From an uncultured Gemmatimonadaceae bacterium (GTDB lineage: Bacteria > Gemmatimonadota > Gemmatimonadetes > Gemmatimonadales > Gemmatimonadaceae), in the NCBI GenBank assembly GCA_963716745.1, contig OY970320.1, forward strand, positions 2,944,001 to 3,008,000: a stretch of 64,000 nucleotides of DNA, given 5' to 3'. The translations under genes and the position numbers were made by a program. The notes under the pieces are model-generated. The model did no database searches, was not told where the DNA came from, and saw only the letters and a list, made by a program, of their open reading frames with translations. Positions 1 through 64,000 of the stretch are shown one piece after another (position 1 is the stretch's first letter; each line of letters opens with the position of its first letter).

Positions 1-483
1 CACCAGCAGCCGCGCGGTGACGTCGCGCCGCTTCGCCGAGAAGACGAGCGTCTTCTTGGGCGTGCCGGGCTTCTTCTCCGGCTGGGCGACGGGAGTGCCA
101 CACGCGGCGCAGAAGGCATCGAACTCGGGCCGCACCGTGTTGCCGCACGTCGGGCAGGCGGCCGCGGGCGTGAGCGTCGCGTCGGTGCGGCGGCCGCAGT
201 GCGGGCAGAAGGGCAGGCCGCTCTCGATCACGTTCGAGCACCAGCCGCAGGTGATCACGGCGCCCGGCGCATTGTGCCGAGTGGGATTGACGATGGAGAT
301 CGCGGGTTGCGCACCGGTGATGCGGCGCACACTGGGACTGGGCCGCCGGTGCGACGGGATGCGCGGCGAGCGCTCGGCGGGCGCGGACGACGATGCGGAC
401 GCGTTGGCCAGCGGCTTTCCGCAATCGACGCAGAAACGCGAATCCTGCGCGTTCGTCTGGCCACAGAAACCACAGGGATTCAA
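1..483 (-). CDS. Multi zinc-ribbon (double zinc ribbon-type) protein, N-terminal part; runs off the left edge
   Basis: Not in the ORF track because there is no stop in the window. Manual translation from TTG at 483 gives NPCGFCGQTNAQDSRFCVDCGKPL...TCGWCSNVIESGLPFCPHCG...ACPTCGNTVRPEFDAFCAACG, i.e. three CxxC-x~10-FCxxCG units, open to base 1. Confidence 0.8.
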   Translation of the reverse strand, partial: MNPCGFCGQTNAQDSRFCVDCGKPLANASASSSAPAERSPRIPSHRRPSPSVRRITGAQPAISIVNPTRHNAPGAVITCGWCSNVIESGLPFCPHCGRRTDATLTPAAACPTCGNTVRPEFDAFCAACGTPVAQPEKKPGTPKKTLVFSAKRRDVTARLLV

Positions 484-625
484 GCTGATGCCTCGGGGGG
501 TGTCCCGGGTAAGACGCTTAAGGATGCGAACAAGTCAACAGTATCGTCAACCAACCGCAAGACGGAAAATGACTTATATCACATCCGCCTCCCCCGCGGT
601 TGGCCGGGGTGCTAGCTTCCTCGCC

Positions 626-2548
626 ATGCGAGTCCCAAGAATCGCCAGACTGGCGGCCGCTGCCTGGTTCGCGGCCGGTTGTGCGAGCGCCGGCGGCCCG
701 AAAACGGAAGCGCCCGCCGCCAGTCCTGCGGCCGCTGGCGAGGGTGCGGGAGCCGGTGCGCCGGCGCTGCCGCCGATCCCCGAGGTGACCGGAAAGCTCG
801 TTATCCGCGTGGTCTATCCCACGCCTGAGCACGTGATCGAGTCGCGCGATTCGAATTTCGTCATGGGGTCGGTGGGGAACGGCAAGGCGACGCTCACGAT
901 AAACGGCACGCCCGTGCCGGTCGCGCCGAACGGCGCATTCCTCGCGTTCCTGCCGCTGCCGCCGCGCGAGACTTCGCGCTACGATCTGGTGGCGACCGCC
1001 GGCGCCGACACCGCGAGCCTGGCGTATACGATCAAGCTGCCATTGCCGGTGGTGCACTTCGCGCCGCTCGGTGTGCTCACGTACGACAGTTCCAGCGTGG
1101 TGCCGGCGCCCTCGGCGCGCCTCGCGCTTCGCGACGATGAGATGGTGCGCGTCTCGATCCGCGCGCCCTCGAACGCCACCGTGGTCTGGCGCGGCGACGC
1201 GGGCGCCGGAGCGCCGCTCGTGAACGGCGCCGCGCCACTCGGCGCGCGGCTCTTCGGCACTCCCGGCGCCGTAGCGCCCACATGGAAGAACGGAGGCGAT
1301 CCCGAACAATTCGCGGTGGATCTTCCGGCGCGGCTGCTCCGCGCGCGCACCGAACTCGTGATCGCGCGCGGCGACGATACGCTGCACGTATTGTTGGGCA
1401 GCGTCGCGCCCGCCCCGACGCCCGGCACCCTCGTGATGCTCGGCGCCGACAGCTCGAGCGTGAGCGACACCGACCGCACCGTGATCGGGCGGCCCATTCC
1501 CGCCGGTACGTACAAGTGGTTCCTCTTCCCGGGCACGGTCGTGCCGGTCACGGGCTGGAACGGCGACTTCGCGCGCGTTCGGCTTGACGGGTCGCTCGAG
1601 ATCTGGGTGAGCGCGTCCGAGACCCGATTGCTGCCGGCCGGATCGCCGGCGCCGCGTCGAGTCACTGGGCAGGCGCGCATCATTCCCGCGCCCGGCTGGG
1701 TGGACTTCGTGGTCCCCACGGGCGCGCGGCCGGCGTTCTTCGTGGAAGAAGACGCGCACGATCTGGTGCTCACGCTCTACGACACACAGTTCAGCACCGA
1801 CCTCATCCACTACGGCGAGAACGATTCGCTGGTGCGCGCGGCACAGTGGACGCCCGACGCGAGTGACCGCGGCCATTTCACGCTGCATCTCGCGCAAGCG
1901 CCGTACGGCTACCTCGTGATGTGGGACAAGGACCGCGCGTCCGTGGTGCTGCGCGTGCGCCGCCCGCCGGCGGTGGATCCGCACGCCCCGCTCAAGGGAA
2001 TGCTCATCGCCGTGGATCCGGGCCATCCGCCGATCGGCGCCACCGGACCCACCGGACTGTACGAGCCAGTGCCCACGCTCGCGATCGGGTTCGAGGTGAA
2101 GCGGCTGCTCGAAGCCGAGGGCGCCACGGTGTACATGACGCGCACCACTGCCGATCCCGTCGCGCTCAACGACCGCCCCACCATGATCCGCCGCTCGAAC
2201 GCGAACGCCGCCGTGTCGATCCACTTGAACGCGCTGCCCGACGGTGTGAATCCGTTCATCTCGAACGGCACCGGCGCCTATTACTTCTGGCCGCAGTCCA
2301 TTCCGCTCGCGCGCGAGCTGCAGCTCGGCATGGTGAGCCGCATGGGACTCAGGAACCTCGGCATCAACTACGACAACCTCGCGCTCGCGCGTCCCACCTG
2401 GATGCCGGCGGTGCTCTGCGAAGGTGCGTTCCTGATGCTGCCCGACCAGGAGGCGGCCCTCCGCACGCCAGAATTCCAGCGCGCATACGCGCGCGGCGTG
2501 GTGGACGGCCTGGAACGGTATTTCCGCTCGCTCGCTTCCGCGAAATGA
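626..2548 (+). CDS. N-acetylmuramoyl-L-alanine amidase (Amidase_3), probable lipoprotein
   Basis: C-terminal motifs AVDPGH, SIHLNA and VLCEGAF. Lipobox-like FAAGC after ATG 626, used instead of the ORF-track start at 17. Confidence 0.88.
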   Translation: MRVPRIARLAAAAWFAAGCASAGGPKTEAPAASPAAAGEGAGAGAPALPPIPEVTGKLVIRVVYPTPEHVIESRDSNFVMGSVGNGKATLTINGTPVPVAPNGAFLAFLPLPPRETSRYDLVATAGADTASLAYTIKLPLPVVHFAPLGVLTYDSSSVVPAPSARLALRDDEMVRVSIRAPSNATVVWRGDAGAGAPLVNGAAPLGARLFGTPGAVAPTWKNGGDPEQFAVDLPARLLRARTELVIARGDDTLHVLLGSVAPAPTPGTLVMLGADSSSVSDTDRTVIGRPIPAGTYKWFLFPGTVVPVTGWNGDFARVRLDGSLEIWVSASETRLLPAGSPAPRRVTGQARIIPAPGWVDFVVPTGARPAFFVEEDAHDLVLTLYDTQFSTDLIHYGENDSLVRAAQWTPDASDRGHFTLHLAQAPYGYLVMWDKDRASVVLRVRRPPAVDPHAPLKGMLIAVDPGHPPIGATGPTGLYEPVPTLAIGFEVKRLLEAEGATVYMTRTTADPVALNDRPTMIRRSNANAAVSIHLNALPDGVNPFISNGTGAYYFWPQSIPLARELQLGMVSRMGLRNLGINYDNLALARPTWMPAVLCEGAFLMLPDQEAALRTPEFQRAYARGVVDGLERYFRSLASAK

Positions 2549-5436
2549 GACGTGGAAGGGCGCCCTTCGCGGCGCTGTGCTCGCTCGTGCTGTTGTGCGG
2601 CGCGGGACGCGCCGCGGCGCAGAGCGTGCCGCCCGACGGGAGCTGGCGCACGATCACGACGGCGCATTTCCGCGTGCATTTCCTGCCGCAAGTCGAAGGC
2701 CCCGCGAGGCGCGCGGCGGCGCAAGCCGAGATCGCCTACGCCAAGCTGGCGAAGCACCTCCACACGCCGCGCGGCGTCGTGGATCTCGTGATCGCCGACA
2801 ACGTGGATTTCTCGAACGGATTCACGACGGTCTTCCCCACCAATCGAATCACGATCTACGCGCTGCCCGGGCTCGACGATCCGTCGCTCGAATTCTACGA
2901 CAGCTGGTTCGAGCAGATCACGACGCACGAACTCACGCACACCTTCCAGCTCGACCGCACCGCCGGATGGTGGGCGATCGGGCAGGACATGCTCGGCCGC
3001 GCGCCGCTGCTCTTCCCGAACACGTACGAGCCGGCGTGGATGACCGAGGGGCTCGCCGTGTACTACGAGAGCGCGCTCACCGACGCGGGACGTGTGAACG
3101 GCACGATCTCCTCGATGGTGGTGCGCTCCACGGCGCAGAAGAACGCGCTGCCCTACTACGATCGCTGGAGCCTCGCGACCACGGTCTATCCGTACGGCAA
3201 CACCTCGTACGATTACGGCGCGGAGTTCCTGGACTATCTCGCGACCGTACACGGCGAGCCAACGCTCGGCGATCTCGTGGAGCGTGCGAGCCGCCGGCCC
3301 ATCCCGTTCACCTACAATGGCGCCGCGAGCGGCGCGTTCGGCATCTCGTTCGCCGACGCGTGGCAGCGGTGGCGCGATTCGCTCGCGCTCTCGGTGCACG
3401 GTCTTCCGCCCGCGGCCGAGCCGATGCCGGGATGGCACGATCTCACGCACACCGGCTACGACGCGGTCCGCCCACGCTGGGCGGACGATGGCACGCTTCT
3501 CTACGCCGGCAATCTCGGCAAGAGCTTCACCGCGGCGTATTCGCTCGACACCACGGGCGCCGAGCGGAGCGAAGGGCGCCGCAACAGCTTCGACACGCAG
3601 GTGCCGATGTCCAACGGCGGGATTTTGTATGCGCAGCTCGAGTACACCGATCCATATCACGTGCGATCCGATCTCTACACGGAACTGGCCGGCAAGAAGA
3701 CCAAGCTCACGCACGGTGCGCGTCTCGCGCAGCCGGACGCGCGCGGCGACGGCGCGATCGTGGCGGTGCGCTACGAACCCGCGACCACCACGCTCGTACG
3801 CGTGAGCGCCGACGGCCGCGCGATCACGCCGCTCACCGGCACCGCGGCCGACACCGAATGGGCCGAGCCGCGCTGGTCACCGAACGGCGCGCTCATCGCG
3901 GCCACGCGCTGGACGCGCGGCGCCTACGCCGACGTCGTGGTGATGGACACGACCGGACGGATCGTGCGGGTGTTCACGCACGACCGCGCATTCGACGCGT
4001 CGCCGTCGTGGAGCCCCGACGGGCGCGCGGTGCTCTTCACGTCCAACCGCACCGGCGCGCAGAACGTGTACATCGCGCTCGTCGACGGCGATGCGCCGCC
4101 GCGCCGCATCGGGAACGCGAGCTCGGGCATGTTCTATCCATCGCTCAGTGCCGACGGTCGCACGCTCGCCGCCGTGCGCTACGACGCCGACGGTGACCAT
4201 GTGGGCGTCGCGCCGTTCGACACGAGCGGCGCCGCGCCCACGCCGCTCGACAGCTCGTTCCTGGCGCCGCCCTACGCTGCGGCGGCGAGCGACACGTCGG
4301 CGTCTACGTCGTACTCACCCTTCCCCGCGCTCTGGCCGCATTACTGGCTGCCTGCGATCGGGTTCAACACGCTGAACGGCATCACGCTCGGCGCGTACAC
4401 GAGTGGCAGCGACGTGATCGGGCGCCATGTCTACTATGTGCAGGCGCTGTTCGACCCGTGGCACTACCAGAATGTGTTCGATGCGGCGTACGCCTACGCG
4501 GGGCTGGGCCAGCCGGTCATGTCGCTGGAAGCGACGCAATACTGGGATCAGTTCAACGATCCGATCGGACCATCGGGCGGAACGCTGTTCCGGCGCACGC
4601 GCGCGATGAACCTCACGGCCACCGTGCGGCGCCTGCGCGTGTATTCCACGGCGTTCGCGTCGCTCTCCGCCGGGATCCTGCAGAAGCACTACACGACCAC
4701 GCCCGACTCGCTGCTGCCTCTGCTGCCGGCCTACTATTCGAGCGATCCCGATTTCTGGTCCGTCGGCGCGGCAGCGGGCTACGCGAACGCGGCGACGCCG
4801 CCCACCGGTGTGTCGCCCGAGGACGGGATCAGCACGAACGTCGCCGCGACGTTCCGCTGGCTCGACGGCGAGAGCGCTCTCTGGTCGCAGAGCCTGCAGG
4901 CATCGATGAGCGGCTACGTCGCGCTCGCGCACGGCAGCTTCGCGCATCCGGTGCTTCGCGCGCGCGTGGCGGCCGGGGCCACGAGCGGCAGCAATCCGAT
5001 GCTCTTCGATCTGGGCGGCGTGAGCGGCGGAGGCGTGGTGCTGCTGCCCGGCGTAACGCTCGGCTCGCCGCGCTACTTTCCGGTGCGTGGCTTCACGGCG
5101 GGCGTGGAGAGTGGCGAGCGGATCGTGTCGGGCACGGTGGAGCTCGTGCTGCCGCTGGCCGGCATCCATCACGGCTTTGGATTCTTCCCGATCTTCCTCG
5201 ATCGCAGCAGCCTGACACTATTCAGCGACGCCGGCAGCTCCTGGGCGCCCGGCGAATCCGGCGGCGCGAGCACACGACCCATCGCCTCCGCCGGCGCCGA
5301 GGTCACGATCTTCGTGGGCGTACCATATGATGCGGCGTACGCGCTCCGGTTCGGCGTGGCAGTTCCCTACGAGAACCAGAGCGGCGTCGCGACGCCCGCC
5401 GTGACGTTCTATTTCACGTTGGGAGTGGGCAACTAA
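2545..5436 (+). CDS. Exported protein: zincin-like HExxH domain, TolB/PD40 beta-propeller and C-terminal beta-barrel
   Basis: Signal peptide ending AAAQ; THELTH...WMTEG; repeats AEPRWSPNG and ASPSWSPDG; barrel-like C-terminus. ATGA overlap with the amidase stop. Confidence 0.75.
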   Translation: MRRGRAPFAALCSLVLLCGAGRAAAQSVPPDGSWRTITTAHFRVHFLPQVEGPARRAAAQAEIAYAKLAKHLHTPRGVVDLVIADNVDFSNGFTTVFPTNRITIYALPGLDDPSLEFYDSWFEQITTHELTHTFQLDRTAGWWAIGQDMLGRAPLLFPNTYEPAWMTEGLAVYYESALTDAGRVNGTISSMVVRSTAQKNALPYYDRWSLATTVYPYGNTSYDYGAEFLDYLATVHGEPTLGDLVERASRRPIPFTYNGAASGAFGISFADAWQRWRDSLALSVHGLPPAAEPMPGWHDLTHTGYDAVRPRWADDGTLLYAGNLGKSFTAAYSLDTTGAERSEGRRNSFDTQVPMSNGGILYAQLEYTDPYHVRSDLYTELAGKKTKLTHGARLAQPDARGDGAIVAVRYEPATTTLVRVSADGRAITPLTGTAADTEWAEPRWSPNGALIAATRWTRGAYADVVVMDTTGRIVRVFTHDRAFDASPSWSPDGRAVLFTSNRTGAQNVYIALVDGDAPPRRIGNASSGMFYPSLSADGRTLAAVRYDADGDHVGVAPFDTSGAAPTPLDSSFLAPPYAAAASDTSASTSYSPFPALWPHYWLPAIGFNTLNGITLGAYTSGSDVIGRHVYYVQALFDPWHYQNVFDAAYAYAGLGQPVMSLEATQYWDQFNDPIGPSGGTLFRRTRAMNLTATVRRLRVYSTAFASLSAGILQKHYTTTPDSLLPLLPAYYSSDPDFWSVGAAAGYANAATPPTGVSPEDGISTNVAATFRWLDGESALWSQSLQASMSGYVALAHGSFAHPVLRARVAAGATSGSNPMLFDLGGVSGGGVVLLPGVTLGSPRYFPVRGFTAGVESGERIVSGTVELVLPLAGIHHGFGFFPIFLDRSSLTLFSDAGSSWAPGESGGASTRPIASAGAEVTIFVGVPYDAAYALRFGVAVPYENQSGVATPAVTFYFTLGVGN

Positions 5437-5557
5437 CAGCTTGACAGGATGAACATGATTGGCTTGATGGACGTCGCCCCTCGAGGATCTCGGCGCCGTA
5501 ACCCCAAAGCAGTCATCCTGTTAATCATGCCCTTAATCATGTAATCCTGTCAAAGCT
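5437..5557. repeat. Palindromic element family A, copy 1
   Basis: TTGACAGGATGAACATGATT ... AATCATGTAATCCTGTCAA inverted arms, homologous to 12364-12461. Confidence 0.85.
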
Positions 5558-5664
5558 CTTGTTTTTTTAACGTGTTTCCAGGCAAGTCGCCTCGCGAATC
5601 ACGTCATTTTGCACCGAAAGGTCGGTCATGATTTCGTCGCTTCTCGATACGAATCCCGTGCATC

Positions 5665-5720
5665 GTTACATGTGTAACCTATTGTAACCTTGTCATTTGT
5701 CTGGTAGTCGTTATTATGCT
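5665..5720 (+). promoter_or_regulatory. Candidate sigma70 promoter for nrdJ with upstream operator-like palindrome
   Basis: TTGTCA (5690-5695), 16 nt spacer, TATTAT (5712-5717) in an AT-rich patch. GTTACA-TG-TGTAAC at 5665-5678 and a further TGTAAC at 5683-5688. Confidence 0.45.
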
Positions 5721-5958
5721 TCCCTCCGGCTTCGGCCGGGCTTTTCTGCGGCGCGCGCACCGAAGGGTGTACGGCGCCGCGGTGTCGTTCGAGGGTCTCC
5801 GGATCGGCAGGTCTTGCGGTAACGCATTGCCGTTGAGTCGTTTACCGTCGTATTTGTGCGGATACACGAGCCGCATTTCGTGAATCGCGCTTGTGTGTCT
5901 CGCATTGCCGTTCTAAGTCTCAAGCAGCATTCGCTTCATCTTCAAGGAGAGCTCCGAC

Positions 5959-8448
5959 ATGTCCCTGCCCGCCAAGCCCCCCGCGATTCCCGCCTCGCTC
6001 AGTGACAACGCCCGGATCGTGCTCGAGAAGCGCTATCTGGTGAAGAACGAGAAGGGGAAGCCTGTCGAGACGCCCGAATCACTCTTCTGGCGGGTAGCGA
6101 CGGTGGTCGCGGGCGCTGATGCGCGGTATGGCGCGAGCGAGGGCGCGGTGGAGACCGTCGCCGAGGAGTTCTACGCGCTCATGACGCAGCGCCGCTTCGA
6201 GCCGAACTCGCCGACGCTCATGAATGCCGGCCGTCCGCTCGGACAGCTCTCGGCGTGCTTCGTGCTGCCGGTGGAGGATTCGCTGTCGAACGGCCACACC
6301 GGCATCTACGACACGCTGCGCTCCATGGCGCTCATCCATCAGTCGGGCGGCGGCACGGGATTCTCGTTCTCGCGCCTGCGCCCCAAGGGCTCCATGGTGC
6401 GCTCCACCACCGGCGTGGCGAGCGGCCCCGTGTCGTTCATGAAGCTCTACGACGCGAGCACCGATGCGGTGAAGCAGGGCGGCACGCGCCGCGGCGCGAA
6501 CATGGGGATCCTGCGCGTGGATCACCCGGACATCATGGACTTCATCACGTGCAAGGAAGACCTGACGCAGATCGTGAACTTCAACATCTCCGTCGCCGTG
6601 ACGGACATGTTCATGAAGGCCGTGCGCGCGGGCGCCGAATACGATCTCGTGGATCCGGTCACGAAGAAGGTGACGGGCACGCTCGACGCGCGCATGGTGT
6701 GGGACAAGATGATCGACGGCGCGTGGCGCACCGGTGAGCCGGGCTGCTTCTTCATCGACGAGGCCAACCGCTTCAACCCGGTGCCGCACCTCGGCACGTA
6801 CGAAGCGACGAATCCGTGCGGCGAGCAGCCGCTGCTCGCGTACGATGTCTGCAATCTGGGCTCGGTCAACGTCGGCTACTATGTGAAGGATGGCGCGCTG
6901 GATTGGGAGGCGTTCCGCCGCGACATCCAGCTCTCGACGCACTTCCTCGACAACATCATCGACGTCAACAAGTACCCACTGGCCGAGATCGACGATCTCA
7001 GCAAGCGGATCCGCCGCATCGGCCTCGGCCTCATGGGCTTCGCCGACGTGCTCGTGCGTCTCGGCATCCCGTACGATTCCGAGGAGGGCGTGGAGCTGGG
7101 CCGCAAGGTCATGGAGTTCCTGGACGTCGAATCGAAGAAGGAGAGCGAGCGCCTCGCGAAGGAGCGCGGCGCGTTCCCGGAGTGGGAGCGTTCCATTTGG
7201 GGCCCTGACGAGACCTGCGCGCGCGACGCGATGGGCAAGCGCATTCGTCCGATGCAGATGCTGCGCAATTGCAACGTGACCACGATCGCGCCCACCGGCA
7301 CGATCTCGATCATCGCCGGCTGCTCGTCGGGTCTCGAACCGCTCTTCGCGGTGGCGTTCATGCGCAATCAGGCGGGCGCGATGATGCCCGACGTGAACGA
7401 GGACTTCACGGCGATCGCGAAGCGCGAGGGCTGGTACAGCGACGCGCTCATGGAGCGGATCGCGAAGGAAGGGCACGTGGCGTTCGCCGAGGTGCCGGAG
7501 CGCTGGCAGCGCGTGTTCGTGACGGCGAACCAGATCGCACCCGAATGGCACATGCAGATGCAGGCGGCGTTCCAGAAGCACTGCGATTCCGCGATCTCGA
7601 AGACGACGAACTTCGCGCACACGGCGACGGTGGACGACGTCCGCACGATCTACGAGATGGCGTACGCGCTGAAGGCGAAGGGCGTCACGGTGTACCGCGA
7701 CGGTTCGCGCGACAACCAGGTGCTGTGCACGGGCGCCACGGAGACGGCGAAGGCGGTGCGCGAGGGCGGAACGGATTCGAAGCGCGAACTCGGCGAGCTC
7801 GCCGGCGAACTCGCGGAGAAGAACGCGGACATCGAACGGCTCAAGAAGGCGCTGTACGACGCGGAAGCGGAGAACCTCCAGCGCCGCGCGAAGCGTTCGC
7901 GTCCCGACAAGCTCCGCTCGACGTCGATCCGCAAGGAGACGCCGCTCGGCATCATGTTCGTGCACATCACCGAGGACGACCGCGGGCAGCCGTTCGAAGT
8001 GTTCATCACGCTCGGCAAGGCGGGCGGCAGCGCGATGGCCGACGCCGAAGCGGTGGGGCGGCTCATCTCGCTCGCGCTGCGCTCGGGGATCCCGCTGCCG
8101 GAGATCCACCGCCAGCTGCGCGGCATCAGCTCCGACCGCGCGGTGGGCCTCGGTCCGAACAAGGTGCTCTCGATGCCCGACGCGATCGGCCTGGCGCTCG
8201 AGGAATGGTGGCGCGACAAGCAGGGCGTGCAGCAGGAACTGCTCGCCGACGCGTCATCGAAGCCCGGCACCGCGCCGGCGCGCGAGCAGATCACCGCGAG
8301 CACGCAGAGCGGCGCGCAGACGCAAATGAAGTTCGACGGCCCGACCTCCGAGACCTTCATGGGCACGTGCCCCGACTGCGGATCGCAACTCGAGTACGCC
8401 GAGGGCTGCGTGAAATGCCACGTGTGCGGCTTCAGCGAATGCGGCTGA
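5959..8448 (+). CDS. nrdJ: Adenosylcobalamin-dependent (class II) ribonucleotide reductase
   Basis: PNSPTLMNAG, LSACFV, GGGTG, TNPCGEQ, IAPTGTIS and GVTVYRDGSR motifs; C-terminal TSCPD-like domain and CPDCG...CHVCGFSEC zinc ribbon; RBS AAGGAG. Confidence 0.95.
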   Translation: MSLPAKPPAIPASLSDNARIVLEKRYLVKNEKGKPVETPESLFWRVATVVAGADARYGASEGAVETVAEEFYALMTQRRFEPNSPTLMNAGRPLGQLSACFVLPVEDSLSNGHTGIYDTLRSMALIHQSGGGTGFSFSRLRPKGSMVRSTTGVASGPVSFMKLYDASTDAVKQGGTRRGANMGILRVDHPDIMDFITCKEDLTQIVNFNISVAVTDMFMKAVRAGAEYDLVDPVTKKVTGTLDARMVWDKMIDGAWRTGEPGCFFIDEANRFNPVPHLGTYEATNPCGEQPLLAYDVCNLGSVNVGYYVKDGALDWEAFRRDIQLSTHFLDNIIDVNKYPLAEIDDLSKRIRRIGLGLMGFADVLVRLGIPYDSEEGVELGRKVMEFLDVESKKESERLAKERGAFPEWERSIWGPDETCARDAMGKRIRPMQMLRNCNVTTIAPTGTISIIAGCSSGLEPLFAVAFMRNQAGAMMPDVNEDFTAIAKREGWYSDALMERIAKEGHVAFAEVPERWQRVFVTANQIAPEWHMQMQAAFQKHCDSAISKTTNFAHTATVDDVRTIYEMAYALKAKGVTVYRDGSRDNQVLCTGATETAKAVREGGTDSKRELGELAGELAEKNADIERLKKALYDAEAENLQRRAKRSRPDKLRSTSIRKETPLGIMFVHITEDDRGQPFEVFITLGKAGGSAMADAEAVGRLISLALRSGIPLPEIHRQLRGISSDRAVGLGPNKVLSMPDAIGLALEEWWRDKQGVQQELLADASSKPGTAPAREQITASTQSGAQTQMKFDGPTSETFMGTCPDCGSQLEYAEGCVKCHVCGFSECG

Positions 8449-8473
8449 GCTAAGTCGCAGTGCCGGATCGACG

Positions 8474-8510
8474 AGCGGGCCAGGTGCGATGCGCTTGGCC
8501 CGCTTTTTTT
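8474..8510 (+). terminator. Rho-independent terminator of nrdJ
   Basis: AGCGGGCCAGGTGC-GAT-GCGCTTGGCCCGC stem followed by a T run. Confidence 0.85.
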
Positions 8511-8540
8511 CTCGGTGCGCCATTCTCGATCCGAGCGCTC

Positions 8541-8775
8541 AGGAAGGATCACGCGAACTGCTTCAACGCGGATTATGCGGAAGCGGCGAATGATGCGCGG
8601 ATCGTTCTAGGCGCGATGAGAGCTATTCGCAGCCGGTCGAGTTCGTGTTGTTGTTGTTAACAGCAAAAGACAAGACGCTGACTGGGTGCATGATAGCTGT
8701 GACGCTCCGCGGAGTAATCCGCCAGATTCGCTGACTCCGCATGATCCGCGTCGAAGCAGTTCCGTGATCCTTTCT
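8541..8775. repeat. Palindromic MITE-like element family B
   Basis: About 60 nt imperfect terminal inverted arms: AGGAAGGATCACGCGAACTGCTTCAACGCGGATTATGCGG versus CCGCATGATCCGCGTCGAAGCAGTTCCGTGATCCTTTCT. Confidence 0.8.
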
Positions 8776-8871
8776 CATGAGCCTATGAACCCAAGATCGC
8801 GCCGCATGATCGGGTGGTTCATGCGAGCGAAAGATGATGCATCGATGAGACGAGACATGCGATGATCCGGG

Positions 8872-9258
8872 ATGGCACGATATCGATTTGATCGAGGACG
8901 GATCACCACAGTGTCATCGGCGCGTTCTACGAGGTCTATAGGATTCTTGGATTCGGCTTCCTTGAGCACATCTACGCTGCGGCGCTCGAGCGTGAATTGC
9001 TGTCGCGCGGCCACCACGTGAGCCGAGAGGTCGGTGTCGGATCAGTACAAGGACGAGGAGATCGGCCGTTCAGCGCATGGACATGGTGGTGGATCAGCGA
9101 GTCATCGTCGAGATCAAGGCGACATCGAACTGCTGCACGCCAGCGCCGAAGCGGCAGCTCTTCAACTATCTTCGTGCGACCGACTGGACGGTTGGCCTTC
9201 TGCTGCACTTCGGGCTGAGGCGCGGAGTTCCGGCGCCTGGTCTCGACGCGGCCGGTGA
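8872..9258 (+). pseudogene. GxxExxY protein (PD-(D/E)XK nuclease-like), broken by several frameshifts (decay or assembly indels)
   Basis: Fragments in different frames: VIGAFYEVYRILGFGFLEHIYAAALERELLSRG (GFLEHIY at 8955-8975), QYKDEEIG, RMDMVVDQRVIVEIKA, QLFNYLRATDWTVGLLLHFG. Confidence 0.85.
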
Positions 9259-9338
9259 GGGGTGCGAACTGGGCGCGCGGGGGCGATAAATTCGGACTCG
9301 CGTCATCCGGCACCATCCGACCTTGAATGAGGGGACCT

Positions 9339-10034
9339 ATGCGGAAGTCTGAGGATTGCAGCACTCGCGGGGCGGTCGCAGCGATGGGATTCGCCGCACC
9401 GGTGCGCGCGCAGAATACGTTCGAAGGCGTCATCGAGTTCAGGTTCCTGGGAAAGGATTCCATGACCATGACCCAGACGAGCAAGGGGAACATGGTACGG
9501 ATGGACGTGCACGGAAAAGAGAGTATGCCGATCGCGATGTTGTACGATAGTAAGGCGAACACCATGACGATGGTCATGTACAATCAGAAGATGTACATGG
9601 TGAATCCCATGCCGTCGCTCGATTCCGTGCTCGCGAGCCACAACCGCAAGGTCTCCTTCACCAAGACGGGGCAGACGGAGACGGTAGCCGGTGTGAGCTG
9701 CACGATCTACAAGGGCTCCAGCACGGACGCCAATGGCAAGGTGCGCGAGGGACAGGCATGTCTGGCGAAGGGCGTCGGCTTCATGATCTTCCAGTCGATG
9801 AACCGCGGACGTGGCGGACCCCAGGGCTCGATGGCGGAGATGTTCCGGGAACTGGCCGCGCAGGATCTCCATGCGATCAAAATGTGGAGCATGAAGGACG
9901 GCCAGATGGTGCCGGAGATCGAAGCGGTGTCGATCGAGAAGAAGTCGGTGCCCAGCTCGACGTTCGAGATCCCGTCGGACTTCAAGAAGATGGACATGCC
10001 CGCCGGCATGGGCGGCATGCCGACGAAGCCTTAA
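9339..10034 (+). CDS. Exported DUF4412-like protein
   Basis: AQNTFEGVI after a signal-like segment; KTGQTETVAGVSC motif; PSSTFEIPSDFKKM tail; RBS GAGGGG. The 5' end may contain compensating indels. Confidence 0.7.
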   Translation: MRKSEDCSTRGAVAAMGFAAPVRAQNTFEGVIEFRFLGKDSMTMTQTSKGNMVRMDVHGKESMPIAMLYDSKANTMTMVMYNQKMYMVNPMPSLDSVLASHNRKVSFTKTGQTETVAGVSCTIYKGSSTDANGKVREGQACLAKGVGFMIFQSMNRGRGGPQGSMAEMFRELAAQDLHAIKMWSMKDGQMVPEIEAVSIEKKSVPSSTFEIPSDFKKMDMPAGMGGMPTKP

Positions 10035-10157
10035 CTACAGACTTAGACTCTAGACTTAGACTCTAGAAGACGGATGTGAGATGTCGGAAAGCCAACGGGG
10101 GGCGCGGCCGAAAGCCGCGCCCCCCGTTGCGTATTCTCAGTCTAAAGTCTGTCGTTA
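10033..10157. repeat. Family F element (TAGAC-type short tandem repeats in inverted arms) enclosing a terminator
   Basis: AACTACAGACTTAGACTCTAGACTTAGACT ... AGTCTAAAGTCTGTCGTT, bounded by the TAA stops of both convergent genes. Confidence 0.65.
10093..10129. terminator. Strong hairpin between convergent genes, probably a bidirectional terminator
   Basis: CAACGGGGGGCGCGGC-CGAAA-GCCGCGCCCCCCGTTG, a perfect 16-bp stem. Confidence 0.75.
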
Positions 10158-10670
10158 TTTCGCCAACGGAATGACCTTCGTCCGCTGCATCTCCAGCATC
10201 GCGTCGAGCTTGTTCTCGATCTGGAAGTACCGCGCGACCTGCATCCACGGCACCGCCGCGGCGAACTTCGGCACGTACGACACGCGCAGGTCCATCTGCG
10301 CCTTCCGCGACGCCATCCACGAACCCATCAGGTTCTGCGCAACGCTGTCGTTCATCGTCTTGTAGTTCTCGGCGTACTTCTGGATGGTCATCCACTCGCT
10401 GTCCATCGCCTTCTTCATGTCGGCGCGATAGGCATCGTACACCGGCCAGAACTTGGTCGCCTGGTCGGACGTCAGGTTCATGTTCAGCGCCACGGTCTGC
10501 TTGCGCGCGGCGGCGACTTCCATCCGCATCGTGTCGATGGCGGCGGAGACCTGCGCCTGCGTAGGGGCGGCTGGCGCGGAAGCCGGCGCGGCCGGCGTCA
10601 TCGCTTGCGCCGAGGCGCCCGCGGCGGAGACGAACATTAGCGCGAATGCGCTCACGGTACGACGGATCAT
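10155..10670 (-). CDS. Periplasmic helical protein (Spy/CpxP-like)
   Basis: Signal peptide ending ASAQ; NLTSDQATKFWPVYDAY motif. Confidence 0.65.
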   Translation of the reverse strand: MIRRTVSAFALMFVSAAGASAQAMTPAAPASAPAAPTQAQVSAAIDTMRMEVAAARKQTVALNMNLTSDQATKFWPVYDAYRADMKKAMDSEWMTIQKYAENYKTMNDSVAQNLMGSWMASRKAQMDLRVSYVPKFAAAVPWMQVARYFQIENKLDAMLEMQRTKVIPLAK

Positions 10671-10768
10671 TTGACGCCTCTCAATGGTTGAAGTTCGACG
10701 GGAGGCGCGCGATGGGACCTGATCCGTTTCCGCGCGCCGTAGCCATTAAAACTAGCTTACCTTTCCAT

Positions 10769-12361
10769 ATGGCTGCAACCCGCGCCGAGCGGCGCTTGCT
10801 CGCGACGGTGCTCCTGTCGCTCTCCGCCGGTGCGCTGGCAGGGCAGGGCAGCCCGCCCGATCCACTCGTGATCCGCGGCATCGCGATCGAGACCCACCGG
10901 ATCTTCGATTCGGCCGAGGCCACGAGCGCGTTCTACCGCACCATGAACTCGCTGCACAGCACCACACGCCCGTACGTCATTGAGCAGCAACTGCTGTTCA
11001 AAGTGGGCCAGCGCTGGGACACGGCGCTCGTGCGCGAGACCGCGCGCAATCTGCGCGCGCTCGGGCTCTTCCGCCTCGTCACGATCGACAGCATCGCCAC
11101 CGATTCCGGGTTGATCGCGCGCGTGATCACGCAGGATGCCTGGACGTTCGGCATCGTCTTCACGATCAAGGCGAGCGGCTCGCAGATCGGTTACGCGATC
11201 GGATTCAACGACCGCAACGTGCTCGGCAGCGGCACGCAGTTCCAGATGCAGTACGGCAAGAACCCGGACCGTGACTCGCTCATGTTCGGCGCGTCGCGCG
11301 AGTTCTTCCTCGGCACGCCGTACGACGCGGCGATCAACTACAACCGGCTCTCCGACGGTCAGACCGGGTGGGCGACCTTCGGTCTTCCGTTCCGCACGCT
11401 CGAGTCCACGCGCGGGTGGACACTGGGCTCACAGCTCTACAATGGGCGCATCCTGCTGTTCTATGGGGGCGACACGGTCGCGCAGGATACGATGCGCCGC
11501 AGCTTCCAATTGTACTCGCTGAATCCCGCGATCTCGCTGCAGTCCAGCAACGCGGGATATCTGCGGCTGGGGCTCTACGGCCAGATCGAGCGCAACGATT
11601 TCCAACAGTACTCGCTGCCCGCGAGCGAGATCCCCAGCACCATTACGGCCGCATTCGGACCGTACCTCTCGTTCTCGCGGCCGACGTTCGAGCACACGCG
11701 ATACTACCAGGCCGGCGGGCGCCGGGAGGATCTGCAGCTCGGGTTCACCGGAACGTTCGGAGTGGGATTCGCGCCGGCCCAGTGGGGCTACGGGACGACC
11801 GGCGTCTCGCCGACGCTGTTCGGGACCTACTACGCTCGTATCGGTGCCGCGATCGTCGAAGAGTCGCTGTCGGTCACGTCGCTCTACTCGAGGAACGGAC
11901 TCGACTCCGGCACGGTGTTCGCGTCGGTCACCGCCTTCTGGCAGCCCACGGAGACGCAGCTGCTCATCGGCTACCTGGGCGGCGGCGCGCAGAAGAACGG
12001 ATATCCCGGCGAGAACTGGGACCTCGGATTCGGCTACGCCGTGCGCGCCTTCCCGCAACATTCCTTCACCGGCGATCGCGTATACATGATGGACGCGGAA
12101 TATCGCTGGTTCTTCGCGCCGGACGTGGTCCGATTATTCGCGGTAGGAATGGGCGTCTTCGTGGACCATGCCGGCGCCTGGTACGCGGGTTCTCCGGTGC
12201 GCTCAGGGACCGACGCCGGATTCGGGCTGCGCTTCGCGTCGATCACCGGCAATCCGGGCTACGTCATGCGCGCCGATGTCGCCTACCGGTGGGCCAATTC
12301 GGCGCTGCCGGGCGGCTGGGTGTTCACGTTCGGGAAAGGATTCGTGTGGCAGTTATTCTAA
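10769..12361 (+). CDS. Outer-membrane Omp85/BamA-like protein with one POTRA-like domain
   Basis: TRPYVIEQQLLFKVG...ETARNLRALGLF POTRA-like segment, NVLGSG, VRAFP (VRGF-like) and terminal Phe. Confidence 0.75.
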   Translation: MAATRAERRLLATVLLSLSAGALAGQGSPPDPLVIRGIAIETHRIFDSAEATSAFYRTMNSLHSTTRPYVIEQQLLFKVGQRWDTALVRETARNLRALGLFRLVTIDSIATDSGLIARVITQDAWTFGIVFTIKASGSQIGYAIGFNDRNVLGSGTQFQMQYGKNPDRDSLMFGASREFFLGTPYDAAINYNRLSDGQTGWATFGLPFRTLESTRGWTLGSQLYNGRILLFYGGDTVAQDTMRRSFQLYSLNPAISLQSSNAGYLRLGLYGQIERNDFQQYSLPASEIPSTITAAFGPYLSFSRPTFEHTRYYQAGGRREDLQLGFTGTFGVGFAPAQWGYGTTGVSPTLFGTYYARIGAAIVEESLSVTSLYSRNGLDSGTVFASVTAFWQPTETQLLIGYLGGGAQKNGYPGENWDLGFGYAVRAFPQHSFTGDRVYMMDAEYRWFFAPDVVRLFAVGMGVFVDHAGAWYAGSPVRSGTDAGFGLRFASITGNPGYVMRADVAYRWANSALPGGWVFTFGKGFVWQLF

Positions 12362-12363
12362 AC

Positions 12364-12461
12364 AACTGCTTGGACAGGATTAACATGATTGGCATGATGA
12401 ACGGCGTGCGCGCGCCGATGCCGTTCATCATGCCAATCATGTTAATCCTGTCAATGCAGTT
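12364..12461. repeat. Palindromic element family A, copy 2
   Basis: Near-perfect hairpin AACTGCTTGGACAGGATTAACATGATTGGCATGATGAACGGC ... GCCGTTCATCATGCCAATCATGTTAATCCTGTCAATGCAGTT. Confidence 0.9.
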
Positions 12462-14808
12462 TCTCGACAGCTGCCAGACTAGTCGTCGGCTTCGGCTTCG
12501 CGAGACTCATGTATGCGTTCGCCAGATCGCGGTCGTCAGGATGTTTCTGCAGCGCGAAGGCGAGCACATCCTTCGCCTCCTGCACGCGGCCGAGTTGCTG
12601 CAGGCCCAATGCGTACACGAGCGCGAAGCGCGCCGATTCGGGAGAGAGCTTGGCGGCGGCGGCGAGATGGCCGATCGCGACGTCCATCCGCTTCTCGCGC
12701 ACGTAGGTCAGACCGAGCGCGTACTCGAGTTCCGCGCCCTGGCCCTTGGGTGCGCGCGCGAGTCCGTCCTTCAAGATCCGTTCGGCCGCCTCGTTGTTCC
12801 CTTGTTGGCGCGCGAGGTCGGCGAAGTTCACGTACGTCGCGATGAGCGAAGGATTCAGGTTGAGCGCGGCTTGGTACTCGAGCGCCGCGGAATCGAGATG
12901 GCCCGTCTCCGCGAAATATGCTCCGAGATTGAGCCTGGCCTCGGCGCGATCCGAATTGACGCGCTGCTCCTCGCGGTACTCCGCGATCGCCGCGTTGAAC
13001 GCGGCGAGTTGCTCCGGCTGGAACGATGCGGGCGGCGCGCCGGCGAGCGCGCGGGCGGCGTCCACGCGCACCAGGCGCGACGGATCGGTGAGCATCGGCG
13101 CGAGCATGTTCACGCGCTCGTTCATCGGGATCGGCGACGTCGCTTCGACCGCGGCATCGCGCACGAGCGGGTCGGAGTCGGCGAGGGCCTCCTGGACGTC
13201 CGTGACCGTTTGTCGCGATGGGAAACGCGCGAGCAGATCGACCGCCGTCGCGCGGAAGATCGCTGGCGCGGACGAATCCTGCGCGAGCGCGCCGAGCACC
13301 ACCGCGGCGCCGCGCGACGCCCGGTGCCCCTGATCGATCGCCGCGGCATACGCGGGCACGCCGGTGCGCTTGGGCCACCATTTCGCGAACGCGTCCGCCG
13401 CCCACTTGTCGGTCTGTTTCGCGTGGCACCCGGTGCACGCGTTGGGCGTGCCGAGTACTAGCGACACGTCGGGTCGCGGCACGCGGATGCTGTGATCGTG
13501 CCGCGCGTGCACCACCATGTAATCGCGCGTGGGCATGTGACAGCTCACGCAGCTCGCGCCCGCGCTGCCGGCCGCGTGGTGCGTGTGCGACGGAGAAGCG
13601 AACACGGCCGGCGTGTGACACCGCGCGCAGACGTTGTCTACCGGTGGAGCGATCGTCGCGCGATGCGGGTCGTGACAGTCGGTGCAGGTCACGCCCGCGT
13701 GATACATGCGGCTCTCGCGGAACGAAGCATACTCGTACACCTCATCCCGGATCTGCCCGTCGGCGAAGAACCCGTTCTCGGTGAGGAGCGACGGGCGGTG
13801 CGTGTCGGTGAGCGGACGCCCAGGCGTATAGTGGTTGGCGAGCACCGAGCGCCGCGAATGACAGCGCGCGCACATCTCCAATTCAGCGCTCGAGGTGCGC
13901 GCGGTGCTGCGGCGCGCCAGTCCGGTGACCGTGTCGCGGATCCAGGTGGCGGGTACCGAGTCGCGCAGCTGCACGATGAGTCCATCGTCACGCCCGGACT
14001 TGGGCGTCTTGCCCGCCGCCACCGTCTGCGCCCACTCGAGGTGCGCTGAGCCGGGGCCATGGCACGCCTCACACGAGACGTTCACTTCGGAGAACGTGGT
14101 GTGATATCCGCCGGTGGCGGGATCGTAGCCCTTCGCGACGTTCGTGGAGTGGCACTCCGCGCACATGAAGTTCCAGTTCTGGTACGGACCGGTCCAATGG
14201 AGGATGTCGTCGTGCGCCATCGCCTCCTTGGGATAGAGATGGAACCATCGCTGCCCGCCGTCGCGCGCTGGCCGCGTGTCCCACACCACGTTCAGCGCTT
14301 GATATCGGCCGCCGGGGAACGCGATGAGATACTGCTGCAACGGGAAGACGCCGAACGTGTACGCGATCTCGTAATCGGTGAGTTTCCCGTCGGGCCCGTC
14401 GGTGCGCACGAAGTACTTGCCGTCGCGCGTCGAGAACGAGGTCGTCACGCCGAAATGCGTGTACGAGGTGCCGTTGAAGTCGCCCAGCACCGTGCCCGAT
14501 GTCGCGGGTTGCATCGCCAGATCGTGGTGCGAGCCCTTCCAGAGCGAATCTTCTTTCGCGTGACAGGAGGCGCACACAGCGCGGCCGACAAATCTCGGCT
14601 CGGCGGCCGTGGCGTTGCGGCTGCGCGACCACGATGGATGCGAGCCGTAGCGCCAGAGGGCCGCGCCGCCGAGCAGCACGACGACCGCCGCGACGGCGGC
14701 GGCGAGCGGCAGCCAGCTCGGCGATGGAGTCGCCGGACTCGCCGAGGACGCGGCGGAGGCGGCCGGCGTCGTACGCGCGCCGCGTTTCTTCTTCCCGGAG
14801 CGGCTCAC
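12451..14808 (-). CDS. Multiheme c-type cytochrome (8 CxxCH) with HEAT and TPR repeats
   Basis: CASCH, CAECH, CEACH, CARCH, CTDCH, CARCH, CVSCH and CTGCH; N-terminal TM anchor; DSDPLVRDAA HEAT-like repeat; TPR helices at the C-terminus. Confidence 0.9.
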   Translation of the reverse strand: MSRSGKKKRGARTTPAASAASSASPATPSPSWLPLAAAVAAVVVLLGGAALWRYGSHPSWSRSRNATAAEPRFVGRAVCASCHAKEDSLWKGSHHDLAMQPATSGTVLGDFNGTSYTHFGVTTSFSTRDGKYFVRTDGPDGKLTDYEIAYTFGVFPLQQYLIAFPGGRYQALNVVWDTRPARDGGQRWFHLYPKEAMAHDDILHWTGPYQNWNFMCAECHSTNVAKGYDPATGGYHTTFSEVNVSCEACHGPGSAHLEWAQTVAAGKTPKSGRDDGLIVQLRDSVPATWIRDTVTGLARRSTARTSSAELEMCARCHSRRSVLANHYTPGRPLTDTHRPSLLTENGFFADGQIRDEVYEYASFRESRMYHAGVTCTDCHDPHRATIAPPVDNVCARCHTPAVFASPSHTHHAAGSAGASCVSCHMPTRDYMVVHARHDHSIRVPRPDVSLVLGTPNACTGCHAKQTDKWAADAFAKWWPKRTGVPAYAAAIDQGHRASRGAAVVLGALAQDSSAPAIFRATAVDLLARFPSRQTVTDVQEALADSDPLVRDAAVEATSPIPMNERVNMLAPMLTDPSRLVRVDAARALAGAPPASFQPEQLAAFNAAIAEYREEQRVNSDRAEARLNLGAYFAETGHLDSAALEYQAALNLNPSLIATYVNFADLARQQGNNEAAERILKDGLARAPKGQGAELEYALGLTYVREKRMDVAIGHLAAAAKLSPESARFALVYALGLQQLGRVQEAKDVLAFALQKHPDDRDLANAYMSLAKPKPTTSLAAVEKLH

Positions 14809-14809
14809 G

Positions 14810-15565
14810 TCAGTTCGAGTACACGAGCGTGATTCCGAGGGCGTTAATGAAAGCGGGCGCGCCCTGCCAATTCACCTGGCGACCATAGTAGATCTCGCTG
14901 CTGAGGCGCCGCACGACTGGCAATTCGAATCCAGCCTCCATCTTCACAGCGGTCCAATTCGAATTCTGCAGGGAGTAGAACCATTCGCTGTTCACGAATG
15001 GCGTGACCGAGTAGTGGGCGAAGTCCACGGTGTACTCGCCGTAGATGCGGTTCCGATACCGCGTGGACCAGTCGCCGTCGGTCCAGCGCCAGTCGAATCC
15101 GTTCCGGTCGGTGACGACGAACTGGCCGAACCGGCGATTGATCGAGAATTCCGCGAGGATCCGGTTCTGCACTTGCCCGTTGGACGGGCCATTCACCGTC
15201 TCGGAATAGCGATACCCCACGCGAAGGAGTGCCGGGCGATAGCGATCCTCGACGAGGCTCGCCGCCCCGAAGATCCCGCCGAACACCGGTCTCGCCTTCA
15301 AGAAGAGATCGAAATTCGCGCCATACTGCACATTATCCGCCTCGCGGTCTCCGCCGAACGCGCCGAGCGCTTGCAAGAAGATCCGCATGTGATCGTTCAG
15401 CTGGTGGAAGTAGTCGATCTCGGGCCACCACTGCTCCACCGTCTGCGGCGCCACGGACTGAGCGCGGAGCGGATTCGCCACTATCGCGGTCGCGAAGAGA
15501 AGAACAGGGACACCACGGCGGATATTCACGCCCAGAAGGTAGCGCCGCGCATTTTCGCGTGCCAT
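14810..15565 (-). CDS. Outer-membrane beta-barrel protein (DUF2490-like)
   Basis: Signal peptide; alternating aromatic beta-strands; TDRNGFDWRW...RYRNRI motif. Confidence 0.6.
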   Translation of the reverse strand: MARENARRYLLGVNIRRGVPVLLFATAIVANPLRAQSVAPQTVEQWWPEIDYFHQLNDHMRIFLQALGAFGGDREADNVQYGANFDLFLKARPVFGGIFGAASLVEDRYRPALLRVGYRYSETVNGPSNGQVQNRILAEFSINRRFGQFVVTDRNGFDWRWTDGDWSTRYRNRIYGEYTVDFAHYSVTPFVNSEWFYSLQNSNWTAVKMEAGFELPVVRRLSSEIYYGRQVNWQGAPAFINALGITLVYSN

Positions 15566-15617
15566 CCGCGCGACGCGAGCACGGCTCCGGCGAGCTCGGA
15601 GCCGTGCTCAGATCCCG

Positions 15618-17759
15618 CTATGGCCGGCCGCGGCCGCCGCCGCCGCTGCGCGGCGCGGATCGCGTCGTGCCGCCCGATCGTGCGTTATTGTAGCTCTGCG
15701 TTTTCTGCTGGCCGTGCTGGCGGTTCTGCTGCGTGCGGTTCACGTCACTGTTGCGCGTGCCGCTGTTCTGCCACTGGCCGCCTTTGTTCTGCTGCACCTG
15801 ATTGCCGTTCTGGCGATAGACGTTCCCGTCCTTGCCCGCCACGACGTTGTTCGGCCGGCCGGACGCAGGTTTCCCCGACGGCATCGTCCCCGCGGTAGGC
15901 TGCGTCACGCGTCCCGTGTTACCGGGCTGCCGGTACATGTTGTTCCCGCCGTACGGCGTCGGACGTGCGCCGCCCGCGCCCGGACGCGCGCCGCCCGCCG
16001 AGCCGTAGCCCGGGCGGTTGCCATACCCGGGATAGCCTCCGCCATATCCCGGACGGTATCCGGGATAGCCGCCATATGGCGGACGATAGTATGGCGGCGG
16101 ATACGGAGGCCGGCCGTACGGTCCATACCAGCCACCGTAGCGCGGTCCGCCCACCACGATGCCGACGTGCATGAAGGGGGTGCTGTAGCCGAACCCGACG
16201 GTGAAGCCGGTCCACGGATTGTAGCGGACGGCTACTCCGTACGTGACCGGACGCGGGTAGTAGACGTACGGCGAGACGTACGGCGGATAGTACCACCCGG
16301 TGCCGTACACGATCGTGCCATAGTACGGATACATGCCCACGTAGCCCGGCGTGTAGCCGACGTACACCACCTGCGGCGTCGACTGATAGACCTCCACGTA
16401 CTTCGTGTTATACACGGGCGAGCTGGGCGGGATGGTCTGGACCGCCTTGGGCACGGAATCGCTCACCGTCCACGGACCGATCGGGCCGATCGATGAGAAC
16501 CACACCGCGTTGTCGCATGCGTAGTAGATCCCGTCGATCTTGAGCACCTGCGTCTGCGTGTTGGTGGCGTAACTGACGCTCGTGCCGGGGATCGCCTCGA
16601 ACTTCGGGTCGCCGTCGTATGACACCGTGAGCTTCGCCGTCGCGCGGTCGATCGCGGCCGTCTGCGGGATCTGCGCATCGAGCAACGCATCGGTGGCCTG
16701 CTCGGTGCCCGGCACGGAGGCGAGCACATCCGCTTGCGACGAGGCGGGTGGGATCTTCGCGAACACCGCGGGCAACGAATCCGGCCGCACGAACGTCCAC
16801 GGTCCGCTGAACGACGAGGCGCGGAACCAGCGGCCGGACAGCAGCACATATGTCTGCTGGTCCGCGAGCAACTTGAACACATTGCGATCGGTGTTGGTCA
16901 CGTACAGCAGATCGACGCCGGTGACCGGCGACCATTTCGGTTCGCCCTGGAAGACGATGAGTTCCGTGGGTTTCGTCGCCACGATGATCTTCGGTGGCCC
17001 GCTGGGCGGCGCGCTATCGCGCTGCAGCGAATCGGGCACGAGTGCTTTCACCGCCGCGGGCGGCGTCTTGATGCTCGTCCACGGACCGAGCGCCGCGCTC
17101 GCGGAATACCAGATCGGACCGCCATTCAGATAGAACGTGTTGTTGGCGGTGTCGCGCACGACGAACATCGGCGTATTCACGGCGCGTTCGAAGCCGGTGC
17201 CGCGCATCCCCTGGAGGATCGGATCTCCGGCGTAGAGTAGCAGCGCCGCGGGCACGTTCGAGAAGAGGACCACCGGCGGCTCGGTGTTCAGACTGTCGGC
17301 CGAGCGTTGCTCGGTGGCGGCGTCGGCGAGGCTGGTCTGGAATCGGTCGAGCGCGATCGTGAACGTCCACTTGGTGATGAGCGGATTCACGACCGTCCGG
17401 AACTTCGTTTCCTGCTCCGGCGTGCTGCCCGGGAAGCGCACATTGGACACCACCACCTGGTCGATGGACACGATGCGCGTGTCCTTGTCGGTTTGCGCGC
17501 GCGAGCTGAACCACACGACGCCGAACACGGGCGTCTTGCCCGTGAGCGTCACCGCGACCGCGGAGCGCGCCGCGAGCGCGATGCCGTTGAGCGACTCTGG
17601 TTGCGGCTGGTAGATCACGATCTTCGCGGAATCGGTGTCGAGTTCTCGCGGCCAGCCAATGTCGTAGGTCTGTGCGGAGGAGAGCGATGAGACGGCGACG
17701 AGGCCGAGGGTGGCAAAGAGGGCCGCGAGGTATTTCCGTGGCTCCATCTGGATCGACAT
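15618..17759 (-). CDS. Exported hypothetical protein with Tyr/Pro/Gly-rich and low-complexity C-terminus
   Basis: Signal peptide; WPR...IYQPQ N-terminus; GRWFRA..SGPWTFV and YVGYTPGY motifs; long GC3-biased ORF. Confidence 0.75.
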   Translation of the reverse strand: MSIQMEPRKYLAALFATLGLVAVSSLSSAQTYDIGWPRELDTDSAKIVIYQPQPESLNGIALAARSAVAVTLTGKTPVFGVVWFSSRAQTDKDTRIVSIDQVVVSNVRFPGSTPEQETKFRTVVNPLITKWTFTIALDRFQTSLADAATEQRSADSLNTEPPVVLFSNVPAALLLYAGDPILQGMRGTGFERAVNTPMFVVRDTANNTFYLNGGPIWYSASAALGPWTSIKTPPAAVKALVPDSLQRDSAPPSGPPKIIVATKPTELIVFQGEPKWSPVTGVDLLYVTNTDRNVFKLLADQQTYVLLSGRWFRASSFSGPWTFVRPDSLPAVFAKIPPASSQADVLASVPGTEQATDALLDAQIPQTAAIDRATAKLTVSYDGDPKFEAIPGTSVSYATNTQTQVLKIDGIYYACDNAVWFSSIGPIGPWTVSDSVPKAVQTIPPSSPVYNTKYVEVYQSTPQVVYVGYTPGYVGMYPYYGTIVYGTGWYYPPYVSPYVYYPRPVTYGVAVRYNPWTGFTVGFGYSTPFMHVGIVVGGPRYGGWYGPYGRPPYPPPYYRPPYGGYPGYRPGYGGGYPGYGNRPGYGSAGGARPGAGGARPTPYGGNNMYRQPGNTGRVTQPTAGTMPSGKPASGRPNNVVAGKDGNVYRQNGNQVQQNKGGQWQNSGTRNSDVNRTQQNRQHGQQKTQSYNNARSGGTTRSAPRSGGGGRGRP

Positions 17760-18002
17760 GCGGGTGCTCTCCAGGCTCGTGAGTGGGGGCCACCGGCGAG
17801 GGCGGGCCAGACTTCTAAACTACTGGGCGTGGTACCCCACGCAACGGGCGCGGTGCCTCGAACGCGTAGGTCTTAGGTACAACGACCTGCGCTCGAAACA
17901 AACGTGCTGAGTCGTAACGCCGGGCGCCGGCCACTCGTCGAGTACTGAAGGGGGAAACCCCCGTTCCGCACCAGCGGAGCGCTCCCGCACGTCGGCCCAC
18001 GA

Positions 18003-19919
18003 ATGACTCGCTCGTCCACCGCGGCGGCAACGGTTCCGCCGTCCGTCGTCATCCTCGGCTCGGATGCGCTGCTCACCGCGCTGCCGGCCACGCCGACGCA
18101 GCTCGCCAATGCGTGCTATGCGGCGGGGTTCGAGGGCGTATTCCCCGCGAGCTGGGGGGACGAGCTGGTGGCCGCCGGGTGCCTGAAGAATCTCGAGACG
18201 CGCGTGGGACCGGCGATCCTGTGCACGTGCCCGCTCGTGTCGGAGCAGCTGCGCGGGGTCGCGCCGTTGCAGCGATTCCAACTGCATCTGATCTCGCCGC
18301 CGGTGGCCGCGGCGCGCTACCTGCGCGCGCTCTGCGACGACGCGCCGCTGCGCATCACCTACGTGGGCGATTGCCCCGGTGCGGAGAACGACGTGATCGA
18401 CGAGCACGTGTCGCCCTCCGACTTCCTGAGTCGTCTCGCGGAGCGCGGCATCACGCCGATGTCGCAGCGTCCCGATCTCGGCGCGAACGTGCCCCGCGAC
18501 CGCCGCCGCTTCTACTCGCTGCCCGGCGGAGCGCCCACGCCCGAATGGCTCTCCGCGGATTGGCCGAAGCGGATCCTCGTGGACACCGACGCCGGTGACG
18601 CCCTCGCCGACCTCGCGCATCACGCGCTCGCGCGCGAGAGCACGCTCATCGATTTCGCGCCGCAGCTCGGCTGCGCGTGCAGCGGATCGATCGGCGGCAT
18701 CGCGCCCGCGGAGGCGCGAAAGGCGGTGGCCGAGCTGGAGCCGCAGCGTGCGCGACAGGAAGTGCTGGATCCCGATCTGCGGGTCGCGGTGGAATCACTG
18801 GTGCCGATGGGCGCCGGCGGCGAGGAGGTCACCTGGGATGATTTCCTCGCATCGCTACCGGGCACGCTGGCGCCGGACGGATCGCCGGGCGATGCGGCGG
18901 TGCATCCCGGTGCGAGCGCGCCCCCGCCGCAGCGGCGGTCGCGCGAAGGGGCCGTGTTGCCGCGCGCCTACGCGACGCCAAGGGTGACGCGCCGGCGCGC
19001 GGGCGCGGGCGAAGGGAGCATCTCGGGCGAGATGCCGGCGGTGCGCGCGAGCGCACCCGTTCCGGAGACCCGTCTCACGCCGGCGCCCGCGATGAGCACC
19101 GCGGTCGCCCCCGCGTCAACGCGCAGCACGCAGCCGGTGCCGCGGCGCTCGCAGCTCGTGGAGGGCGCGAGCATACCGCGCTTCCCGGTGCCGGTGCGCC
19201 CGGCGATCACGCCGGCGGACCGGTGGCTGCTCATCGCGATCGTGCTCGGGGCGAGCGCATTGAGCGCGTCGGTCGCGAGCTATCTCACCGTGCGCGCGAC
19301 CGCGGGACGTCCGGCGCCGGTGAGCGCGTCGGGCACCGTGGCCGTCGCGCCGCCCCAGCACGCCGTGGCACCGCTGCCCGCTGTGCGCGACAGCGAGGCG
19401 ACCGTGGTGCGTGTGGATCCGCCGGCATCGCTCCAGTCGCTGCGGGCGACGCCGCCGCCGCTTGGCGATCAGCGCACACTCGCCGCGGCAGCGGCGCCAC
19501 GTGGCCGGCCCATGACGCCGGCGCCCGCGCCGGCGAAGTTGCAGCGTCGCGGCAAGCCTGTGGTGATCCCTCCGGCGCCGCCCCCCGCGCCCGCGCCGCC
19601 GCTGCCGCGCGACGCGAGCGCCGACGCGCCGCCGATCGTCATCCCGGTCGCACCGATGGCGGCGACATCGCCGGCGCCGGTCGCGGCGACTCCGGCGCCG
19701 AGCGTCGCGCCGACGGATAGCGCGCCGCCGGCCGCGGCGGCTGTCGCCGCGCCGGTGCCCGCTGCCGCGTCAACGGTGGCGGCGCCGCCGGCCGCGCCGC
19801 CCGTGGACATCGCCGCCGAACTCAAAGCGATCCGCGAAGAATTGAACGCGCGCAAGCATCGTGTCGACTCGCTCAGCCGCTCGCTGGACTCGCTGAAGAG
19901 CGCGTCGCCGCCGCGCTGA
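18003..19919 (+). CDS. Membrane-anchored protein with degenerate [FeFe]-hydrogenase/Nar1-like N-terminal domain, Pro/Ala linkers and C-terminal coiled coil
   Basis: GFEGVFPASWGDELVA, ILCTCPLV, ISPPVAAARYLR, ITYVGDCP, FYSLPGG and LGCACSG are colinear with Fe_hyd_lg_C motifs; TM segment WLLIAIVLGASALSASVASYL. Confidence 0.65.
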   Translation: MTRSSTAAATVPPSVVILGSDALLTALPATPTQLANACYAAGFEGVFPASWGDELVAAGCLKNLETRVGPAILCTCPLVSEQLRGVAPLQRFQLHLISPPVAAARYLRALCDDAPLRITYVGDCPGAENDVIDEHVSPSDFLSRLAERGITPMSQRPDLGANVPRDRRRFYSLPGGAPTPEWLSADWPKRILVDTDAGDALADLAHHALARESTLIDFAPQLGCACSGSIGGIAPAEARKAVAELEPQRARQEVLDPDLRVAVESLVPMGAGGEEVTWDDFLASLPGTLAPDGSPGDAAVHPGASAPPPQRRSREGAVLPRAYATPRVTRRRAGAGEGSISGEMPAVRASAPVPETRLTPAPAMSTAVAPASTRSTQPVPRRSQLVEGASIPRFPVPVRPAITPADRWLLIAIVLGASALSASVASYLTVRATAGRPAPVSASGTVAVAPPQHAVAPLPAVRDSEATVVRVDPPASLQSLRATPPPLGDQRTLAAAAAPRGRPMTPAPAPAKLQRRGKPVVIPPAPPPAPAPPLPRDASADAPPIVIPVAPMAATSPAPVAATPAPSVAPTDSAPPAAAAVAAPVPAAASTVAAPPAAPPVDIAAELKAIREELNARKHRVDSLSRSLDSLKSASPPR

Positions 19920-19926
19920 GCGTCGC

Positions 19927-20424
19927 ATGCTGAGCGCGCTCATCGCGATGTGGATCGCCGGCGCGGCGCCGCCGGCGCACGGGGACTCGACCGCGGTGAA
20001 CCGGTTCCTCTGGTACGACGCCGCGGCGCGCACCGCACATGTGCGGATCGTCGCCGCGTTCGATGGCGCCAATGGCGGGATGAATTTCAACGGCGCGTCC
20101 AACGGCGGCGCGACGATCGCGGTCCCGCTCGGCTGGAACGTGCTCGTCGCATTCGTGAATCGTGACGCGGTCCCGCACTCGGCGATCATCATCGCGTCGG
20201 GAGCGGCGCTGCCGGCCATCCCGGAGACACCCGCCTTCGGCGGCGCGTACACCACCGGGCTCACCGCCGGACTCGGCACCGACCAGACCGACGTCATGCG
20301 CTTCGCCGCGTCGCCGGCGGGAGAGTACATTCTCGTGTGCGGCGTGCCCGGACACGGCGCGAGCGGGATGTGGATCCGCTTCAAAGTGTCGCCCAGCGCC
20401 AGCACGCCCGCGTACACCCCATGA
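19927..20424 (+). CDS. Sulfocyanin/rusticyanin-like type 1 blue copper protein
   Basis: MNFNGASNG, VPHSAII and YILVCGVPGHGASGM give His/Cys/His/Met ligands; signal peptide. Confidence 0.85.
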   Translation: MLSALIAMWIAGAAPPAHGDSTAVNRFLWYDAAARTAHVRIVAAFDGANGGMNFNGASNGGATIAVPLGWNVLVAFVNRDAVPHSAIIIASGAALPAIPETPAFGGAYTTGLTAGLGTDQTDVMRFAASPAGEYILVCGVPGHGASGMWIRFKVSPSASTPAYTP

Positions 20425-20436
20425 CGAGCCCCGCCG

Positions 20437-21696
20437 ATGCTCAGCGCTGACCAGATCCAGGTCCTGATCTCGTACATCGGTGTCATCGTGCAGCTCGTGG
20501 GCTCGGTGCTCCTGGTGGTGTTCTTCTTCCTGCTGCGCCGCAACATGTCGCGCAAAGCGTACTTCGGCATGTGGGGATGGGCGTGGCTGTTCGTCACGCT
20601 CGCGATCCTGATGCTCGTCTATCGCTACCGTGCGATGCCGAATTTCGATTCGGGCGCGTCGGGCGACTCCGCGACCGGCGTGCGGGTGCTGTACATGGGC
20701 TACATGTTCTTGAAACTGCTTTACTTGGAATGCCTGGTGGCCGGCACTGTCATGTATGCCACCGGTCTCAGGGCGCGCCGCTATTTCACGATCACCATCG
20801 TGGGCGCGATCGGCTACTCGATCATCTCGGTGCTGGTCGGGCAGGACCTGAACGCCATCGTCGTGTGGCAATCGCCGGTCGCGGTCGCGGCGTTCACCTA
20901 TTGCGCGTACACGCTCCTGCGGCTCTCGCCCTCGCGGCGGAGCCTGGGCAGCGAGACCACTGGCACGATCTTCGGACTCGCCGGCGCGGTGTGGGCGCTC
21001 TACGCCGGCGCGTTCGGCCTGAACCTGGTGGGATCGCCCGAGCACAATCCGCTCATCGAGGTCGTGCGTCACAATTCGTACGTGGACATCCTCGTGCAGG
21101 TGCTGCTCGGGTTCGGCATGGTGGTGATGCTCCTCGAGGACGCGAAGCGCGAGGTGGACGACGCGCACGCCGAGTTGGAAGTGGCGCACAATCACCTGCG
21201 ACGCGAGGCGCTGTTGGATCCGCTCACCGAGGCGCTCAACCGCCGTGCGTTCAGCGAGGGCGTGGGCCTCGATACCGCCAAGGCGGCGTTCGGCACCGTC
21301 GCGATGCTGGACATGGACAACTTGAAGGTGACCAACGACTCACACGGCCACGCCGCGGGCGACGCGCTGCTCCGGTATGTGGTGCGGGTGCTGCGCACGA
21401 CCGTGCGTCCGTCGGATCGCGTCTACCGGTGGGGCGGGGATGAATTCCTCGTCGTGCTGCCCGGCGCCTCGCTCGAGGACGCGGAGTACCGGCTCGGCCA
21501 CGCGATCGCGACGGCGATGCCGCTGGTGCTGCCGGCGGTCACCGAGTCGCTGCCGCTCCTCGTGAGCGTAGGATGCGCGCCGTACGCGGGCGCTGAGGAG
21601 CTGATCCAGGCGATCGACGCCGCCGACCATGCGATGTACGCGCAGAAGGCCCGCCGGAAATCACGCGGCATGCCGGCCGCGCAGTCGGTCGCGTGA
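20437..21696 (+). CDS. Membrane-bound diguanylate cyclase (multi-TM plus GGDEF)
   Basis: About 7 hydrophobic segments; DPLTEALNRR, LDMDNLKVTNDSHGHAAGD and RPSDRVYRWGGDEF (RxxD I-site present). Confidence 0.92.
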   Translation: MLSADQIQVLISYIGVIVQLVGSVLLVVFFFLLRRNMSRKAYFGMWGWAWLFVTLAILMLVYRYRAMPNFDSGASGDSATGVRVLYMGYMFLKLLYLECLVAGTVMYATGLRARRYFTITIVGAIGYSIISVLVGQDLNAIVVWQSPVAVAAFTYCAYTLLRLSPSRRSLGSETTGTIFGLAGAVWALYAGAFGLNLVGSPEHNPLIEVVRHNSYVDILVQVLLGFGMVVMLLEDAKREVDDAHAELEVAHNHLRREALLDPLTEALNRRAFSEGVGLDTAKAAFGTVAMLDMDNLKVTNDSHGHAAGDALLRYVVRVLRTTVRPSDRVYRWGGDEFLVVLPGASLEDAEYRLGHAIATAMPLVLPAVTESLPLLVSVGCAPYAGAEELIQAIDAADHAMYAQKARRKSRGMPAAQSVA

Positions 21697-21700
21697 TCCG

Positions 21701-22096
21701 ATGAAGCTGCGCGACAAGGCGGAGATCGTGGTCGCCTGCGCGCTGTTGCCGCCCGCTCTGGAACTGCTGCCAGCCGCGCGCGTCGTCGCGTGGCTCCGCC
21801 GCGTGCGCCCGCGCCGCCGGGAGGCACTCTCGGGTGAACGTTATGCGGAGGCGGTGGACCGGGTACTGAACCGCGCGCCATCGATCTGGCGGAACACATG
21901 CTTGCGGCGCGCGGTGGTACTCGAGTTCCTGCTGCGACGGAGCGGGAGGGAGGCGGAAGTGGTGATCGGAGTGCGCCGGGCGGCGAGTGGGAGCATCGAG
22001 GCGCATGCGTGGCTGAAGTGCGAGGGAGTGGAGCCGTACTTGGATCCGGAAGATCTCGAGACTTTCGTGCGGATGACGGCACCACGAACTACGTGA
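21701..22096 (+). CDS. Lasso-peptide B2-like transglutaminase/cysteine protease (orphan)
   Basis: TCLRRAVVL, VVIGVR and IEAHAWL motifs typical of Transglut_core3. Confidence 0.8.
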   Translation: MKLRDKAEIVVACALLPPALELLPAARVVAWLRRVRPRRREALSGERYAEAVDRVLNRAPSIWRNTCLRRAVVLEFLLRRSGREAEVVIGVRRAASGSIEAHAWLKCEGVEPYLDPEDLETFVRMTAPRTT

Positions 22097-22280
22097 GTAC
22101 CGAGTCGTGCGTGTTCGACCACTGACCACGTGAGTACCGAGTCGTGCGTGTTCGACCACCAACGGCGTGAGTACCGAGTCGTGCGTGACTCGGTACTCAC
22201 GCATTAAGTGGTCCAACACGCACGACTCGGTACGAACGCATCAAGTGGTCGAACACGCACGACTCGGCACTCACGTAGTT
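22087..22280. repeat. Family C composite palindrome (GTGAGTACCGAGTCGTGCGT units), cluster 1
   Basis: Three forward units at 22093, 22130 and 22167 (37-nt period), then three inverted units; ends AACTACGTGAGT...ACTCACGTAGTT. Confidence 0.9.
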
Positions 22281-22294
22281 AGTGGTTAGAAAGT

Positions 22295-22333
22295 AGAACG
22301 CCCGCGGCGCCTGTTCAGCGCCGCGGGCGTTCT
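22295..22333. terminator. Terminator hairpin between convergent genes
   Basis: AGAACGCCCGCGGCGC-CTGTTCA-GCGCCGCGGGCGTTCT. Confidence 0.75.
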
Positions 22334-22347
22334 TCAGTGCCTGGGAA

Positions 22348-23208
22348 CTAGTGGCAGTTCGAAACCGCGTGCGTATCCAGGTCCAAGTCGCAGATCACCC
22401 CTCCATCCTGCAGCGTCGCGACGTTCGTGCCGTTGAAGGTCACGATCAGGTGGAGCGTGTCGGTCTGGCTGAAGCTGCCGGCTACGAAGTTGGCGGTCAT
22501 GCCGATCGTGATCGAGCCCGAGAGCGGGTACGGATTCGCCGAGCGCGGCATCTGGAAGGTCACGGCGGAAACGGTGTCGCCGCCCGTCATCGTGAGGATG
22601 CGCTCCACGTTGTTCTCGCTCCACGTCGCGACATGGTGCTGCGCCGCGATGCCGGTCCAGACGTGCTGCGGCCTCGCGACCGGCGGCGCGCCGTCGCCCG
22701 CGCTGCGGACGACCACCAGGCTCGCCGCGCTCGAATCATCAACGGTCACGTCGCGGCCATTGCGCACGGCCGAGTTCAGCGTGCCATCGGCGGTCCACTT
22801 GTGGTTCACCGAATCGGTGGGCGACGGGTTGTTCCACCACAGATCGTAGTTCGTGCCGGCCCAGAAGCGGATCGAGCGCGTGATCGTGACGTGCACGCCG
22901 GAGTCCACCACCGCCACACAGTTGTACCAACCGTTGCTGTCGGGCCCGCTGCAGTTCACGGTCGTTGGCGCGACGACGTTGGCCGAGCCGTTGGACACGT
23001 CGTTGGCCGCTCCGTACGCGGCTTCATTGTCATCGAGTTCCTTGATCGTCAACGCGGCGCCTTCGCCCGCGCCCTGGCGCGCACTGGCGGTGACTTCCGC
23101 GGAGGTCGGCGTGCCGTTGCCCGACGTCGTGTTGTCGCTCGAGCAGGCGGCGAGGCCGAAGAGCACGGCCGCGGCGCCGACGCTGTACGACAGGATCTTG
23201 CGATTCAT
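22348..23208 (-). CDS. Hypothetical lipoprotein
   Basis: Lipobox LAAC after a basic/hydrophobic leader; RBS GAGG. Confidence 0.75.
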   Translation of the reverse strand: MNRKILSYSVGAAAVLFGLAACSSDNTTSGNGTPTSAEVTASARQGAGEGAALTIKELDDNEAAYGAANDVSNGSANVVAPTTVNCSGPDSNGWYNCVAVVDSGVHVTITRSIRFWAGTNYDLWWNNPSPTDSVNHKWTADGTLNSAVRNGRDVTVDDSSAASLVVVRSAGDGAPPVARPQHVWTGIAAQHHVATWSENNVERILTMTGGDTVSAVTFQMPRSANPYPLSGSITIGMTANFVAGSFSQTDTLHLIVTFNGTNVATLQDGGVICDLDLDTHAVSNCH

Positions 23209-23357
23209 ATCAGGCCTCAGGAAATGGGGTGAACGGGTTCAGTGTGCCCTGCTCACGGTGTCTGACGAACGGCCTGCGAGGACGTTAAGAGGCCCCGCTT
23301 GCCCGCGCCGTGGACGCAACGTACATCTCGCGTCACCCACACTCCGATGCCGATTCT

Positions 23358-24800
23358 GTGACCCAGCGCACATCCACGGGCGCCACCGCGCCCGTTCGTT
23401 CCCGTACGAAGATCGTCTGCACGCTCGGCCCCGCTTCCTCGTCGCCCGAGGTGCTCCGTTCCCTCATGGAGGCCGGCCTCAACGTCGCGCGCATCAACTT
23501 CTCGCACGGGACGCACGAGGAGCACGCCGAGACGATCGCGACGGTGCGCATGATCGCGAAGGAGATGCGGCGTCCCGTGGCGATCCTCGGCGACCTGCAG
23601 GGGCCGCGCATCCGGGTGGGCGACCTCACGGCGCCACTCGAATTGGAGGATGGCGCGCTCGTGGTGCTCGCGCCCGAAGAGACCGCCGCGCGCGGAGAGA
23701 TCCCGGTCACATACGACGGTCTCGCGCGCGATGTGCGCTTGGGCAGCCGCGTGCTCATGGATGATGGTCTCATCGAGCTCACGGTCACCGAGGTACGTGC
23801 GCATGCGGTGGGCGCGCGCGTCGTGCACGGCGGCACGCTGCGCGAACACAAGGGGCTGAACCTGCCCGGCGTGGTGGTGAGCGCGCCGTCGCTCACCGAC
23901 AAGGATCGCGCCGACATCGAGTTCGCGGTCGCGCAGGACCTGGACTACCTCGCGCTGAGCTTCGTGCGCAAGGCGGACGACATCCGCGCACTGCGCGCGC
24001 TCGTGCCGAAGGGGCTCCTCCTCATCGCGAAGATCGAGAAGGACACCGCGGTCGCCGATATCACGACGATCGTCGAGACCGCGGATGCGGTGATGGTCGC
24101 GCGTGGCGATCTCGGCGTCGAGCTGCCGTTCGAGGAGGTGCCGATCGCGCAGAAGCGCATCATCGCGGTCGCGAACGCGGTCGGGCGCCCGGTGATCACG
24201 GCCACGCAGATGCTCGAATCCATGGTGACCAATCCGCGACCCACGCGCGCGGAAGCGAGCGACGTCGCGAACGCGATCCTCGACGGCACCGACGCGGTGA
24301 TGCTGAGCGCGGAGACCGCCGCGGGCGCGTACCCGCGGCTGAGCGTGGAGGCGATGACGCGCATCATCATGGAGATCGAGCGCCACCCCGCGCCGGCGCA
24401 CGCGCGACGCGCGCGCGACGTCGGCGGCGATGCGCCGGCGCGCACGGAGGATGCGATCGCCGCGGCGACGTCGGCCGCCGCGCACTCGCTGCACGCGCCG
24501 CTGGTCATCGTGTTCACGAAGGGCGGCTCGAGCGCGCGCGTCGTGGCGTCGCACCGGCCTGACGTGCCCATTCTGGCGGTCACCGATCTCGAGCGCACGT
24601 ACCGCCAGCTGTCGCTGGTGTGGGGCGTGCAGCCGGAACTCGTGCCCCACGCCGAGAACTACGATCAGATGTTCACGCGCGCGCGCGAAGTGATCGCGCG
24701 CACCGGCATCGCGCGGCCCGGCGATCGCGTGCTCGTCACCGCCGGCGTGCCGTTCGATGTGCCGGGGTCCACCAATCTCCTGAAGGTGGAAGTGTTGTGA
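23358..24800 (+). CDS. pyk: Pyruvate kinase
   Basis: RTKIVCTLGPA, ARINFSHG, DLQGPRIR, IAKIE, MVARGDLGVE, ATQMLESM and PTRAEASDVANA motifs. Start uncertain (23310 or 23358). Confidence 0.96.
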   Translation: MTQRTSTGATAPVRSRTKIVCTLGPASSSPEVLRSLMEAGLNVARINFSHGTHEEHAETIATVRMIAKEMRRPVAILGDLQGPRIRVGDLTAPLELEDGALVVLAPEETAARGEIPVTYDGLARDVRLGSRVLMDDGLIELTVTEVRAHAVGARVVHGGTLREHKGLNLPGVVVSAPSLTDKDRADIEFAVAQDLDYLALSFVRKADDIRALRALVPKGLLLIAKIEKDTAVADITTIVETADAVMVARGDLGVELPFEEVPIAQKRIIAVANAVGRPVITATQMLESMVTNPRPTRAEASDVANAILDGTDAVMLSAETAAGAYPRLSVEAMTRIIMEIERHPAPAHARRARDVGGDAPARTEDAIAAATSAAAHSLHAPLVIVFTKGGSSARVVASHRPDVPILAVTDLERTYRQLSLVWGVQPELVPHAENYDQMFTRAREVIARTGIARPGDRVLVTAGVPFDVPGSTNLLKVEVL

Positions 24801-25576
24801 GACTGACGTTCCTCGGCACCGGAACGAGCTATGGCGTTCCGCAGATCGGCTGCCATTGCGCCGTCTGTGAGAGCACCGACCCTCGCGACCGGCGCACGAG
24901 GAGCGGCGCGGTGGTGGAGACCGGCACGGGGAAGCGGCTGCTCATCGATACGCCGCCGGAACTCCGGCTGCAGCTCACCGGCGCGGGGATCGACGCGGTG
25001 GACGCCGTGCTGTACACGCACGAACACGCGGACCACACGCACGGGATCGATGACCTCCGCGCGATCTCACAGCGGAAGCGCGCGCCGATCCCCGTATACG
25101 GCCCGGGTCCCACCATGGAGAGTCTGGCGAAGCGCTTCCCGTACATCTTCGACGAACTCATTCGCCCGGCACCGGGCACCAACAAGCCCGAGGGGACATT
25201 CCATGTGCTCGCCTCCGGCACGCCAGTGCGGATCGCGGATGTCGACGTGATGCCGATCGCGGTGCCGCACGGGACTATGGAGGTGCTCGGGTATCGGATC
25301 GGTGCCATCGGCTATGTCACGGATGCGAAGGAACTGCCAGACGAGGCGCTGGCGCTTCTGCGCGGCGTGCGGGTGCTCGTGCTGAACGCGCTGCTGCGGC
25401 ACGCGCATCCCACGCATCTGTCGATCGACGAGGCGGTGAAGACCGCGAAGCGCGTCGGCGCCGCGCAAACGTTCCTCACGCACCTGACGCACGAGAACAG
25501 TCACGCCGCGCTCGCCGCCGAGCTGCCGCCGGGGATCGCGCCCGCGTATGACGGACTGAGCGTCGCGTTGGACTAA
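24797..25576 (+). CDS. MBL-fold metallo-hydrolase (PhnP-like phosphodiesterase)
   Basis: LTFLGTGTSYGVP.IGC.C.VC, THEHADHTHGIDD and LTHLTH; GTGA overlap with pyk. Confidence 0.9.
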   Translation: MRLTFLGTGTSYGVPQIGCHCAVCESTDPRDRRTRSGAVVETGTGKRLLIDTPPELRLQLTGAGIDAVDAVLYTHEHADHTHGIDDLRAISQRKRAPIPVYGPGPTMESLAKRFPYIFDELIRPAPGTNKPEGTFHVLASGTPVRIADVDVMPIAVPHGTMEVLGYRIGAIGYVTDAKELPDEALALLRGVRVLVLNALLRHAHPTHLSIDEAVKTAKRVGAAQTFLTHLTHENSHAALAAELPPGIAPAYDGLSVALD

Positions 25577-25661
25577 GTCCCGATTGACTCAACCGGGCCG
25601 CGCGTTCATCCTCTGAGGGCGGGCGGCAGGACTTCGGTCACGCTCATCTCGGGAGATCAAC

Positions 25662-26366
25662 ATGTCGATCATCACGCTGCGGCGGCTCGCCGCCATCACG
25701 ATCGTCGCCGCCGGCTGTACCAAGGCCGCGGACAAATCCGCTGCAACGACGATGGATTCTTCGAAAGCGATGGCGCCGGCCAGCACCGCGCCCGCGAAGG
25801 GCGTCGCGGTGAAGACCAACGAGCCGGCGATCCAGAAGGTCGAAGCGAACGCCGAGCCCAAGGCCGCCGCGCCGAAGAAGAAGGCGGCGCCGCCGAAGAA
25901 GGGCGAAGCGCCGGTGACCGGCGTGGGCAAGGGCAAGCTCGCGGTCACCACCACGCACAAGCCCAACGAACAGGCGGTCGTGATGCAGGAGCAAGTGGAC
26001 TTCGCCGGCGACGGCGTGGCCGAGCAGGCCGATGTGACGGTGGATGATTACCAGCACATCGCGTTCGCGTACGCCGTCGAGGACGAGACGTGCAAGGACG
26101 GCACCGTGGTGCACGGCGCCGAAATACTCGCGGTGTACGGTCCGAACAATTCCATGAAGCAACCCGTGGGATCCGGTTGGTATGCGGCGGAATTGTCAGC
26201 CGGCCAATGCGGTGCTTCGGAGTCCACGATCTGGGGCGTTCGGTTCGATGCGAACGGGAACGTGACGGCGGAAGGGTTCGCGATGATCGATCCGCGGACG
26301 AACGATCTCGTGTTCGTCGCGGCGTCGGATTCCACGATGGCTCCCGCTCCCGCGAAGAAGCCGTAG
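25662..26366 (+). CDS. Hypothetical lipoprotein
   Basis: Lipobox VAAGC; RBS GGGAG; Lys/Pro/Ala-rich N-terminus. Confidence 0.7.
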   Translation: MSIITLRRLAAITIVAAGCTKAADKSAATTMDSSKAMAPASTAPAKGVAVKTNEPAIQKVEANAEPKAAAPKKKAAPPKKGEAPVTGVGKGKLAVTTTHKPNEQAVVMQEQVDFAGDGVAEQADVTVDDYQHIAFAYAVEDETCKDGTVVHGAEILAVYGPNNSMKQPVGSGWYAAELSAGQCGASESTIWGVRFDANGNVTAEGFAMIDPRTNDLVFVAASDSTMAPAPAKKP

Positions 26367-27585
26367 TGCGGAGGATCGGGCGCGCGGTCGCCGTTCCAGC
26401 GCTCATCGCGCTGGCCGCGACCGGCTGTCCGAACCTGCGCGACCAGCCGCCTCAGAAACCGGCGGCGGCGGGTACGTCCGACTCGACACCCATCGTGCCG
26501 CCGGCGCCGGCTCCAGTGCCCACGCCGGCGCGGTCCGGGCGCCGGCGCCACGGCCGAAGCCGCGGCCCGCGCCGCGCACCGTCGCTCTCGCGGGCCCGAG
26601 TGCGGCGGAGCGCGCGCGGCGTGACTCGGTCGCGCGCGCCGACTCGCTCGCCCGCGAATCGGCGCGCATGGATTCCATCGCCCACGCGCAGTTCGTGTCC
26701 GATTCGACTTCTCGTGCGGCGTTCGTGCGCGACTCGCTGGCGCGCGTCGCCTTCGTGCACGACTCCCTCACGCGCGACTCGCTCGCGCGCGACGCCGCGC
26801 ACCGCGATTCGGTCGCGCGCGAGACCGCGGCGCGCGATTCGGCGCGCGCGGCGGCCGAGCGCGATTCGCTCTATGGACCCGATGGCGCGATGCCGCGCAT
26901 CCAGGACGATCCGCACATCACCAAGCCGACCGCCACCGTGCAGCTCTCGTTCGTGAAGCAGATGTTCGACAACTACGACCAGATCCAGTTCAGTTACGCC
27001 CGGCCATTCATGCACAAGCGGGCGTCGTGGGAGATCGACATCCCCTTCCAGCACTGGGACAGCGTGGGCGCGTCGAAGACCGTGAACGGTCCCGCGAACA
27101 TCAATCTGAGCGTCAACAAGACCATCGTCGACGGCCCGTGGCGCCAGATCGCGAGCATCGGGCTCCAGCCCGACCTCGGCAACGTGGTGAACACCTCGAT
27201 CGGCAACAATCAGTGGATCGTGCAGCTGCAGTATTCCATCAGCCACTGGTTCGCCGGCGACCGGCTGCACTTCCGCTTCATGCCCTACTGGCAATACGGC
27301 TTCGCGGTGGACACCGCCTTCGGCACGAAGCAGAAGAACGTGATCGTGCCGCGCCTGGTCATCACCGCGCGCGTGACGCCGGAACTCAATGCGACGCTCG
27401 ATTGGCGCCCGCGCTTCGACCTCACGCGCAACGAGTACTACGCGACGCTCATGGGGCTCTTGTCGCGCCCGCTCCCGTGGTGGGACCTCGGCGTGCAGGC
27501 GGGCTACGAGGTCCCGCTCGACAGCCTGGCGAAGCGGAGGGTCGAATTGCAGAAGCTGTACATCACCGTCTCGAAGACCTTCTGA
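26366..27585 (+). CDS. Exported protein with tandem D-S-x repeat region and C-terminal beta-barrel; apparent frameshift near 26530-26600
   Basis: GTG 26366 gives VRRIGRAVAVPALIALAATGC; coding continues in the frame of ORF 26668..27585; terminal Phe. Confidence 0.6.
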
Positions 27586-27587
27586 CC

Positions 27588-28250
27588 GTGCTTCCCTCGA
27601 GCGCCCCCTCGAGTCTCGTGGTCGCCGTGGAAGTGGGCGCCGTGATGACCTCCGCGCTGTCCGGCATGATCACCGCGTTCCAGAAGCGCCTCGACATCGT
27701 CGGCGTCGCGTCGCTGGCCCTCGTCGCGGCGTTCGGCGGCGGTACGGTGCGCGATCTGCTCATCGACCGGCGTCCGTTCTTCTGGGATACGCGCTGGGAG
27801 TACGTGCCCATCATCATCGGCATGACGGTGGCGTTCGTCTACAGCGCCCGCTTCCACCGCGTCGCGCGCGCGTTGCACGAGCGCGCGGTGTTCATCGACG
27901 CGCTCGGCCTCGCGCTGTTCAGCCTCACCGGCCTCGCCTTCGCGCTCGACGCGAAGCTCTCGCCCTTCGTGGCGGTGCTCATTGGCGTGCTGACGGGCAC
28001 CGGCGGCGGCGTGATGCGCGACGTGCTCGTGAATGAACTGCCGCTCATCTTCCGGCCGGGCGGCCGCCTCTACGCTCTCGCGTCAGCGGTGGGCTGCGGG
28101 GTCGCCGTGGCGGCCGGGTGGCTGGGCCTCAGCGTATTCGCGGCCGCGGCGATCGGCTTCCTCGTGATCGTCGGACTCCGGATGGCGTCGGTGCGCTTCG
28201 GCGTGCATGCGCCGGACCCGCTCTGGATGCGGGAGACGCCGGACCCATGA
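27588..28250 (+). CDS. Trimeric intracellular cation channel (TRIC/YadS) family membrane protein
   Basis: Duplicated motif AFGGGTVRDLL and GTGGGVMRDVL; DALGLALF. Confidence 0.88.
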   Translation: MLPSSAPSSLVVAVEVGAVMTSALSGMITAFQKRLDIVGVASLALVAAFGGGTVRDLLIDRRPFFWDTRWEYVPIIIGMTVAFVYSARFHRVARALHERAVFIDALGLALFSLTGLAFALDAKLSPFVAVLIGVLTGTGGGVMRDVLVNELPLIFRPGGRLYALASAVGCGVAVAAGWLGLSVFAAAAIGFLVIVGLRMASVRFGVHAPDPLWMRETPDP

Positions 28251-28257
28251 CGAGGCG

Positions 28258-29151
28258 CTAGAACGCCGCCGTCAGGTAGAACATGATGCCCTGGATGTTG
28301 TAGTTGAGGTCGAGCGAGCCGCCATCCTTCAGCGTCTTCGAGATGTTCAAATCGATGTAGTGATAGCCGGCGCCCAGCCCGTAGTTGTGGAGCGGGAACC
28401 ACTCGATCGCCAGCTTGTCGTCGGTGACATGCCCGCCGAACGTCGCGATGTTGTTGACGTACAGATACTGCAATTGTCCGCGGAAATAGAAGCGGGGCAC
28501 GAATTCCCAGTCGCCGTAAATGCCGATCATCGGCGCCGGCGCGGTGAATCCGCCGCTGTGCTGCACGTTCACGCCTTCGCCGCCACCCGCGTCGGCCTGG
28601 AGCTTCAGTCCGGCGCCCAGCACGAGCGCGTCGATGCCGAGTCCGGCGCCGAGCTCCCACGCCGGCTTGCGCACGAAGTAGAAGCGATACGTGAAGCCGT
28701 AGTACTGGATGCTGCTGTTCGCGGCGATCATGGCGCCGGCGTGGTACGTAGTGTCGCCGAATGTGACGCTGTCGTTCAACGTCTTGTCGGAATTGCGCCG
28801 GAAACCGAAGTAGCCGAAGGTGATCAGTTGTTTCGAACCGAGCCGCAGTGTGGCGAGCGCTTCGACGCTCTGCGTTTGGCGATGGAGCCCGAGCTTGTTC
28901 TCGAGGTCGATGTTGTCGCCTTCCAACGTGGGCGACGACAGCTGCGCGCTCGAGGAGACGCTCGGCAGGTACCCGCCGACGCCGATGGTGAAGTGCTGTG
29001 GCACGAGCCCGTACTTCTTCACCGTGTCCGTCAGGAAACCCAGCGGCTTCTTCTTGGGCGTCGTGTCGGACGACTGTGCGGACAGCGCGCTGCCGAGCAA
29101 CACGACGGCGAGCACGGGGAACGCGAACGACCGGCGAATGGACTTGAGCAT
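28258..29151 (-). CDS. Outer-membrane beta-barrel protein
   Basis: Signal peptide ending LSAQ; IDLENKLGL motif; amphipathic strands; terminal Phe. Confidence 0.7.
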   Translation of the reverse strand: MLKSIRRSFAFPVLAVVLLGSALSAQSSDTTPKKKPLGFLTDTVKKYGLVPQHFTIGVGGYLPSVSSSAQLSSPTLEGDNIDLENKLGLHRQTQSVEALATLRLGSKQLITFGYFGFRRNSDKTLNDSVTFGDTTYHAGAMIAANSSIQYYGFTYRFYFVRKPAWELGAGLGIDALVLGAGLKLQADAGGGEGVNVQHSGGFTAPAPMIGIYGDWEFVPRFYFRGQLQYLYVNNIATFGGHVTDDKLAIEWFPLHNYGLGAGYHYIDLNISKTLKDGGSLDLNYNIQGIMFYLTAAF

Positions 29152-29285
29152 GCGCGCATCTCTATGGTTCAAGTGACACGGCCACTTCGCGCCCGCAGAC
29201 TCGACGGGACGCGTTCGAGGGTGCAATCTACCATTAGTGGGGCCCCGCCACACGTACGGCTTTAGTCTACTGTTCGAGACCGACC

Positions 29286-30456
29286 ATGAGGATCGCCGCG
29301 ATGAGACTGAGCAGTGGACTGATACGACTGGCGGGCGCCGGCGGCGCGATGCTGGGATTGTGCGCGTGTCCGAAGGTGCCGACGTCGTCCGCCGGCATGT
29401 CGCAGGCGCCCAACGTGGACGTGAGCGCGGACCAGTTGCAATTGCAGACGTACGCGATGGGGCACCAAGTGAACGGCACCATCGAGCGCGCGGCGGACAG
29501 CATCTTGAGTGCGACTTCCGACCCGCAAGTGCGCCGCCGCGCGATACTGTGGAAGCTCAGCGCCACACCGCTCGTGCAGGAGGCGTCGCTGCGCAACGAT
29601 CCGCTCGTCGCGGTAGTGGATCTCGCGGCATTCACCGAGCAGCAGACCGCGTATTTCAGCACGGGCGATGGCCGCGAGTCGTTCGGCGCGCTCCAGCCGG
29701 TGGCCGTGGACGCATCGCAACGCATGCAGCGCCAGGTGCTCGGCCTGATGCAACGGAGCATGAAGGGCAACGAGGTTCCGGCGGAAGCGACGGCGCGGCT
29801 CGCCGCGTGGACGGCCGAGCACCCCATGACGGGCCCCGATCTGCAGCGCGAGTCGGTGCTCGGCGCCGATTGGAAGGCGCTCGGGGCGAGCAACGAGACC
29901 CTCACCAGCACCGTGGGGAACATGGACCGCACGTTGCGCGCCCTGGCGTTGCGTCTCGGCTACCTCAACGAGACGCTGTCGGCACAATTGCGGTGGAACG
30001 CACAACTGCTCACGGATGAAATGGTGAATTCGCCGCGAGGCGACTCGCTGCTGCGTCCCAGCGCGAACACGATCCGCGCGGTGGGCGATCTCGCCGCCGG
30101 TGCGCCGGAACTTCTCGCGCACGAGCGCGCGGCCGTGCTCGCGGGCGTGGACCGCGAGCGTGTGCTGGCGCTCGCCGACATCGATCGTCAGCGCGTCGAG
30201 ACGCTGCACGCGATCAGCGGCGAGCGCGTGGCGCTCACCGCGACGCATCGACAGCGAGCGCGTGGCGGTGATGTCGTCGCTCACCAAGGAGCGGATCGCG
30301 GCGCTGCACGGCGTGGACAGCATCGCGCAGGCGCAGATCAGCCACACCGAGGCGGCGCTCACCCGGCTGCTGTGGGAAGGTGTGCTGGGCGCGCTGATCG
30401 TGGTGGCGGCGCTCACGGTGGGCGGCATGTTCGTCGTGCGTCAGCGCCGCGCGTAG
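29286..30456 (+). CDS. Hypothetical helical lipoprotein/membrane protein; apparent +1 frameshift near 30246
   Basis: Helical ORF to ...ERVALTAT, continuing in another frame as IDSERVAVMSS...TM helix...RQRRA-stop. Confidence 0.6.
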
Positions 30457-30546
30457 CCGTGGCGCCCTTGCCCCGGCGGCGGGGCGCGGCGACTTTCCAA
30501 CCGCCGGCGCGTGCCGGCGCGAACGAGTAGCATGAGAGGAGGCGAC

Positions 30547-31956
30547 ATGAAGTCGCAGTCAGCGGCCGTGGCGACGCCCTTCGGCGACGCGGTAGCGGTC
30601 TCGGGCGAGACGGTCACCATCGGCGACGAGCGCGCGCTCCAGGGCCCGGCCATGGACGCGCTCGTGCGCGACGCGGTGTTCGGCGGCACGGTGGAACGCG
30701 AGCGCGCGCGGTGGTTGATCTGGGAGCTGGCGCAGCAGGTGGGCGCGCGGCCGTCGTCCATCCACGAGCTCTATCGCGCGCGCGGCCGCGGCGAGACGAA
30801 GGGATTCACGGTGCCCGCGATCAACGTGCGCGGCGCGGCGTACGATACGGCGCGCGCCATCTTCCGCACCGCGGTGCGCATGAACGCCGGTGCGTTCATC
30901 GTCGAGATCGCGCGCTCCGAGATCGCCTACACCGAACAGCGCCCCGCGGAGTACGTCGCGGTGATGCTCGCCGCGGCGCTGCGCGAGGGATTCCGCGGGC
31001 CGGTGTTCATCCAGGGCGACCACTTCCAGGTGAACGCCAAGAAATTCGCCGCCGATGCGGCCGGTGAAGTGAATTCGGTGAAACAGCTCGCGGCCGAGGC
31101 GATCACCGCCGGCTTCCTGAACATCGACGTGGACACGTCCACGCTCGTGAACATCAGCCTCAAGACGCTCGACGAGCAGCAGCGGCTCAATTACGAGACG
31201 GCGGCCGACATCGCCGCGTACGTGCGCAGCCTGGAGCCCGCTGGCATCGCGATCTCGATCGGCGCCGAGATCGGCGAGGTGGGCACGCAGAACAGCACCG
31301 TCGCCGAGGAGCGCGCCTTCATGGACGGGTACATTCGCACAATGAAGGCGCGCGGCCATGGATCGCTCGCACCGCTCTCGAAGATCTCGGTGCAGACGGG
31401 CACGTCGCATGGGGGCATCGTGCTGCCAGACGGTTCGATCGCGGACGTGAAGCTGGACCTAAAGGCGCTGGAGGAGCTGTCGAAGGTCGCGCGCAGCGAC
31501 TACGGCATGGCGGGCGCCGTACAGCACGGTGCGAGTACGCTGCCGGAAACGGCGTTCAATCATTTCCCGCGCATCGAAACGGCCGAGATCCATCTCGCGA
31601 CGAACTTCCAGAACATCCTGTACGATCACCTGCCAACGGTGCTGCGGAAGCGCATCTACCATTGGCTGGACGAGAACGCCAAGGAGGAACGGAAGCCGAC
31701 CGACACCGACGATCAGTTCTACTATAAGACGCGAAAGAAGGCGCTCGGGCCGTTCAAAGCCGAGCTCTGGGAACTGCCGGAGGAGACGCGGGTGGAACTA
31801 GCGGGCGCGTACGATCGCACCTTCGGATTCCTCTTCGAGCAACTGAAAGTGGGAGGGACCGCCGCGATCGTGGCGCAGACGGTGAAGCCGCCACGGCTCC
31901 ATCATCGCGCGCCCGCCGGCGCGATCGCCCCCGACGATCCCGACGCCGGCGAGTAG
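30547..31956 (+). CDS. Class II fructose-bisphosphate aldolase family protein
   Basis: TVPAIN, FIQGDH, NIDVDTS, EIGEVG, QTGTSHGG and AVQHGAS motifs. Confidence 0.88.
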   Translation: MKSQSAAVATPFGDAVAVSGETVTIGDERALQGPAMDALVRDAVFGGTVERERARWLIWELAQQVGARPSSIHELYRARGRGETKGFTVPAINVRGAAYDTARAIFRTAVRMNAGAFIVEIARSEIAYTEQRPAEYVAVMLAAALREGFRGPVFIQGDHFQVNAKKFAADAAGEVNSVKQLAAEAITAGFLNIDVDTSTLVNISLKTLDEQQRLNYETAADIAAYVRSLEPAGIAISIGAEIGEVGTQNSTVAEERAFMDGYIRTMKARGHGSLAPLSKISVQTGTSHGGIVLPDGSIADVKLDLKALEELSKVARSDYGMAGAVQHGASTLPETAFNHFPRIETAEIHLATNFQNILYDHLPTVLRKRIYHWLDENAKEERKPTDTDDQFYYKTRKKALGPFKAELWELPEETRVELAGAYDRTFGFLFEQLKVGGTAAIVAQTVKPPRLHHRAPAGAIAPDDPDAGE

Positions 31957-31980
31957 TCCGGCCCCGACTGGAGAACGCGC

Positions 31981-32427
31981 ATGGCACGCTATGAGGAGTT
32001 CGACGACGAGCCGCACGTGGTGGTGGAGAAACGCGGCGGCGGCATCACGACGTTCCTGGTGGGGCTGGTTGTGGGCGCCGGACTCGCGCTCGTGCTCGCG
32101 CCGCAGTCCGGCGCCGAGACACGCCAGATGATTCGCCGCCGCGCTCGCCGCGCCGCCGAGAAGATGGCCGACACGGCGGGCGACCTGGCGGACGATGTGC
32201 GCGACAAGGTGGATCATGCGAAGCGCCGCGTGGAAGAGGGGATCGACAGCGCGCGAGACGCCATCGAGCGCGAGAAGCGCCATGTGAAGCACGCGGCGAA
32301 GGAAGGCCGCGGCGCGGCGCGCGCGGCGCGCGAGGAACTCGAAGCGCGCCTCGCCGAGAGCCGCGCGGGCGCCCGACGCACCACCGCGACCGCCGGCGAC
32401 GAGCTGGACGACGACGCGGGCGTCTGA
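31981..32427 (+). CDS. YtxH-domain protein
   Basis: FLVGLVVGAGLALVLAPQSGAETR. Confidence 0.88.
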   Translation: MARYEEFDDEPHVVVEKRGGGITTFLVGLVVGAGLALVLAPQSGAETRQMIRRRARRAAEKMADTAGDLADDVRDKVDHAKRRVEEGIDSARDAIEREKRHVKHAAKEGRGAARAAREELEARLAESRAGARRTTATAGDELDDDAGV

Positions 32428-32469
32428 CGCGCACGCGCGAGCGCACCCGCGGCGCGCCGGAGTGACCCG

Positions 32470-33384
32470 ATGCCGCTAGCGCGTGCGCCGCTGCCCGTCC
32501 GGGCCTGGCGCACGGTGAAGGACTATGCGGTGCGCGTCACCGACAATGCGCGCGACAATGACATCTTCTTCCTCACGAGCGCCGTCGCGTTCAATATCCT
32601 GCTCGCGGTCGTGCCGTTCCTGCTCCTGCTGCTCGCGGGCCTGGGCTACTGGCTGAACCACTCGGTGATGCAATCGCGCGCCGACGTGTCGGACTTCCTG
32701 CACGCGCTGCTCCCGCCGCACACCGAGTCGCCGACGTCGCCCTACGATATCCTGATCAACGACATCCAACGTACGCGGCGCTCACTCGGCATCGTCGGGT
32801 TGATCTCATTCGTGTACCTGTCCACGCGCCTCTTCACGACGCTCCGCTCGGCGCTCGCGAGCGTGTTCGATGTGCGCGAAGCGAAGGGGATCGTGTCGGG
32901 CAAGGCGTACGATGTGGTCGTGACCATCTTCGCGACCATCCTGCTGGTGGGCTACACCGGCATCGCGACGTATCTCAAACTCGCGACGTCGCGCGGCGTC
33001 TCGGCGCTCGCGGCCATCGGGATACGTCACGAGATGATGGGGCGCGTCGAGTACGCGGTGGCCGCATCGCTGGGAACGCTCTCGATCGCCATCATGTTCT
33101 TCCTGCTCTACAAGTTCCTGCCCAACCGGCCGATCCGCTGGCAGCCGGCCGCGGTGGGCGCGCTCGTGACCACCGTGCTCCTGCAGGTGGCGAAGATCTT
33201 GTTCGACTATTTCATGCGGTCGTATCGTCCCGGCACGATCTACGGGGGGACACTCTCCACGATCGTGATCATCGTGTTCTGGACCTACTACGCGGCGCTC
33301 ATCTTCCTCATCGGCGGCGAGGTGGGGCAGGTGTACGATCTGCGCCGCGCCATGCGCCTGCAGCGCGAGACCTTCGAGGACTGA
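32470..33384 (+). CDS. YihY/virulence factor BrkB family membrane protein
   Basis: AVAFNILLAVVPF, LLYKFLPN, IYG and YYAALIFLIGGE motifs. Confidence 0.88.
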   Translation: MPLARAPLPVRAWRTVKDYAVRVTDNARDNDIFFLTSAVAFNILLAVVPFLLLLLAGLGYWLNHSVMQSRADVSDFLHALLPPHTESPTSPYDILINDIQRTRRSLGIVGLISFVYLSTRLFTTLRSALASVFDVREAKGIVSGKAYDVVVTIFATILLVGYTGIATYLKLATSRGVSALAAIGIRHEMMGRVEYAVAASLGTLSIAIMFFLLYKFLPNRPIRWQPAAVGALVTTVLLQVAKILFDYFMRSYRPGTIYGGTLSTIVIIVFWTYYAALIFLIGGEVGQVYDLRRAMRLQRETFED

Positions 33385-33387
33385 GTC

Positions 33388-34410
33388 ATGGCGATCGATC
33401 TACGGAGTGATACGGTCACGCGACCCACGGCGGCGATGCGGCGCGCGATGGCCGACGCCGAGGTGGGCGACGATGTGCTCGATGGCGATCCCACCACCAA
33501 GCGGCTCGAGGCGCGCGTGGCCGCGATGCTGGGCAAGGAGGCGGCCCTCTTCTTCCCGAGCGGGACGATGGCGAACCAGACCGCGGTGTGGCTGCACACG
33601 CGGCCCGGTACCGAGATCCTGCTCGACCAGGGCGCGCACATCGTACACTACGAACTCGCCGGTGCGGCGGCGCTCTCCGGCGCGCAGCTGCGCACCGTGC
33701 CGTGCGATGGCCCGGTGATGACGGCGTCGGCGCTCGCCGCCGCGATGCGTCCGGCGTCCCCGCACGTGCCCGAGGCGAGCCTCGTGTGCGCCGAGAACAC
33801 GCACAACGGCGCCGGCGGCATGATCACACCGCTGGCGGATCTCAGAGCGATCGCGGAGACGGCGCGCTCGCGCGGACTGCCGCTGCATCTCGACGGCGCG
33901 CGATTGTGGAACGCGAGCGCGGCGAGCGGCACTCCGCTCGCGGAGTTCGCGGCATGCGCGGACACCGTGATGGTATCGTTCTCCAAGGGACTCGGTTGCC
34001 CGGTGGGCGCGGTGCTCGCGGGATCGAGAGCGATGATGGAGCGCGGCTGGTTCGTGCGGAAACGGTTCGGCGGCGGGATGAGACAATCGGGCGTGCTCGC
34101 CGCGGCCGCGGTGTACGCGCTGGACCATCATCTCGCGCGCCTCAGCGAGGATCACGCGCGCGCGAAGGCGTTCGCGAAGCGGGTGGACGGCGCGGGAGGG
34201 GCGAAAGTGGTGCCACCGGACACGAACATCGTGATGCTGGATCTGCCGGCGAAGCTTGACGCAAATGTGATCGTGAGGACGGCGGGGGAGCGAGGGGTGC
34301 GACTCACGCCGTGGTCGAAGACGCGGATCCGGGCGGTGGTGCATTTGGACATCGACGATGCGGCGATCGCGGAGGCGGGGGGGATTCTCGCCGAACTACT
34401 CACGGCGTGA
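33388..34410 (+). CDS. ltaE: Low-specificity L-threonine aldolase
   Basis: [38 protein letters not shown] and GGGMRQ motifs. Confidence 0.93.
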
Positions 34411-34679
34411 GTCGTGAGTCGCACCCCAGACCCCCGTACGTCGTACCCCGAACACCGTGAGTACCGAGTCGTGCGTCGTACTGACTGTGAGGCGTGACTC
34501 GCAACCCAAACTCCGTGAGTCGTGAGTTAACTCACGAGGTAAGCGTTGCGAGTCACGGGCTCCGGGCCGCGACTCACGGTGGTCGGGTCGCGGTCCGGGC
34601 CGCGACTCACGGTGGTCGGGTCGCGACGCACGCACCACAATCTGTACGACGCACGACTCGGTACTCACGGCGTTCGGGT
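34407..34679. repeat. Family C composite palindrome, cluster 2
   Basis: GTGAGTACCGAGTCGTGCGT at 34457, its inverse at 34649-34668, many GTGAGTC/GACTCAC units and an internal 33-nt-period tandem duplication. Confidence 0.85.
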
Positions 34680-34714
34680 TTGCCTGAGACCTCCCATGCG
34701 CTAGATTATTAACT

Positions 34715-34810
34715 GCTCCAGGTCCCGGAGGGCGCCAGTGCGTCAACCCCGCCAGGACCGAGAGGTAGCAACGGTACACGTTGCGAACGTCGCTTCGGAC
34801 GGCCTGGAGC
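34715..34810 (+). ncRNA. ffs: Signal recognition particle RNA (4.5S, small bacterial type)
   Basis: Closing stem GCTCCAGG...CCTGGAGC; domain IV motif CCAGG-ACC-GAGA-GGT-AGCA; canonical position upstream of dnaX. Confidence 0.9.
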
Positions 34811-34874
34811 ACTGCGTGGGGATCCGAAGGCCGCAAGTGGCGGTCGCGGTCCCGCGCTCGACTCGACGCGAACG

Positions 34875-34910
34875 AGAGCCTGGCGCCGGTGGCGCCGGGC
34901 TCTAGTTTTT
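34875..34910 (+). terminator. Terminator-like hairpin after ffs, directly before dnaX
   Basis: AGAGCCTGGCGCC-GGT-GGCGCCGGGCTCT followed by AGTTTTT. Confidence 0.6.
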
Positions 34911-34918
34911 CGAGGACC

Positions 34919-36631
34919 ATGTATCTCTCGCTCGCCCGAAAATACCGCCCGCGGCGCTTCGCCGATGTCGCGGTGCAATCCCACGTCGCGAACACGCTCA
35001 AGGGCGCGATCGCGCGCGGGCGCGTCGCGCACGGCTACCTGCTGTGCGGCCCGCGCGGGGTGGGGAAGACCACGCTCGCGCGCGTGCTCGCCATGGCGCT
35101 CAATTGCGAGAACCGCGCCGCCGACGGCGAGCCGTGCGGCGAATGCGAGTCGTGCAAGCGGGTCTGGAGCGGATCCACCGCGCTCGACGTCGTCGAGATC
35201 GACGCCGCGTCGAATCGCGGCGTGGACGACGCGCGCGAATTGCGCGAGCGGGCGATGTACGCGCCGAACAGCGACACCGGCTACAAGGTGTACATCGTGG
35301 ACGAAGCGCACATGCTCACGCGCGAGGCATGGAACACTCTGCTCAAGATCCTCGAGGAGCCGCCGCCGCGCGTCGTGTTCGTGTTCGCCACCACCGAGCC
35401 GCAGAAGATCGCGCAGGCCGCCGCGCCGGTGCTGAGCCGGCTCCAGCGATTCGACTTCAAGCGCATCGGCCCGGCCGATGTGCGCACGCGCCTCGCCTCG
35501 GTGCTCGCGGCTGAGAAGGTGAAGTCCGAACCTGAAGCGCTCGTCATGCTCTCGCGCGCCGCCGACGGATCCATGCGCGACGCGCTCTCCCTCGCCGACC
35601 AGGCGCTCTCCCTCGGCGACGGCACGCTCACCGCCGCGCGCGTGCGCGAAGCGCTCGGACTCGTCGCCGAGGATGAATATCTCGCGATGCTCGACATCAT
35701 CCTCGAGCGCCGCGCCGCCGATGTCTTTCCCGCCGTCGCGCGCCTCGTGGACCAGGGCGTGGATCTGCCGGGATTCCTCACCGGGTTCGCCGATGTGCTG
35801 CGGTCGCTGCTCACAGTGCAGCTGGGCGGGGGCGGGGACGATCTCTCGGAGACCCTCAAGACGGCGCTGGGCGCTAGACGCTCGGCGCTAGGAAACGGCG
35901 ACGTGCTGCGCATGCTCACGGCGCTCACGGAACTCGAGCCGAGGTTCCGCCGCTCGGGGCAGCAGCAGCTACTGCTCGAGACGATCCTTGTCCGTTTCGC
36001 TTTGTTGGATCACACGGTTGAGCTTGAGCAACTGCTGGGCGCCCTTGGTTCACCGAGTGGCGGTGCGGGCGGACCTTCCTCAAGCACGTCCGACGTTCGG
36101 GACTCGGGACTCGGGACTCGCCGCGGGATGCGGGAGGGAGCGGCGAATGCGGACGCCGCGCCCGTCAGTTCATCGCCTCCCGCGGCGAGTCCCGAGCCCC
36201 GAGTCCCGAACCCCGCGGAGAGCTTGGGTTCGACTTCTCCCGTTACTCTCGAGTCCCTCGCAGGATCCTGGCAGCGCGTCGTGAGCGCCGTCAGCGCGGG
36301 AGGCCGAGGCATGCTCAGCGCCGCTCTCGCCCACGCCAAACCCGTGGCCGTCGCGGAGAGCGGCACCATCACGCTCGAGCTCACGCCCGACGGCGCGCTG
36401 TACGAGCAGCCGCTCGCGAGTGGCGCGGCCGACGTACTCGCCGCCATCGCGACGCTCTTCGGCGGCGCCACGAAGCTCAGCGTCCGCGTCGCGACCTCGG
36501 GCACCGCCGACGCGGCGCCCAAGCGGATCACCGCCGAGAGCGTGAAGGCCGAGCGTCTCGCGATGATCCGGAAGAAGGACCCGGCTCTGGACGCGGCAGT
36601 AGATTCATTGGACCTCGAACTGCTCGACTGA
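34919..36631 (+). CDS. dnaX: DNA polymerase III subunit gamma/tau
   Basis: LARKYRP, GPRGVGKTT, PCGECESC, EIDAASN, VDEAHML, LSRLQRFDF and GSMRDALS motifs. Confidence 0.97.
   Translation: MYLSLARKYRPRRFADVAVQSHVANTLKGAIARGRVAHGYLLCGPRGVGKTTLARVLAMALNCENRAADGEPCGECESCKRVWSGSTALDVVEIDAASNRGVDDARELRERAMYAPNSDTGYKVYIVDEAHMLTREAWNTLLKILEEPPPRVVFVFATTEPQKIAQAAAPVLSRLQRFDFKRIGPADVRTRLASVLAAEKVKSEPEALVMLSRAADGSMRDALSLADQALSLGDGTLTAARVREALGLVAEDEYLAMLDIILERRAADVFPAVARLVDQGVDLPGFLTGFADVLRSLLTVQLGGGGDDLSETLKTALGARRSALGNGDVLRMLTALTELEPRFRRSGQQQLLLETILVRFALLDHTVELEQLLGALGSPSGGAGGPSSSTSDVRDSGLGTRRGMREGAANADAAPVSSSPPAASPEPRVPNPAESLGSTSPVTLESLAGSWQRVVSAVSAGGRGMLSAALAHAKPVAVAESGTITLELTPDGALYEQPLASGAADVLAAIATLFGGATKLSVRVATSGTADAAPKRITAESVKAERLAMIRKKDPALDAAVDSLDLELLD
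36098..36216. repeat. Family E palindrome (GGGACTC heptamers) read in frame within dnaX
   Basis: CGGGACTCGGGACTCGGGACTCGCCGCGGGA ... TCCCGCGGCGAGTCCCGAG, the same arms as the intergenic copy at 49227-49341. Confidence 0.9.
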
Positions 36632-36655
36632 CCGATCACACTCTCCGCCCCGCCC

Positions 36656-36973
36656 ATGGCCGATTTCATGAAGCTCCTCCAGCAAGCCCAGCAGATGCAG
36701 GGGAAGCTGGCCGAGATGCAGAACGAACTCGAGAAGCGCACCGTGTCCGCCGCGAGCGGCGGCGGGATGGTCACGGCCACCGCCGACGGCAAGGGGCAGA
36801 TCCGCGCCATCAAGATCGATCCGTCGGTCGTGAATGCCGCGGATGTCGAGATGCTCGAGGATCTGGTGCTCGCCGCGCTCACTGAAGTCCAGAAGAAAGC
36901 GGCCGCGGCGGCCGCCGAGGAGATGCAGAAGGCGACGGGCGGCCTGTCGCTCCCCTTCAAGCTGCCGCTCTAG
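36656..36973 (+). CDS. ybaB: YbaB/EbfC nucleoid-associated protein
   Basis: QAQQMQ, SGGGMV and EMLEDLVLAA motifs; lies between dnaX and recR. Confidence 0.95.
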   Translation: MADFMKLLQQAQQMQGKLAEMQNELEKRTVSAASGGGMVTATADGKGQIRAIKIDPSVVNAADVEMLEDLVLAALTEVQKKAAAAAAEEMQKATGGLSLPFKLPL

Positions 36974-36980
36974 GCGCGCG

Positions 36981-37568
36981 ATGTCGGCGATCGAAGACCT
37001 CGCCGCCGAGCTCGCGAAGCTGCCCGGCATCGGGCGGAAGACCGCGCTGCGGCTCACGTACTACCTGCTCAAGCAGCCGCCGGCGCAGAGCCGCCGCCTC
37101 GCGGAAGCGCTCGGCCTGCTCGTGGAACGGGTGCGCCGCTGCTCCGTATGCGCGAATCTCACCGAGGCGGACCCGTGCGCGATCTGCACCGATCCGCGTC
37201 GCGACCGCGCGGTGCTATGCGTGGTGGAGGAGAGCGCCGACATCGGCGCGATCGAGCGCGCCGGTGAATTCCGCGGCGTGTATCACGTGCTCGGCGGACG
37301 ATTGAGCCCGCTGGATGGCGTGGGCCCCGAGGACCTGACCGTCACGCAGCTGGTCGAGCGCGTCTCGCACGGGGCCGTGAAAGAGGTGATCGTTGCGACG
37401 AACCCGAGCCTCGAAGGGGAAGCGACCGCGCTGTACCTGCAGCGGCAACTGGCGGGGCAGGTGCCGGTGGTCTCGCGCATCGCGAGAGGGTTGCCGGTGG
37501 GAGGGGATCTGGAATACGCAGACGGGGTCACGATCGCCCAAGCATTGAGCGCTAGACGGGCAATGTAG
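36981..37568 (+). CDS. recR: Recombination mediator RecR
   Basis: LPGIGRKTA, CSVC..CAIC, YHVLGG, ATNPSLEGEATA and GGDLEYAD motifs. Confidence 0.97.
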   Translation: MSAIEDLAAELAKLPGIGRKTALRLTYYLLKQPPAQSRRLAEALGLLVERVRRCSVCANLTEADPCAICTDPRRDRAVLCVVEESADIGAIERAGEFRGVYHVLGGRLSPLDGVGPEDLTVTQLVERVSHGAVKEVIVATNPSLEGEATALYLQRQLAGQVPVVSRIARGLPVGGDLEYADGVTIAQALSARRAM

Positions 37569-37570
37569 GT

Positions 37571-37728
37571 CCGCCGAACGCCGTGAGTACCGAGTCGTGC
37601 GTCAGACTCACGATTCACGGTTGTCGGGGTTCCAAGAACGCCGTACAATCAGTTCGACGCACGACTCGGTACTCACGGATTTCGGGGTACGACGGACGGT
37701 GTTCGTGTCGCGACTCACGGCGTTCGGG
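37571..37728. repeat. Family C composite palindrome, cluster 3
   Basis: CCGAACGCCGTGAGTACCGAGTCGTGCGT ... ACGCACGACTCGGTACTCACGG ... GACTCACGGCGTTCGG. Confidence 0.85.
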
Positions 37729-37810
37729 TCCAGGCCGTTCACCGTGGCTTAAGACCTTAGATAATCGTCATTCTGTGAGCGCTCAGACCCTCTCGAGGAT
37801 CACTTTTTAG

Positions 37811-38296
37811 ATGCCTGTCGGCGCCGCCAGCTGGTCGTTCACCGAAGACGATTATAGCGCGATCCTGCGCGCCCTCCAGCAATTCCTCTACGACAGCAAC
37901 GCGCGCAGCGCGCTGCTCGTGGACCGCTCGGGGCAGCTCGTCGCGACCGTTGGTGAGCAGCCGCATTTCGACCCGACGGCCTTCGCGACGCTCACCGCCG
38001 CGGATTTCAGCGCCAACGACCAGCTCGCACGCCTCATCGGCGAGACGGAATTCAGTTCACTCTTCCACCAGGGCGAGCAGGAGTCGATGTACCTCGTCGA
38101 CATCGCACGCCGCGTGATCCTCGTGATCCTGTTCGACAATCGCACGACGCTCGGCCTCGTCCGCCTGAAGGTGAAGTCCACGGTGGAGGAGCTCGCGCGG
38201 CTGTTCACGGTCATGTTCGAGCGCGGGCGCGACGGGGCGAGTTCGCCCAACATCCTGGCGGGCGCCGAGGATGAGATCGACCGGCTGTTCCAATAG
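37811..38296 (+). CDS. mglB: Roadblock/LC7 GTPase-activating protein MglB
   Basis: [25 protein letters not shown] and TTLGLVRL motifs; precedes mglA. Confidence 0.92.
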
Positions 38297-38310
38297 GAGA
38301 CGGAACAGCC

Positions 38311-38988
38311 ATGTCGATGATCAACTACGCCAGCCGCGAGATCAACTGTAAGATCGTGTATTACGGGCCGGGGCTGGGTGGCAAGACGACGAATCTCGAG
38401 CATGTGTACGGTCGCGTGAAGCCCGACACGCGCGGCAAGCTCATCTCGCTCGCCACCGAGACGGAGCGCACGCTCTTCTTCGACTTCCTCCCGGTGGACC
38501 TGGGCACGATCCGCGGCTTCAAGACGCGCTTCCACCTCTATACCGTGCCCGGCCAGGTGTACTACAACGCGAGCCGGAAGCTCATTCTGAAGGGCGTGGA
38601 CGGCATCGTCTTCGTGGCGGACTCGCAGATCGAGCGCATGGAAGCCAATCTCGAGGCAATGCAGAACCTGTATGACAACATGCTCGAGTACGGCTACGAT
38701 CTCACCGGCATGCCCTTCGTCATGCAGTACAACAAGCGCGACCTCCCGAACGCGGCCACGGTGGCGGAGCTGCAGGAACGGCTCAACCCCGGGTTCGAGG
38801 TGCGCGACGTCACCCGCCAGCGGGTCGCTCCGGACCCCTACCACGCCGGCGAGAACCTCGTGGAGCAGATTCCCACAGGCGAATGGGTGGAACACGCGCC
38901 ATATTTCGAAGCAGTGGCGGTGACGGGAGAGGGCGTCTTCGACACCTTGAAGGCCGTCAGCAAACTGGTACTCAAGACCCTCGCGTAG
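38311..38988 (+). CDS. mglA: Small GTPase MglA
   Basis: [40 protein letters not shown] and QYNKRDL motifs. Confidence 0.96.
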
Positions 38989-39004
38989 TTCCGGAGGCGC
39001 GCGC

Positions 39005-39700
39005 GTGAATCTGCCGAACACGCTGACCGTCAGTCGCATCGTCGCGGCGCCGGTGGTCGCCTGGCTTCCGTTCATCGCCACGTGGCCCGCGCGGTTCGGC
39101 GCGTTCGTGCTCTTCCTGCTCATCGCGATCACGGACTATTACGACGGGAAGCTCGCGCGCGAGACCGGCCAGATCACGGACCTGGGGAAGATGCTCGATC
39201 CGCTGGCCGACAAGTTGCTGGTGTTCGCGACGTTCATCCCGATGTTCGTGCTGGTGGGCTCGGGGAACTCGCTCTCGATCTGGTCGCCGCACGCGATGCC
39301 GTTCGACCTCAGCGTGCAGGGGCCGTTCCCGTACGTCACGCCGCTCGGGATGATCGGACTCCCGTGGTGGATCCTCGCGATCGTACTCGGGCGCGAGGTG
39401 ACGATGACGGTGTTCCGCTGGTGGGCGCGGCGGCGCGGCGTGGTGATCGCCGCGAGCGGATCCGCGAAGTGGAAAACGGGGCTGCAGCTCGCGTGGGTGG
39501 GCGCGAGTCTCTTCTGGTTTGGCGCCGCGACGGCGATCGCCGAATATCATTTGCAGGGCGCGGGTTGGACCGCGGCCGCGATGTTCATCGGCATCTCGAA
39601 CGTGGTGTCGATGACGGGCGCCGTGGGACTCACCGTCTGGTCGCTCTGGCAGTACGCTCGGCGGCACCGCGGGCTCATCGCCGGCGCGCTCGCGACCTAG
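39005..39700 (+). CDS. pgsA: CDP-diacylglycerol--glycerol-3-phosphate 3-phosphatidyltransferase
   Basis: MNLPNTLT and TDYYDGKLAR...GKMLDPLADK motifs. Confidence 0.88.
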   Translation: MNLPNTLTVSRIVAAPVVAWLPFIATWPARFGAFVLFLLIAITDYYDGKLARETGQITDLGKMLDPLADKLLVFATFIPMFVLVGSGNSLSIWSPHAMPFDLSVQGPFPYVTPLGMIGLPWWILAIVLGREVTMTVFRWWARRRGVVIAASGSAKWKTGLQLAWVGASLFWFGAATAIAEYHLQGAGWTAAAMFIGISNVVSMTGAVGLTVWSLWQYARRHRGLIAGALAT

Positions 39701-39709
39701 CTCCGGCAA

Positions 39710-40594
39710 ATGGCCGACTTCGGCGTCCAGCCGCCCGGCTTCCGGCTGCCGCCGGAAACGCATGTCGGACGCGTGCGGCTGCAGGTGGGCGACCTCGACC
39801 GCTCCCTCGCCTACTACGTGGGTCTGCTCGGATTCCGGGTGCTGGAGCGCGCGCCGGGCCGCGCCGAACTCGGAGTGGACCGTCCGCTCATCGAGCTGCA
39901 CGAACTGAAAGGTGCGCGCCGCGTGCCGCGCCGCGGGCGGCATGGGCTGTTCCACTTCGCCATCCTGCTGCCCGACCGCGCGTCGCTCGGCCGCATCTAC
40001 GCGCGGCTCGAGTCGGCGGGGATCCAAGTGGGATCGGCGGACCATGCCGTGAGCGAGGCGCTGTACCTCACCGATCCCGACGGACTCGGCATCGAGATCT
40101 ACGCCGACCGTCCGCGTTCGGAATGGGTGCGCCGCGGCGCCGAGCTGCACATGGTGAGCGAGCCTTTGGACGTCGGTTCGCTCACGCGCGCCGCGGGGAA
40201 GGAGCCGTGGACCGGAATGCCCAAGGGCACCGTGATCGGCCACGCGCATCTGCACGTCGAGAGTCTGGAGAAATCGGTCGCGTTCTATCACAACGCGCTC
40301 GGACTCGATCTCATCGTGTGGAGCTATCCCGGCGCGATCTTCCTGTCGGCGGGCGGGTACCACCACCACCTCGGAGCGAACACATGGGCGGGTGCCGGCG
40401 CGACGGCCCCGGAGGCGGATGAGGCGCGCTTGATCGATTGGGAGCTGCTGCTGCCGGGTTCCTTGTCATCTGTTGTTGCGAGCTTGGAGGGTGCGGGGCA
40501 CGGGGTGGAGCGTCTGCCTGACGGCGCAGTGCGAGTCTTGGATCCATCGGGGACGGCGGTCCGTATTGTGGGGGACGGGACAGGGCAGACTTAG
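39710..40594 (+). CDS. VOC family protein (CatE-like catechol 2,3-dioxygenase)
   Basis: GLFHFAILLP, DHAVSEALYLTDPDG.GIEIYADRP and GGYHHHLGANTW motifs. Confidence 0.88.
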   Translation: MADFGVQPPGFRLPPETHVGRVRLQVGDLDRSLAYYVGLLGFRVLERAPGRAELGVDRPLIELHELKGARRVPRRGRHGLFHFAILLPDRASLGRIYARLESAGIQVGSADHAVSEALYLTDPDGLGIEIYADRPRSEWVRRGAELHMVSEPLDVGSLTRAAGKEPWTGMPKGTVIGHAHLHVESLEKSVAFYHNALGLDLIVWSYPGAIFLSAGGYHHHLGANTWAGAGATAPEADEARLIDWELLLPGSLSSVVASLEGAGHGVERLPDGAVRVLDPSGTAVRIVGDGTGQT

Positions 40595-40618
40595 ACATTA
40601 GACTGAGACGTTAGACTG
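40587..40618. repeat. Family F short TAGAC tandem repeat
   Basis: AGACTTAGACATTAGACTGAGACGTTAGACTG overlapping the VOC gene stop. Confidence 0.55.
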
Positions 40619-40641
40619 CTCTTCCTCCGACCTTACTCGCC

Positions 40642-41598
40642 ATGCGCATTGGGATCGCGGCCGGACTGACTCTCTTCTCTTCGGCTCTCGCCGCGCAGGC
40701 GCCGGTTTGCACGGCGAAGGCGTCGGCGGTGGCGGGTGGGGATACAGCGGTCAGGGTCGCGTCGCTCATGGCGGCGGGGCATGCGGCGTTCGCAAAGCAG
40801 GAATTCCCGGTGGCCGTGGATTCGTTCGAAGCGGCGACCAAGCTCGATCCGAACTACGCGCCGGCGTTCATCTGGTACGGGAACGCGCTCGCGAACGTCG
40901 CCGGGAACGCGTCGACGTTCAGGCAGGCATTCATGGCGCCCAAGATGAAGCACGCATGGGAGCGCGCGGTGCAGCTCGACAGCTGCAACGTGGAGGCGCG
41001 CGAGAGCCTCATCCAGTTCTACGAGCAGGCGCCCGGCATCATGGGCGGCAGCATGGACAAGGCGAAGGCGATGGCGGCCGAGATCAAGGCGATCGATCCG
41101 TACCGCGGCGAGATCCAATCGGGCAACATCGCGCAGCGCGAGAAGAACCTCGCGGCCGCGGCGGCGTCCTTCGAGGCCGCGTCCAAGATGCCCGCCGATT
41201 CGAACGGCCGCGCATGGGGCAGCTGGGTGGTGGTGCTGGAGGAGCAGGAGAACTTCGCCGGCGCGTTCGCCGCGATCGACGCGCGACTCGCCGAGCGGCC
41301 CGGCGATCTGGTGGCGCTCACGCTGCTCGGTCGCGCGGCGGCAATGTCCGGGCAGCGCTTGGCGGAGGGCGCGACCGCGTTGAAGACAGTGATCGCCGAT
41401 TCCGCCGCCGCCGCGTCGCCGCGAACGGGATTCCGATTGTCACCCGCCGGCTTGCACTACCGGCTGGCGATGATCCTCGCGCTGCAGGCGGACACCGTGG
41501 CGGCGCTCGCGGAGTACAAGGCGGCGCTGTCGTTGAATCCGAAGGACAAGAGCATCAAAGAGGCGGCGGAGCAATTCGAGAAGGCGGCGAAACACTAA
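40642..41598 (+). CDS. Exported tetratricopeptide-repeat protein
   Basis: Signal peptide; repeated A..LDP TPR caps; APGIMGGS motif. Confidence 0.8.
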   Translation: MRIGIAAGLTLFSSALAAQAPVCTAKASAVAGGDTAVRVASLMAAGHAAFAKQEFPVAVDSFEAATKLDPNYAPAFIWYGNALANVAGNASTFRQAFMAPKMKHAWERAVQLDSCNVEARESLIQFYEQAPGIMGGSMDKAKAMAAEIKAIDPYRGEIQSGNIAQREKNLAAAAASFEAASKMPADSNGRAWGSWVVVLEEQENFAGAFAAIDARLAERPGDLVALTLLGRAAAMSGQRLAEGATALKTVIADSAAAASPRTGFRLSPAGLHYRLAMILALQADTVAALAEYKAALSLNPKDKSIKEAAEQFEKAAKH

Positions 41599-41691
41599 CT
41601 ACAGACGGCTAGGCGCTAGACCTAGACGTTAGCAACGCACACCGTCACGCTTCTAGTCGTCTACGGTCTGGCGTCGTAGCGTCGTGCAGTT
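41597..41691. repeat. Family F degenerate palindrome between convergent genes
   Basis: AACTACAGACGGCTAGGCGCTAGACCTAGACG ... CTAGTCGTCTACGGTCTGGCGTCGTAG...GCAGTT; same AACTACAGAC start as 10033. Confidence 0.6.
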
Positions 41692-41692
41692 C

Positions 41693-42067
41693 TCAGTCCC
41701 CCGTCGGGATGATCTCGCGCCCTTCCACCATGAGCATGATCGTGCGTTGGAGCGCTCTCGTCCTGTGCGCTACCCCGCGCGGAATTACGAATCCCTGCTG
41801 CGGCCCGAGTTCCACGGTGCGTCCTTCGAGATCGATGAGCAGTTTTCCCTCGACCACGTAGAAGAACTCATCGAGATCGTCGTGCTGGTGCCAATGGTAC
41901 TCGCCCTTCACGATCCCCACGCGTACCACGGAATCGTTCACCGCGCAGAGCGTCTGATTGAACCACGGGTGCGTCACCGTGCTCGCGACTTGCTTCAGGT
42001 CGATCGTCTCGAGTGCGTCATACGCGACGTTCAGCCGCGTGTCATAGGGGAAATCTCTGTCAGCCAT
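41693..42067 (-). CDS. Cupin domain protein
   Basis: GEYHWHQHDDLDEFFYVVEG...IPRGVAHR. Confidence 0.9.
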   Translation of the reverse strand: MADRDFPYDTRLNVAYDALETIDLKQVASTVTHPWFNQTLCAVNDSVVRVGIVKGEYHWHQHDDLDEFFYVVEGKLLIDLEGRTVELGPQQGFVIPRGVAHRTRALQRTIMLMVEGREIIPTGD

Positions 42068-42491
42068 TCGCGAGTCCCTCTTTGGTGAAGAGCGGTCCGA
42101 TCGTGCTCCCCTCGGCCACGGCCTTCAGCCGGTACAGCAACGCCCCCCACGCCGAGTTGCACGAGACGAAATAGGGCGTCGCCTCGCGCCAACCCTCGTG
42201 GAGGAATCGCACGTCCGTCTTGTCACCGTGCGAAGCGAGATAGAACACGAGCCGCGTGGACGCCCATTCCTTCCCGGTCTCGCAGAGCCACGACGCGGTG
42301 GCCGGCGGCGCGAACGTGAGCGAGCGAAGACGGTACACGCTCGTGCGATTGAAGAACGCGAGCTCGACGCCGGCTTCCACTTGCACGACGTCCTCCGCCC
42401 ACCATTTGGCGAGGCCCTCCGCCGTGGAGACGAGCGGGTAGATCACCTTCGGCTTCGCGAAGATCTCGATGCTGTGGATGAGTTCGGGCAT
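42060..42491 (-). CDS. SRPBCC/Aha1-like domain protein
   Basis: HSIEI..STAEGLAKWW, FLHEGW and CNSAWG..LKAVAE motifs. Confidence 0.82.
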   Translation of the reverse strand: MPELIHSIEIFAKPKVIYPLVSTAEGLAKWWAEDVVQVEAGVELAFFNRTSVYRLRSLTFAPPATASWLCETGKEWASTRLVFYLASHGDKTDVRFLHEGWREATPYFVSCNSAWGALLYRLKAVAEGSTIGPLFTKEGLANG

Positions 42492-42625
42492 CCCAGGCCC
42501 CGTGCGTTCGAGTGCCAATGAACCGTACGTCGCAACGGCGTGCGTCGCAACCCGAACGCCGCTTCGAGGTTCGACTCACGGAGTTCGGGGTTCCAGATGC
42601 ACTCGTAGGTGGCGAGATTCATAGA

Positions 42626-43876
42626 GTGCAGATCGAACTCCTCACCATCGGCGATGAGTTGTTATTGGGTTTCACCCTCGACACGAATGCCGCGCACATC
42701 GCGCGCGCGCTCGCGGCGCTCGGTGTCTCCATCGTCCGCCGCGGCACGGTGGGCGACGATGCCGAGCAGATCGCCGCCGCGGTGAGAGAGGCCCTCGATC
42801 GCACCGGCGCCGTGATCACCACCGGCGGACTCGGCCCCACCGCCGATGACCGCACGCGCGACGTGATCGCGGCCGTCTTCGGCCGCAAGCTCGTGCGCGA
42901 TGATGCGATCCTGGCCGATGTGCAGGCGCGCTTCGGCAAGCTCGGTGTGAAGATGCCGGCGAGCAACGTGAGCCAAGCGATGATCCCTGAAGGCGCGCGC
43001 GTGCTCACGAATCGCCATGGCACCGCGCCGGGCCTTTGGCTCACCGACGAGCGCGGCCGCTGGTGCGCGATGCTCCCCGGCGTCCCGCGCGAGATGCGCG
43101 GCATGCTCAAGGAAGAATTGCTCCCGATCGTCGCCGGCCTGGTAGGCAAGGATCCCACGGTGGTCGTCTCGCGCACGTTGCGCACGACGGGGATCGGCGA
43201 ATCGGCCCTGGCCGAATTGCTCGGCGAGCTCGCGAAGGGCGTCGATGGCCTCCCGTTAGCATTCTTACCCGCGTGGCCCGGTGTGGATCTCCGCCTCACG
43301 AGCGCCGAGCGCCTGGCGCCCGCCGCCGAGTCCTGCCTCACGGCCGCCATAGCGAAACTTCGCGCCCTCGCGGCTCGCTATGTGTATGGCGAGGACGAGA
43401 CCGACCTCGCCGCGGTGGTGCTGCAGCTGTGCCGCGAGCGAAAATTGCGTGTCGCCGTTGCCGAGAGTTGCACGGGCGGGCTCGTAGGCGCGCGGCTCAC
43501 CGCGATCGCGGGATCGAGCGACGCGTTCGTGGGCGGAGTGATCGCGTACTCCGACGCCGTCAAGAGCGGCTGGCTGGGCGTTCGTGCCGAGTCGTTGCGC
43601 GAGCACGGTGCGGTGAGCGAACCGGTCGTGCGCGAAATGGCGGAAGGCGTGTGCAAGGAGTTCGGTGTGGACGTCGGGATCGCGATCACAGGCATCGCGG
43701 GACCCGGCGGCGGGACGGCCGAGAAACCCGTGGGCACGGTGTGGATCGCCGCTCGCGTGAACGGCACGACGCAATCGATCGGCCGGAAATTCCTCGGCGA
43801 CCGCGAGGAGATCCGCCTGCGGTCGAGCCAGGCCGCGCTCGATATGGTGCGGCGCGCGCTGTCACCGCAGATTTAA
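42626..43876 (+). CDS. cinA: Competence/damage-inducible protein CinA (MoCF-like domain plus NMN deamidase)
   Basis: IGDELLLG..DTNA, TGGLGPTADD, LPGVPREM, AESCTGG and TGIAGPGGG motifs. Confidence 0.95.
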   Translation: MQIELLTIGDELLLGFTLDTNAAHIARALAALGVSIVRRGTVGDDAEQIAAAVREALDRTGAVITTGGLGPTADDRTRDVIAAVFGRKLVRDDAILADVQARFGKLGVKMPASNVSQAMIPEGARVLTNRHGTAPGLWLTDERGRWCAMLPGVPREMRGMLKEELLPIVAGLVGKDPTVVVSRTLRTTGIGESALAELLGELAKGVDGLPLAFLPAWPGVDLRLTSAERLAPAAESCLTAAIAKLRALAARYVYGEDETDLAAVVLQLCRERKLRVAVAESCTGGLVGARLTAIAGSSDAFVGGVIAYSDAVKSGWLGVRAESLREHGAVSEPVVREMAEGVCKEFGVDVGIAITGIAGPGGGTAEKPVGTVWIAARVNGTTQSIGRKFLGDREEIRLRSSQAALDMVRRALSPQI

Positions 43877-43904
43877 CGAGACTTCTTTCTCCAATGTGAA
43901 TAGC

Positions 43905-44483
43905 ATGTCGAAGAAGCATCGCAATCTTGATCAGCAGGTCGACGCCGAGGCGCCGCCGCCCGTGGCCGATGTCTTTCCCGCCGAGCTCCAGGCGGACGGA
44001 GTCGACGACGTACCGCCCTCCAGCGCCGAGCGCCCAGCGCCGAGCGCCGCTGTTGAGGCTCCGGATGACCGCTACCTGCGCCTCGCCGCCGAGTACGACA
44101 ATTTCCGCAAGCGCACCGCCAAGGAGCGCATGGAGATGTCGCCGCGCGCGCAGGCAGAGTTGCTCAAGCGGCTCATCGATCCACTCGACGATCTCGCGCG
44201 CGTGATCGCGCAGGGGCCCGGCGCGCGTGACGCGAAAACCGTGCTCGATGCGGTGGAGGTCGTGGACAAGAAGATGATGAAAGCGCTGGCCGATGCCGGC
44301 CTCGAGGTGCTCAATCCCGTCGGCGCGCCGTTCGATCCGGAGAAGCACGAAGCGGTCTCTACGGCGCCCGCGGCGTCGCCGGAGGAAGATCACACGGTGG
44401 CGCAGGTATTCCAGCCCGGCTACGTCTTCCACGGCCAGCTGCTGCGCCCGGCGCGCGTGGTCGTGAAGCAGTGGAACGGCTGA
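43905..44483 (+). CDS. grpE: Nucleotide exchange factor GrpE
   Basis: [22 protein letters not shown] and GY...LLRPARVVV motifs. Confidence 0.95.
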
Positions 44484-44496
44484 GCGGCGCATAACG

Positions 44497-45622
44497 ATGG
44501 CCCAGGGCAAGGATTTCTACGCCGTGCTCGGCGTGACCGCGACCGCGAGCGCCGACGAGATCAAGAAGCAGTACCGGCGGCTCGCGAAGAAGCATCATCC
44601 GGATGCCAACAAGAGCGATCCGAAGGCCGCGGAGAAGTTCAAGGAGATCTCCGAGGCGTACGCCGTGCTCGGCGACGCGAAGAAGCGCGCGCAGTACGAC
44701 GAGATGCGGCGGCTCGGCGCGTTCGATGGTTTCTCGCGCGGCGGCGGCAGCAGCCGGCCGCCGGGTGGGGGCCCGCGTCCGCAGCCGGGCGCGAGTTCGT
44801 TCGACGACGTGGACATTGGCGGCTTCGGCGGACTCGGCGATCTGTTCAGTTCGATGTTCGGCGGCGGGAGCCGCGGCGGCGCGCGCGCGCGCGGCCCCGA
44901 GCGCGGGCAGAACGTCGAGGTGAACGTCGAGATCCCGTTCCGTATCGCGGCCCTGGGCGGCACCGTGCCGATCTCGCTCGAGATGAACGAGGAGTGCGAC
45001 ACGTGTCACGGCAGCGGCGCGGCGCCAGGCGCGAAGATGAGCACGTGCCCCGAGTGCAATGGACGCGGCACCATTCTCGTTCGGTCAGGGTGGATTCGCG
45101 GTGAACCGGCCGTGCCCCCGCTGTCTGGGCAGAGGCCAGGTGCCGAGCGAGGCGTGCAAGACGTGCGGCGGAAGCGGCGAAGTGCGCGCGAAGAAAACGA
45201 TCAAGGTCGCGGTGCCGCCGGGCGCCGACAGCGGCATGAAGATCAGGCTCGCGGGGCAGGGCGGCCGCGGGAACGCGGGCGGGCCGGCGGGTGATATGTT
45301 CGTGAATCTCACCGTGCAGCCGGACCGGTTCTACAAGCGCGAGGCGCTCGATCTCATCGCGACCGTGCCGCTGAACATCGCGCAAGCGACGCTCGGATCG
45401 AAGGTGAGCGTGAAGACGCTGCACGCGAAGAAGGTGACGATCAAGATCCCGCCCGGCACGCCGGCAGGAAAGCGGTTTAGGGTGCGAGGGCAGGGGATCG
45501 AGCACAATGGGGTGATGGGGGATCTCATCGTGGAAGTCAGGATCATCGTGCCGGAGAAGCTCTCGCCGGAGCAGGAGAAGCTCATGCAGGAGTTCGCAGC
45601 CGCCGGCGGGCTCAAGTACTAG
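44497..45622 (+). CDS. dnaJ: Chaperone DnaJ; apparent +1 frameshift near 45075
   Basis: J domain with HPD and G/F region. CxxCxGxG repeats 1-2 lie in ORF 44497 and repeats 3-4 plus the C-terminal domain in ORF 45059..45622; junction ACC ATT C TCG TTC GGT. Confidence 0.92.
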
Positions 45623-45633
45623 AGGCGTTAGTC

Positions 45634-45772
45634 GAACCGCTGACGGCGGGGTTGGTACCGCTGACGGCGCGTAGCGTTGGCGTTGGGTACTGCGAAACCT
45701 GAGTAGGGCGCGCCTCCCAACGCCAACGCTACGTACGCCCCTCGCGGTACCGGCCCCGCCGTCTGCGGTACG
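45634..45772 (+). repeat. Family D ~140-nt hairpin element, copy 1
   Basis: GAACCGCTGACGGCGGGGTTGGTACCGC...GCGTTGGCGTTGGG...CCCAACGCCAACGC...GCGGTACC..CCCCGCC..GCGGTAC. Confidence 0.9.
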
Positions 45773-45812
45773 CGGTTCTATCGGAGCTAGTCTGGTGCGA
45801 TAGATTGTAGCC

Positions 45813-46838
45813 ATGGATCGTGCGAAGCGTCACACCGCTGAGCGCCGTGTAGCTCCCGCCGCGGCCCGCGTGCTCGTCCTGAAGGACGCCGACGCGCGGA
45901 ATCCGGGTGTGCCGCTCGATCTCGACATCATCAATGCGATCCGCGTGAACCGGAGCGCGGTGGAGCGCCGAGCGGCGACGATCCCCACCCGGCGCACGGT
46001 GAAGAAGGATTGGCAGGCGGCTTGGCTGCTGCGTGCCATCACGCTCATCGATCTCACCACCCTCGCGGGCGACGACACGCCGAGCAATGTGCGGCGTCTG
46101 TGCGCGAAGGCGCGCGAACCGGTGCGCGACGACATCCTGAACGCCCTCGGCGCGATGCATCTCGGGATCACCGTGGCGGCGGTGTGCGTGTATCACGAGC
46201 TGGTGGGCGTCGCGGTCGCCGCGCTCACCGGCAGCGACATTCCGGTCGCGGCGGTGAGCGCGGGGTTCCCGGCGGGGTTGAGTCCCTTCAGTACGCGCCT
46301 CGCGGAGATCAAGGCGAGCGTCGCGGCGGGCGCCCAGGAGATCGACATCGTGATCACGCGCGCGCATGTGCTCACGGGCGACTGGGACTCATTGTACGAT
46401 GAGGTGCGCACGTTCCGCGACGCCTGCGGCGATGCGCACCTCAAGGCGATCCTCGCCACGGGCGAACTCGCGACGCTCACGAATGTCGCGCGCGCGAGCC
46501 GAGTGGCGATGATGGCGGGCGCCGACTTCATCAAGACGAGCACCGGCAAGGAGAGCGTGAATGCGACGCTGCCCTTCGGCGTCGTGATGGCGCGCCAGAT
46601 CCGCGAGTATCACGAGAGCACGGGCGTCGCCGTGGGCTTCAAGCCGGCAGGCGGGATCCGCACGGCCAAGAACGCGACGGACTGGATGATCCTCATGAAG
46701 GAAGAGCTCGGCGACGAATGGCTGCGCCCTAAATTGTTCCGTCTGGGTGCCAGTTCGCTGCTCACCGACATCGAACGTCAGCTCGAGCACGCGGCCACGG
46801 GGCGCTACGCCGCCGCGTATCGCATGCCAATGGTCTGA
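45813..46838 (+). CDS. deoC: Deoxyribose-phosphate aldolase
   Basis: IDLTTL.GDDT, AVCVY, EIDIVI, DFIKTSTGK, GFKPAGGI and RLGASSLL motifs. Confidence 0.95.
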   Translation: MDRAKRHTAERRVAPAAARVLVLKDADARNPGVPLDLDIINAIRVNRSAVERRAATIPTRRTVKKDWQAAWLLRAITLIDLTTLAGDDTPSNVRRLCAKAREPVRDDILNALGAMHLGITVAAVCVYHELVGVAVAALTGSDIPVAAVSAGFPAGLSPFSTRLAEIKASVAAGAQEIDIVITRAHVLTGDWDSLYDEVRTFRDACGDAHLKAILATGELATLTNVARASRVAMMAGADFIKTSTGKESVNATLPFGVVMARQIREYHESTGVAVGFKPAGGIRTAKNATDWMILMKEELGDEWLRPKLFRLGASSLLTDIERQLEHAATGRYAAAYRMPMV

Positions 46839-46866
46839 CCGTGACATCACTCCGGAGAGTGCGCGC

Positions 46867-49224
46867 ATGACCGTCGCCGAGATCTTCGAGACGATGACCT
46901 ACGGCCCCGCGCCGGAGAGCGCGAAGCCCGCGCTCGACTGGATCGCGGCGCACGGCGGCGAGTTCGGTCATTTCATCGGCGGGAAGTTCACGCGGGCCAA
47001 AGGCGGCAAGCTTTTCGCGACGATGAATCCCGCGACCGGCAAACCGCTCGCGCGCATCGCGCAGGGCACCGCGAGCGACGTGAACGCCGCGGTGAAGGCG
47101 GCTCGCGCGGCGTATCCCGCGTGGAGCAAGCTGCCGGGGCACGAGCGCGCGCGGCATCTGTACGCGCTCGCGCGCGCGGTGCAGAAGAATTCGCGGTTGC
47201 TCGCGGTGCTGGAGAGCCTCGACAACGGCAAGCCGATCCGCGAGACGCGCGACTTGGACATTCCACTCGTGGCCCGGCACTTCTACCACCACGCGGGCTG
47301 GGCGCAGCTCATGGAGAGCGAGTTCGCCGGCTACGGCTCGCTCGGCGTGGTGGGGCAGATCATCCCGTGGAATTTCCCGCTGCTCATGCTCGCGTGGAAG
47401 GTCGCGCCGGCGCTCGCGGCGGGGAACACGAGCGTGCTGAAGCCGGCGGAATTCACGCCGCTCACCGCGCTGTGCTTCGCCGAGCTCGCGGCGCGCGCGG
47501 GGTTGCCGCCGGGCGTGCTCAACATCGTGACCGGCGACGGTGAGACCGGCGCCGCGCTGGTTGACGCGGATGTCGACAAGATCGCGTTCACGGGTTCCAC
47601 CGAGGTGGGCCGCGTGATCCGGCGCGCGACCGCTGGGTCGGGCAAGAAGCTCTCGCTCGAGCTGGGCGGCAAGAGTCCGTTCATCGTGTTCGAGGATGCG
47701 GATCTCGATAGCGTCGTCGAGGGCGTGGTGGATGCGATCTGGTTCAACCAGGGGCAGGTGTGCTGCGCCGGCTCGCGGCTGCTCGTGCAAGAAGGGATCG
47801 CCGAGCGTCTCACCGACAAGCTGCGCGCGCGCATGGAGAAACTCCGCGTCGGCTCGCCGCTGGACAAAGCGGTGGACATGGGCGCGATCGTGGCGCCGGT
47901 GCAGTTGGAGCGCATTCGCACTCTGGTCGCGAAGGGCATCGAGGAAGGCGCCGAGATGTGGCAGCCGAGCTGGGCGGTGCCCAAGGAGGGCAGCTTCTAT
48001 CCGCCGACGCTGTTCACCGAGGTCGCGCCGAGCAGCACGATCGCGCAGGTGGAGATCTTCGGTCCCGTGCTCGTGAGCATGACGTTCCGCACGCCCGAGG
48101 AAGCGGTCGCCCTCGCGAACAACACGCCATTCGGCCTCGCGTCCAGCGTGTGGACCGAGAACATCAATCTCGCGCTCGACATCGCGCCGAAGATCAAAGC
48201 GGGTGTCGTCTGGGTGAACTGCACGAACATGTTCGACGCTGCTGCGGGATTCGGTGGGTATCGGGAGTCGGGATTCGGGCGGGAAGGTGGGCGCGAGGGG
48301 ATGTACGAATACGTGAAGCAAGAGCGGGCTGTCGGCCGTCGGCTGTCGCCTGCCAAACGCCTGCCTGCGACAGCCGACAGCCGACAGCCCGCCGTCGACC
48401 GCACTCCGAAGCTCTTCATCGGCGGCAAGCAGGCTCGCCCGGACTCGGGTTATTCGCGGATCGTGAAGGGCGCGGGCGGTCGCGCGATCGGCGAAGTCGG
48501 AGAGGGCAACCGGAAGGATATTCGGAACGCCGTGGAGGCCGCGCATGCGGCCAGCGGTGCGTGGGCGCGCGCCACCGGGCATGCGCGGGCGCAGATCTTG
48601 TACTACATCGCCGAGAATCTCTCCGTGCGCGCAGGAGAATTCGCAGCGCGGATCGAGCAGATGACGGGGAAGGGCGGGGGCGCGGCCGAGGTCGAGGCGA
48701 GCATTGCGCGGCTGTTCACGTATGCCGCGTGGGCCGACAAGTGGGATGGCGCCGTGCATTCCGTACCGATCCGCGGCGTGGCGATGGCGATGAACGAGCC
48801 GATCGGCGTGATCGGTGTTGGCGCGCCGGAGCTCCCTCCCCTCCTGGGCTTCATCTCTCTCGTTGCGCCGCTCGTGGCGACCGGCAACACGGTGGTCGCC
48901 GTGCCGAGCGAGGAATATCCGCTGGCCGCGACGGACTTCTATTCGGTGCTAGAGACCAGCGACGTGCCGGCGGGCGTCATTAACATCGTGACCGGCGCGA
49001 AGGACGCGCTGAGTTTCGTGCTGGCCGAGCACGATGATGTGGACGGCGTGTGGTACCGGGGAACTCGCGATGGCGCGACCGCGATCGAGAAGGCGAGCGC
49101 ATCGAACATGAAACGCACGTCTTGCGAATGGAAGCCGCGCGACTGGACGAACGACGGCGAAGGGCGGGAGTTCCTGCGAAGTGCGACGCAGGTGAAGAAT
49201 ATTTGGATTCCGTATGGGGAGTAA
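46867..49224 (+). CDS. Aldehyde dehydrogenase with duplicated second domain (ALDH16-like)
   Basis: IIPWNFP, FTGSTEVG, LELGGKSP, NQGQVCCAG and EIFGPV motifs; second degenerate ALDH domain after a linker. Confidence 0.92.
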   Translation: MTVAEIFETMTYGPAPESAKPALDWIAAHGGEFGHFIGGKFTRAKGGKLFATMNPATGKPLARIAQGTASDVNAAVKAARAAYPAWSKLPGHERARHLYALARAVQKNSRLLAVLESLDNGKPIRETRDLDIPLVARHFYHHAGWAQLMESEFAGYGSLGVVGQIIPWNFPLLMLAWKVAPALAAGNTSVLKPAEFTPLTALCFAELAARAGLPPGVLNIVTGDGETGAALVDADVDKIAFTGSTEVGRVIRRATAGSGKKLSLELGGKSPFIVFEDADLDSVVEGVVDAIWFNQGQVCCAGSRLLVQEGIAERLTDKLRARMEKLRVGSPLDKAVDMGAIVAPVQLERIRTLVAKGIEEGAEMWQPSWAVPKEGSFYPPTLFTEVAPSSTIAQVEIFGPVLVSMTFRTPEEAVALANNTPFGLASSVWTENINLALDIAPKIKAGVVWVNCTNMFDAAAGFGGYRESGFGREGGREGMYEYVKQERAVGRRLSPAKRLPATADSRQPAVDRTPKLFIGGKQARPDSGYSRIVKGAGGRAIGEVGEGNRKDIRNAVEAAHAASGAWARATGHARAQILYYIAENLSVRAGEFAARIEQMTGKGGGAAEVEASIARLFTYAAWADKWDGAVHSVPIRGVAMAMNEPIGVIGVGAPELPPLLGFISLVAPLVATGNTVVAVPSEEYPLAATDFYSVLETSDVPAGVINIVTGAKDALSFVLAEHDDVDGVWYRGTRDGATAIEKASASNMKRTSCEWKPRDWTNDGEGREFLRSATQVKNIWIPYGE
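48324..48392. repeat. Family G heptamer palindrome (GCTGTCG/CGACAGC) in frame in the ALDH linker
   Basis: GCGGGCTGTCGGCCGTCGGCTGTCGC ... GCGACAGCCGACAGCCGACAGCCCGC. Confidence 0.8.
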
Positions 49225-49226
49225 CT

Positions 49227-49341
49227 AACGACGCGGGACTCGGGACTCGGGACTCGCCGCGGGATTCGAAATGCGCGACAGAGGCTCCCCGGCTGTTCAC
49301 GAGTCCCGCGGCGAGTCCCGAGTCCCGAATCCCGCGTCGTT
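49227..49341. repeat. Family E palindrome, intergenic copy between convergent genes
   Basis: AACGACGCGGGACTCGGGACTCGGGACTCGCCGCGGGA ... TCCCGCGGCGAGTCCCGAGTCCCGAATCCCGCGTCGTT. Confidence 0.9.
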
Positions 49342-50636
49342 CAGTGGATCTCCAGCACCATCACCACCGGCCGATGCAGCGCCGCCCCCGGCGTCACGGT
49401 GCCGTCCGGCGCGAAGCGATCCCAGCCCGATGTCGCGATGAAGTAGAACTTGTCGCCCACCATTACACCGTGATTCGGCTCGTTCAGCACGGGGAGATTC
49501 GCGGCAAGCGTCGACCACTTCTCGATCTTGGTCATTCCGCGATCGAGATCCAGCCGGATCACGCGGTCGAGCGGGAGTCCATTCTGGATCGCGATCAATG
49601 AATGCCCCGCCATCGCCATGCCGTCGATGCCGTTGATCGCGGCGTGCGCATCGTTCTCCAGCCACGTCACCTTGCCGGTCGCGCGATCCACGACGGCGAT
49701 CCCCTTGATATAGTCGGCCACGAAGAGCCGTTTGCCGTCCGCCGCGGCCACGGGCTGCTGTGGGTTCGGGAAGATCCCCGGCGGCACGAGCTGCTCCAAC
49801 GAATCGCGCCCCTCGCGGATCACGTACACGCCGCCGCCGGTCGCGTCGCTCGTGAACACGTCGCCGTTCTTCGCGACGGTGAGATCGCCGAACACATGAT
49901 CGGCGCTGTCGTCCGCCAGATCATAGCTGCGCATGAGCAACCCAGTTGTGAGATTCAGACGCAGCACGGCGCTGCTGCCCGAATCGCCCGGCGCCAGCGC
50001 GAACGCCTCGGGCATGCCGGCGGTGGTGGCCCAGAGCGAGTGCCGCGCAGCATCCACGTCGAGGCCCATCATCGCCATCACGCTGTCGCGCGCCGGCGGA
50101 ACGAAGTCGCTCCACTGCCCGCCTTGCCGCACGATGACCTTCCGTTCGCGAATGCTGCTCAAGAAGAAGCGTCGCGTCGTCGAGTCATACGCAATGTCCT
50201 CGGCGACGAACTCGCTGTCGGGCACCGTGAACGCTGTCACCGGATGGCCCACGGCTTCGCGATTCTTCGCGATGCGCGCGAGCAACTCTTTCCACCCGGG
50301 AGCGCCGCGCACCGGTGCGAGCAATGAATCGGCATCCATATCCTTCACGAGCCCCGTGGCTGCGTACATCTTGAGCCACTTCATCGCGCCCGCCGTGTCA
50401 TGCATCTGCGCATCCGCGCGTGCCTGCGCGATCATGGTACTCGGAAAACCGTTCAGTTCCTTGTAGAGCACCTCGGCGTAGTGCCGGTACGCTTTCCAGT
50501 CGCCGTGCACGCGCGCCGAGTCTCCCGCCGCGCTTCGCTCGCGCCAGGTGGAATCCCCCTGCGCGCTCGCTGATACAACCGCGAGCGCAACACCGAAGGC
50601 GACAGCCGACAGCCGACAGCCGACACTCGAGATCAT
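49341..50636 (-). CDS. Exported beta-propeller protein (SMP-30/gluconolactonase/NHL-like)
   Basis: Start at MISSVG with RBS GGAGG and ATGA overlap; EDIAYD, FGDLTV..NGDVF and GIDGM blades. Confidence 0.75.
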   Translation of the reverse strand: MISSVGCRLSAVAFGVALAVVSASAQGDSTWRERSAAGDSARVHGDWKAYRHYAEVLYKELNGFPSTMIAQARADAQMHDTAGAMKWLKMYAATGLVKDMDADSLLAPVRGAPGWKELLARIAKNREAVGHPVTAFTVPDSEFVAEDIAYDSTTRRFFLSSIRERKVIVRQGGQWSDFVPPARDSVMAMMGLDVDAARHSLWATTAGMPEAFALAPGDSGSSAVLRLNLTTGLLMRSYDLADDSADHVFGDLTVAKNGDVFTSDATGGGVYVIREGRDSLEQLVPPGIFPNPQQPVAAADGKRLFVADYIKGIAVVDRATGKVTWLENDAHAAINGIDGMAMAGHSLIAIQNGLPLDRVIRLDLDRGMTKIEKWSTLAANLPVLNEPNHGVMVGDKFYFIATSGWDRFAPDGTVTPGAALHRPVVMVLEIH

Positions 50637-52504
50637 TCCTCCCTCCCTGCGGCGAGTCTGTCCAGATCGTCCGCCGCATTCTGCGCGCGGTCGAGCAACT
50701 GCGAGATCGTGTCCAAGACGTTGCCACCGCCGTGCAGCCGCAGCAAGCCGAGGCGGATCGTCTCGAGCGCGGCGACGGTCGTCCCCAGTTCGCGCTTGGC
50801 CTCGTCGCGGCGCTCGGCGAGCCGCGCGTACTCGAGCTCGCCACCGGGCGTCCGGCCGTCGCGCGCGAGCAGCGCCGACAGATTGTCGCCGTTCATCCGG
50901 ATGCTCGCGGCGCGCGCTTCGAGGCGCTTCACCACGTCGGGGATGTCGCCGAGCTGTTTGCGCTGGTCCTTTGGCAGGGTCTCGTAGAGCTCGAGCGCCG
51001 CGAGGCCCAGCGCGGCCTCGGTGGGTCGATTCAGCAGCTGCATGGGCGCCTTGCGGCCGCGCGCGAGATGCCGAGCGAGCCAGGAGCCAACTCGCGTACC
51101 CCAGAACCACTTTCGAAGCGATCCGTCGAGCATCACGCCGGCGCGGCGGCCGAGCATCGGGATGCCGAGGGCGTTGCAGAGCAGGAATCCGCTGCCCGCG
51201 GCGATGCCGACATACATGACGAGATTGTCCGAGCCGATCGGCGTGTGCTTGTACACGAGCGCATACGCGATGAGGTAGGCCAAGCCCGCGGCGAACAGCC
51301 CGAGCACACTCCACGAGGTGGCGCGCACGACCTGCATCCACCTGGGGATCTCCGACGCCGTGAATGTGAGTTCTTCGCGGCGCGCTTCGCGCCAGCGATC
51401 GAGCGCGAGGCGCAGATCGGCCACGGAATAGCCGGCGACGAGCGCTCGGCGCGTGAGGCTCAAGTGGAATCCGAGTTGCGCGAGCGCCGGCAGCATCGTG
51501 ATCGCCGTCGTGTACGCGGCGCTCACCCAGTCCTTCTTGACGATATCGCCGATCACCGAAAGCGTGCCGATCAGGATCCACACATTGAAGAACGTGCGCG
51601 CGGGATTCTGCGACTCCAGCCATACTCTGATGGGCGGTGGAACATCCAATCGTTGCATCGCGTCCGTTTCGAGCGCGGCGGCGAGCGACTTCGCGTCGGT
51701 GAAGCGCGCGGCCGGATCCTTGCGCAGGCAGCGGTCCACGGCCTGCCCGAGGAGCCGCGGCACGGCCGCGACATCGGCGAGCACCGGCGGCGGTTCGTTC
51801 AGATGTTTCGCGATGATAGCCGTGGCATTCGCGCCATCGAACGGCACGCTCGCGGTGAGTGCGTAGTACCCCACGATGCCGAGCGAATAGAGATCGCTCC
51901 GCGCATCCACCACGTCGCCGGCGCCTTGCTCGGGGCTCATGAAATGCGCGGTGCCCATGATCTTCGAGCCATCGTCGCCGCTGTCGTGCGCGCCGGAGCG
52001 CGCGATGCCGAAGTCGGTGACGAGCGCGCGGCCGCTCTCGCGCTCGAGCAGGATGTTGTCGGGCTTCACGTCGCGGTGCACCACCGCGTGATCGTGCGCA
52101 TGTCCGAGCGCCCATGCTACCTCCCGCAACAGCTTCGCCGCCGGGGCGGGGGCGAGCGGCCCATGGTCGCGCACGCGCGTGCCGAGCGTTCCGCCATCCA
52201 CGTACGTCATGACGAAGAAGACATACCCGCCGGCCTCGCCAACGCGGTGGATGGGCACGATGTTCGGATGCGAGAGATTCGCCGCCGTGCGCGCCTCGCG
52301 CAGGAATCGCGCGCGCGCATCCGGCTTCGCGGCGAGGAACGGGCTCAACACCTTGATCGCGACGAGCCGCTCCAACTGCACCTCGCGCGCGAGATACACG
52401 ACGCCCATCCCGCCGCGCCCCAGCTCGCGCTCGAGCGAATACTCCCCCGCGAGCGCCTGCTGCAACGCGACGAAGTCGCCATCCAGCGCGTAGGGATTGT
52501 TCAC
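50633..52504 (-). CDS. Hanks-type Ser/Thr protein kinase with membrane segments
   Basis: LGRGGMGVVY, VAIK, HRDVKPDN, DFGIA, GTAHFMSPEQ and DLYSLG motifs. Confidence 0.95.
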   Translation of the reverse strand: MNNPYALDGDFVALQQALAGEYSLERELGRGGMGVVYLAREVQLERLVAIKVLSPFLAAKPDARARFLREARTAANLSHPNIVPIHRVGEAGGYVFFVMTYVDGGTLGTRVRDHGPLAPAPAAKLLREVAWALGHAHDHAVVHRDVKPDNILLERESGRALVTDFGIARSGAHDSGDDGSKIMGTAHFMSPEQGAGDVVDARSDLYSLGIVGYYALTASVPFDGANATAIIAKHLNEPPPVLADVAAVPRLLGQAVDRCLRKDPAARFTDAKSLAAALETDAMQRLDVPPPIRVWLESQNPARTFFNVWILIGTLSVIGDIVKKDWVSAAYTTAITMLPALAQLGFHLSLTRRALVAGYSVADLRLALDRWREARREELTFTASEIPRWMQVVRATSWSVLGLFAAGLAYLIAYALVYKHTPIGSDNLVMYVGIAAGSGFLLCNALGIPMLGRRAGVMLDGSLRKWFWGTRVGSWLARHLARGRKAPMQLLNRPTEAALGLAALELYETLPKDQRKQLGDIPDVVKRLEARAASIRMNGDNLSALLARDGRTPGGELEYARLAERRDEAKRELGTTVAALETIRLGLLRLHGGGNVLDTISQLLDRAQNAADDLDRLAAGREE

Positions 52505-52557
52505 GAAGCGGTAGTTGTAGTTACGATGCCCGATGAACGATGCCCGATGAACGGCAC

Positions 52558-53661
52558 CTATGCAGCAAGTACGGGCAATCCCTTCCGCGAGTTCCGCCCG
52601 CTCTCGATGATCCCGCCACCGAGCATCCGCGTGTCGTCGTAGACCACGATGGACTGCCCCGGGCTGATCGCGCTCACCGGCTCGTCGAGCGCCAGTTCGA
52701 TCTCGGCTCCCTCCGCCCGAACCAACTCGGCCGCCGCCGGCGCCGCGTGATGCCGGATCTGGACGTGCACTCTCGCGCCGACGGCCGGCGCGTCGGCGAG
52801 CCAATTCACCTCGCGCGCGATCACGCCATGGCCGAGCAGTTCCTCGCGAGGCCCGATCACCACGGCGCGCTCCGCCGGCCGGATCGCCACTACGAACATC
52901 GGCTCGGCGTTTCCGCCGGGCACGCCCTTCCGCTGGCCGATGGTGAAACGCGCATAGCCGCGATGCTCACCGACCACGCGGCCGTCGCTGGTCACGAAGG
53001 GGCCTGGCAGGAGCGACGGTGTATTCGCGCCGAGCTCGCGTGCGATCACCTTCGCGTGATCGCCGTCGGGCACGAAGCAGATGTCCTGGCTTTCCGGCTT
53101 CTCGCTCACCACCGACAGCCCGAGCGCGCGGGCGCGGGCGCGCGTCTCGTCCTTGCTCAGGTCGCCTACCGGCAGCAGCATGCGCGACACGACGGCGCGG
53201 TCGATCCCCCACAGGAAATAGCTCTGGTCCTTCCGGTGATCGCGCCCACGGTGCAGTTCGCCGTTCATCGCTCGCGCATAGTGGCCGGTGGCGATCCAGC
53301 GCGCATCGAGCGCATCGGCCTTGTGCACGAGATCGCGGAACTTCGTAAAGGTGTTGCAGCGCACGCACGGGATGGGAGTGCGGCCCGCGTCGTACTCCTG
53401 CACGAAGTCGCGCACCACGTCGCGGCTGAACGCCGTCTCGAGATTGAGCACATAGTGCGGCACGCCCACGCGCTCGCACACGCGGCGCGCGTCGTCGATC
53501 GAGTCGAGCGAGCAGCACGGGCGGTCGGGAACATCCTCGCCGTAACAGAAGAGCTTCATGGTCACGCCGATCACGTCGTAGCCCTGCTCGGCGAGCACGG
53601 CGGCTGCCACCGAACTATCGACGCCGCCGCTCATCGCGACCAGCACCCGCTCGCGCGGCAT
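52558..53661 (-). CDS. mnmA: tRNA-specific 2-thiouridylase MnmA
   Basis: AMSGGVDSS, TPIPCVRCN, ATGHY, KDQSYFL, ESQDICF, TIGQRKG and SPGQ motifs. Confidence 0.96.
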   Translation of the reverse strand: MPRERVLVAMSGGVDSSVAAAVLAEQGYDVIGVTMKLFCYGEDVPDRPCCSLDSIDDARRVCERVGVPHYVLNLETAFSRDVVRDFVQEYDAGRTPIPCVRCNTFTKFRDLVHKADALDARWIATGHYARAMNGELHRGRDHRKDQSYFLWGIDRAVVSRMLLPVGDLSKDETRARARALGLSVVSEKPESQDICFVPDGDHAKVIARELGANTPSLLPGPFVTSDGRVVGEHRGYARFTIGQRKGVPGGNAEPMFVVAIRPAERAVVIGPREELLGHGVIAREVNWLADAPAVGARVHVQIRHHAAPAAAELVRAEGAEIELALDEPVSAISPGQSIVVYDDTRMLGGGIIESGRNSRKGLPVLAA

Positions 53662-53663
53662 GA

Positions 53664-54827
53664 TCAGTTCGCGGCGCCCGCGAGGCGGCGTGCCTTGGCG
53701 ACCAGCTTGGGGAAGACCTGCGCCACGCGGTCGAGCTGCTCCGCCGTGGTGAGCGAGCCGAGGCTCATGCGGATCGCGGCGACCGCGACGTCGCGCGGCG
53801 ATCCGATCGCGCACAGCACGTGCGACGGATCGACGCTCCCGCTCTGGCACGCCGAGCCCGAGGAGCAGGCGATGCCGGAGAGGTCGAGCGCCATGAGGAG
53901 CGATTCGCTGTCGGTGCCGGGCACCGAGATGCTCAGGATGTGCGCGGCGCGCGGCGCGCCGGCGGCGTGCACCACCGCGTCGGGAATGTTGGCGAGCAAC
54001 GCCGCCTGCAGCTTGTCGCGCAGGGCGGAGAGGCGCGCATGCTCGGCGTCCATCTCCGCGATCGCGAGCTCGGCAGCGCGCGCGAAGCCCACGGCGGCGG
54101 CGACGTTCTCCGTGCCGGGGCGCTGGCCGCGATTCTGCGCGCCGCCATGCTGCAGCGGCTCGAGCGGCGAGCCGCGCCGGATGAAGAGCGCACCGATTCC
54201 CTTGGGCGCGCCGATCTTGTGGCCGGAACAGGCGAAGTAATCAAAAGGCTGCGTCTTCGCATCGACGCGTACTTTGCCGAACGCCTGCACGCCATCGGTG
54301 TGGAAGAGCGCACCGCGCGCGCGGGCCGCGGCGGCGAGCGCGGGGATGTCCTGGATCGTGCCGATCTCGTTGTTCACCCACATCACCGAGACGATGGCGA
54401 CATCATCGCCTATCGCGGCGTCGTACGACTTCCGGAGTACGATGCCGTTCGCGTCGACGCTGACGATGCGTTCCTCGCCGCCTTCGGCCGCCACGTGATG
54501 CACCGCCGCAAGCACCGCCTTGTGCTCGATGGGCGTGGTGACCGCCGCGCGCTTGCCCTTGGACTTGAGCGCACGGAAGGCGCCGAGGATCGCGAGGTTA
54601 TCGCCTTCCGTGCCGCCGGAGGTAAACGCTATCTCGTCGGAGGTGGCGCCGATGCACTTCGCGACGCGCTCGCGCGCCTCATCGAGCGCGGCGCGCGCTT
54701 CGCGCCCCCAGCGGTGGGTGCTGCTCGGATTCCCGAAGCGGGGGCCGTAGAACGGCTCCATGGCTTCGCGGACTTCCGCGCGGACGGGGGTGGTGGCGGC
54801 GTGATCGAGGTAGATAGGCTCCAGCAT
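53664..54827 (-). CDS. iscS: Cysteine desulfurase (IscS/NifS family)
   Basis: IYLDHAATTP, FTSGGTE, HTDGVQ, SGHKIG and SSGSAC motifs. Confidence 0.92.
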   Translation of the reverse strand: MLEPIYLDHAATTPVRAEVREAMEPFYGPRFGNPSSTHRWGREARAALDEARERVAKCIGATSDEIAFTSGGTEGDNLAILGAFRALKSKGKRAAVTTPIEHKAVLAAVHHVAAEGGEERIVSVDANGIVLRKSYDAAIGDDVAIVSVMWVNNEIGTIQDIPALAAAARARGALFHTDGVQAFGKVRVDAKTQPFDYFACSGHKIGAPKGIGALFIRRGSPLEPLQHGGAQNRGQRPGTENVAAAVGFARAAELAIAEMDAEHARLSALRDKLQAALLANIPDAVVHAAGAPRAAHILSISVPGTDSESLLMALDLSGIACSSGSACQSGSVDPSHVLCAIGSPRDVAVAAIRMSLGSLTTAEQLDRVAQVFPKLVAKARRLAGAAN

Positions 54828-54859
54828 GGTTCAAATATACTCTCGAATGGACGTTCCTT

Positions 54860-55001
54860 GAACCGCTGACGGCGGGGTTGGTACCGCCGGGAGCGTGTGT
54901 GGCGTTGGCGTTGGGAACCAGCCAACTCTACCTAGGCCGCGGCTCCCAACGCCACCGCCACACACGCCTTCAGCGGTACCAACCCCGCCGCCCGCGGTAC
55001 G
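54860..55001 (+). repeat. Family D element, copy 2
   Basis: Same arms as 45634-45772. Confidence 0.9.
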
Positions 55002-55012
55002 AGTCCCGCCGT

Positions 55013-56286
55013 TCATTGCTTGTACACCACCCCGTCCTTCATGACGAAGCTTCACATTTTCCATCACCGTGATATCCGCCAACGGATCGCCGCGATACCG
55101 CAATGATATCCGCGTATTTCCCGGCCTTGATCGATCCGATCTTCGCCGATTGCCCGAGCAGATCCGCGGCACCTACCGTCGCCGCTTGCAGCGAGGCCAG
55201 CGGCGTCATGCCGAACTTCACCATGTAGGAGAATTCCTTCGCGTTCGTGCCGAAGGGGCACACGGAGATATCGGTGCCGAAGGCGATCTTCACGCCCTCC
55301 TTCACCGCGCGCTTGAAATTGTCGATGGCGATCTGATTCAGCCGGTCGGAATGCTCGAGGAAATCCGCGGGATAGCCGGCGGCGGAGTCGATGCAGCCGA
55401 TGGTCTCGAGCGTCGGCACGAGGTAGGTGCCGTGCTGCTTCATGAGCTGGATGCCTTCTTCGTCCAGATAGCTCCCGTGCTCGATCGAATTCACGCCGGC
55501 GCGCACCGCCGCCTTGATGCCGGCGGCGTTGTGCGCATGCGCCGCGACGCGGAGCCCGAAATTGTGCGCCTCGTCCACGGCGGCGACGAGCTCCTCGTCG
55601 GTGAACTCGCGCGCGTTCGCGTTGCTGTTGTGCGTGAGCACGGCGCCGGTGGAGAGCACTTTGATGAGATCCACACCCTGGCCCGCGAGCATGCGCACCC
55701 GCTGTCGCACCTCCCACGGACTGTTGGCCTCGCCGTAGTGCAGATCCCATGGGAGCCCGATGTCCGCCGCCATGCCGGTGACCGCGCCCGCGCCGCCCGT
55801 GATCGTGATGTACGCGCCCGCGACGAACATCCGCGGCCCGGGGATGTCCCCGCGATTGATCGCATCGCGCATTGCGACATCGACCAGCGCACGGTACGTG
55901 CCCACGTCGCGCACGGTGGTGAAGCCCGCCATGAGCACGATCCGCGGATTGGGGATCGAGCGGAACGCTTCCTCGGCGGCAGTGCGCCGGAGTTCATCGA
56001 GCGGCTCGGGATCGTTCGCCGGGCCCACCAGATGCGTATGCATGTCGAGCAGGCCGGGGAGCACGGTCATCGCCGAGAGATCGATGACCTTCGCGTCCTT
56101 CGGGATCGCGACCGACGGGCCGACCTCGGCGATCATCCCATTCTTCACGAGGATGATCTGGTTCGAGAGCATCTTGCCGGCATCGGCGTCGAAAAACTTT
56201 CCGGCTTTGATGGCGGTCGTCTGGGACGCGAGCGACGATCCCGCGACCACGAGCGCCGCGGTGGCGCATCGAATGGAGAGTCTCAT
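55013..56286 (-). CDS. Exported amidohydrolase (Xaa-Pro dipeptidase-like); two apparent +1 indels near the 3' end
   Basis: PGLLDMHTH, GFTTVRD, AAHAH, SIEHG and FGTD motifs; tail KYADIIAVS/GDPLADITVMENVK/FVMKDGVVYKQ is split over three frames. Confidence 0.85.
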
Positions 56287-56288
56287 GG

Positions 56289-57563
56289 CTACTCCGACTT
56301 GTAAACGACGCCGTTCTTCATCACGAAATTGACATGCGCCATGAGGGAGATGTCCTTGATCGGGTCCCCCTTCACGGCCACGATGTCGGCGTATTTTCCC
56401 GCCTTGATGGAGCCGAGCATCTTGGATTGTCCCAGGAGATCGGCGGCGGAAACGGTGGCCGCCTGGAGCGCCTGCATCGGCGTCATCCCGTACTTCACCA
56501 TGAGTTCGAATTCGCGGCCGGGATAGCGGAAGCCGCACACGGCGTTGTCGGTGCCGTACGCGATCTTTACGCCGGCTTTCACCGCCTTCGTGAAGCTCGC
56601 CATGTGGATCGCGGCGACGCTGTCGTGCATCAGGAAATCCTTGGGCAGATTGGGATTCACCTGGATACAGCTGTGCACCTCGAGCGTGGGCACGAGGTAC
56701 GTGCCTTTCTCCTTCATCATCGCGATCACTTCGTCGTCCAGGAAACTGCCGTGCTCGATGGACGCGACACCCGCGCGCACCGCGTTCTTGATCCCGTTCA
56801 CGTTGTGCCCGTGCGCCGCGACTCTGAGTCCGAAGTTGTTCGCCTCGTCCACGATCGCGGCGAGTTCCTCATAGGTGAATTCGCGCGCGAGATGATTGCT
56901 GTTGTGCGTGAGGATGGCGCCGGTGACGAGTACCTTGATCACGTTCACGTTCTGGCCCGCGAGCAGCCGCACTTTCTGGCGTCCCTCCCATGGGCTGTTC
57001 GCCTCGCCGAACTTGAGGTCCCACGGCAGCGTGATGTCAGGCGCCAATCCGGTCATTGCGCCGGCGCCGCCGGTAATCGTGATGTACGCGCCCGCGACGA
57101 ACATGCGCGGACCCGGGAAGATCCCCGCCGCGATCGCGTCGCGCATCGCGACATCGACGAGCGCGCGGTACGTGCCCACATCGCGTACGGTGGTGAATCC
57201 CTCGAAGAGCACCGTCTTCGCGTTGGGGATCGAGACGTATGCCTCCTGCGCTGCCGTGCGCTCCAGCTCGTGCAGCGGCTCGGGGTCGGTGGTCCACGGC
57301 GCGATAAGGTGGCTGTGCATGTCGAACAGCCCGGGCATCACGGTCATGCCGGAGAGATCGACGACGGTCGCATCCTTGGGGATCGTGAGGGACGGACCGA
57401 CGGCCTGGATCAGACCATCCTTGATCAGGATGATCTGATTCGAGAGAACAGTGCCGGCGTCGGCATCGATGAATTTTCCGGCCTTGATGGCGGTGACTTG
57501 GGCGCTGAGTGATGCGACTGAGATCGTCGTGGCAGCGAGGGCATAGCGGAACGCGCGGATCAT
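56289..57563 (-). CDS. Exported amidohydrolase (tandem paralog)
   Basis: PGLFDMHSH, GFTTVRD, AAHGH, SIEHG, YGTD and FVMKNGVVYK motifs. Confidence 0.9.
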   Translation of the reverse strand: MIRAFRYALAATTISVASLSAQVTAIKAGKFIDADAGTVLSNQIILIKDGLIQAVGPSLTIPKDATVVDLSGMTVMPGLFDMHSHLIAPWTTDPEPLHELERTAAQEAYVSIPNAKTVLFEGFTTVRDVGTYRALVDVAMRDAIAAGIFPGPRMFVAGAYITITGGAGAMTGLAPDITLPWDLKFGEANSPWEGRQKVRLLAGQNVNVIKVLVTGAILTHNSNHLAREFTYEELAAIVDEANNFGLRVAAHGHNVNGIKNAVRAGVASIEHGSFLDDEVIAMMKEKGTYLVPTLEVHSCIQVNPNLPKDFLMHDSVAAIHMASFTKAVKAGVKIAYGTDNAVCGFRYPGREFELMVKYGMTPMQALQAATVSAADLLGQSKMLGSIKAGKYADIVAVKGDPIKDISLMAHVNFVMKNGVVYKSE

Positions 57564-57592
57564 CGAGTGATCTCCGATAAGAGGCGGGATTG

Positions 57593-57732
57593 GAACCGCG
57601 AAGAGCGGGGCTGGTACCGCCGACGGCGTCTGTGGCGTTGGCGTTGGGCACTGCGAGTTCCAGGGAAGCCGCAGTGCCCAACGCCAACGCCATCGCGCCG
57701 TCAGCGGTACCAACCCCGCCGTCAGCGGTACG
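57593..57732 (+). repeat. Family D element, copy 3
   Basis: Same arms as 45634-45772. Confidence 0.9.
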
Positions 57733-57735
57733 CTG

Positions 57736-59304
57736 TTACTGCGTGCACCGAAACTGCACCGCCATCCTCGCCCCGTCGAGATGCACCGGATCTCCCAGCT
57801 TCACGGGACTCGCCGCGTTCGCGCGGATCGCGGCGATCGCGGCGCCCGCTTCGTCCAGCGTGTCGATCACCACCATCCACCCGGCGCCCGCCGCGCAGGC
57901 GCTCATCGTCACCCGTTCCTCGGCCGATCGCAGTGCGGGAGCGCCGCGCGTTTCGCGCAGATCGGGGGAGAGCAGGGGCGCCGCCTTCAATCCTGTGGCC
58001 TGCGCCACAAGTGGATCATCGGCGGTGAGGATCACGGCGTCCCGCGGCAATGTGGCGGCCCACGTCACCACCGGCGCGTACGCCTCGGCCTCGTGGCGCT
58101 GCGGCACGATCCAGCCGTCGTTGCGGTAGCCGCGAATGTTGAGGCGCGCGCAGGTCGCCACGGGCAGGAGCAGCAACACTGCGGCGATCGCGGCGCGCGG
58201 GACTTTCGCGACATAGCGTTCCGGCACGAGCGCCGCGAGCGTACACGCGCCGCCCACCAGCAGGATCATCAGGAGCGGCAGGATCCCCCAGAGGAACCGG
58301 TCCGGGCTGATGGGCCAAATGAGCACTACGGCCAGGTAGCCCGTCGTTCCGAACAGGGCCACGGAACGCCAACCGCGCACGTGCCAGAGTCCCGCCGCCG
58401 TCGCGAGCAGCGCCAGCACCATGCCCGGAGCGCTCCACGCCTGGCGTCCCACGCGCAAGAGTCCGCTCACTTGGTGACCCATGAGCGCGAACAATTCGCC
58501 GATGCCGTTCACGCTCTCGCGCCACATGCCGCCGTAGCTGCCGTAGCTCCCCGTCCACGCCGCGGGGATCTCGTGCGCGTGCTGGCGCGTGAACGCCACC
58601 CACGCGAGCGTGGGGATGAGCATGAACGCCGCGAGCATCGCCTCGCGCTGGCGCACTGCGACTGGTTTTCCCGGCTCCGTCGCCATGCGCCACGCGACGG
58701 CGAGCGTTACCGGCAGCAGGATCGTGCGAGCGAGGGGCAAGAGCGCCGCGATCACCGCCGCGCCGATCGCTCGGCTCCGCGACGGTGGCGCGGCATCATC
58801 GGGCGCATCGGCGAGATCGAACGTCAGCCCCAGCAACAGCCACGAGAGCGGCTCGGAGAAGAGCGTGCCCGTCACGGCGCGCGCCGGCACCATGAGCACG
58901 GCGGCCGCAGCCAGGAGCGGCGCGCCCCATCCGAGCGAGAAGCGCCGCGCGCCCCAGCGTCCCCACGCCACGACGCTCGCCGCCGCGAGCAAGGCATTGC
59001 CGGCCTTCAGCCAAGCGATCGACCCCAACGCGGCCACCGGCGGCCGCAGGAGGCTCCACAGCGCGAGCCACGCTGGGTAGAGCGGAGGATAGTGCACCCC
59101 CGCCGGCGCGCCCGGGAGCGCGGTGTGATGGTAGCCCGCCCCGGCGAGCAGACTCTTCGCGAGATCGGCATAGATCCCGTCGTCGTAGAACACGCCCACC
59201 GGCATCGCGTCGCCGCGCGTGAGCGCGAGCACCGCCAGCGTGGCGAGCGCCGCCGCCCAGGGCGCGGCGGCGCTCAGCCGGTGTGCGGACGCGCCGCGCG
59301 TCAC
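57736..59304 (-). CDS. Polytopic membrane protein, GT-C/ArnT-like glycosyltransferase
   Basis: FYDDGIY..LAKSL, HYPPLYP, FSEPL and DRFLW motifs; many TM segments. Confidence 0.65.
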   Translation of the reverse strand: MTRGASAHRLSAAAPWAAALATLAVLALTRGDAMPVGVFYDDGIYADLAKSLLAGAGYHHTALPGAPAGVHYPPLYPAWLALWSLLRPPVAALGSIAWLKAGNALLAAASVVAWGRWGARRFSLGWGAPLLAAAAVLMVPARAVTGTLFSEPLSWLLLGLTFDLADAPDDAAPPSRSRAIGAAVIAALLPLARTILLPVTLAVAWRMATEPGKPVAVRQREAMLAAFMLIPTLAWVAFTRQHAHEIPAAWTGSYGSYGGMWRESVNGIGELFALMGHQVSGLLRVGRQAWSAPGMVLALLATAAGLWHVRGWRSVALFGTTGYLAVVLIWPISPDRFLWGILPLLMILLVGGACTLAALVPERYVAKVPRAAIAAVLLLLPVATCARLNIRGYRNDGWIVPQRHEAEAYAPVVTWAATLPRDAVILTADDPLVAQATGLKAAPLLSPDLRETRGAPALRSAEERVTMSACAAGAGWMVVIDTLDEAGAAIAAIRANAASPVKLGDPVHLDGARMAVQFRCTQ

Positions 59305-61520
59305 TCCACGCGCTTCGGCTGCTGGAGCAGTTCGTTCACACGCACGGCGTTCGCGAGCGCTTGCGCCTGCTTGTTCATCTTCGCGGCGGACGCCGTGTCA
59401 CCGCGCTGCAGGTACGCCTCACCGAGCACTGCCGCGGTCACCACATAACGCGTCGGAATGTCGGCACTGGCGCGATCGACCCAGCGGTCCATGCGCATGA
59501 GGGTCGCGGGTCCGGCATACACGGAATCCCATAGCGTCTTCGAGCCGATCAAATCGATGGCGCCGAATCCCTGGATCGGCACGTATCGCGGCGACACCGG
59601 CGCAGGCACCGGATTCAACTTGGTGAGGATCCCTTCCTGAATGAGGTACCGCCCGAATCCGAGCTGCTGGCCGTAGCCCGCACTCGAGAAATACATCGGG
59701 CGCTGCGGGAAGGCGTCCTTGATCATGCGGAGCACCAGCATCTGGTCGCGCGTGTAGACACCCGGCCGGAGCACCGCCGTGATGGAATCCTTCACGAACG
59801 TCGCGCCCTTGGGCAGTTCCTGGTAGCCCGGCACCGCGTCCGCCTCTTCGAGCGTGAGCGTGAGCGGCGGCACGGTGGGCACGGGCCACGCGCGGTCGCG
59901 ATAGATCGCGGGGCCCTTCGCCGCATCGTACGGCCGCGGTTTGCGGCGGATGATCTGCCGCACGTACCAGTCGGTGTTGAGCAGCGACGTCACGGCCACC
60001 GTCACATCCTGCCGCACGCCTTCCACTTCCTGCGCGTACCAGAGCGGGAATGTGTCGTTGTCGCCATTGGTGACCACCACGCCATACGGCTCCACGGTGT
60101 TGAGCAGGTCCACCGCCCAATCGCGCGTGAACGTGTCGCCTTTGCGCGGCGCGTCGTGCCAATTGAACACGAGCGGCACGAACGCGAAGAGCAGCAACGG
60201 GCTCGCGAAGAGCCAACTCTTCCGCGGGAATCGCGGCAGTCCGTCATTCTTGCCGCTCTGGACCGCGGCATCGGACGTGAAGAGCAATGCGACGATCTCC
60301 CAGAGCCACACGAGTCCGAGCGCGGCCCACACGCTCCACGCCGAATAGCTCCACAAGTAGAAATAATCGCGGTCGCGCACTTCGCGCGGCACGGTGTTGC
60401 CGAGCTCCGGCGACTGCGAAAAGCCGTACTTGAAATTCATGTAGTAGATGAGCGCGAGCGTCACCGTGAAGATCAGCGGCCCGAAGAACCAGAAGCTCAG
60501 CCGGTCGCGTTGCCAGTGCGCGATGCCGCCGAGCAATCCGAGCAGGAAGAAGATCGCGGCGAACGCGAACTGGCGTCCGTAGTGGTTCTCGTACGGATCG
60601 CGCTCGAATTGCCACGTGAAATAGTGCCACCACATGCCGATCTGACCCGCGAAGAAATCGGTCTGTCGCTGGGATAGGTCGGGCTTCCCGAACTGCACGC
60701 GGTTGATGTTGTCCTCCAGCCGCTGCTTGGTGGTGGCGGAGAAGGTGCAATCCCAGTGGAACTCGGTCATGCAGCCCGTCGGCTCGCCTTCATTGATCGC
60801 CGGGAAATGTGCGCTCCGGATGGGCTCGAAGGTGAACACGGTCATGCCGAGTGCCATCGCGAGCAGCGCGCCGGCCACGAGTTTCCACCGCAGGACGGTC
60901 TGCCACCGGCGCGCGAGCACCGCGACGCCCACCGCGGGCATCACGAGGAAGCCGGCCGGATGGTTCGTGTAGCCGAGCCCGATCAGATACGCGATGAGGA
61001 TGAGGATCTTGTCGGCCTTCGGGCCGTCCGGGTCATCGCACCAGAGTACGGTGAGCCAGCTCACGATCGCGAAGAAGGCGAGCGACAGGGTATACGGCTT
61101 CTCGTTCACCACACTCTGGCTCCAGACCGTGAACACGGTCGCGCCAATGAGCGTCGCGACGGCGGCGCCGGTGATCCGCTGCCACTTCTCGGGCAGCCAA
61201 TACGAGAGCACGCGCTCGACGATCAGGAACCACATGCCGCTCGACACCGCGCTCGCGAGCGCGGCCAACGAGTTTACCTTCACCGCCGCGCCCGCGCCGA
61301 TCGGCAGCAGCGTGAAGAAGCGCCCGATGATCACGAAGAACGGATTGCCCGGCGGGTGCGGGAGCCCGAAGGTGTACGCCGCCGTGATGTACTCGCTGGC
61401 GTCCCACATCGCGGTGCTCGGTGCGAGCGTGTAGAGATAGAGCAGGAAGACCGCCAGCGACGCGATGCCGGCGGCAAGATACGAGGGGCGATGGTCGAGC
61501 GCGGGAGCCTTCGGCGGCAT
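59301..61520 (-). CDS. DUF2723 / TMEM260-like GT-C membrane protein
   Basis: TLAPS..WDASEY..LPHPPGNP, EVRDRDYFY and GDNDTFPLWYAQEVEG motifs. Confidence 0.88.
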   Translation of the reverse strand: MPPKAPALDHRPSYLAAGIASLAVFLLYLYTLAPSTAMWDASEYITAAYTFGLPHPPGNPFFVIIGRFFTLLPIGAGAAVKVNSLAALASAVSSGMWFLIVERVLSYWLPEKWQRITGAAVATLIGATVFTVWSQSVVNEKPYTLSLAFFAIVSWLTVLWCDDPDGPKADKILILIAYLIGLGYTNHPAGFLVMPAVGVAVLARRWQTVLRWKLVAGALLAMALGMTVFTFEPIRSAHFPAINEGEPTGCMTEFHWDCTFSATTKQRLEDNINRVQFGKPDLSQRQTDFFAGQIGMWWHYFTWQFERDPYENHYGRQFAFAAIFFLLGLLGGIAHWQRDRLSFWFFGPLIFTVTLALIYYMNFKYGFSQSPELGNTVPREVRDRDYFYLWSYSAWSVWAALGLVWLWEIVALLFTSDAAVQSGKNDGLPRFPRKSWLFASPLLLFAFVPLVFNWHDAPRKGDTFTRDWAVDLLNTVEPYGVVVTNGDNDTFPLWYAQEVEGVRQDVTVAVTSLLNTDWYVRQIIRRKPRPYDAAKGPAIYRDRAWPVPTVPPLTLTLEEADAVPGYQELPKGATFVKDSITAVLRPGVYTRDQMLVLRMIKDAFPQRPMYFSSAGYGQQLGFGRYLIQEGILTKLNPVPAPVSPRYVPIQGFGAIDLIGSKTLWDSVYAGPATLMRMDRWVDRASADIPTRYVVTAAVLGEAYLQRGDTASAAKMNKQAQALANAVRVNELLQQPKRVE

Positions 61521-61533
61521 CAGGGATCCGGGA

Positions 61534-62160
61534 TCAGGAGAGTGGTCTGAGCGCCGCGCGCACCGGCGCGGCGTCGAGGCCGGCGAGCTTCACCGGCAAC
61601 GCGAGCAGTTCGTACATACCATCCGCGGTGCCGCGGAGGTCCAGATTCTCGAGAATGTACGCGCCGCCGGCGAAGAGCGCTCGGTGCGCGGGAAGGGTCT
61701 TGCTCTCACGCTCATCGACGCTGGGTGCATCGACCCCGAGCAATTTGAGGCCGCGCGCAATGAGCGCCTCGATGGCCGCCACCGACAGCACCGGCCACGC
61801 CGCGGGGAACGTGCCGCCGGCGATCGAACAGTTCGTGCGCAGCAACAACCGCTCGATCGGCGCGGTGCCCAGCGCTGCGAGGTCGGATGGTTCGAGCGCG
61901 CGCGGTGCGGCACTGATCGTGAGCACCCGTGCCGGGCCCGCGAACGCATCCAGGGGCATCGCGTCCGCCGCCGCCCAGCCATCGCTCACGTGCAGCGGTG
62001 CGTCGGCGTGCGTGCCGCAATGCGGGCTCGTGGTGAATGCCGACAGGTTCACGCTCGCGCCAGCGGCGATCCGCCAGGTCCAGCCGCAGCTGTACGGTGT
62101 GTCGCCCGGCCACTCCGGCGTGCCGGGCGTCAGCGCGATGGAGATGTCGCGCAGCGTCAC
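61534..62160 (-). CDS. kynB: Kynurenine formamidase (cyclase family)
   Basis: WPGD, HCGTHADAPLH, GVDAPSVD, ILENL and DAAPVRA motifs; overlaps the kynA stop. Confidence 0.88.
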   Translation of the reverse strand: MTLRDISIALTPGTPEWPGDTPYSCGWTWRIAAGASVNLSAFTTSPHCGTHADAPLHVSDGWAAADAMPLDAFAGPARVLTISAAPRALEPSDLAALGTAPIERLLLRTNCSIAGGTFPAAWPVLSVAAIEALIARGLKLLGVDAPSVDERESKTLPAHRALFAGGAYILENLDLRGTADGMYELLALPVKLAGLDAAPVRAALRPLS

Positions 62161-62897
62161 TTCGACGGGCCCGCGCCGAACACGCGCGAACGCACTTCCC
62201 AGAGGGCGGGGAAGAAGCGCTGGCTTACGGTGCGCGACAGGTACTTCGCGCCGAGCGTGCCGCCGGTGCCGGACGTGCCGGGGCCGATGATGCGTTCCAC
62301 GAGCTGCACGTGCAGGAAGCGCCATCGCGCGAAGCCCTGCTCGTACTCCAGCAGCTCCTCCGCGAGCAGGAACAGCGGCGTCGCCTCGGCGCCGGCGGTG
62401 TAGATCGACTCCGCGCTCTCCCCGTTCGACTTGAGCACCGCCTCGAAGAGCGACTGCAGCGTGGGGCGCGAGAGCCATTGCTGCACGATGGCGGGCGGCG
62501 CGCCGTGCTCACTCACCGCGTTCAGGAACGTCTGCTCGCGCAGCCCGCTCGCGGCCTCGATCGCGCGGAACTGCGCGCTCTGCGAGCCGCTGGATGTGCC
62601 GAGCGAACCGCGGAATTGCGCGAACCGCTGCGGCGGGAGCGTATCGAGCGCGGAGAGCTGGTCGGCCACGATCCGCACGAGCGCGTTGAGGCGTTTGGTC
62701 ACGAAGATGGCGCCGGTGACGTCGTGCGCCTCGAGGCGCGCGAACAGCCCCTCCATCTCGCGCAGGATCACCTTGAACCAGAGCTCGCTCGCCTGATGCA
62801 CCACGATGAACAGCAGTTCGTCGGGTTGCTCGGGCTTGGACTGCGCCCGCTGCAGCGAGAGCAGCTCGTCGAGCGCGAGATACGTGGGATAATCCAT
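62157..62897 (-). CDS. kynA: Tryptophan 2,3-dioxygenase
   Basis: YLALDELLSLQ, DELLFIVVHQASELWFK, SSGSQSAQFR, WRFLH..VERIIG and GTGG motifs. Confidence 0.92.
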   Translation of the reverse strand: MDYPTYLALDELLSLQRAQSKPEQPDELLFIVVHQASELWFKVILREMEGLFARLEAHDVTGAIFVTKRLNALVRIVADQLSALDTLPPQRFAQFRGSLGTSSGSQSAQFRAIEAASGLREQTFLNAVSEHGAPPAIVQQWLSRPTLQSLFEAVLKSNGESAESIYTAGAEATPLFLLAEELLEYEQGFARWRFLHVQLVERIIGPGTSGTGGTLGAKYLSRTVSQRFFPALWEVRSRVFGAGPSK

Positions 62898-62902
62898 GGC
62901 GG

Positions 62903-63625
62903 TCAGAAGGACGACACGTCGAGCATGGCGAGATCATCCACTTTCATCGTTTCGCTCGTGTGGAACGGCTCGCCATAGCGGGCGCGGATGAGCGAGCCGT
63001 AGTGCGCGGAGTGATGGCGGATGATCTCGAAGAGCGAATCGGTGTTGGGGAACACCTCGCCTGCCTGCACGGCGCCGGCGAATTGCGATTCGTATGCGCG
63101 CACCGCCTCCATCTTCTGCTCGAACACATCCGTGATGTCCACCACGAACGTCGGCTTCACGTGATCCTCGCGGTAACTCAGGCAGTGGATCACTTTCCGC
63201 GGACGGTGCGCCTTGGCGCCAGCGGCCGCGTACTTCGCGAGGCCGGAGAGGAAGCACGCGTCGCGCACGAGTTCGGCGGTGATGCGATGATCGGGGTGGC
63301 GGCCGCCGAACGCCGGCGCGAGCACGACCTGCGGCTGGAGCCGCCGGATCTCGTGCACGAGCGCGGCGCGTGATTCATCCGTGTTGTGGATGCCGGCGTC
63401 GGGCAGACCGAGATTCACGCGCTCGGCGATCCCAAGGATCTCCGCCGCGCGCGCCGCTTCCTTCTCGCGGAGCTCGGCCGAGCCGCGAGTGCCCATCTCG
63501 CCACGCGTGAGATCGACGATCGCCGTGCGATGACCTTGCTTGGCGCTGCGGGCGAGCGTACCGCCGCAGGTGAGTTCGACATCATCTCGGTGCGCAGCGA
63601 TGGCGAGAATTGTTACCGGTGACAT
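62903..63625 (-). CDS. bshB1: Bacillithiol biosynthesis deacetylase BshB1 (PIG-L family)
   Basis: AAHRDDVELTCGG, DLTRGEMGTRGS, RHPDH and YESQF motifs. Confidence 0.85.
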   Translation of the reverse strand: MSPVTILAIAAHRDDVELTCGGTLARSAKQGHRTAIVDLTRGEMGTRGSAELREKEAARAAEILGIAERVNLGLPDAGIHNTDESRAALVHEIRRLQPQVVLAPAFGGRHPDHRITAELVRDACFLSGLAKYAAAGAKAHRPRKVIHCLSYREDHVKPTFVVDITDVFEQKMEAVRAYESQFAGAVQAGEVFPNTDSLFEIIRHHSAHYGSLIRARYGEPFHTSETMKVDDLAMLDVSSF

Positions 63626-63660
63626 GGCGGGGAATATACTCACCGCCGACGGCGTTCATA

Positions 63661-63800
63661 GAACCGCTGAGGGCGGGGTTTGTACCGCGAGAGGCGTGTG
63701 TGGCGTTAGCGTTGGGAACGGTGACTACCGAGGGATCCGCGGTTCCCAGCGCCAACGCCACACACGACGTCAGCGGTACCAACCCCGCCTCACGCGGTAC
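63661..63800 (+). repeat. Family D element, copy 4
   Basis: Same arms as 45634-45772. Confidence 0.9.
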
Positions 63801-63831
63801 TACCATCGCCGTTGCCGATATACATTCCATC

Positions 63832-64000
63832 GTGCCCGATACGCCCAGCTGGTCTGAACTCGGCGCCCTCTGGCCCAACCGGAGTGCGAGCCGCTTCGTC
63901 GAGGCGGGCGGGCAGCGCTGGCATGTGCAACTCTTCGGCGACGGGCCGCCGCTGCTCCTCATTCACGGGACGGGCGCCGCGACCCACACATGGCGTGATC
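63832..64000 (+). CDS. bchO: Alpha/beta hydrolase, BchO-like, N-terminus; runs off the right edge
   Basis: Manual translation from GTG: PDTPSWSELGALWPNRSASRFVEAGGQRWHVQLFGDGPPLLLIHGTGAATHTWRD. The WPNR..SRFV..G..WHVQ and HGTGA motifs match BchO as I recall it. Confidence 0.7.
   Translation, partial: MPDTPSWSELGALWPNRSASRFVEAGGQRWHVQLFGDGPPLLLIHGTGAATHTWRD

Follow-up and report, generated by a model that had tools for sequence, protein, structure and literature searches.

Hairpin families of unrelated sequence in a Gemmatimonadaceae genome share a paired AAC/GTT tag at their ends

In the window, a stretch of 64,000 nt from an uncultured Gemmatimonadaceae bacterium, palindromes with unrelated interiors had been read as sharing AAC...GTT termini and as clustering at rare TAA stop codons, which raises the question of whether one mechanism spreads them. 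All element ends quoted in that sequence-only reading were confirmed in the window (Table 1), and families of unrelated sequence indeed have one terminal tag. The ends given for family D held as well (left AACCGC, right GCGGTA), with the qualification that GCGGTT, GCTGTT or GCCGTT lies a few bases further out. Among the 53 genes called in the window 10 end in TAA, one of them a weak 70-aa ORF inside a broken GxxExxY gene. The earlier count of seven element-touching stops among nine TAA was reproduced: five overlap a tag (5436, 10034, 10155, 41598 and 57736) and two lie at 3 nt (12361 and 49224).

Table 1 Repeat elements and element-associated gene of the window; G002, G004 and G005 are genomes of relatives, z is that of the fold
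Positions	Strand	Feature	Ends, stops and fold	Same site in relatives
5435..5556		family 0.3 hairpin, GACAGGATTAACATGAT units	AACAGC at 5435 overlaps TAA 5434-5436; z = -5.1	same family in G002 and G004; in G005 stop is TGA, element 20 nt off
8541..8775		'TGTTGTTGTTAAC-centre' family hairpin (family 6 type)	inner AACTGC at 8556, GCAGTT ending 8761	
8907..9217	+	GxxExxY (PDDEXK_3) nuclease gene, broken	two pieces in different frames (8907-9035, 38.6 bits; 9068-9217, 43.5 bits); beside the 8541 hairpin, outside its loop	
10033..10156		family 0.1 hairpin, GACTTAGAC units around G+C-rich inner hairpin	fills spacer of two convergent genes; AACTAC overlaps TAA 10032-10034, GTCGTT overlaps minus-strand TAA 10155-10157; z = -7.6	
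12364..12461		family 0.3 hairpin	AACTGC..GCAGTT, 90% complementary, AAC/GTT paired at base; 3 nt past TAA 12359-12361; z = -13.6	G004: only 34 nt left of another repeat, beginning TAACGGC
22081..22286		family 4 hairpin	37-nt units each starting AAC; outer tags AACTAC at 22087 and GTAGTT ending 22280	more units on both arms in G004; G002 and G005 differ
34409..34680		composite family 4 hairpin	directly upstream of SRP RNA gene	
37574..37729		composite family 4 hairpin	tags of AACGCC..GGCGTT type	different family in G002
40582..40622		family 0.1 half element (one arm)		
41597..41691		decayed family 0.1 hairpin	AACTAC..GCAGTT; tag overlaps TAA 41596-41598; weak fold, z = -1.95	GGCTGTC-family hairpin behind TGA-AC in G002
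42534..42589		short family 4-like hairpin	AACGGC..GGAGTT	195-nt nested version in G002 and G004
45635..45777		family 2 (earlier family D) hairpin	AACCGC..GCGGTT	same in G002; other families in G004 and G005
49227..49341		family 0.0 hairpin, GGGACTC heptamers	AACGAC..GTCGTT, 95% complementary; between convergent genes, TAA 49222-49224 3 nt before, minus-strand TGA 49341-49343 overlaps GTT; z = -11.1	GGGAAGC variant behind TGA and TAG stops in G002 and G004
50594..50629		family 0.2 half element, GACAGCC units		kept in all four congeners
54861..55013		family 2 hairpin	AACCGC..GCCGTT	'CCCGAAC'-type hairpins in G002, G004 and G005
57594..57737		family 2 hairpin	AACCGC..GCTGTT; GTT overlaps minus-strand TAA 57736-57738; z = -11.5	different family in G002 and G004, TGA at same codon position, last two codons differ
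63649..63813		family 2 hairpin	GCCGTT ends at 63813	other families in G002, G004 and G005

The terminal tag across the genome

A census of the whole 3.29-Mb one-contig genome of this soil bacterium (G000) gave 569 intergenic repeat regions in approximately 13 families, each building its hairpin arms from short tandem units of its own. Nine of these families have a paired tag, AAC-N-(G/A)-C ... G-(C/T)-N-GTT, as their exact start. The AAC/GTT ends are enriched genome-wide and beyond chance, with an AAC starting within -3 to +6 of 300 of 760 hairpin ends vs 79 of 760 control windows placed 33-45 nt outside. AACNRC was found at 25-68% of the ends in the nine families (e.g. 11/44 and 29/44), where approximately 3% are expected from the genome density of 1.74 per kb, and at only 2/36, 1/16 and 2/20 ends of families 5, 0.5 and 6. 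A scan that was blind to family detected it at 32/74 ends vs 1-7/74 for five control motifs. Conservation between copies begins exactly at AAC in families 0.0, 1, 2, 0.1, 4, 0.2 and 0.4, nested inner modules are likewise bounded by the tag, and tags within arms have the outer polarity 251 times vs 62 times the reverse (6.2 vs 1.5 per kb; genome 1.74). GTT is most often followed by C (44%), with no T run, and ends distant from stops have no excess of T ahead of AAC (16%).

Tagged hairpin ends were also found in the relatives G002 (25/100) and G004 (29/94). Cassettes carrying a four-helix-bundle gene had the tag at 1/88 ends in other phyla and at 1/14 ends in other Gemmatimonadota records, and by eye it was seen at most at one of 24 loci in other genera of the order. 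Since such cassettes elsewhere do have arms built of repeats yet lack the tag, the tag is not dictated by that protein family.

Repeats occupy 138 of 301 convergent, 295 of 2082 tandem and 84 of 301 divergent spacers, as delimited by an ORF-based caller of our own making instead of standard gene calls, in an assembly that possibly contains indel errors. In tandem spacers they lie a median of 2 nt off the stop vs 72 nt off the next start (249 vs 44), and some copies sit within ORFs. Five of six hairpins tested folded with z of -5 to -13.6. The preference for convergent spacers, the hugging of stops, the strong folding and an occupancy that is conserved between species with a sequence free to vary would suit structures in RNA or DNA that the host selects for at the ends of genes (terminators lacking a U-tract, 3' stabilisers of mRNA or sites of nuclease processing), whose AAC/GTT base and flush position are kept by functional selection and not by mobility. 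REPs, which according to the extracts of PMC3733652 used here are thought to act also as RNA elements downstream of genes, offer a parallel. We nevertheless consider this account quite improbable: divergent spacers and the inside of ORFs are occupied too, the C after GTT is not a T run, and selection on a stem base would not require AAC-N-R-C in nine families or conservation that starts there. Further, multi-copy families with gene-bearing copies bear the signature of copying, and a function does not explain where copies come from.

Stop codons and turnover between congeners

When TAA was compared with TGA and TAG over the whole genome, the link noticed in the window was borne out: repeats adjoin 126/360 TAA, 107/712 TAG and 166/1613 TGA stops (odds ratio for TAA 4.0, p = 2e-25). 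Operon-terminal position fails to explain it, since the enrichment persists when spacers shorter than 100 nt are set aside (odds ratio 3.1, p = 8e-12) and holds in convergent and in tandem gene contexts alike. The excess of TAA next to repeats comes from shared bases, as the first A's of the tag also form the end of the stop (T-AAC, TG-AAC). Among 328 tagged ends, 38 have offset 1, all at TAA, and 32 have offset 2, 28 of them at TGA; most later offsets have 2-6 ends each, with 13 at offset 8. Tag and stop overlap, as TAA-C or TGA-AC, in 38 TAA, 28 TGA and 2 TAG cases. These counts also fit insertion at a pre-existing AAC beside stops (expected 40.1, 27.1 and 0.8; p = 0.40) and do not separate targeting from rewriting.

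It had been proposed that insertion targets or creates TAAC. TAA is not singled out in itself, since TGA-AC overlaps turn up proportionately. Creation of TAAC was supported in the sense that stops next to repeats are rewritten far more often than others: genes that abut repeats had switched the stop type at the same codon in 13/45 (G002) and 15/36 (G004) cases vs 13/308 and 14/300 for other genes, a change 7-9 times more frequent.

Between species the sites keep a repeat, but its family changes. At orthologous occupied sites, compared with relatives' genomes that are 63-83% complete, a different family was found at 15/54 (G002) and 17/48 (G004), and only one site in each was now empty or nearly so; repeat-free spacers had gained a repeat in 3/162 and 3/157 cases (Fisher p = 8e-8 and 1e-9). 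The clearest recent spread is that of family 2, present in G000 at five sites where both relatives have 'CCCGAAC'-type hairpins, yet the gene that resides in this family is no more than a 57-aa fragment. At replaced sites the tag offset was kept exactly at only 5/30 and 9/34 ends; hairpins are not as a rule exchanged cleanly between fixed tags. The comparison of filled with empty sites gave one clean pair only, with a copy that has no tag. Flanking direct repeats, as left by target duplication, were absent from 114 doubly tagged hairpins, which fits a mechanism other than DDE transposition.

Such turnover could also arise without a dedicated enzyme, if replication stalls at hairpins or general nucleases cut them, and repair or template switching then copies in another hairpin, with tag and stop codon (T-A/G-A-A-C) as microhomology; the tag would then be common because only families having it can overwrite residents. 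No dedicated mobiliser and no target duplications were found, occupied sites are replaced with almost no new ones, replacement boundaries are ragged, stops are rewritten at the junction and the overlap follows the common A's (TAA-C 38, TGA-AC 28, TAG-AAC 2), all as this account would have it. A microhomology of 3-6 bp is, however, very short for such frequent events, and neither the strict polarity of inner tags nor the gene-bearing copy in every tagged family, with none in untagged ones, is explained. We regard it as rather unlikely.

Genes between the arms and a proposed route of spread

A search for candidate genes flanked by each family, as suggested by the sequence-only reading, was successful for two of the types named. 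One copy per tagged family carries a loop gene, coding either for a four-helix-bundle protein (23S-rRNA-IVS/Avd-like, TIGR02436) or for a GxxExxY PD-(D/E)XK nuclease (TIGR04256), and the remaining copies are gene-less. In G000 seven PF05635 matches lie between the arms of seven different families and an intact GxxExxY gene between those of an eighth. In G002 and G004 it is family 0.1 whose arms surround a four-helix-bundle gene. Neither gene occurs in families 5 and 0.5, which are untagged. No enzyme is tied to the tag.

We propose, with about even confidence, that the palindromes form one genus-specific superfamily of small hairpin cassettes which spreads chiefly by copying into or over resident hairpins. 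Hairpin structure and tag would direct the exchange with no target duplication, the junctions would fall in the tag/stop region, and selection would then retain no products but those with a stop restored at the same codon. Candidate enzymes are the nuclease or the four-helix-bundle proteins that the elements encode, which would act in trans, or else a host factor peculiar to the genus. Of what had been suggested at the outset, the single tag across families and the link to TAA stand and the likeness to integrons does not; the mechanism itself we infer. The six-letter tag common to the families, its overlap with stops and the overwriting of residents are new, and several hundred tagged hairpins that lie flush with stops and seem to spread over one another point to an undescribed route of movement for small selfish DNA.

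Comparison with integrons, REPs and rRNA intervening sequences

In integron attC sites the conserved triplets, AAC and GTT, lie inside a 7-bp RYYYAAC/GTTRRRY pairing; attC sites are often fused to a TAA stop, are exchanged as units and leave no target duplication. The hairpins resemble them in these last three features and in being imperfect palindromes whose sequence varies around a conserved AAC and GTT. On the integron reading, an IntI-type tyrosine recombinase acting on folded single strands would accept them in place of attC, with AAC/GTT as the cores. Fragments of one IntI-like gene are indeed present at G000 2775564-2776508 (sum approximately 326 bits, cut-off 265), and some copies read GTCTAAC...GTTAGGC, of which there is one example. 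However, the hairpin triplets are outermost and both pairing and conservation end at AAC/GTT, instead of continuing through a 7-bp core; a 4-bp outer pairing was found in 3/114 hairpins vs 1.1 expected. The hairpins are scattered at the ends of core genes, with neither an array nor a linked intI. The IntI-like gene is broken, with its pieces in three frames and a TGA inside, and the 75-nt repeat that belongs to it, present in 4 copies, bears no relation to the hairpin families. Nor does the tag follow IntI: no match at E <= 1e-30 was obtained in G001-G004, though G002 and G004 are full of tagged hairpins, whereas IntI passes the cut-off in 22/41 genomes of the order and is common in other genera, whose cassettes have no tag. 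The integron analogy was thus not borne out, and recombination of this kind is very unlikely indeed.

Ordinary non-autonomous transposons (REPIN/RAYT, IS200/IS605-derived, IS110-targeted or DDE MITEs) that have lost their transposase, or whose transposase escaped notice, would have a parallel in REPs. According to the extracts of PMC3733652 used here, a short terminal tag unites palindromes of unrelated sequence in the GTAG- and CGTC-tagged super-families, no transposase is known for the CGTC group, and REPs are found for the most part downstream of genes, in tandem and convergent spacers, and sometimes inside genes, as are the multi-copy palindromic families described here; some of our tags even contain GTAG (AACTAC/GTAGTT). 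The search for mobilising enzymes came out negative apart from the broken IntI-like gene: RAYT, IS110, TnpB and RT (PF01797, PF01548, PF07282 and PF00078) had no match in G000 and matched in control genomes, and the Y2 model PF04986 had none either, with an uninformative control search. Besides the lack of target duplications, the hairpins differ from the REPs and REPINs of those extracts in that the tag, AAC-N-R-C, is base-paired with its partner and not an unpaired 5' tetranucleotide, in that they measure 60-270 nt with arms of direct-repeat arrays vs small REP hairpins of 20-40 nt, and in that the associated genes code for four-helix-bundle and GxxExxY proteins and not for a RAYT. A transposon of these types is, in our view, hardly credible as the source.

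The hairpin cassettes with a four-helix-bundle gene have this gene type in common with the ORF-bearing intervening sequences (IVS) of 23S rRNA in Coxiella and Leptospira, whose S23p ORF belongs to elements regarded as selfish, with mobility unknown, in the parts of PMC4990558 drawn on here. In both systems terminal inverted repeats form a hairpin that has a small PF05635/TIGR02436 gene in its loop. Compared with the IVS as described there, the elements described here lie between protein genes and not in rRNA, are mostly gene-less copies in many families, and have arms of short-repeat arrays, the AAC/GTT tag and the overlap with stop codons.

A paired terminal tag on dispersed hairpin families

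The source genome (G000) is a single contig of 3.29 Mb with 65-70% G+C. Genes were predicted with a self-written caller that takes stop-to-stop ORFs, scores them by codon log-odds trained on long ORFs with high GC3 and selects them greedily. It gave 3157 genes, covering 86% of the genome and ending in TGA (1882), TAG (876) or TAA (399), figures that are subject to the accuracy of a home-made caller and to indel errors which the assembly may hold. Self-BLAST of 1807 intergenic stretches revealed 569 repeat regions with a total of 67 kb (2% of the genome), scattered at gene ends throughout G000; 380 of the 543 merged regions are clear hairpins. About 13 families with eight or more hairpin ends emerged from BLAST clustering, which also sets the family borders; the ends are accurate only to a few bases. 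The arm units differ by family and comprise GGGA(A/C)GC heptamers, GGCTGTC heptamers, GAC-N-TAGAC units, CCGGGAACCG units, a 37-nt unit and others. At one window site made of the 37-nt unit, three units were found in G000 and five on the left arm in the congener G004, and the numbers differ on both arms, which suggests that the two arms grow or shrink together.

End alignments of families 0.0, 1, 2, 0.1, 4, 0.2 and 0.4 showed that conservation between copies begins exactly at a tag, AAC-N-(G/A)-C (AACNRC), which is base-paired in folds with its partner, G-Y-N-GTT, at the base of the stem. The tag lies within -10 to +8 of the ends in nine families (45/106, 61/106, 27/56, 29/44, 64/94, 30/84, 20/64, 26/52 and 11/44) and at only 2/36, 1/16 and 2/20 ends of families 5, 0.5 and 6; at its genome-wide density (1.74 per kb), about 3% of ends would be expected to have it. 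When long hairpins were sought in 480 kb without regard to family, 32 of 74 ends had the tag, compared to between 1 and 7 of the 74 for five control motifs of similar composition. Within the arms, 251 inner tags are forward and 62 reverse in 40.2 kb, a polarity that is the same as that of the end tag, which gives large hairpins the look of AAC...GTT modules nested in one another. In 114 doubly tagged hairpins, direct repeats of 2-8 nt flank the element no more often than in shuffled pairings, so that no target-site duplications were seen.

A sequence-only reading had quoted AAC...GTT termini for otherwise unrelated palindromes. All of these termini were found in the window, and the genome-wide repeat census extends the enrichment of the end tag across G000. 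The earlier count of seven TAA stops touching or nearly touching an element, out of nine, was reproduced; ten were called in the window, one of which belongs to a weak ORF in a broken gene and was excluded. Five of six window elements folded far better as single-stranded DNA than their shuffled sequences (z = -5.1 to -13.6), unlike a decayed element (z = -1.95).

Coordinates of the features described (window positions, or positions on contig C1 where stated)
Feature	Coordinates	Content
TAA stops overlapping the AAC or GTT of an element	5436, 10034, 10155, 41598, 57736	
TAA stops 3 nt from an element	12361, 49224	
Broken GxxExxY nuclease gene	8907-9217	
Gap of 1.4 kb	17890-17896	Ordinary gene of G002, G004 and G005 missing from G000; rejected as an element
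Hairpin of 37-nt units	22081-22286	
SRP RNA region	34409-34811	Composite hairpin of 272 nt; after a gap of 37 nt the SRP RNA gene (34717-34811; Rfam, 42.5 bits), and then dnaX
dnaX	34919-36631	
Hairpin within dnaX	36095-36211	
Decayed element	41597	
ORF with two aldehyde-dehydrogenase domains	46867-49224	785 aa
Hairpin between these domains	48324-48392	
Family 5 repeat, example	C1:554988-555402	
Integron-like locus	C1:2775564-2779809	Downstream of the IntI-like gene, low-scoring small ORFs and four repeats of about 75 nt ending in CTTCGTT, unrelated to the hairpin families
IntI-like gene	C1:2775564-2776508	
ORF upstream of a four-helix-bundle cassette	C1:3092778-3095009	743 aa
Left arm of this cassette	C1:3094953-3095011	

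Genes between the arms and the range of the tag

Of the candidate enzymes proposed from the sequence, four-helix-bundle and GxxExxY genes are flanked by the repeat families; neither a RAYT (Y1 HUH) gene nor a link to a working IntI was found. G000 contains seven matches to PF05635 (23S-rRNA-IVS four-helix-bundle) and two GxxExxY nuclease genes, one intact (C1:1094715-1095191, minus strand) and one broken. Four of the four-helix-bundle proteins are intact. Each of the seven PF05635 loci, as well as the intact PF13366 (nuclease) locus, has flanking inverted arms, with E from 1e-3 to 5e-24. Six four-helix-bundle proteins, three with weak similarity to Avd, passed the NCBIfam cut-off of TIGR02436 and the nuclease passed that of TIGR04256. 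Each gene lies in arms of a different family, the four-helix-bundle genes in families 0.0, 1, 0.2, 3, 4, 0.4 and 2 and the nuclease in family 0.3; family 0.1 flanks a four-helix-bundle gene in the congeners G002 and G004. The arm families of the eight gene-bearing copies comprise 26-79 repeat regions each, and the cassette proteins of G000 are divergent (25-57% identity). The element-borne genes are the only genes linked to the hairpins. RAYT (PF01797, Y1 HUH), reverse transcriptase, IS110 (PF01548) and TnpB (PF07282) had no match in the one-contig genome, with matches in control genomes (6 of 14 for RAYT). Y2 (PF04986) was not matched in G000 either, but its control search likewise matched nowhere. 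To our knowledge, 'four helix bundle protein' and 'GxxExxY protein' are very widespread small families without a known function, and we are aware of nobody who knows how rRNA intervening sequences move.

No such gene lies between the arms of families 5 and 0.5, both untagged. The G+C-rich repeat of family 5 (about 150 nt) occurs in 23 regions and has no associated gene; the GCATCGT heptamer hairpins of family 0.5 occur in 18. One four-helix-bundle cassette has its left arm within the last ~20 codons of the upstream ORF, whose protein tail is therefore encoded by hairpin-arm sequence.

Hairpin ends of congeners carry the tag as well (25/100, 29/94 and 8/32), as do their four-helix-bundle cassettes (loci L179-L181). 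Four-helix-bundle genes are present in 35 of the 41 genomes of the order (G012, flagged as unpublished, was counted in order-wide tallies only), and cassettes in other genera of the order are without the tag by eye, with one possible exception in the relative G016. Among 51 cassettes from outside the genus, the tag was found at 1/88 ends in other phyla and at 1/14 ends in other Gemmatimonadota records; this near-absence beyond the genus rules it out as a universal trait of four-helix-bundle cassettes. A superfamily of IVS-type cassettes that is specific to the genus and defined by a common paired tag fits the data. The products of the element-borne genes are candidates for the enzyme, yet the tag does not travel with them beyond the genus, and the gene of family 2 is a fragment.

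Stop codons and turnover of hairpin content

Stop statistics were based on 2685 genes with a score of at least 30 (TGA 1613, TAG 712, TAA 360). A repeat starts at most 12 nt from the stop at 126/360 TAA, 107/712 TAG and 166/1613 TGA codons (odds ratio 4.0, p = 2e-25), and with spacers of at least 100 nt only, at 103/188, 89/280 and 125/488 (odds ratio 3.1, p = 8e-12). The association of elements with TAA put forward in the sequence-only reading is thus borne out genome-wide. That it merely reflects operon-terminal position is no explanation, since the TAA excess persists in long spacers and is present in convergent and tandem contexts alike. Repeats occupy 138 of 301 convergent (46%), 84 of 301 divergent (28%) and 295 of 2082 tandem spacers (14%); in the tandem ones their median distance is 2 nt to the stop and 72 nt to the start of the following gene, and 249 of 293 are nearer to the stop.

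The cause of the TAA excess is geometric because the tag overlaps the stop codon. Among 328 tagged ends, 38 begin one base into the stop, all of them TAA-C, and 32 begin two bases into it (28 TGA-AC and 4 TAA-AC). Three are flush at offset 3, most later offsets have 2-6 each, offset 8 has 13, and 187 ends have no facing stop nearby. Few stops lie inside hairpins. At ends away from stops, T precedes AAC in 16%, which is no excess. The overlap split of TAA/TGA/TAG, 38/28/2, fits the stop contexts that can host AAC (expected 40.1/27.1/0.8, p = 0.40), as derived from repeat-free stops, where C follows 48.3% of TAA, AC follows 7.3% of TGA and AAC follows 0.5% of TAG; it does not fit stop usage (expected 9.1/40.9/18, p = 1e-24). 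Collapse of spacers by deletion, which predicts that flush TAG-AAC junctions are common, was rated low since only two were found.

The congeners G002, G004 and G005, which are syntenic with the window, are ~92%, ~91% and ~80% identical to it. All four genomes have filled spacers at the 15 window sites, often with another family, and turnover was quantified with G002 and G004.

Turnover of repeat sites and stop codons between G000 and two congeners (480 kb of each; 'different family' means less than 50% alignable; the relatives are akin to one another and incomplete, 63-89%)
Comparison	G002	G004
G000 repeat sites, same family kept	38/54	30/48
G000 repeat sites, different family	15/54	17/48
G000 repeat sites, empty or nearly so	1/54	1/48
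G000 spacers without repeats, spacer of the relative longer by 50 nt or more	3/162	3/157
Fisher test, turnover vs gain	p = 8e-8	p = 1e-9
Genes abutting a repeat, different stop type at the same codon	13/45	15/36
Remaining genes, different stop type at the same codon	13/308	14/300

The slots persist, their content gets overwritten, and the stop is rewritten along with the content. Five sites hold family 2 in G000 and 'CCCGAAC'-type hairpins in both G002 and G004, indicating that family 2 recently spread by replacement. A swap between fixed tags was considered, but the exact tag offset is kept at only 5/30 and 9/34 ends of replaced sites, and therefore the picture of a cassette between fixed cores was dropped. 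Comparison of filled with empty sites, suggested from the sequence, gave only two near-empty sites in 102 site comparisons, and no target emerged from it; the two short-spacer cases listed are a gene indel and a clean gain of a hairpin, an untagged copy. As to whether the AAC next to the stop is a target or is brought in, the evidence favours each in turn: the fit to stop contexts favours targeting, the rewriting of stops favours import.

Two window hairpins lie within coding sequence. A 117-nt (39-codon) GGGACTC-family hairpin is in frame within dnaX, past the conserved N-terminal domains. G002, G004 and G005 have it in the same position, with GGGACGC or GGGAAGC as the heptamer; its flanks, GTTC...GAAC, are the tag in reverse order. 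A 69-nt GGCTGTC-family hairpin lies exactly between two aldehyde-dehydrogenase domains and seems to code for a linker joining two genes that were once separate; none of the four congeners has a stop after the first domain.

A possible mode of spread and comparison with known systems

The data agree with families that propagate mainly by being copied into resident hairpins or over them, leaving no target duplication, with exchange junctions in the tag/stop region and with selection retaining a stop at the same codon. A more tentative reading, which we regard as possible rather than probable, is an undescribed form of DNA mobility, 'hairpin homing', in which cassettes and their gene-less derivatives would be cut at the tag of an extruded hairpin and copied into other hairpins, overwriting the resident or nesting in it and rewriting the neighbouring stop. 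If hairpin homing holds true, the set of slots formed by a genome's hairpins at gene ends would be fixed, and tagged families would compete for them. The genus is an unusually constrained natural experiment, with one six-base tag and many families that each have a gene-bearing copy. Between species only ~8% apart, slots remain occupied and their content is exchanged, with the neighbouring stop codon as read-out, and both a concrete substrate (the tagged hairpin) and a product (slot replacement without target duplication) are open to biochemical test. Selfish repeats can, furthermore, systematically shape the stop-codon usage of a genome: 35% of the TAA stops here abut a repeat. Literature searches with the gene-family names plus 'palindromic', with the family accessions and with Gemmatimonad plus REP, REPIN or MITE found no account of such a system.

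The likeness to integron attC hairpins seen in the sequence-only reading did not hold, as core pairing, array and a linked intact IntI are all wanting. The 7-bp inverse cores of attC, RYYYAAC/GTTRRRY, pair mutually, whereas pairing beyond AAC/GTT over 4 bp was found in 3 of 114 doubly tagged hairpins (1.1 expected). As to the extrahelical bases and the unpaired central spacer that mark the folded bottom strand of attC, folding by a method not specific to attC gave near-continuous stems. Sites of attC form an array beside the integrase gene, one per cassette; the tagged hairpins are instead dispersed over the genome. IntI was searched for in G000 and 40 relatives: its cut-off was passed in 22 of the 41 genomes of the order, and within the genus only G005 and, broken, G000 have it at E <= 1e-30. 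In G000 the match to the IntI model is split into three pieces that lie in different frames, and it contains one internal TGA. After this search and a look at the IntI neighbourhood, the integron reading was rejected.

REP/REPIN systems feature a RAYT gene flanked by repeats, for which G000 has no match. Their palindromes of 20-40 nt bear the tag, GTAG or CGTC, unpaired at one end (PMC3733652); here it is AAC-N-R-C and paired, and, unlike in REP, the arms are arrays of direct repeats. A REP-like trait is the preference of the repeats for sites behind genes, both in tandem and in convergent spacers. DDE MITEs have terminal inverted repeats and a target-site duplication, the latter not seen in the 114 hairpins, and IS200/IS605 and IS110 elements have TnpA(Y1)/TnpB or a DEDD transposase, neither of which was matched in G000. 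For IS91-related elements the mark is a Y2 transposase, which PF04986 matched neither in G000 nor in the control search. Two traits are shared with IVS-type cassettes, namely a TIGR02436 or TIGR04256 gene between inverted arms of short tandem units and, at other places in G000, hairpins with arms of that family but no gene. Classical IVS lie in helix 25 or 45 of 23S rRNA, from which RNase III excises them. The nearest kin among known systems are attC sites, the ORF-bearing 23S rRNA intervening sequences (PMC4990558) and the GTAG/CGTC-tagged REP super-families (PMC3733652).
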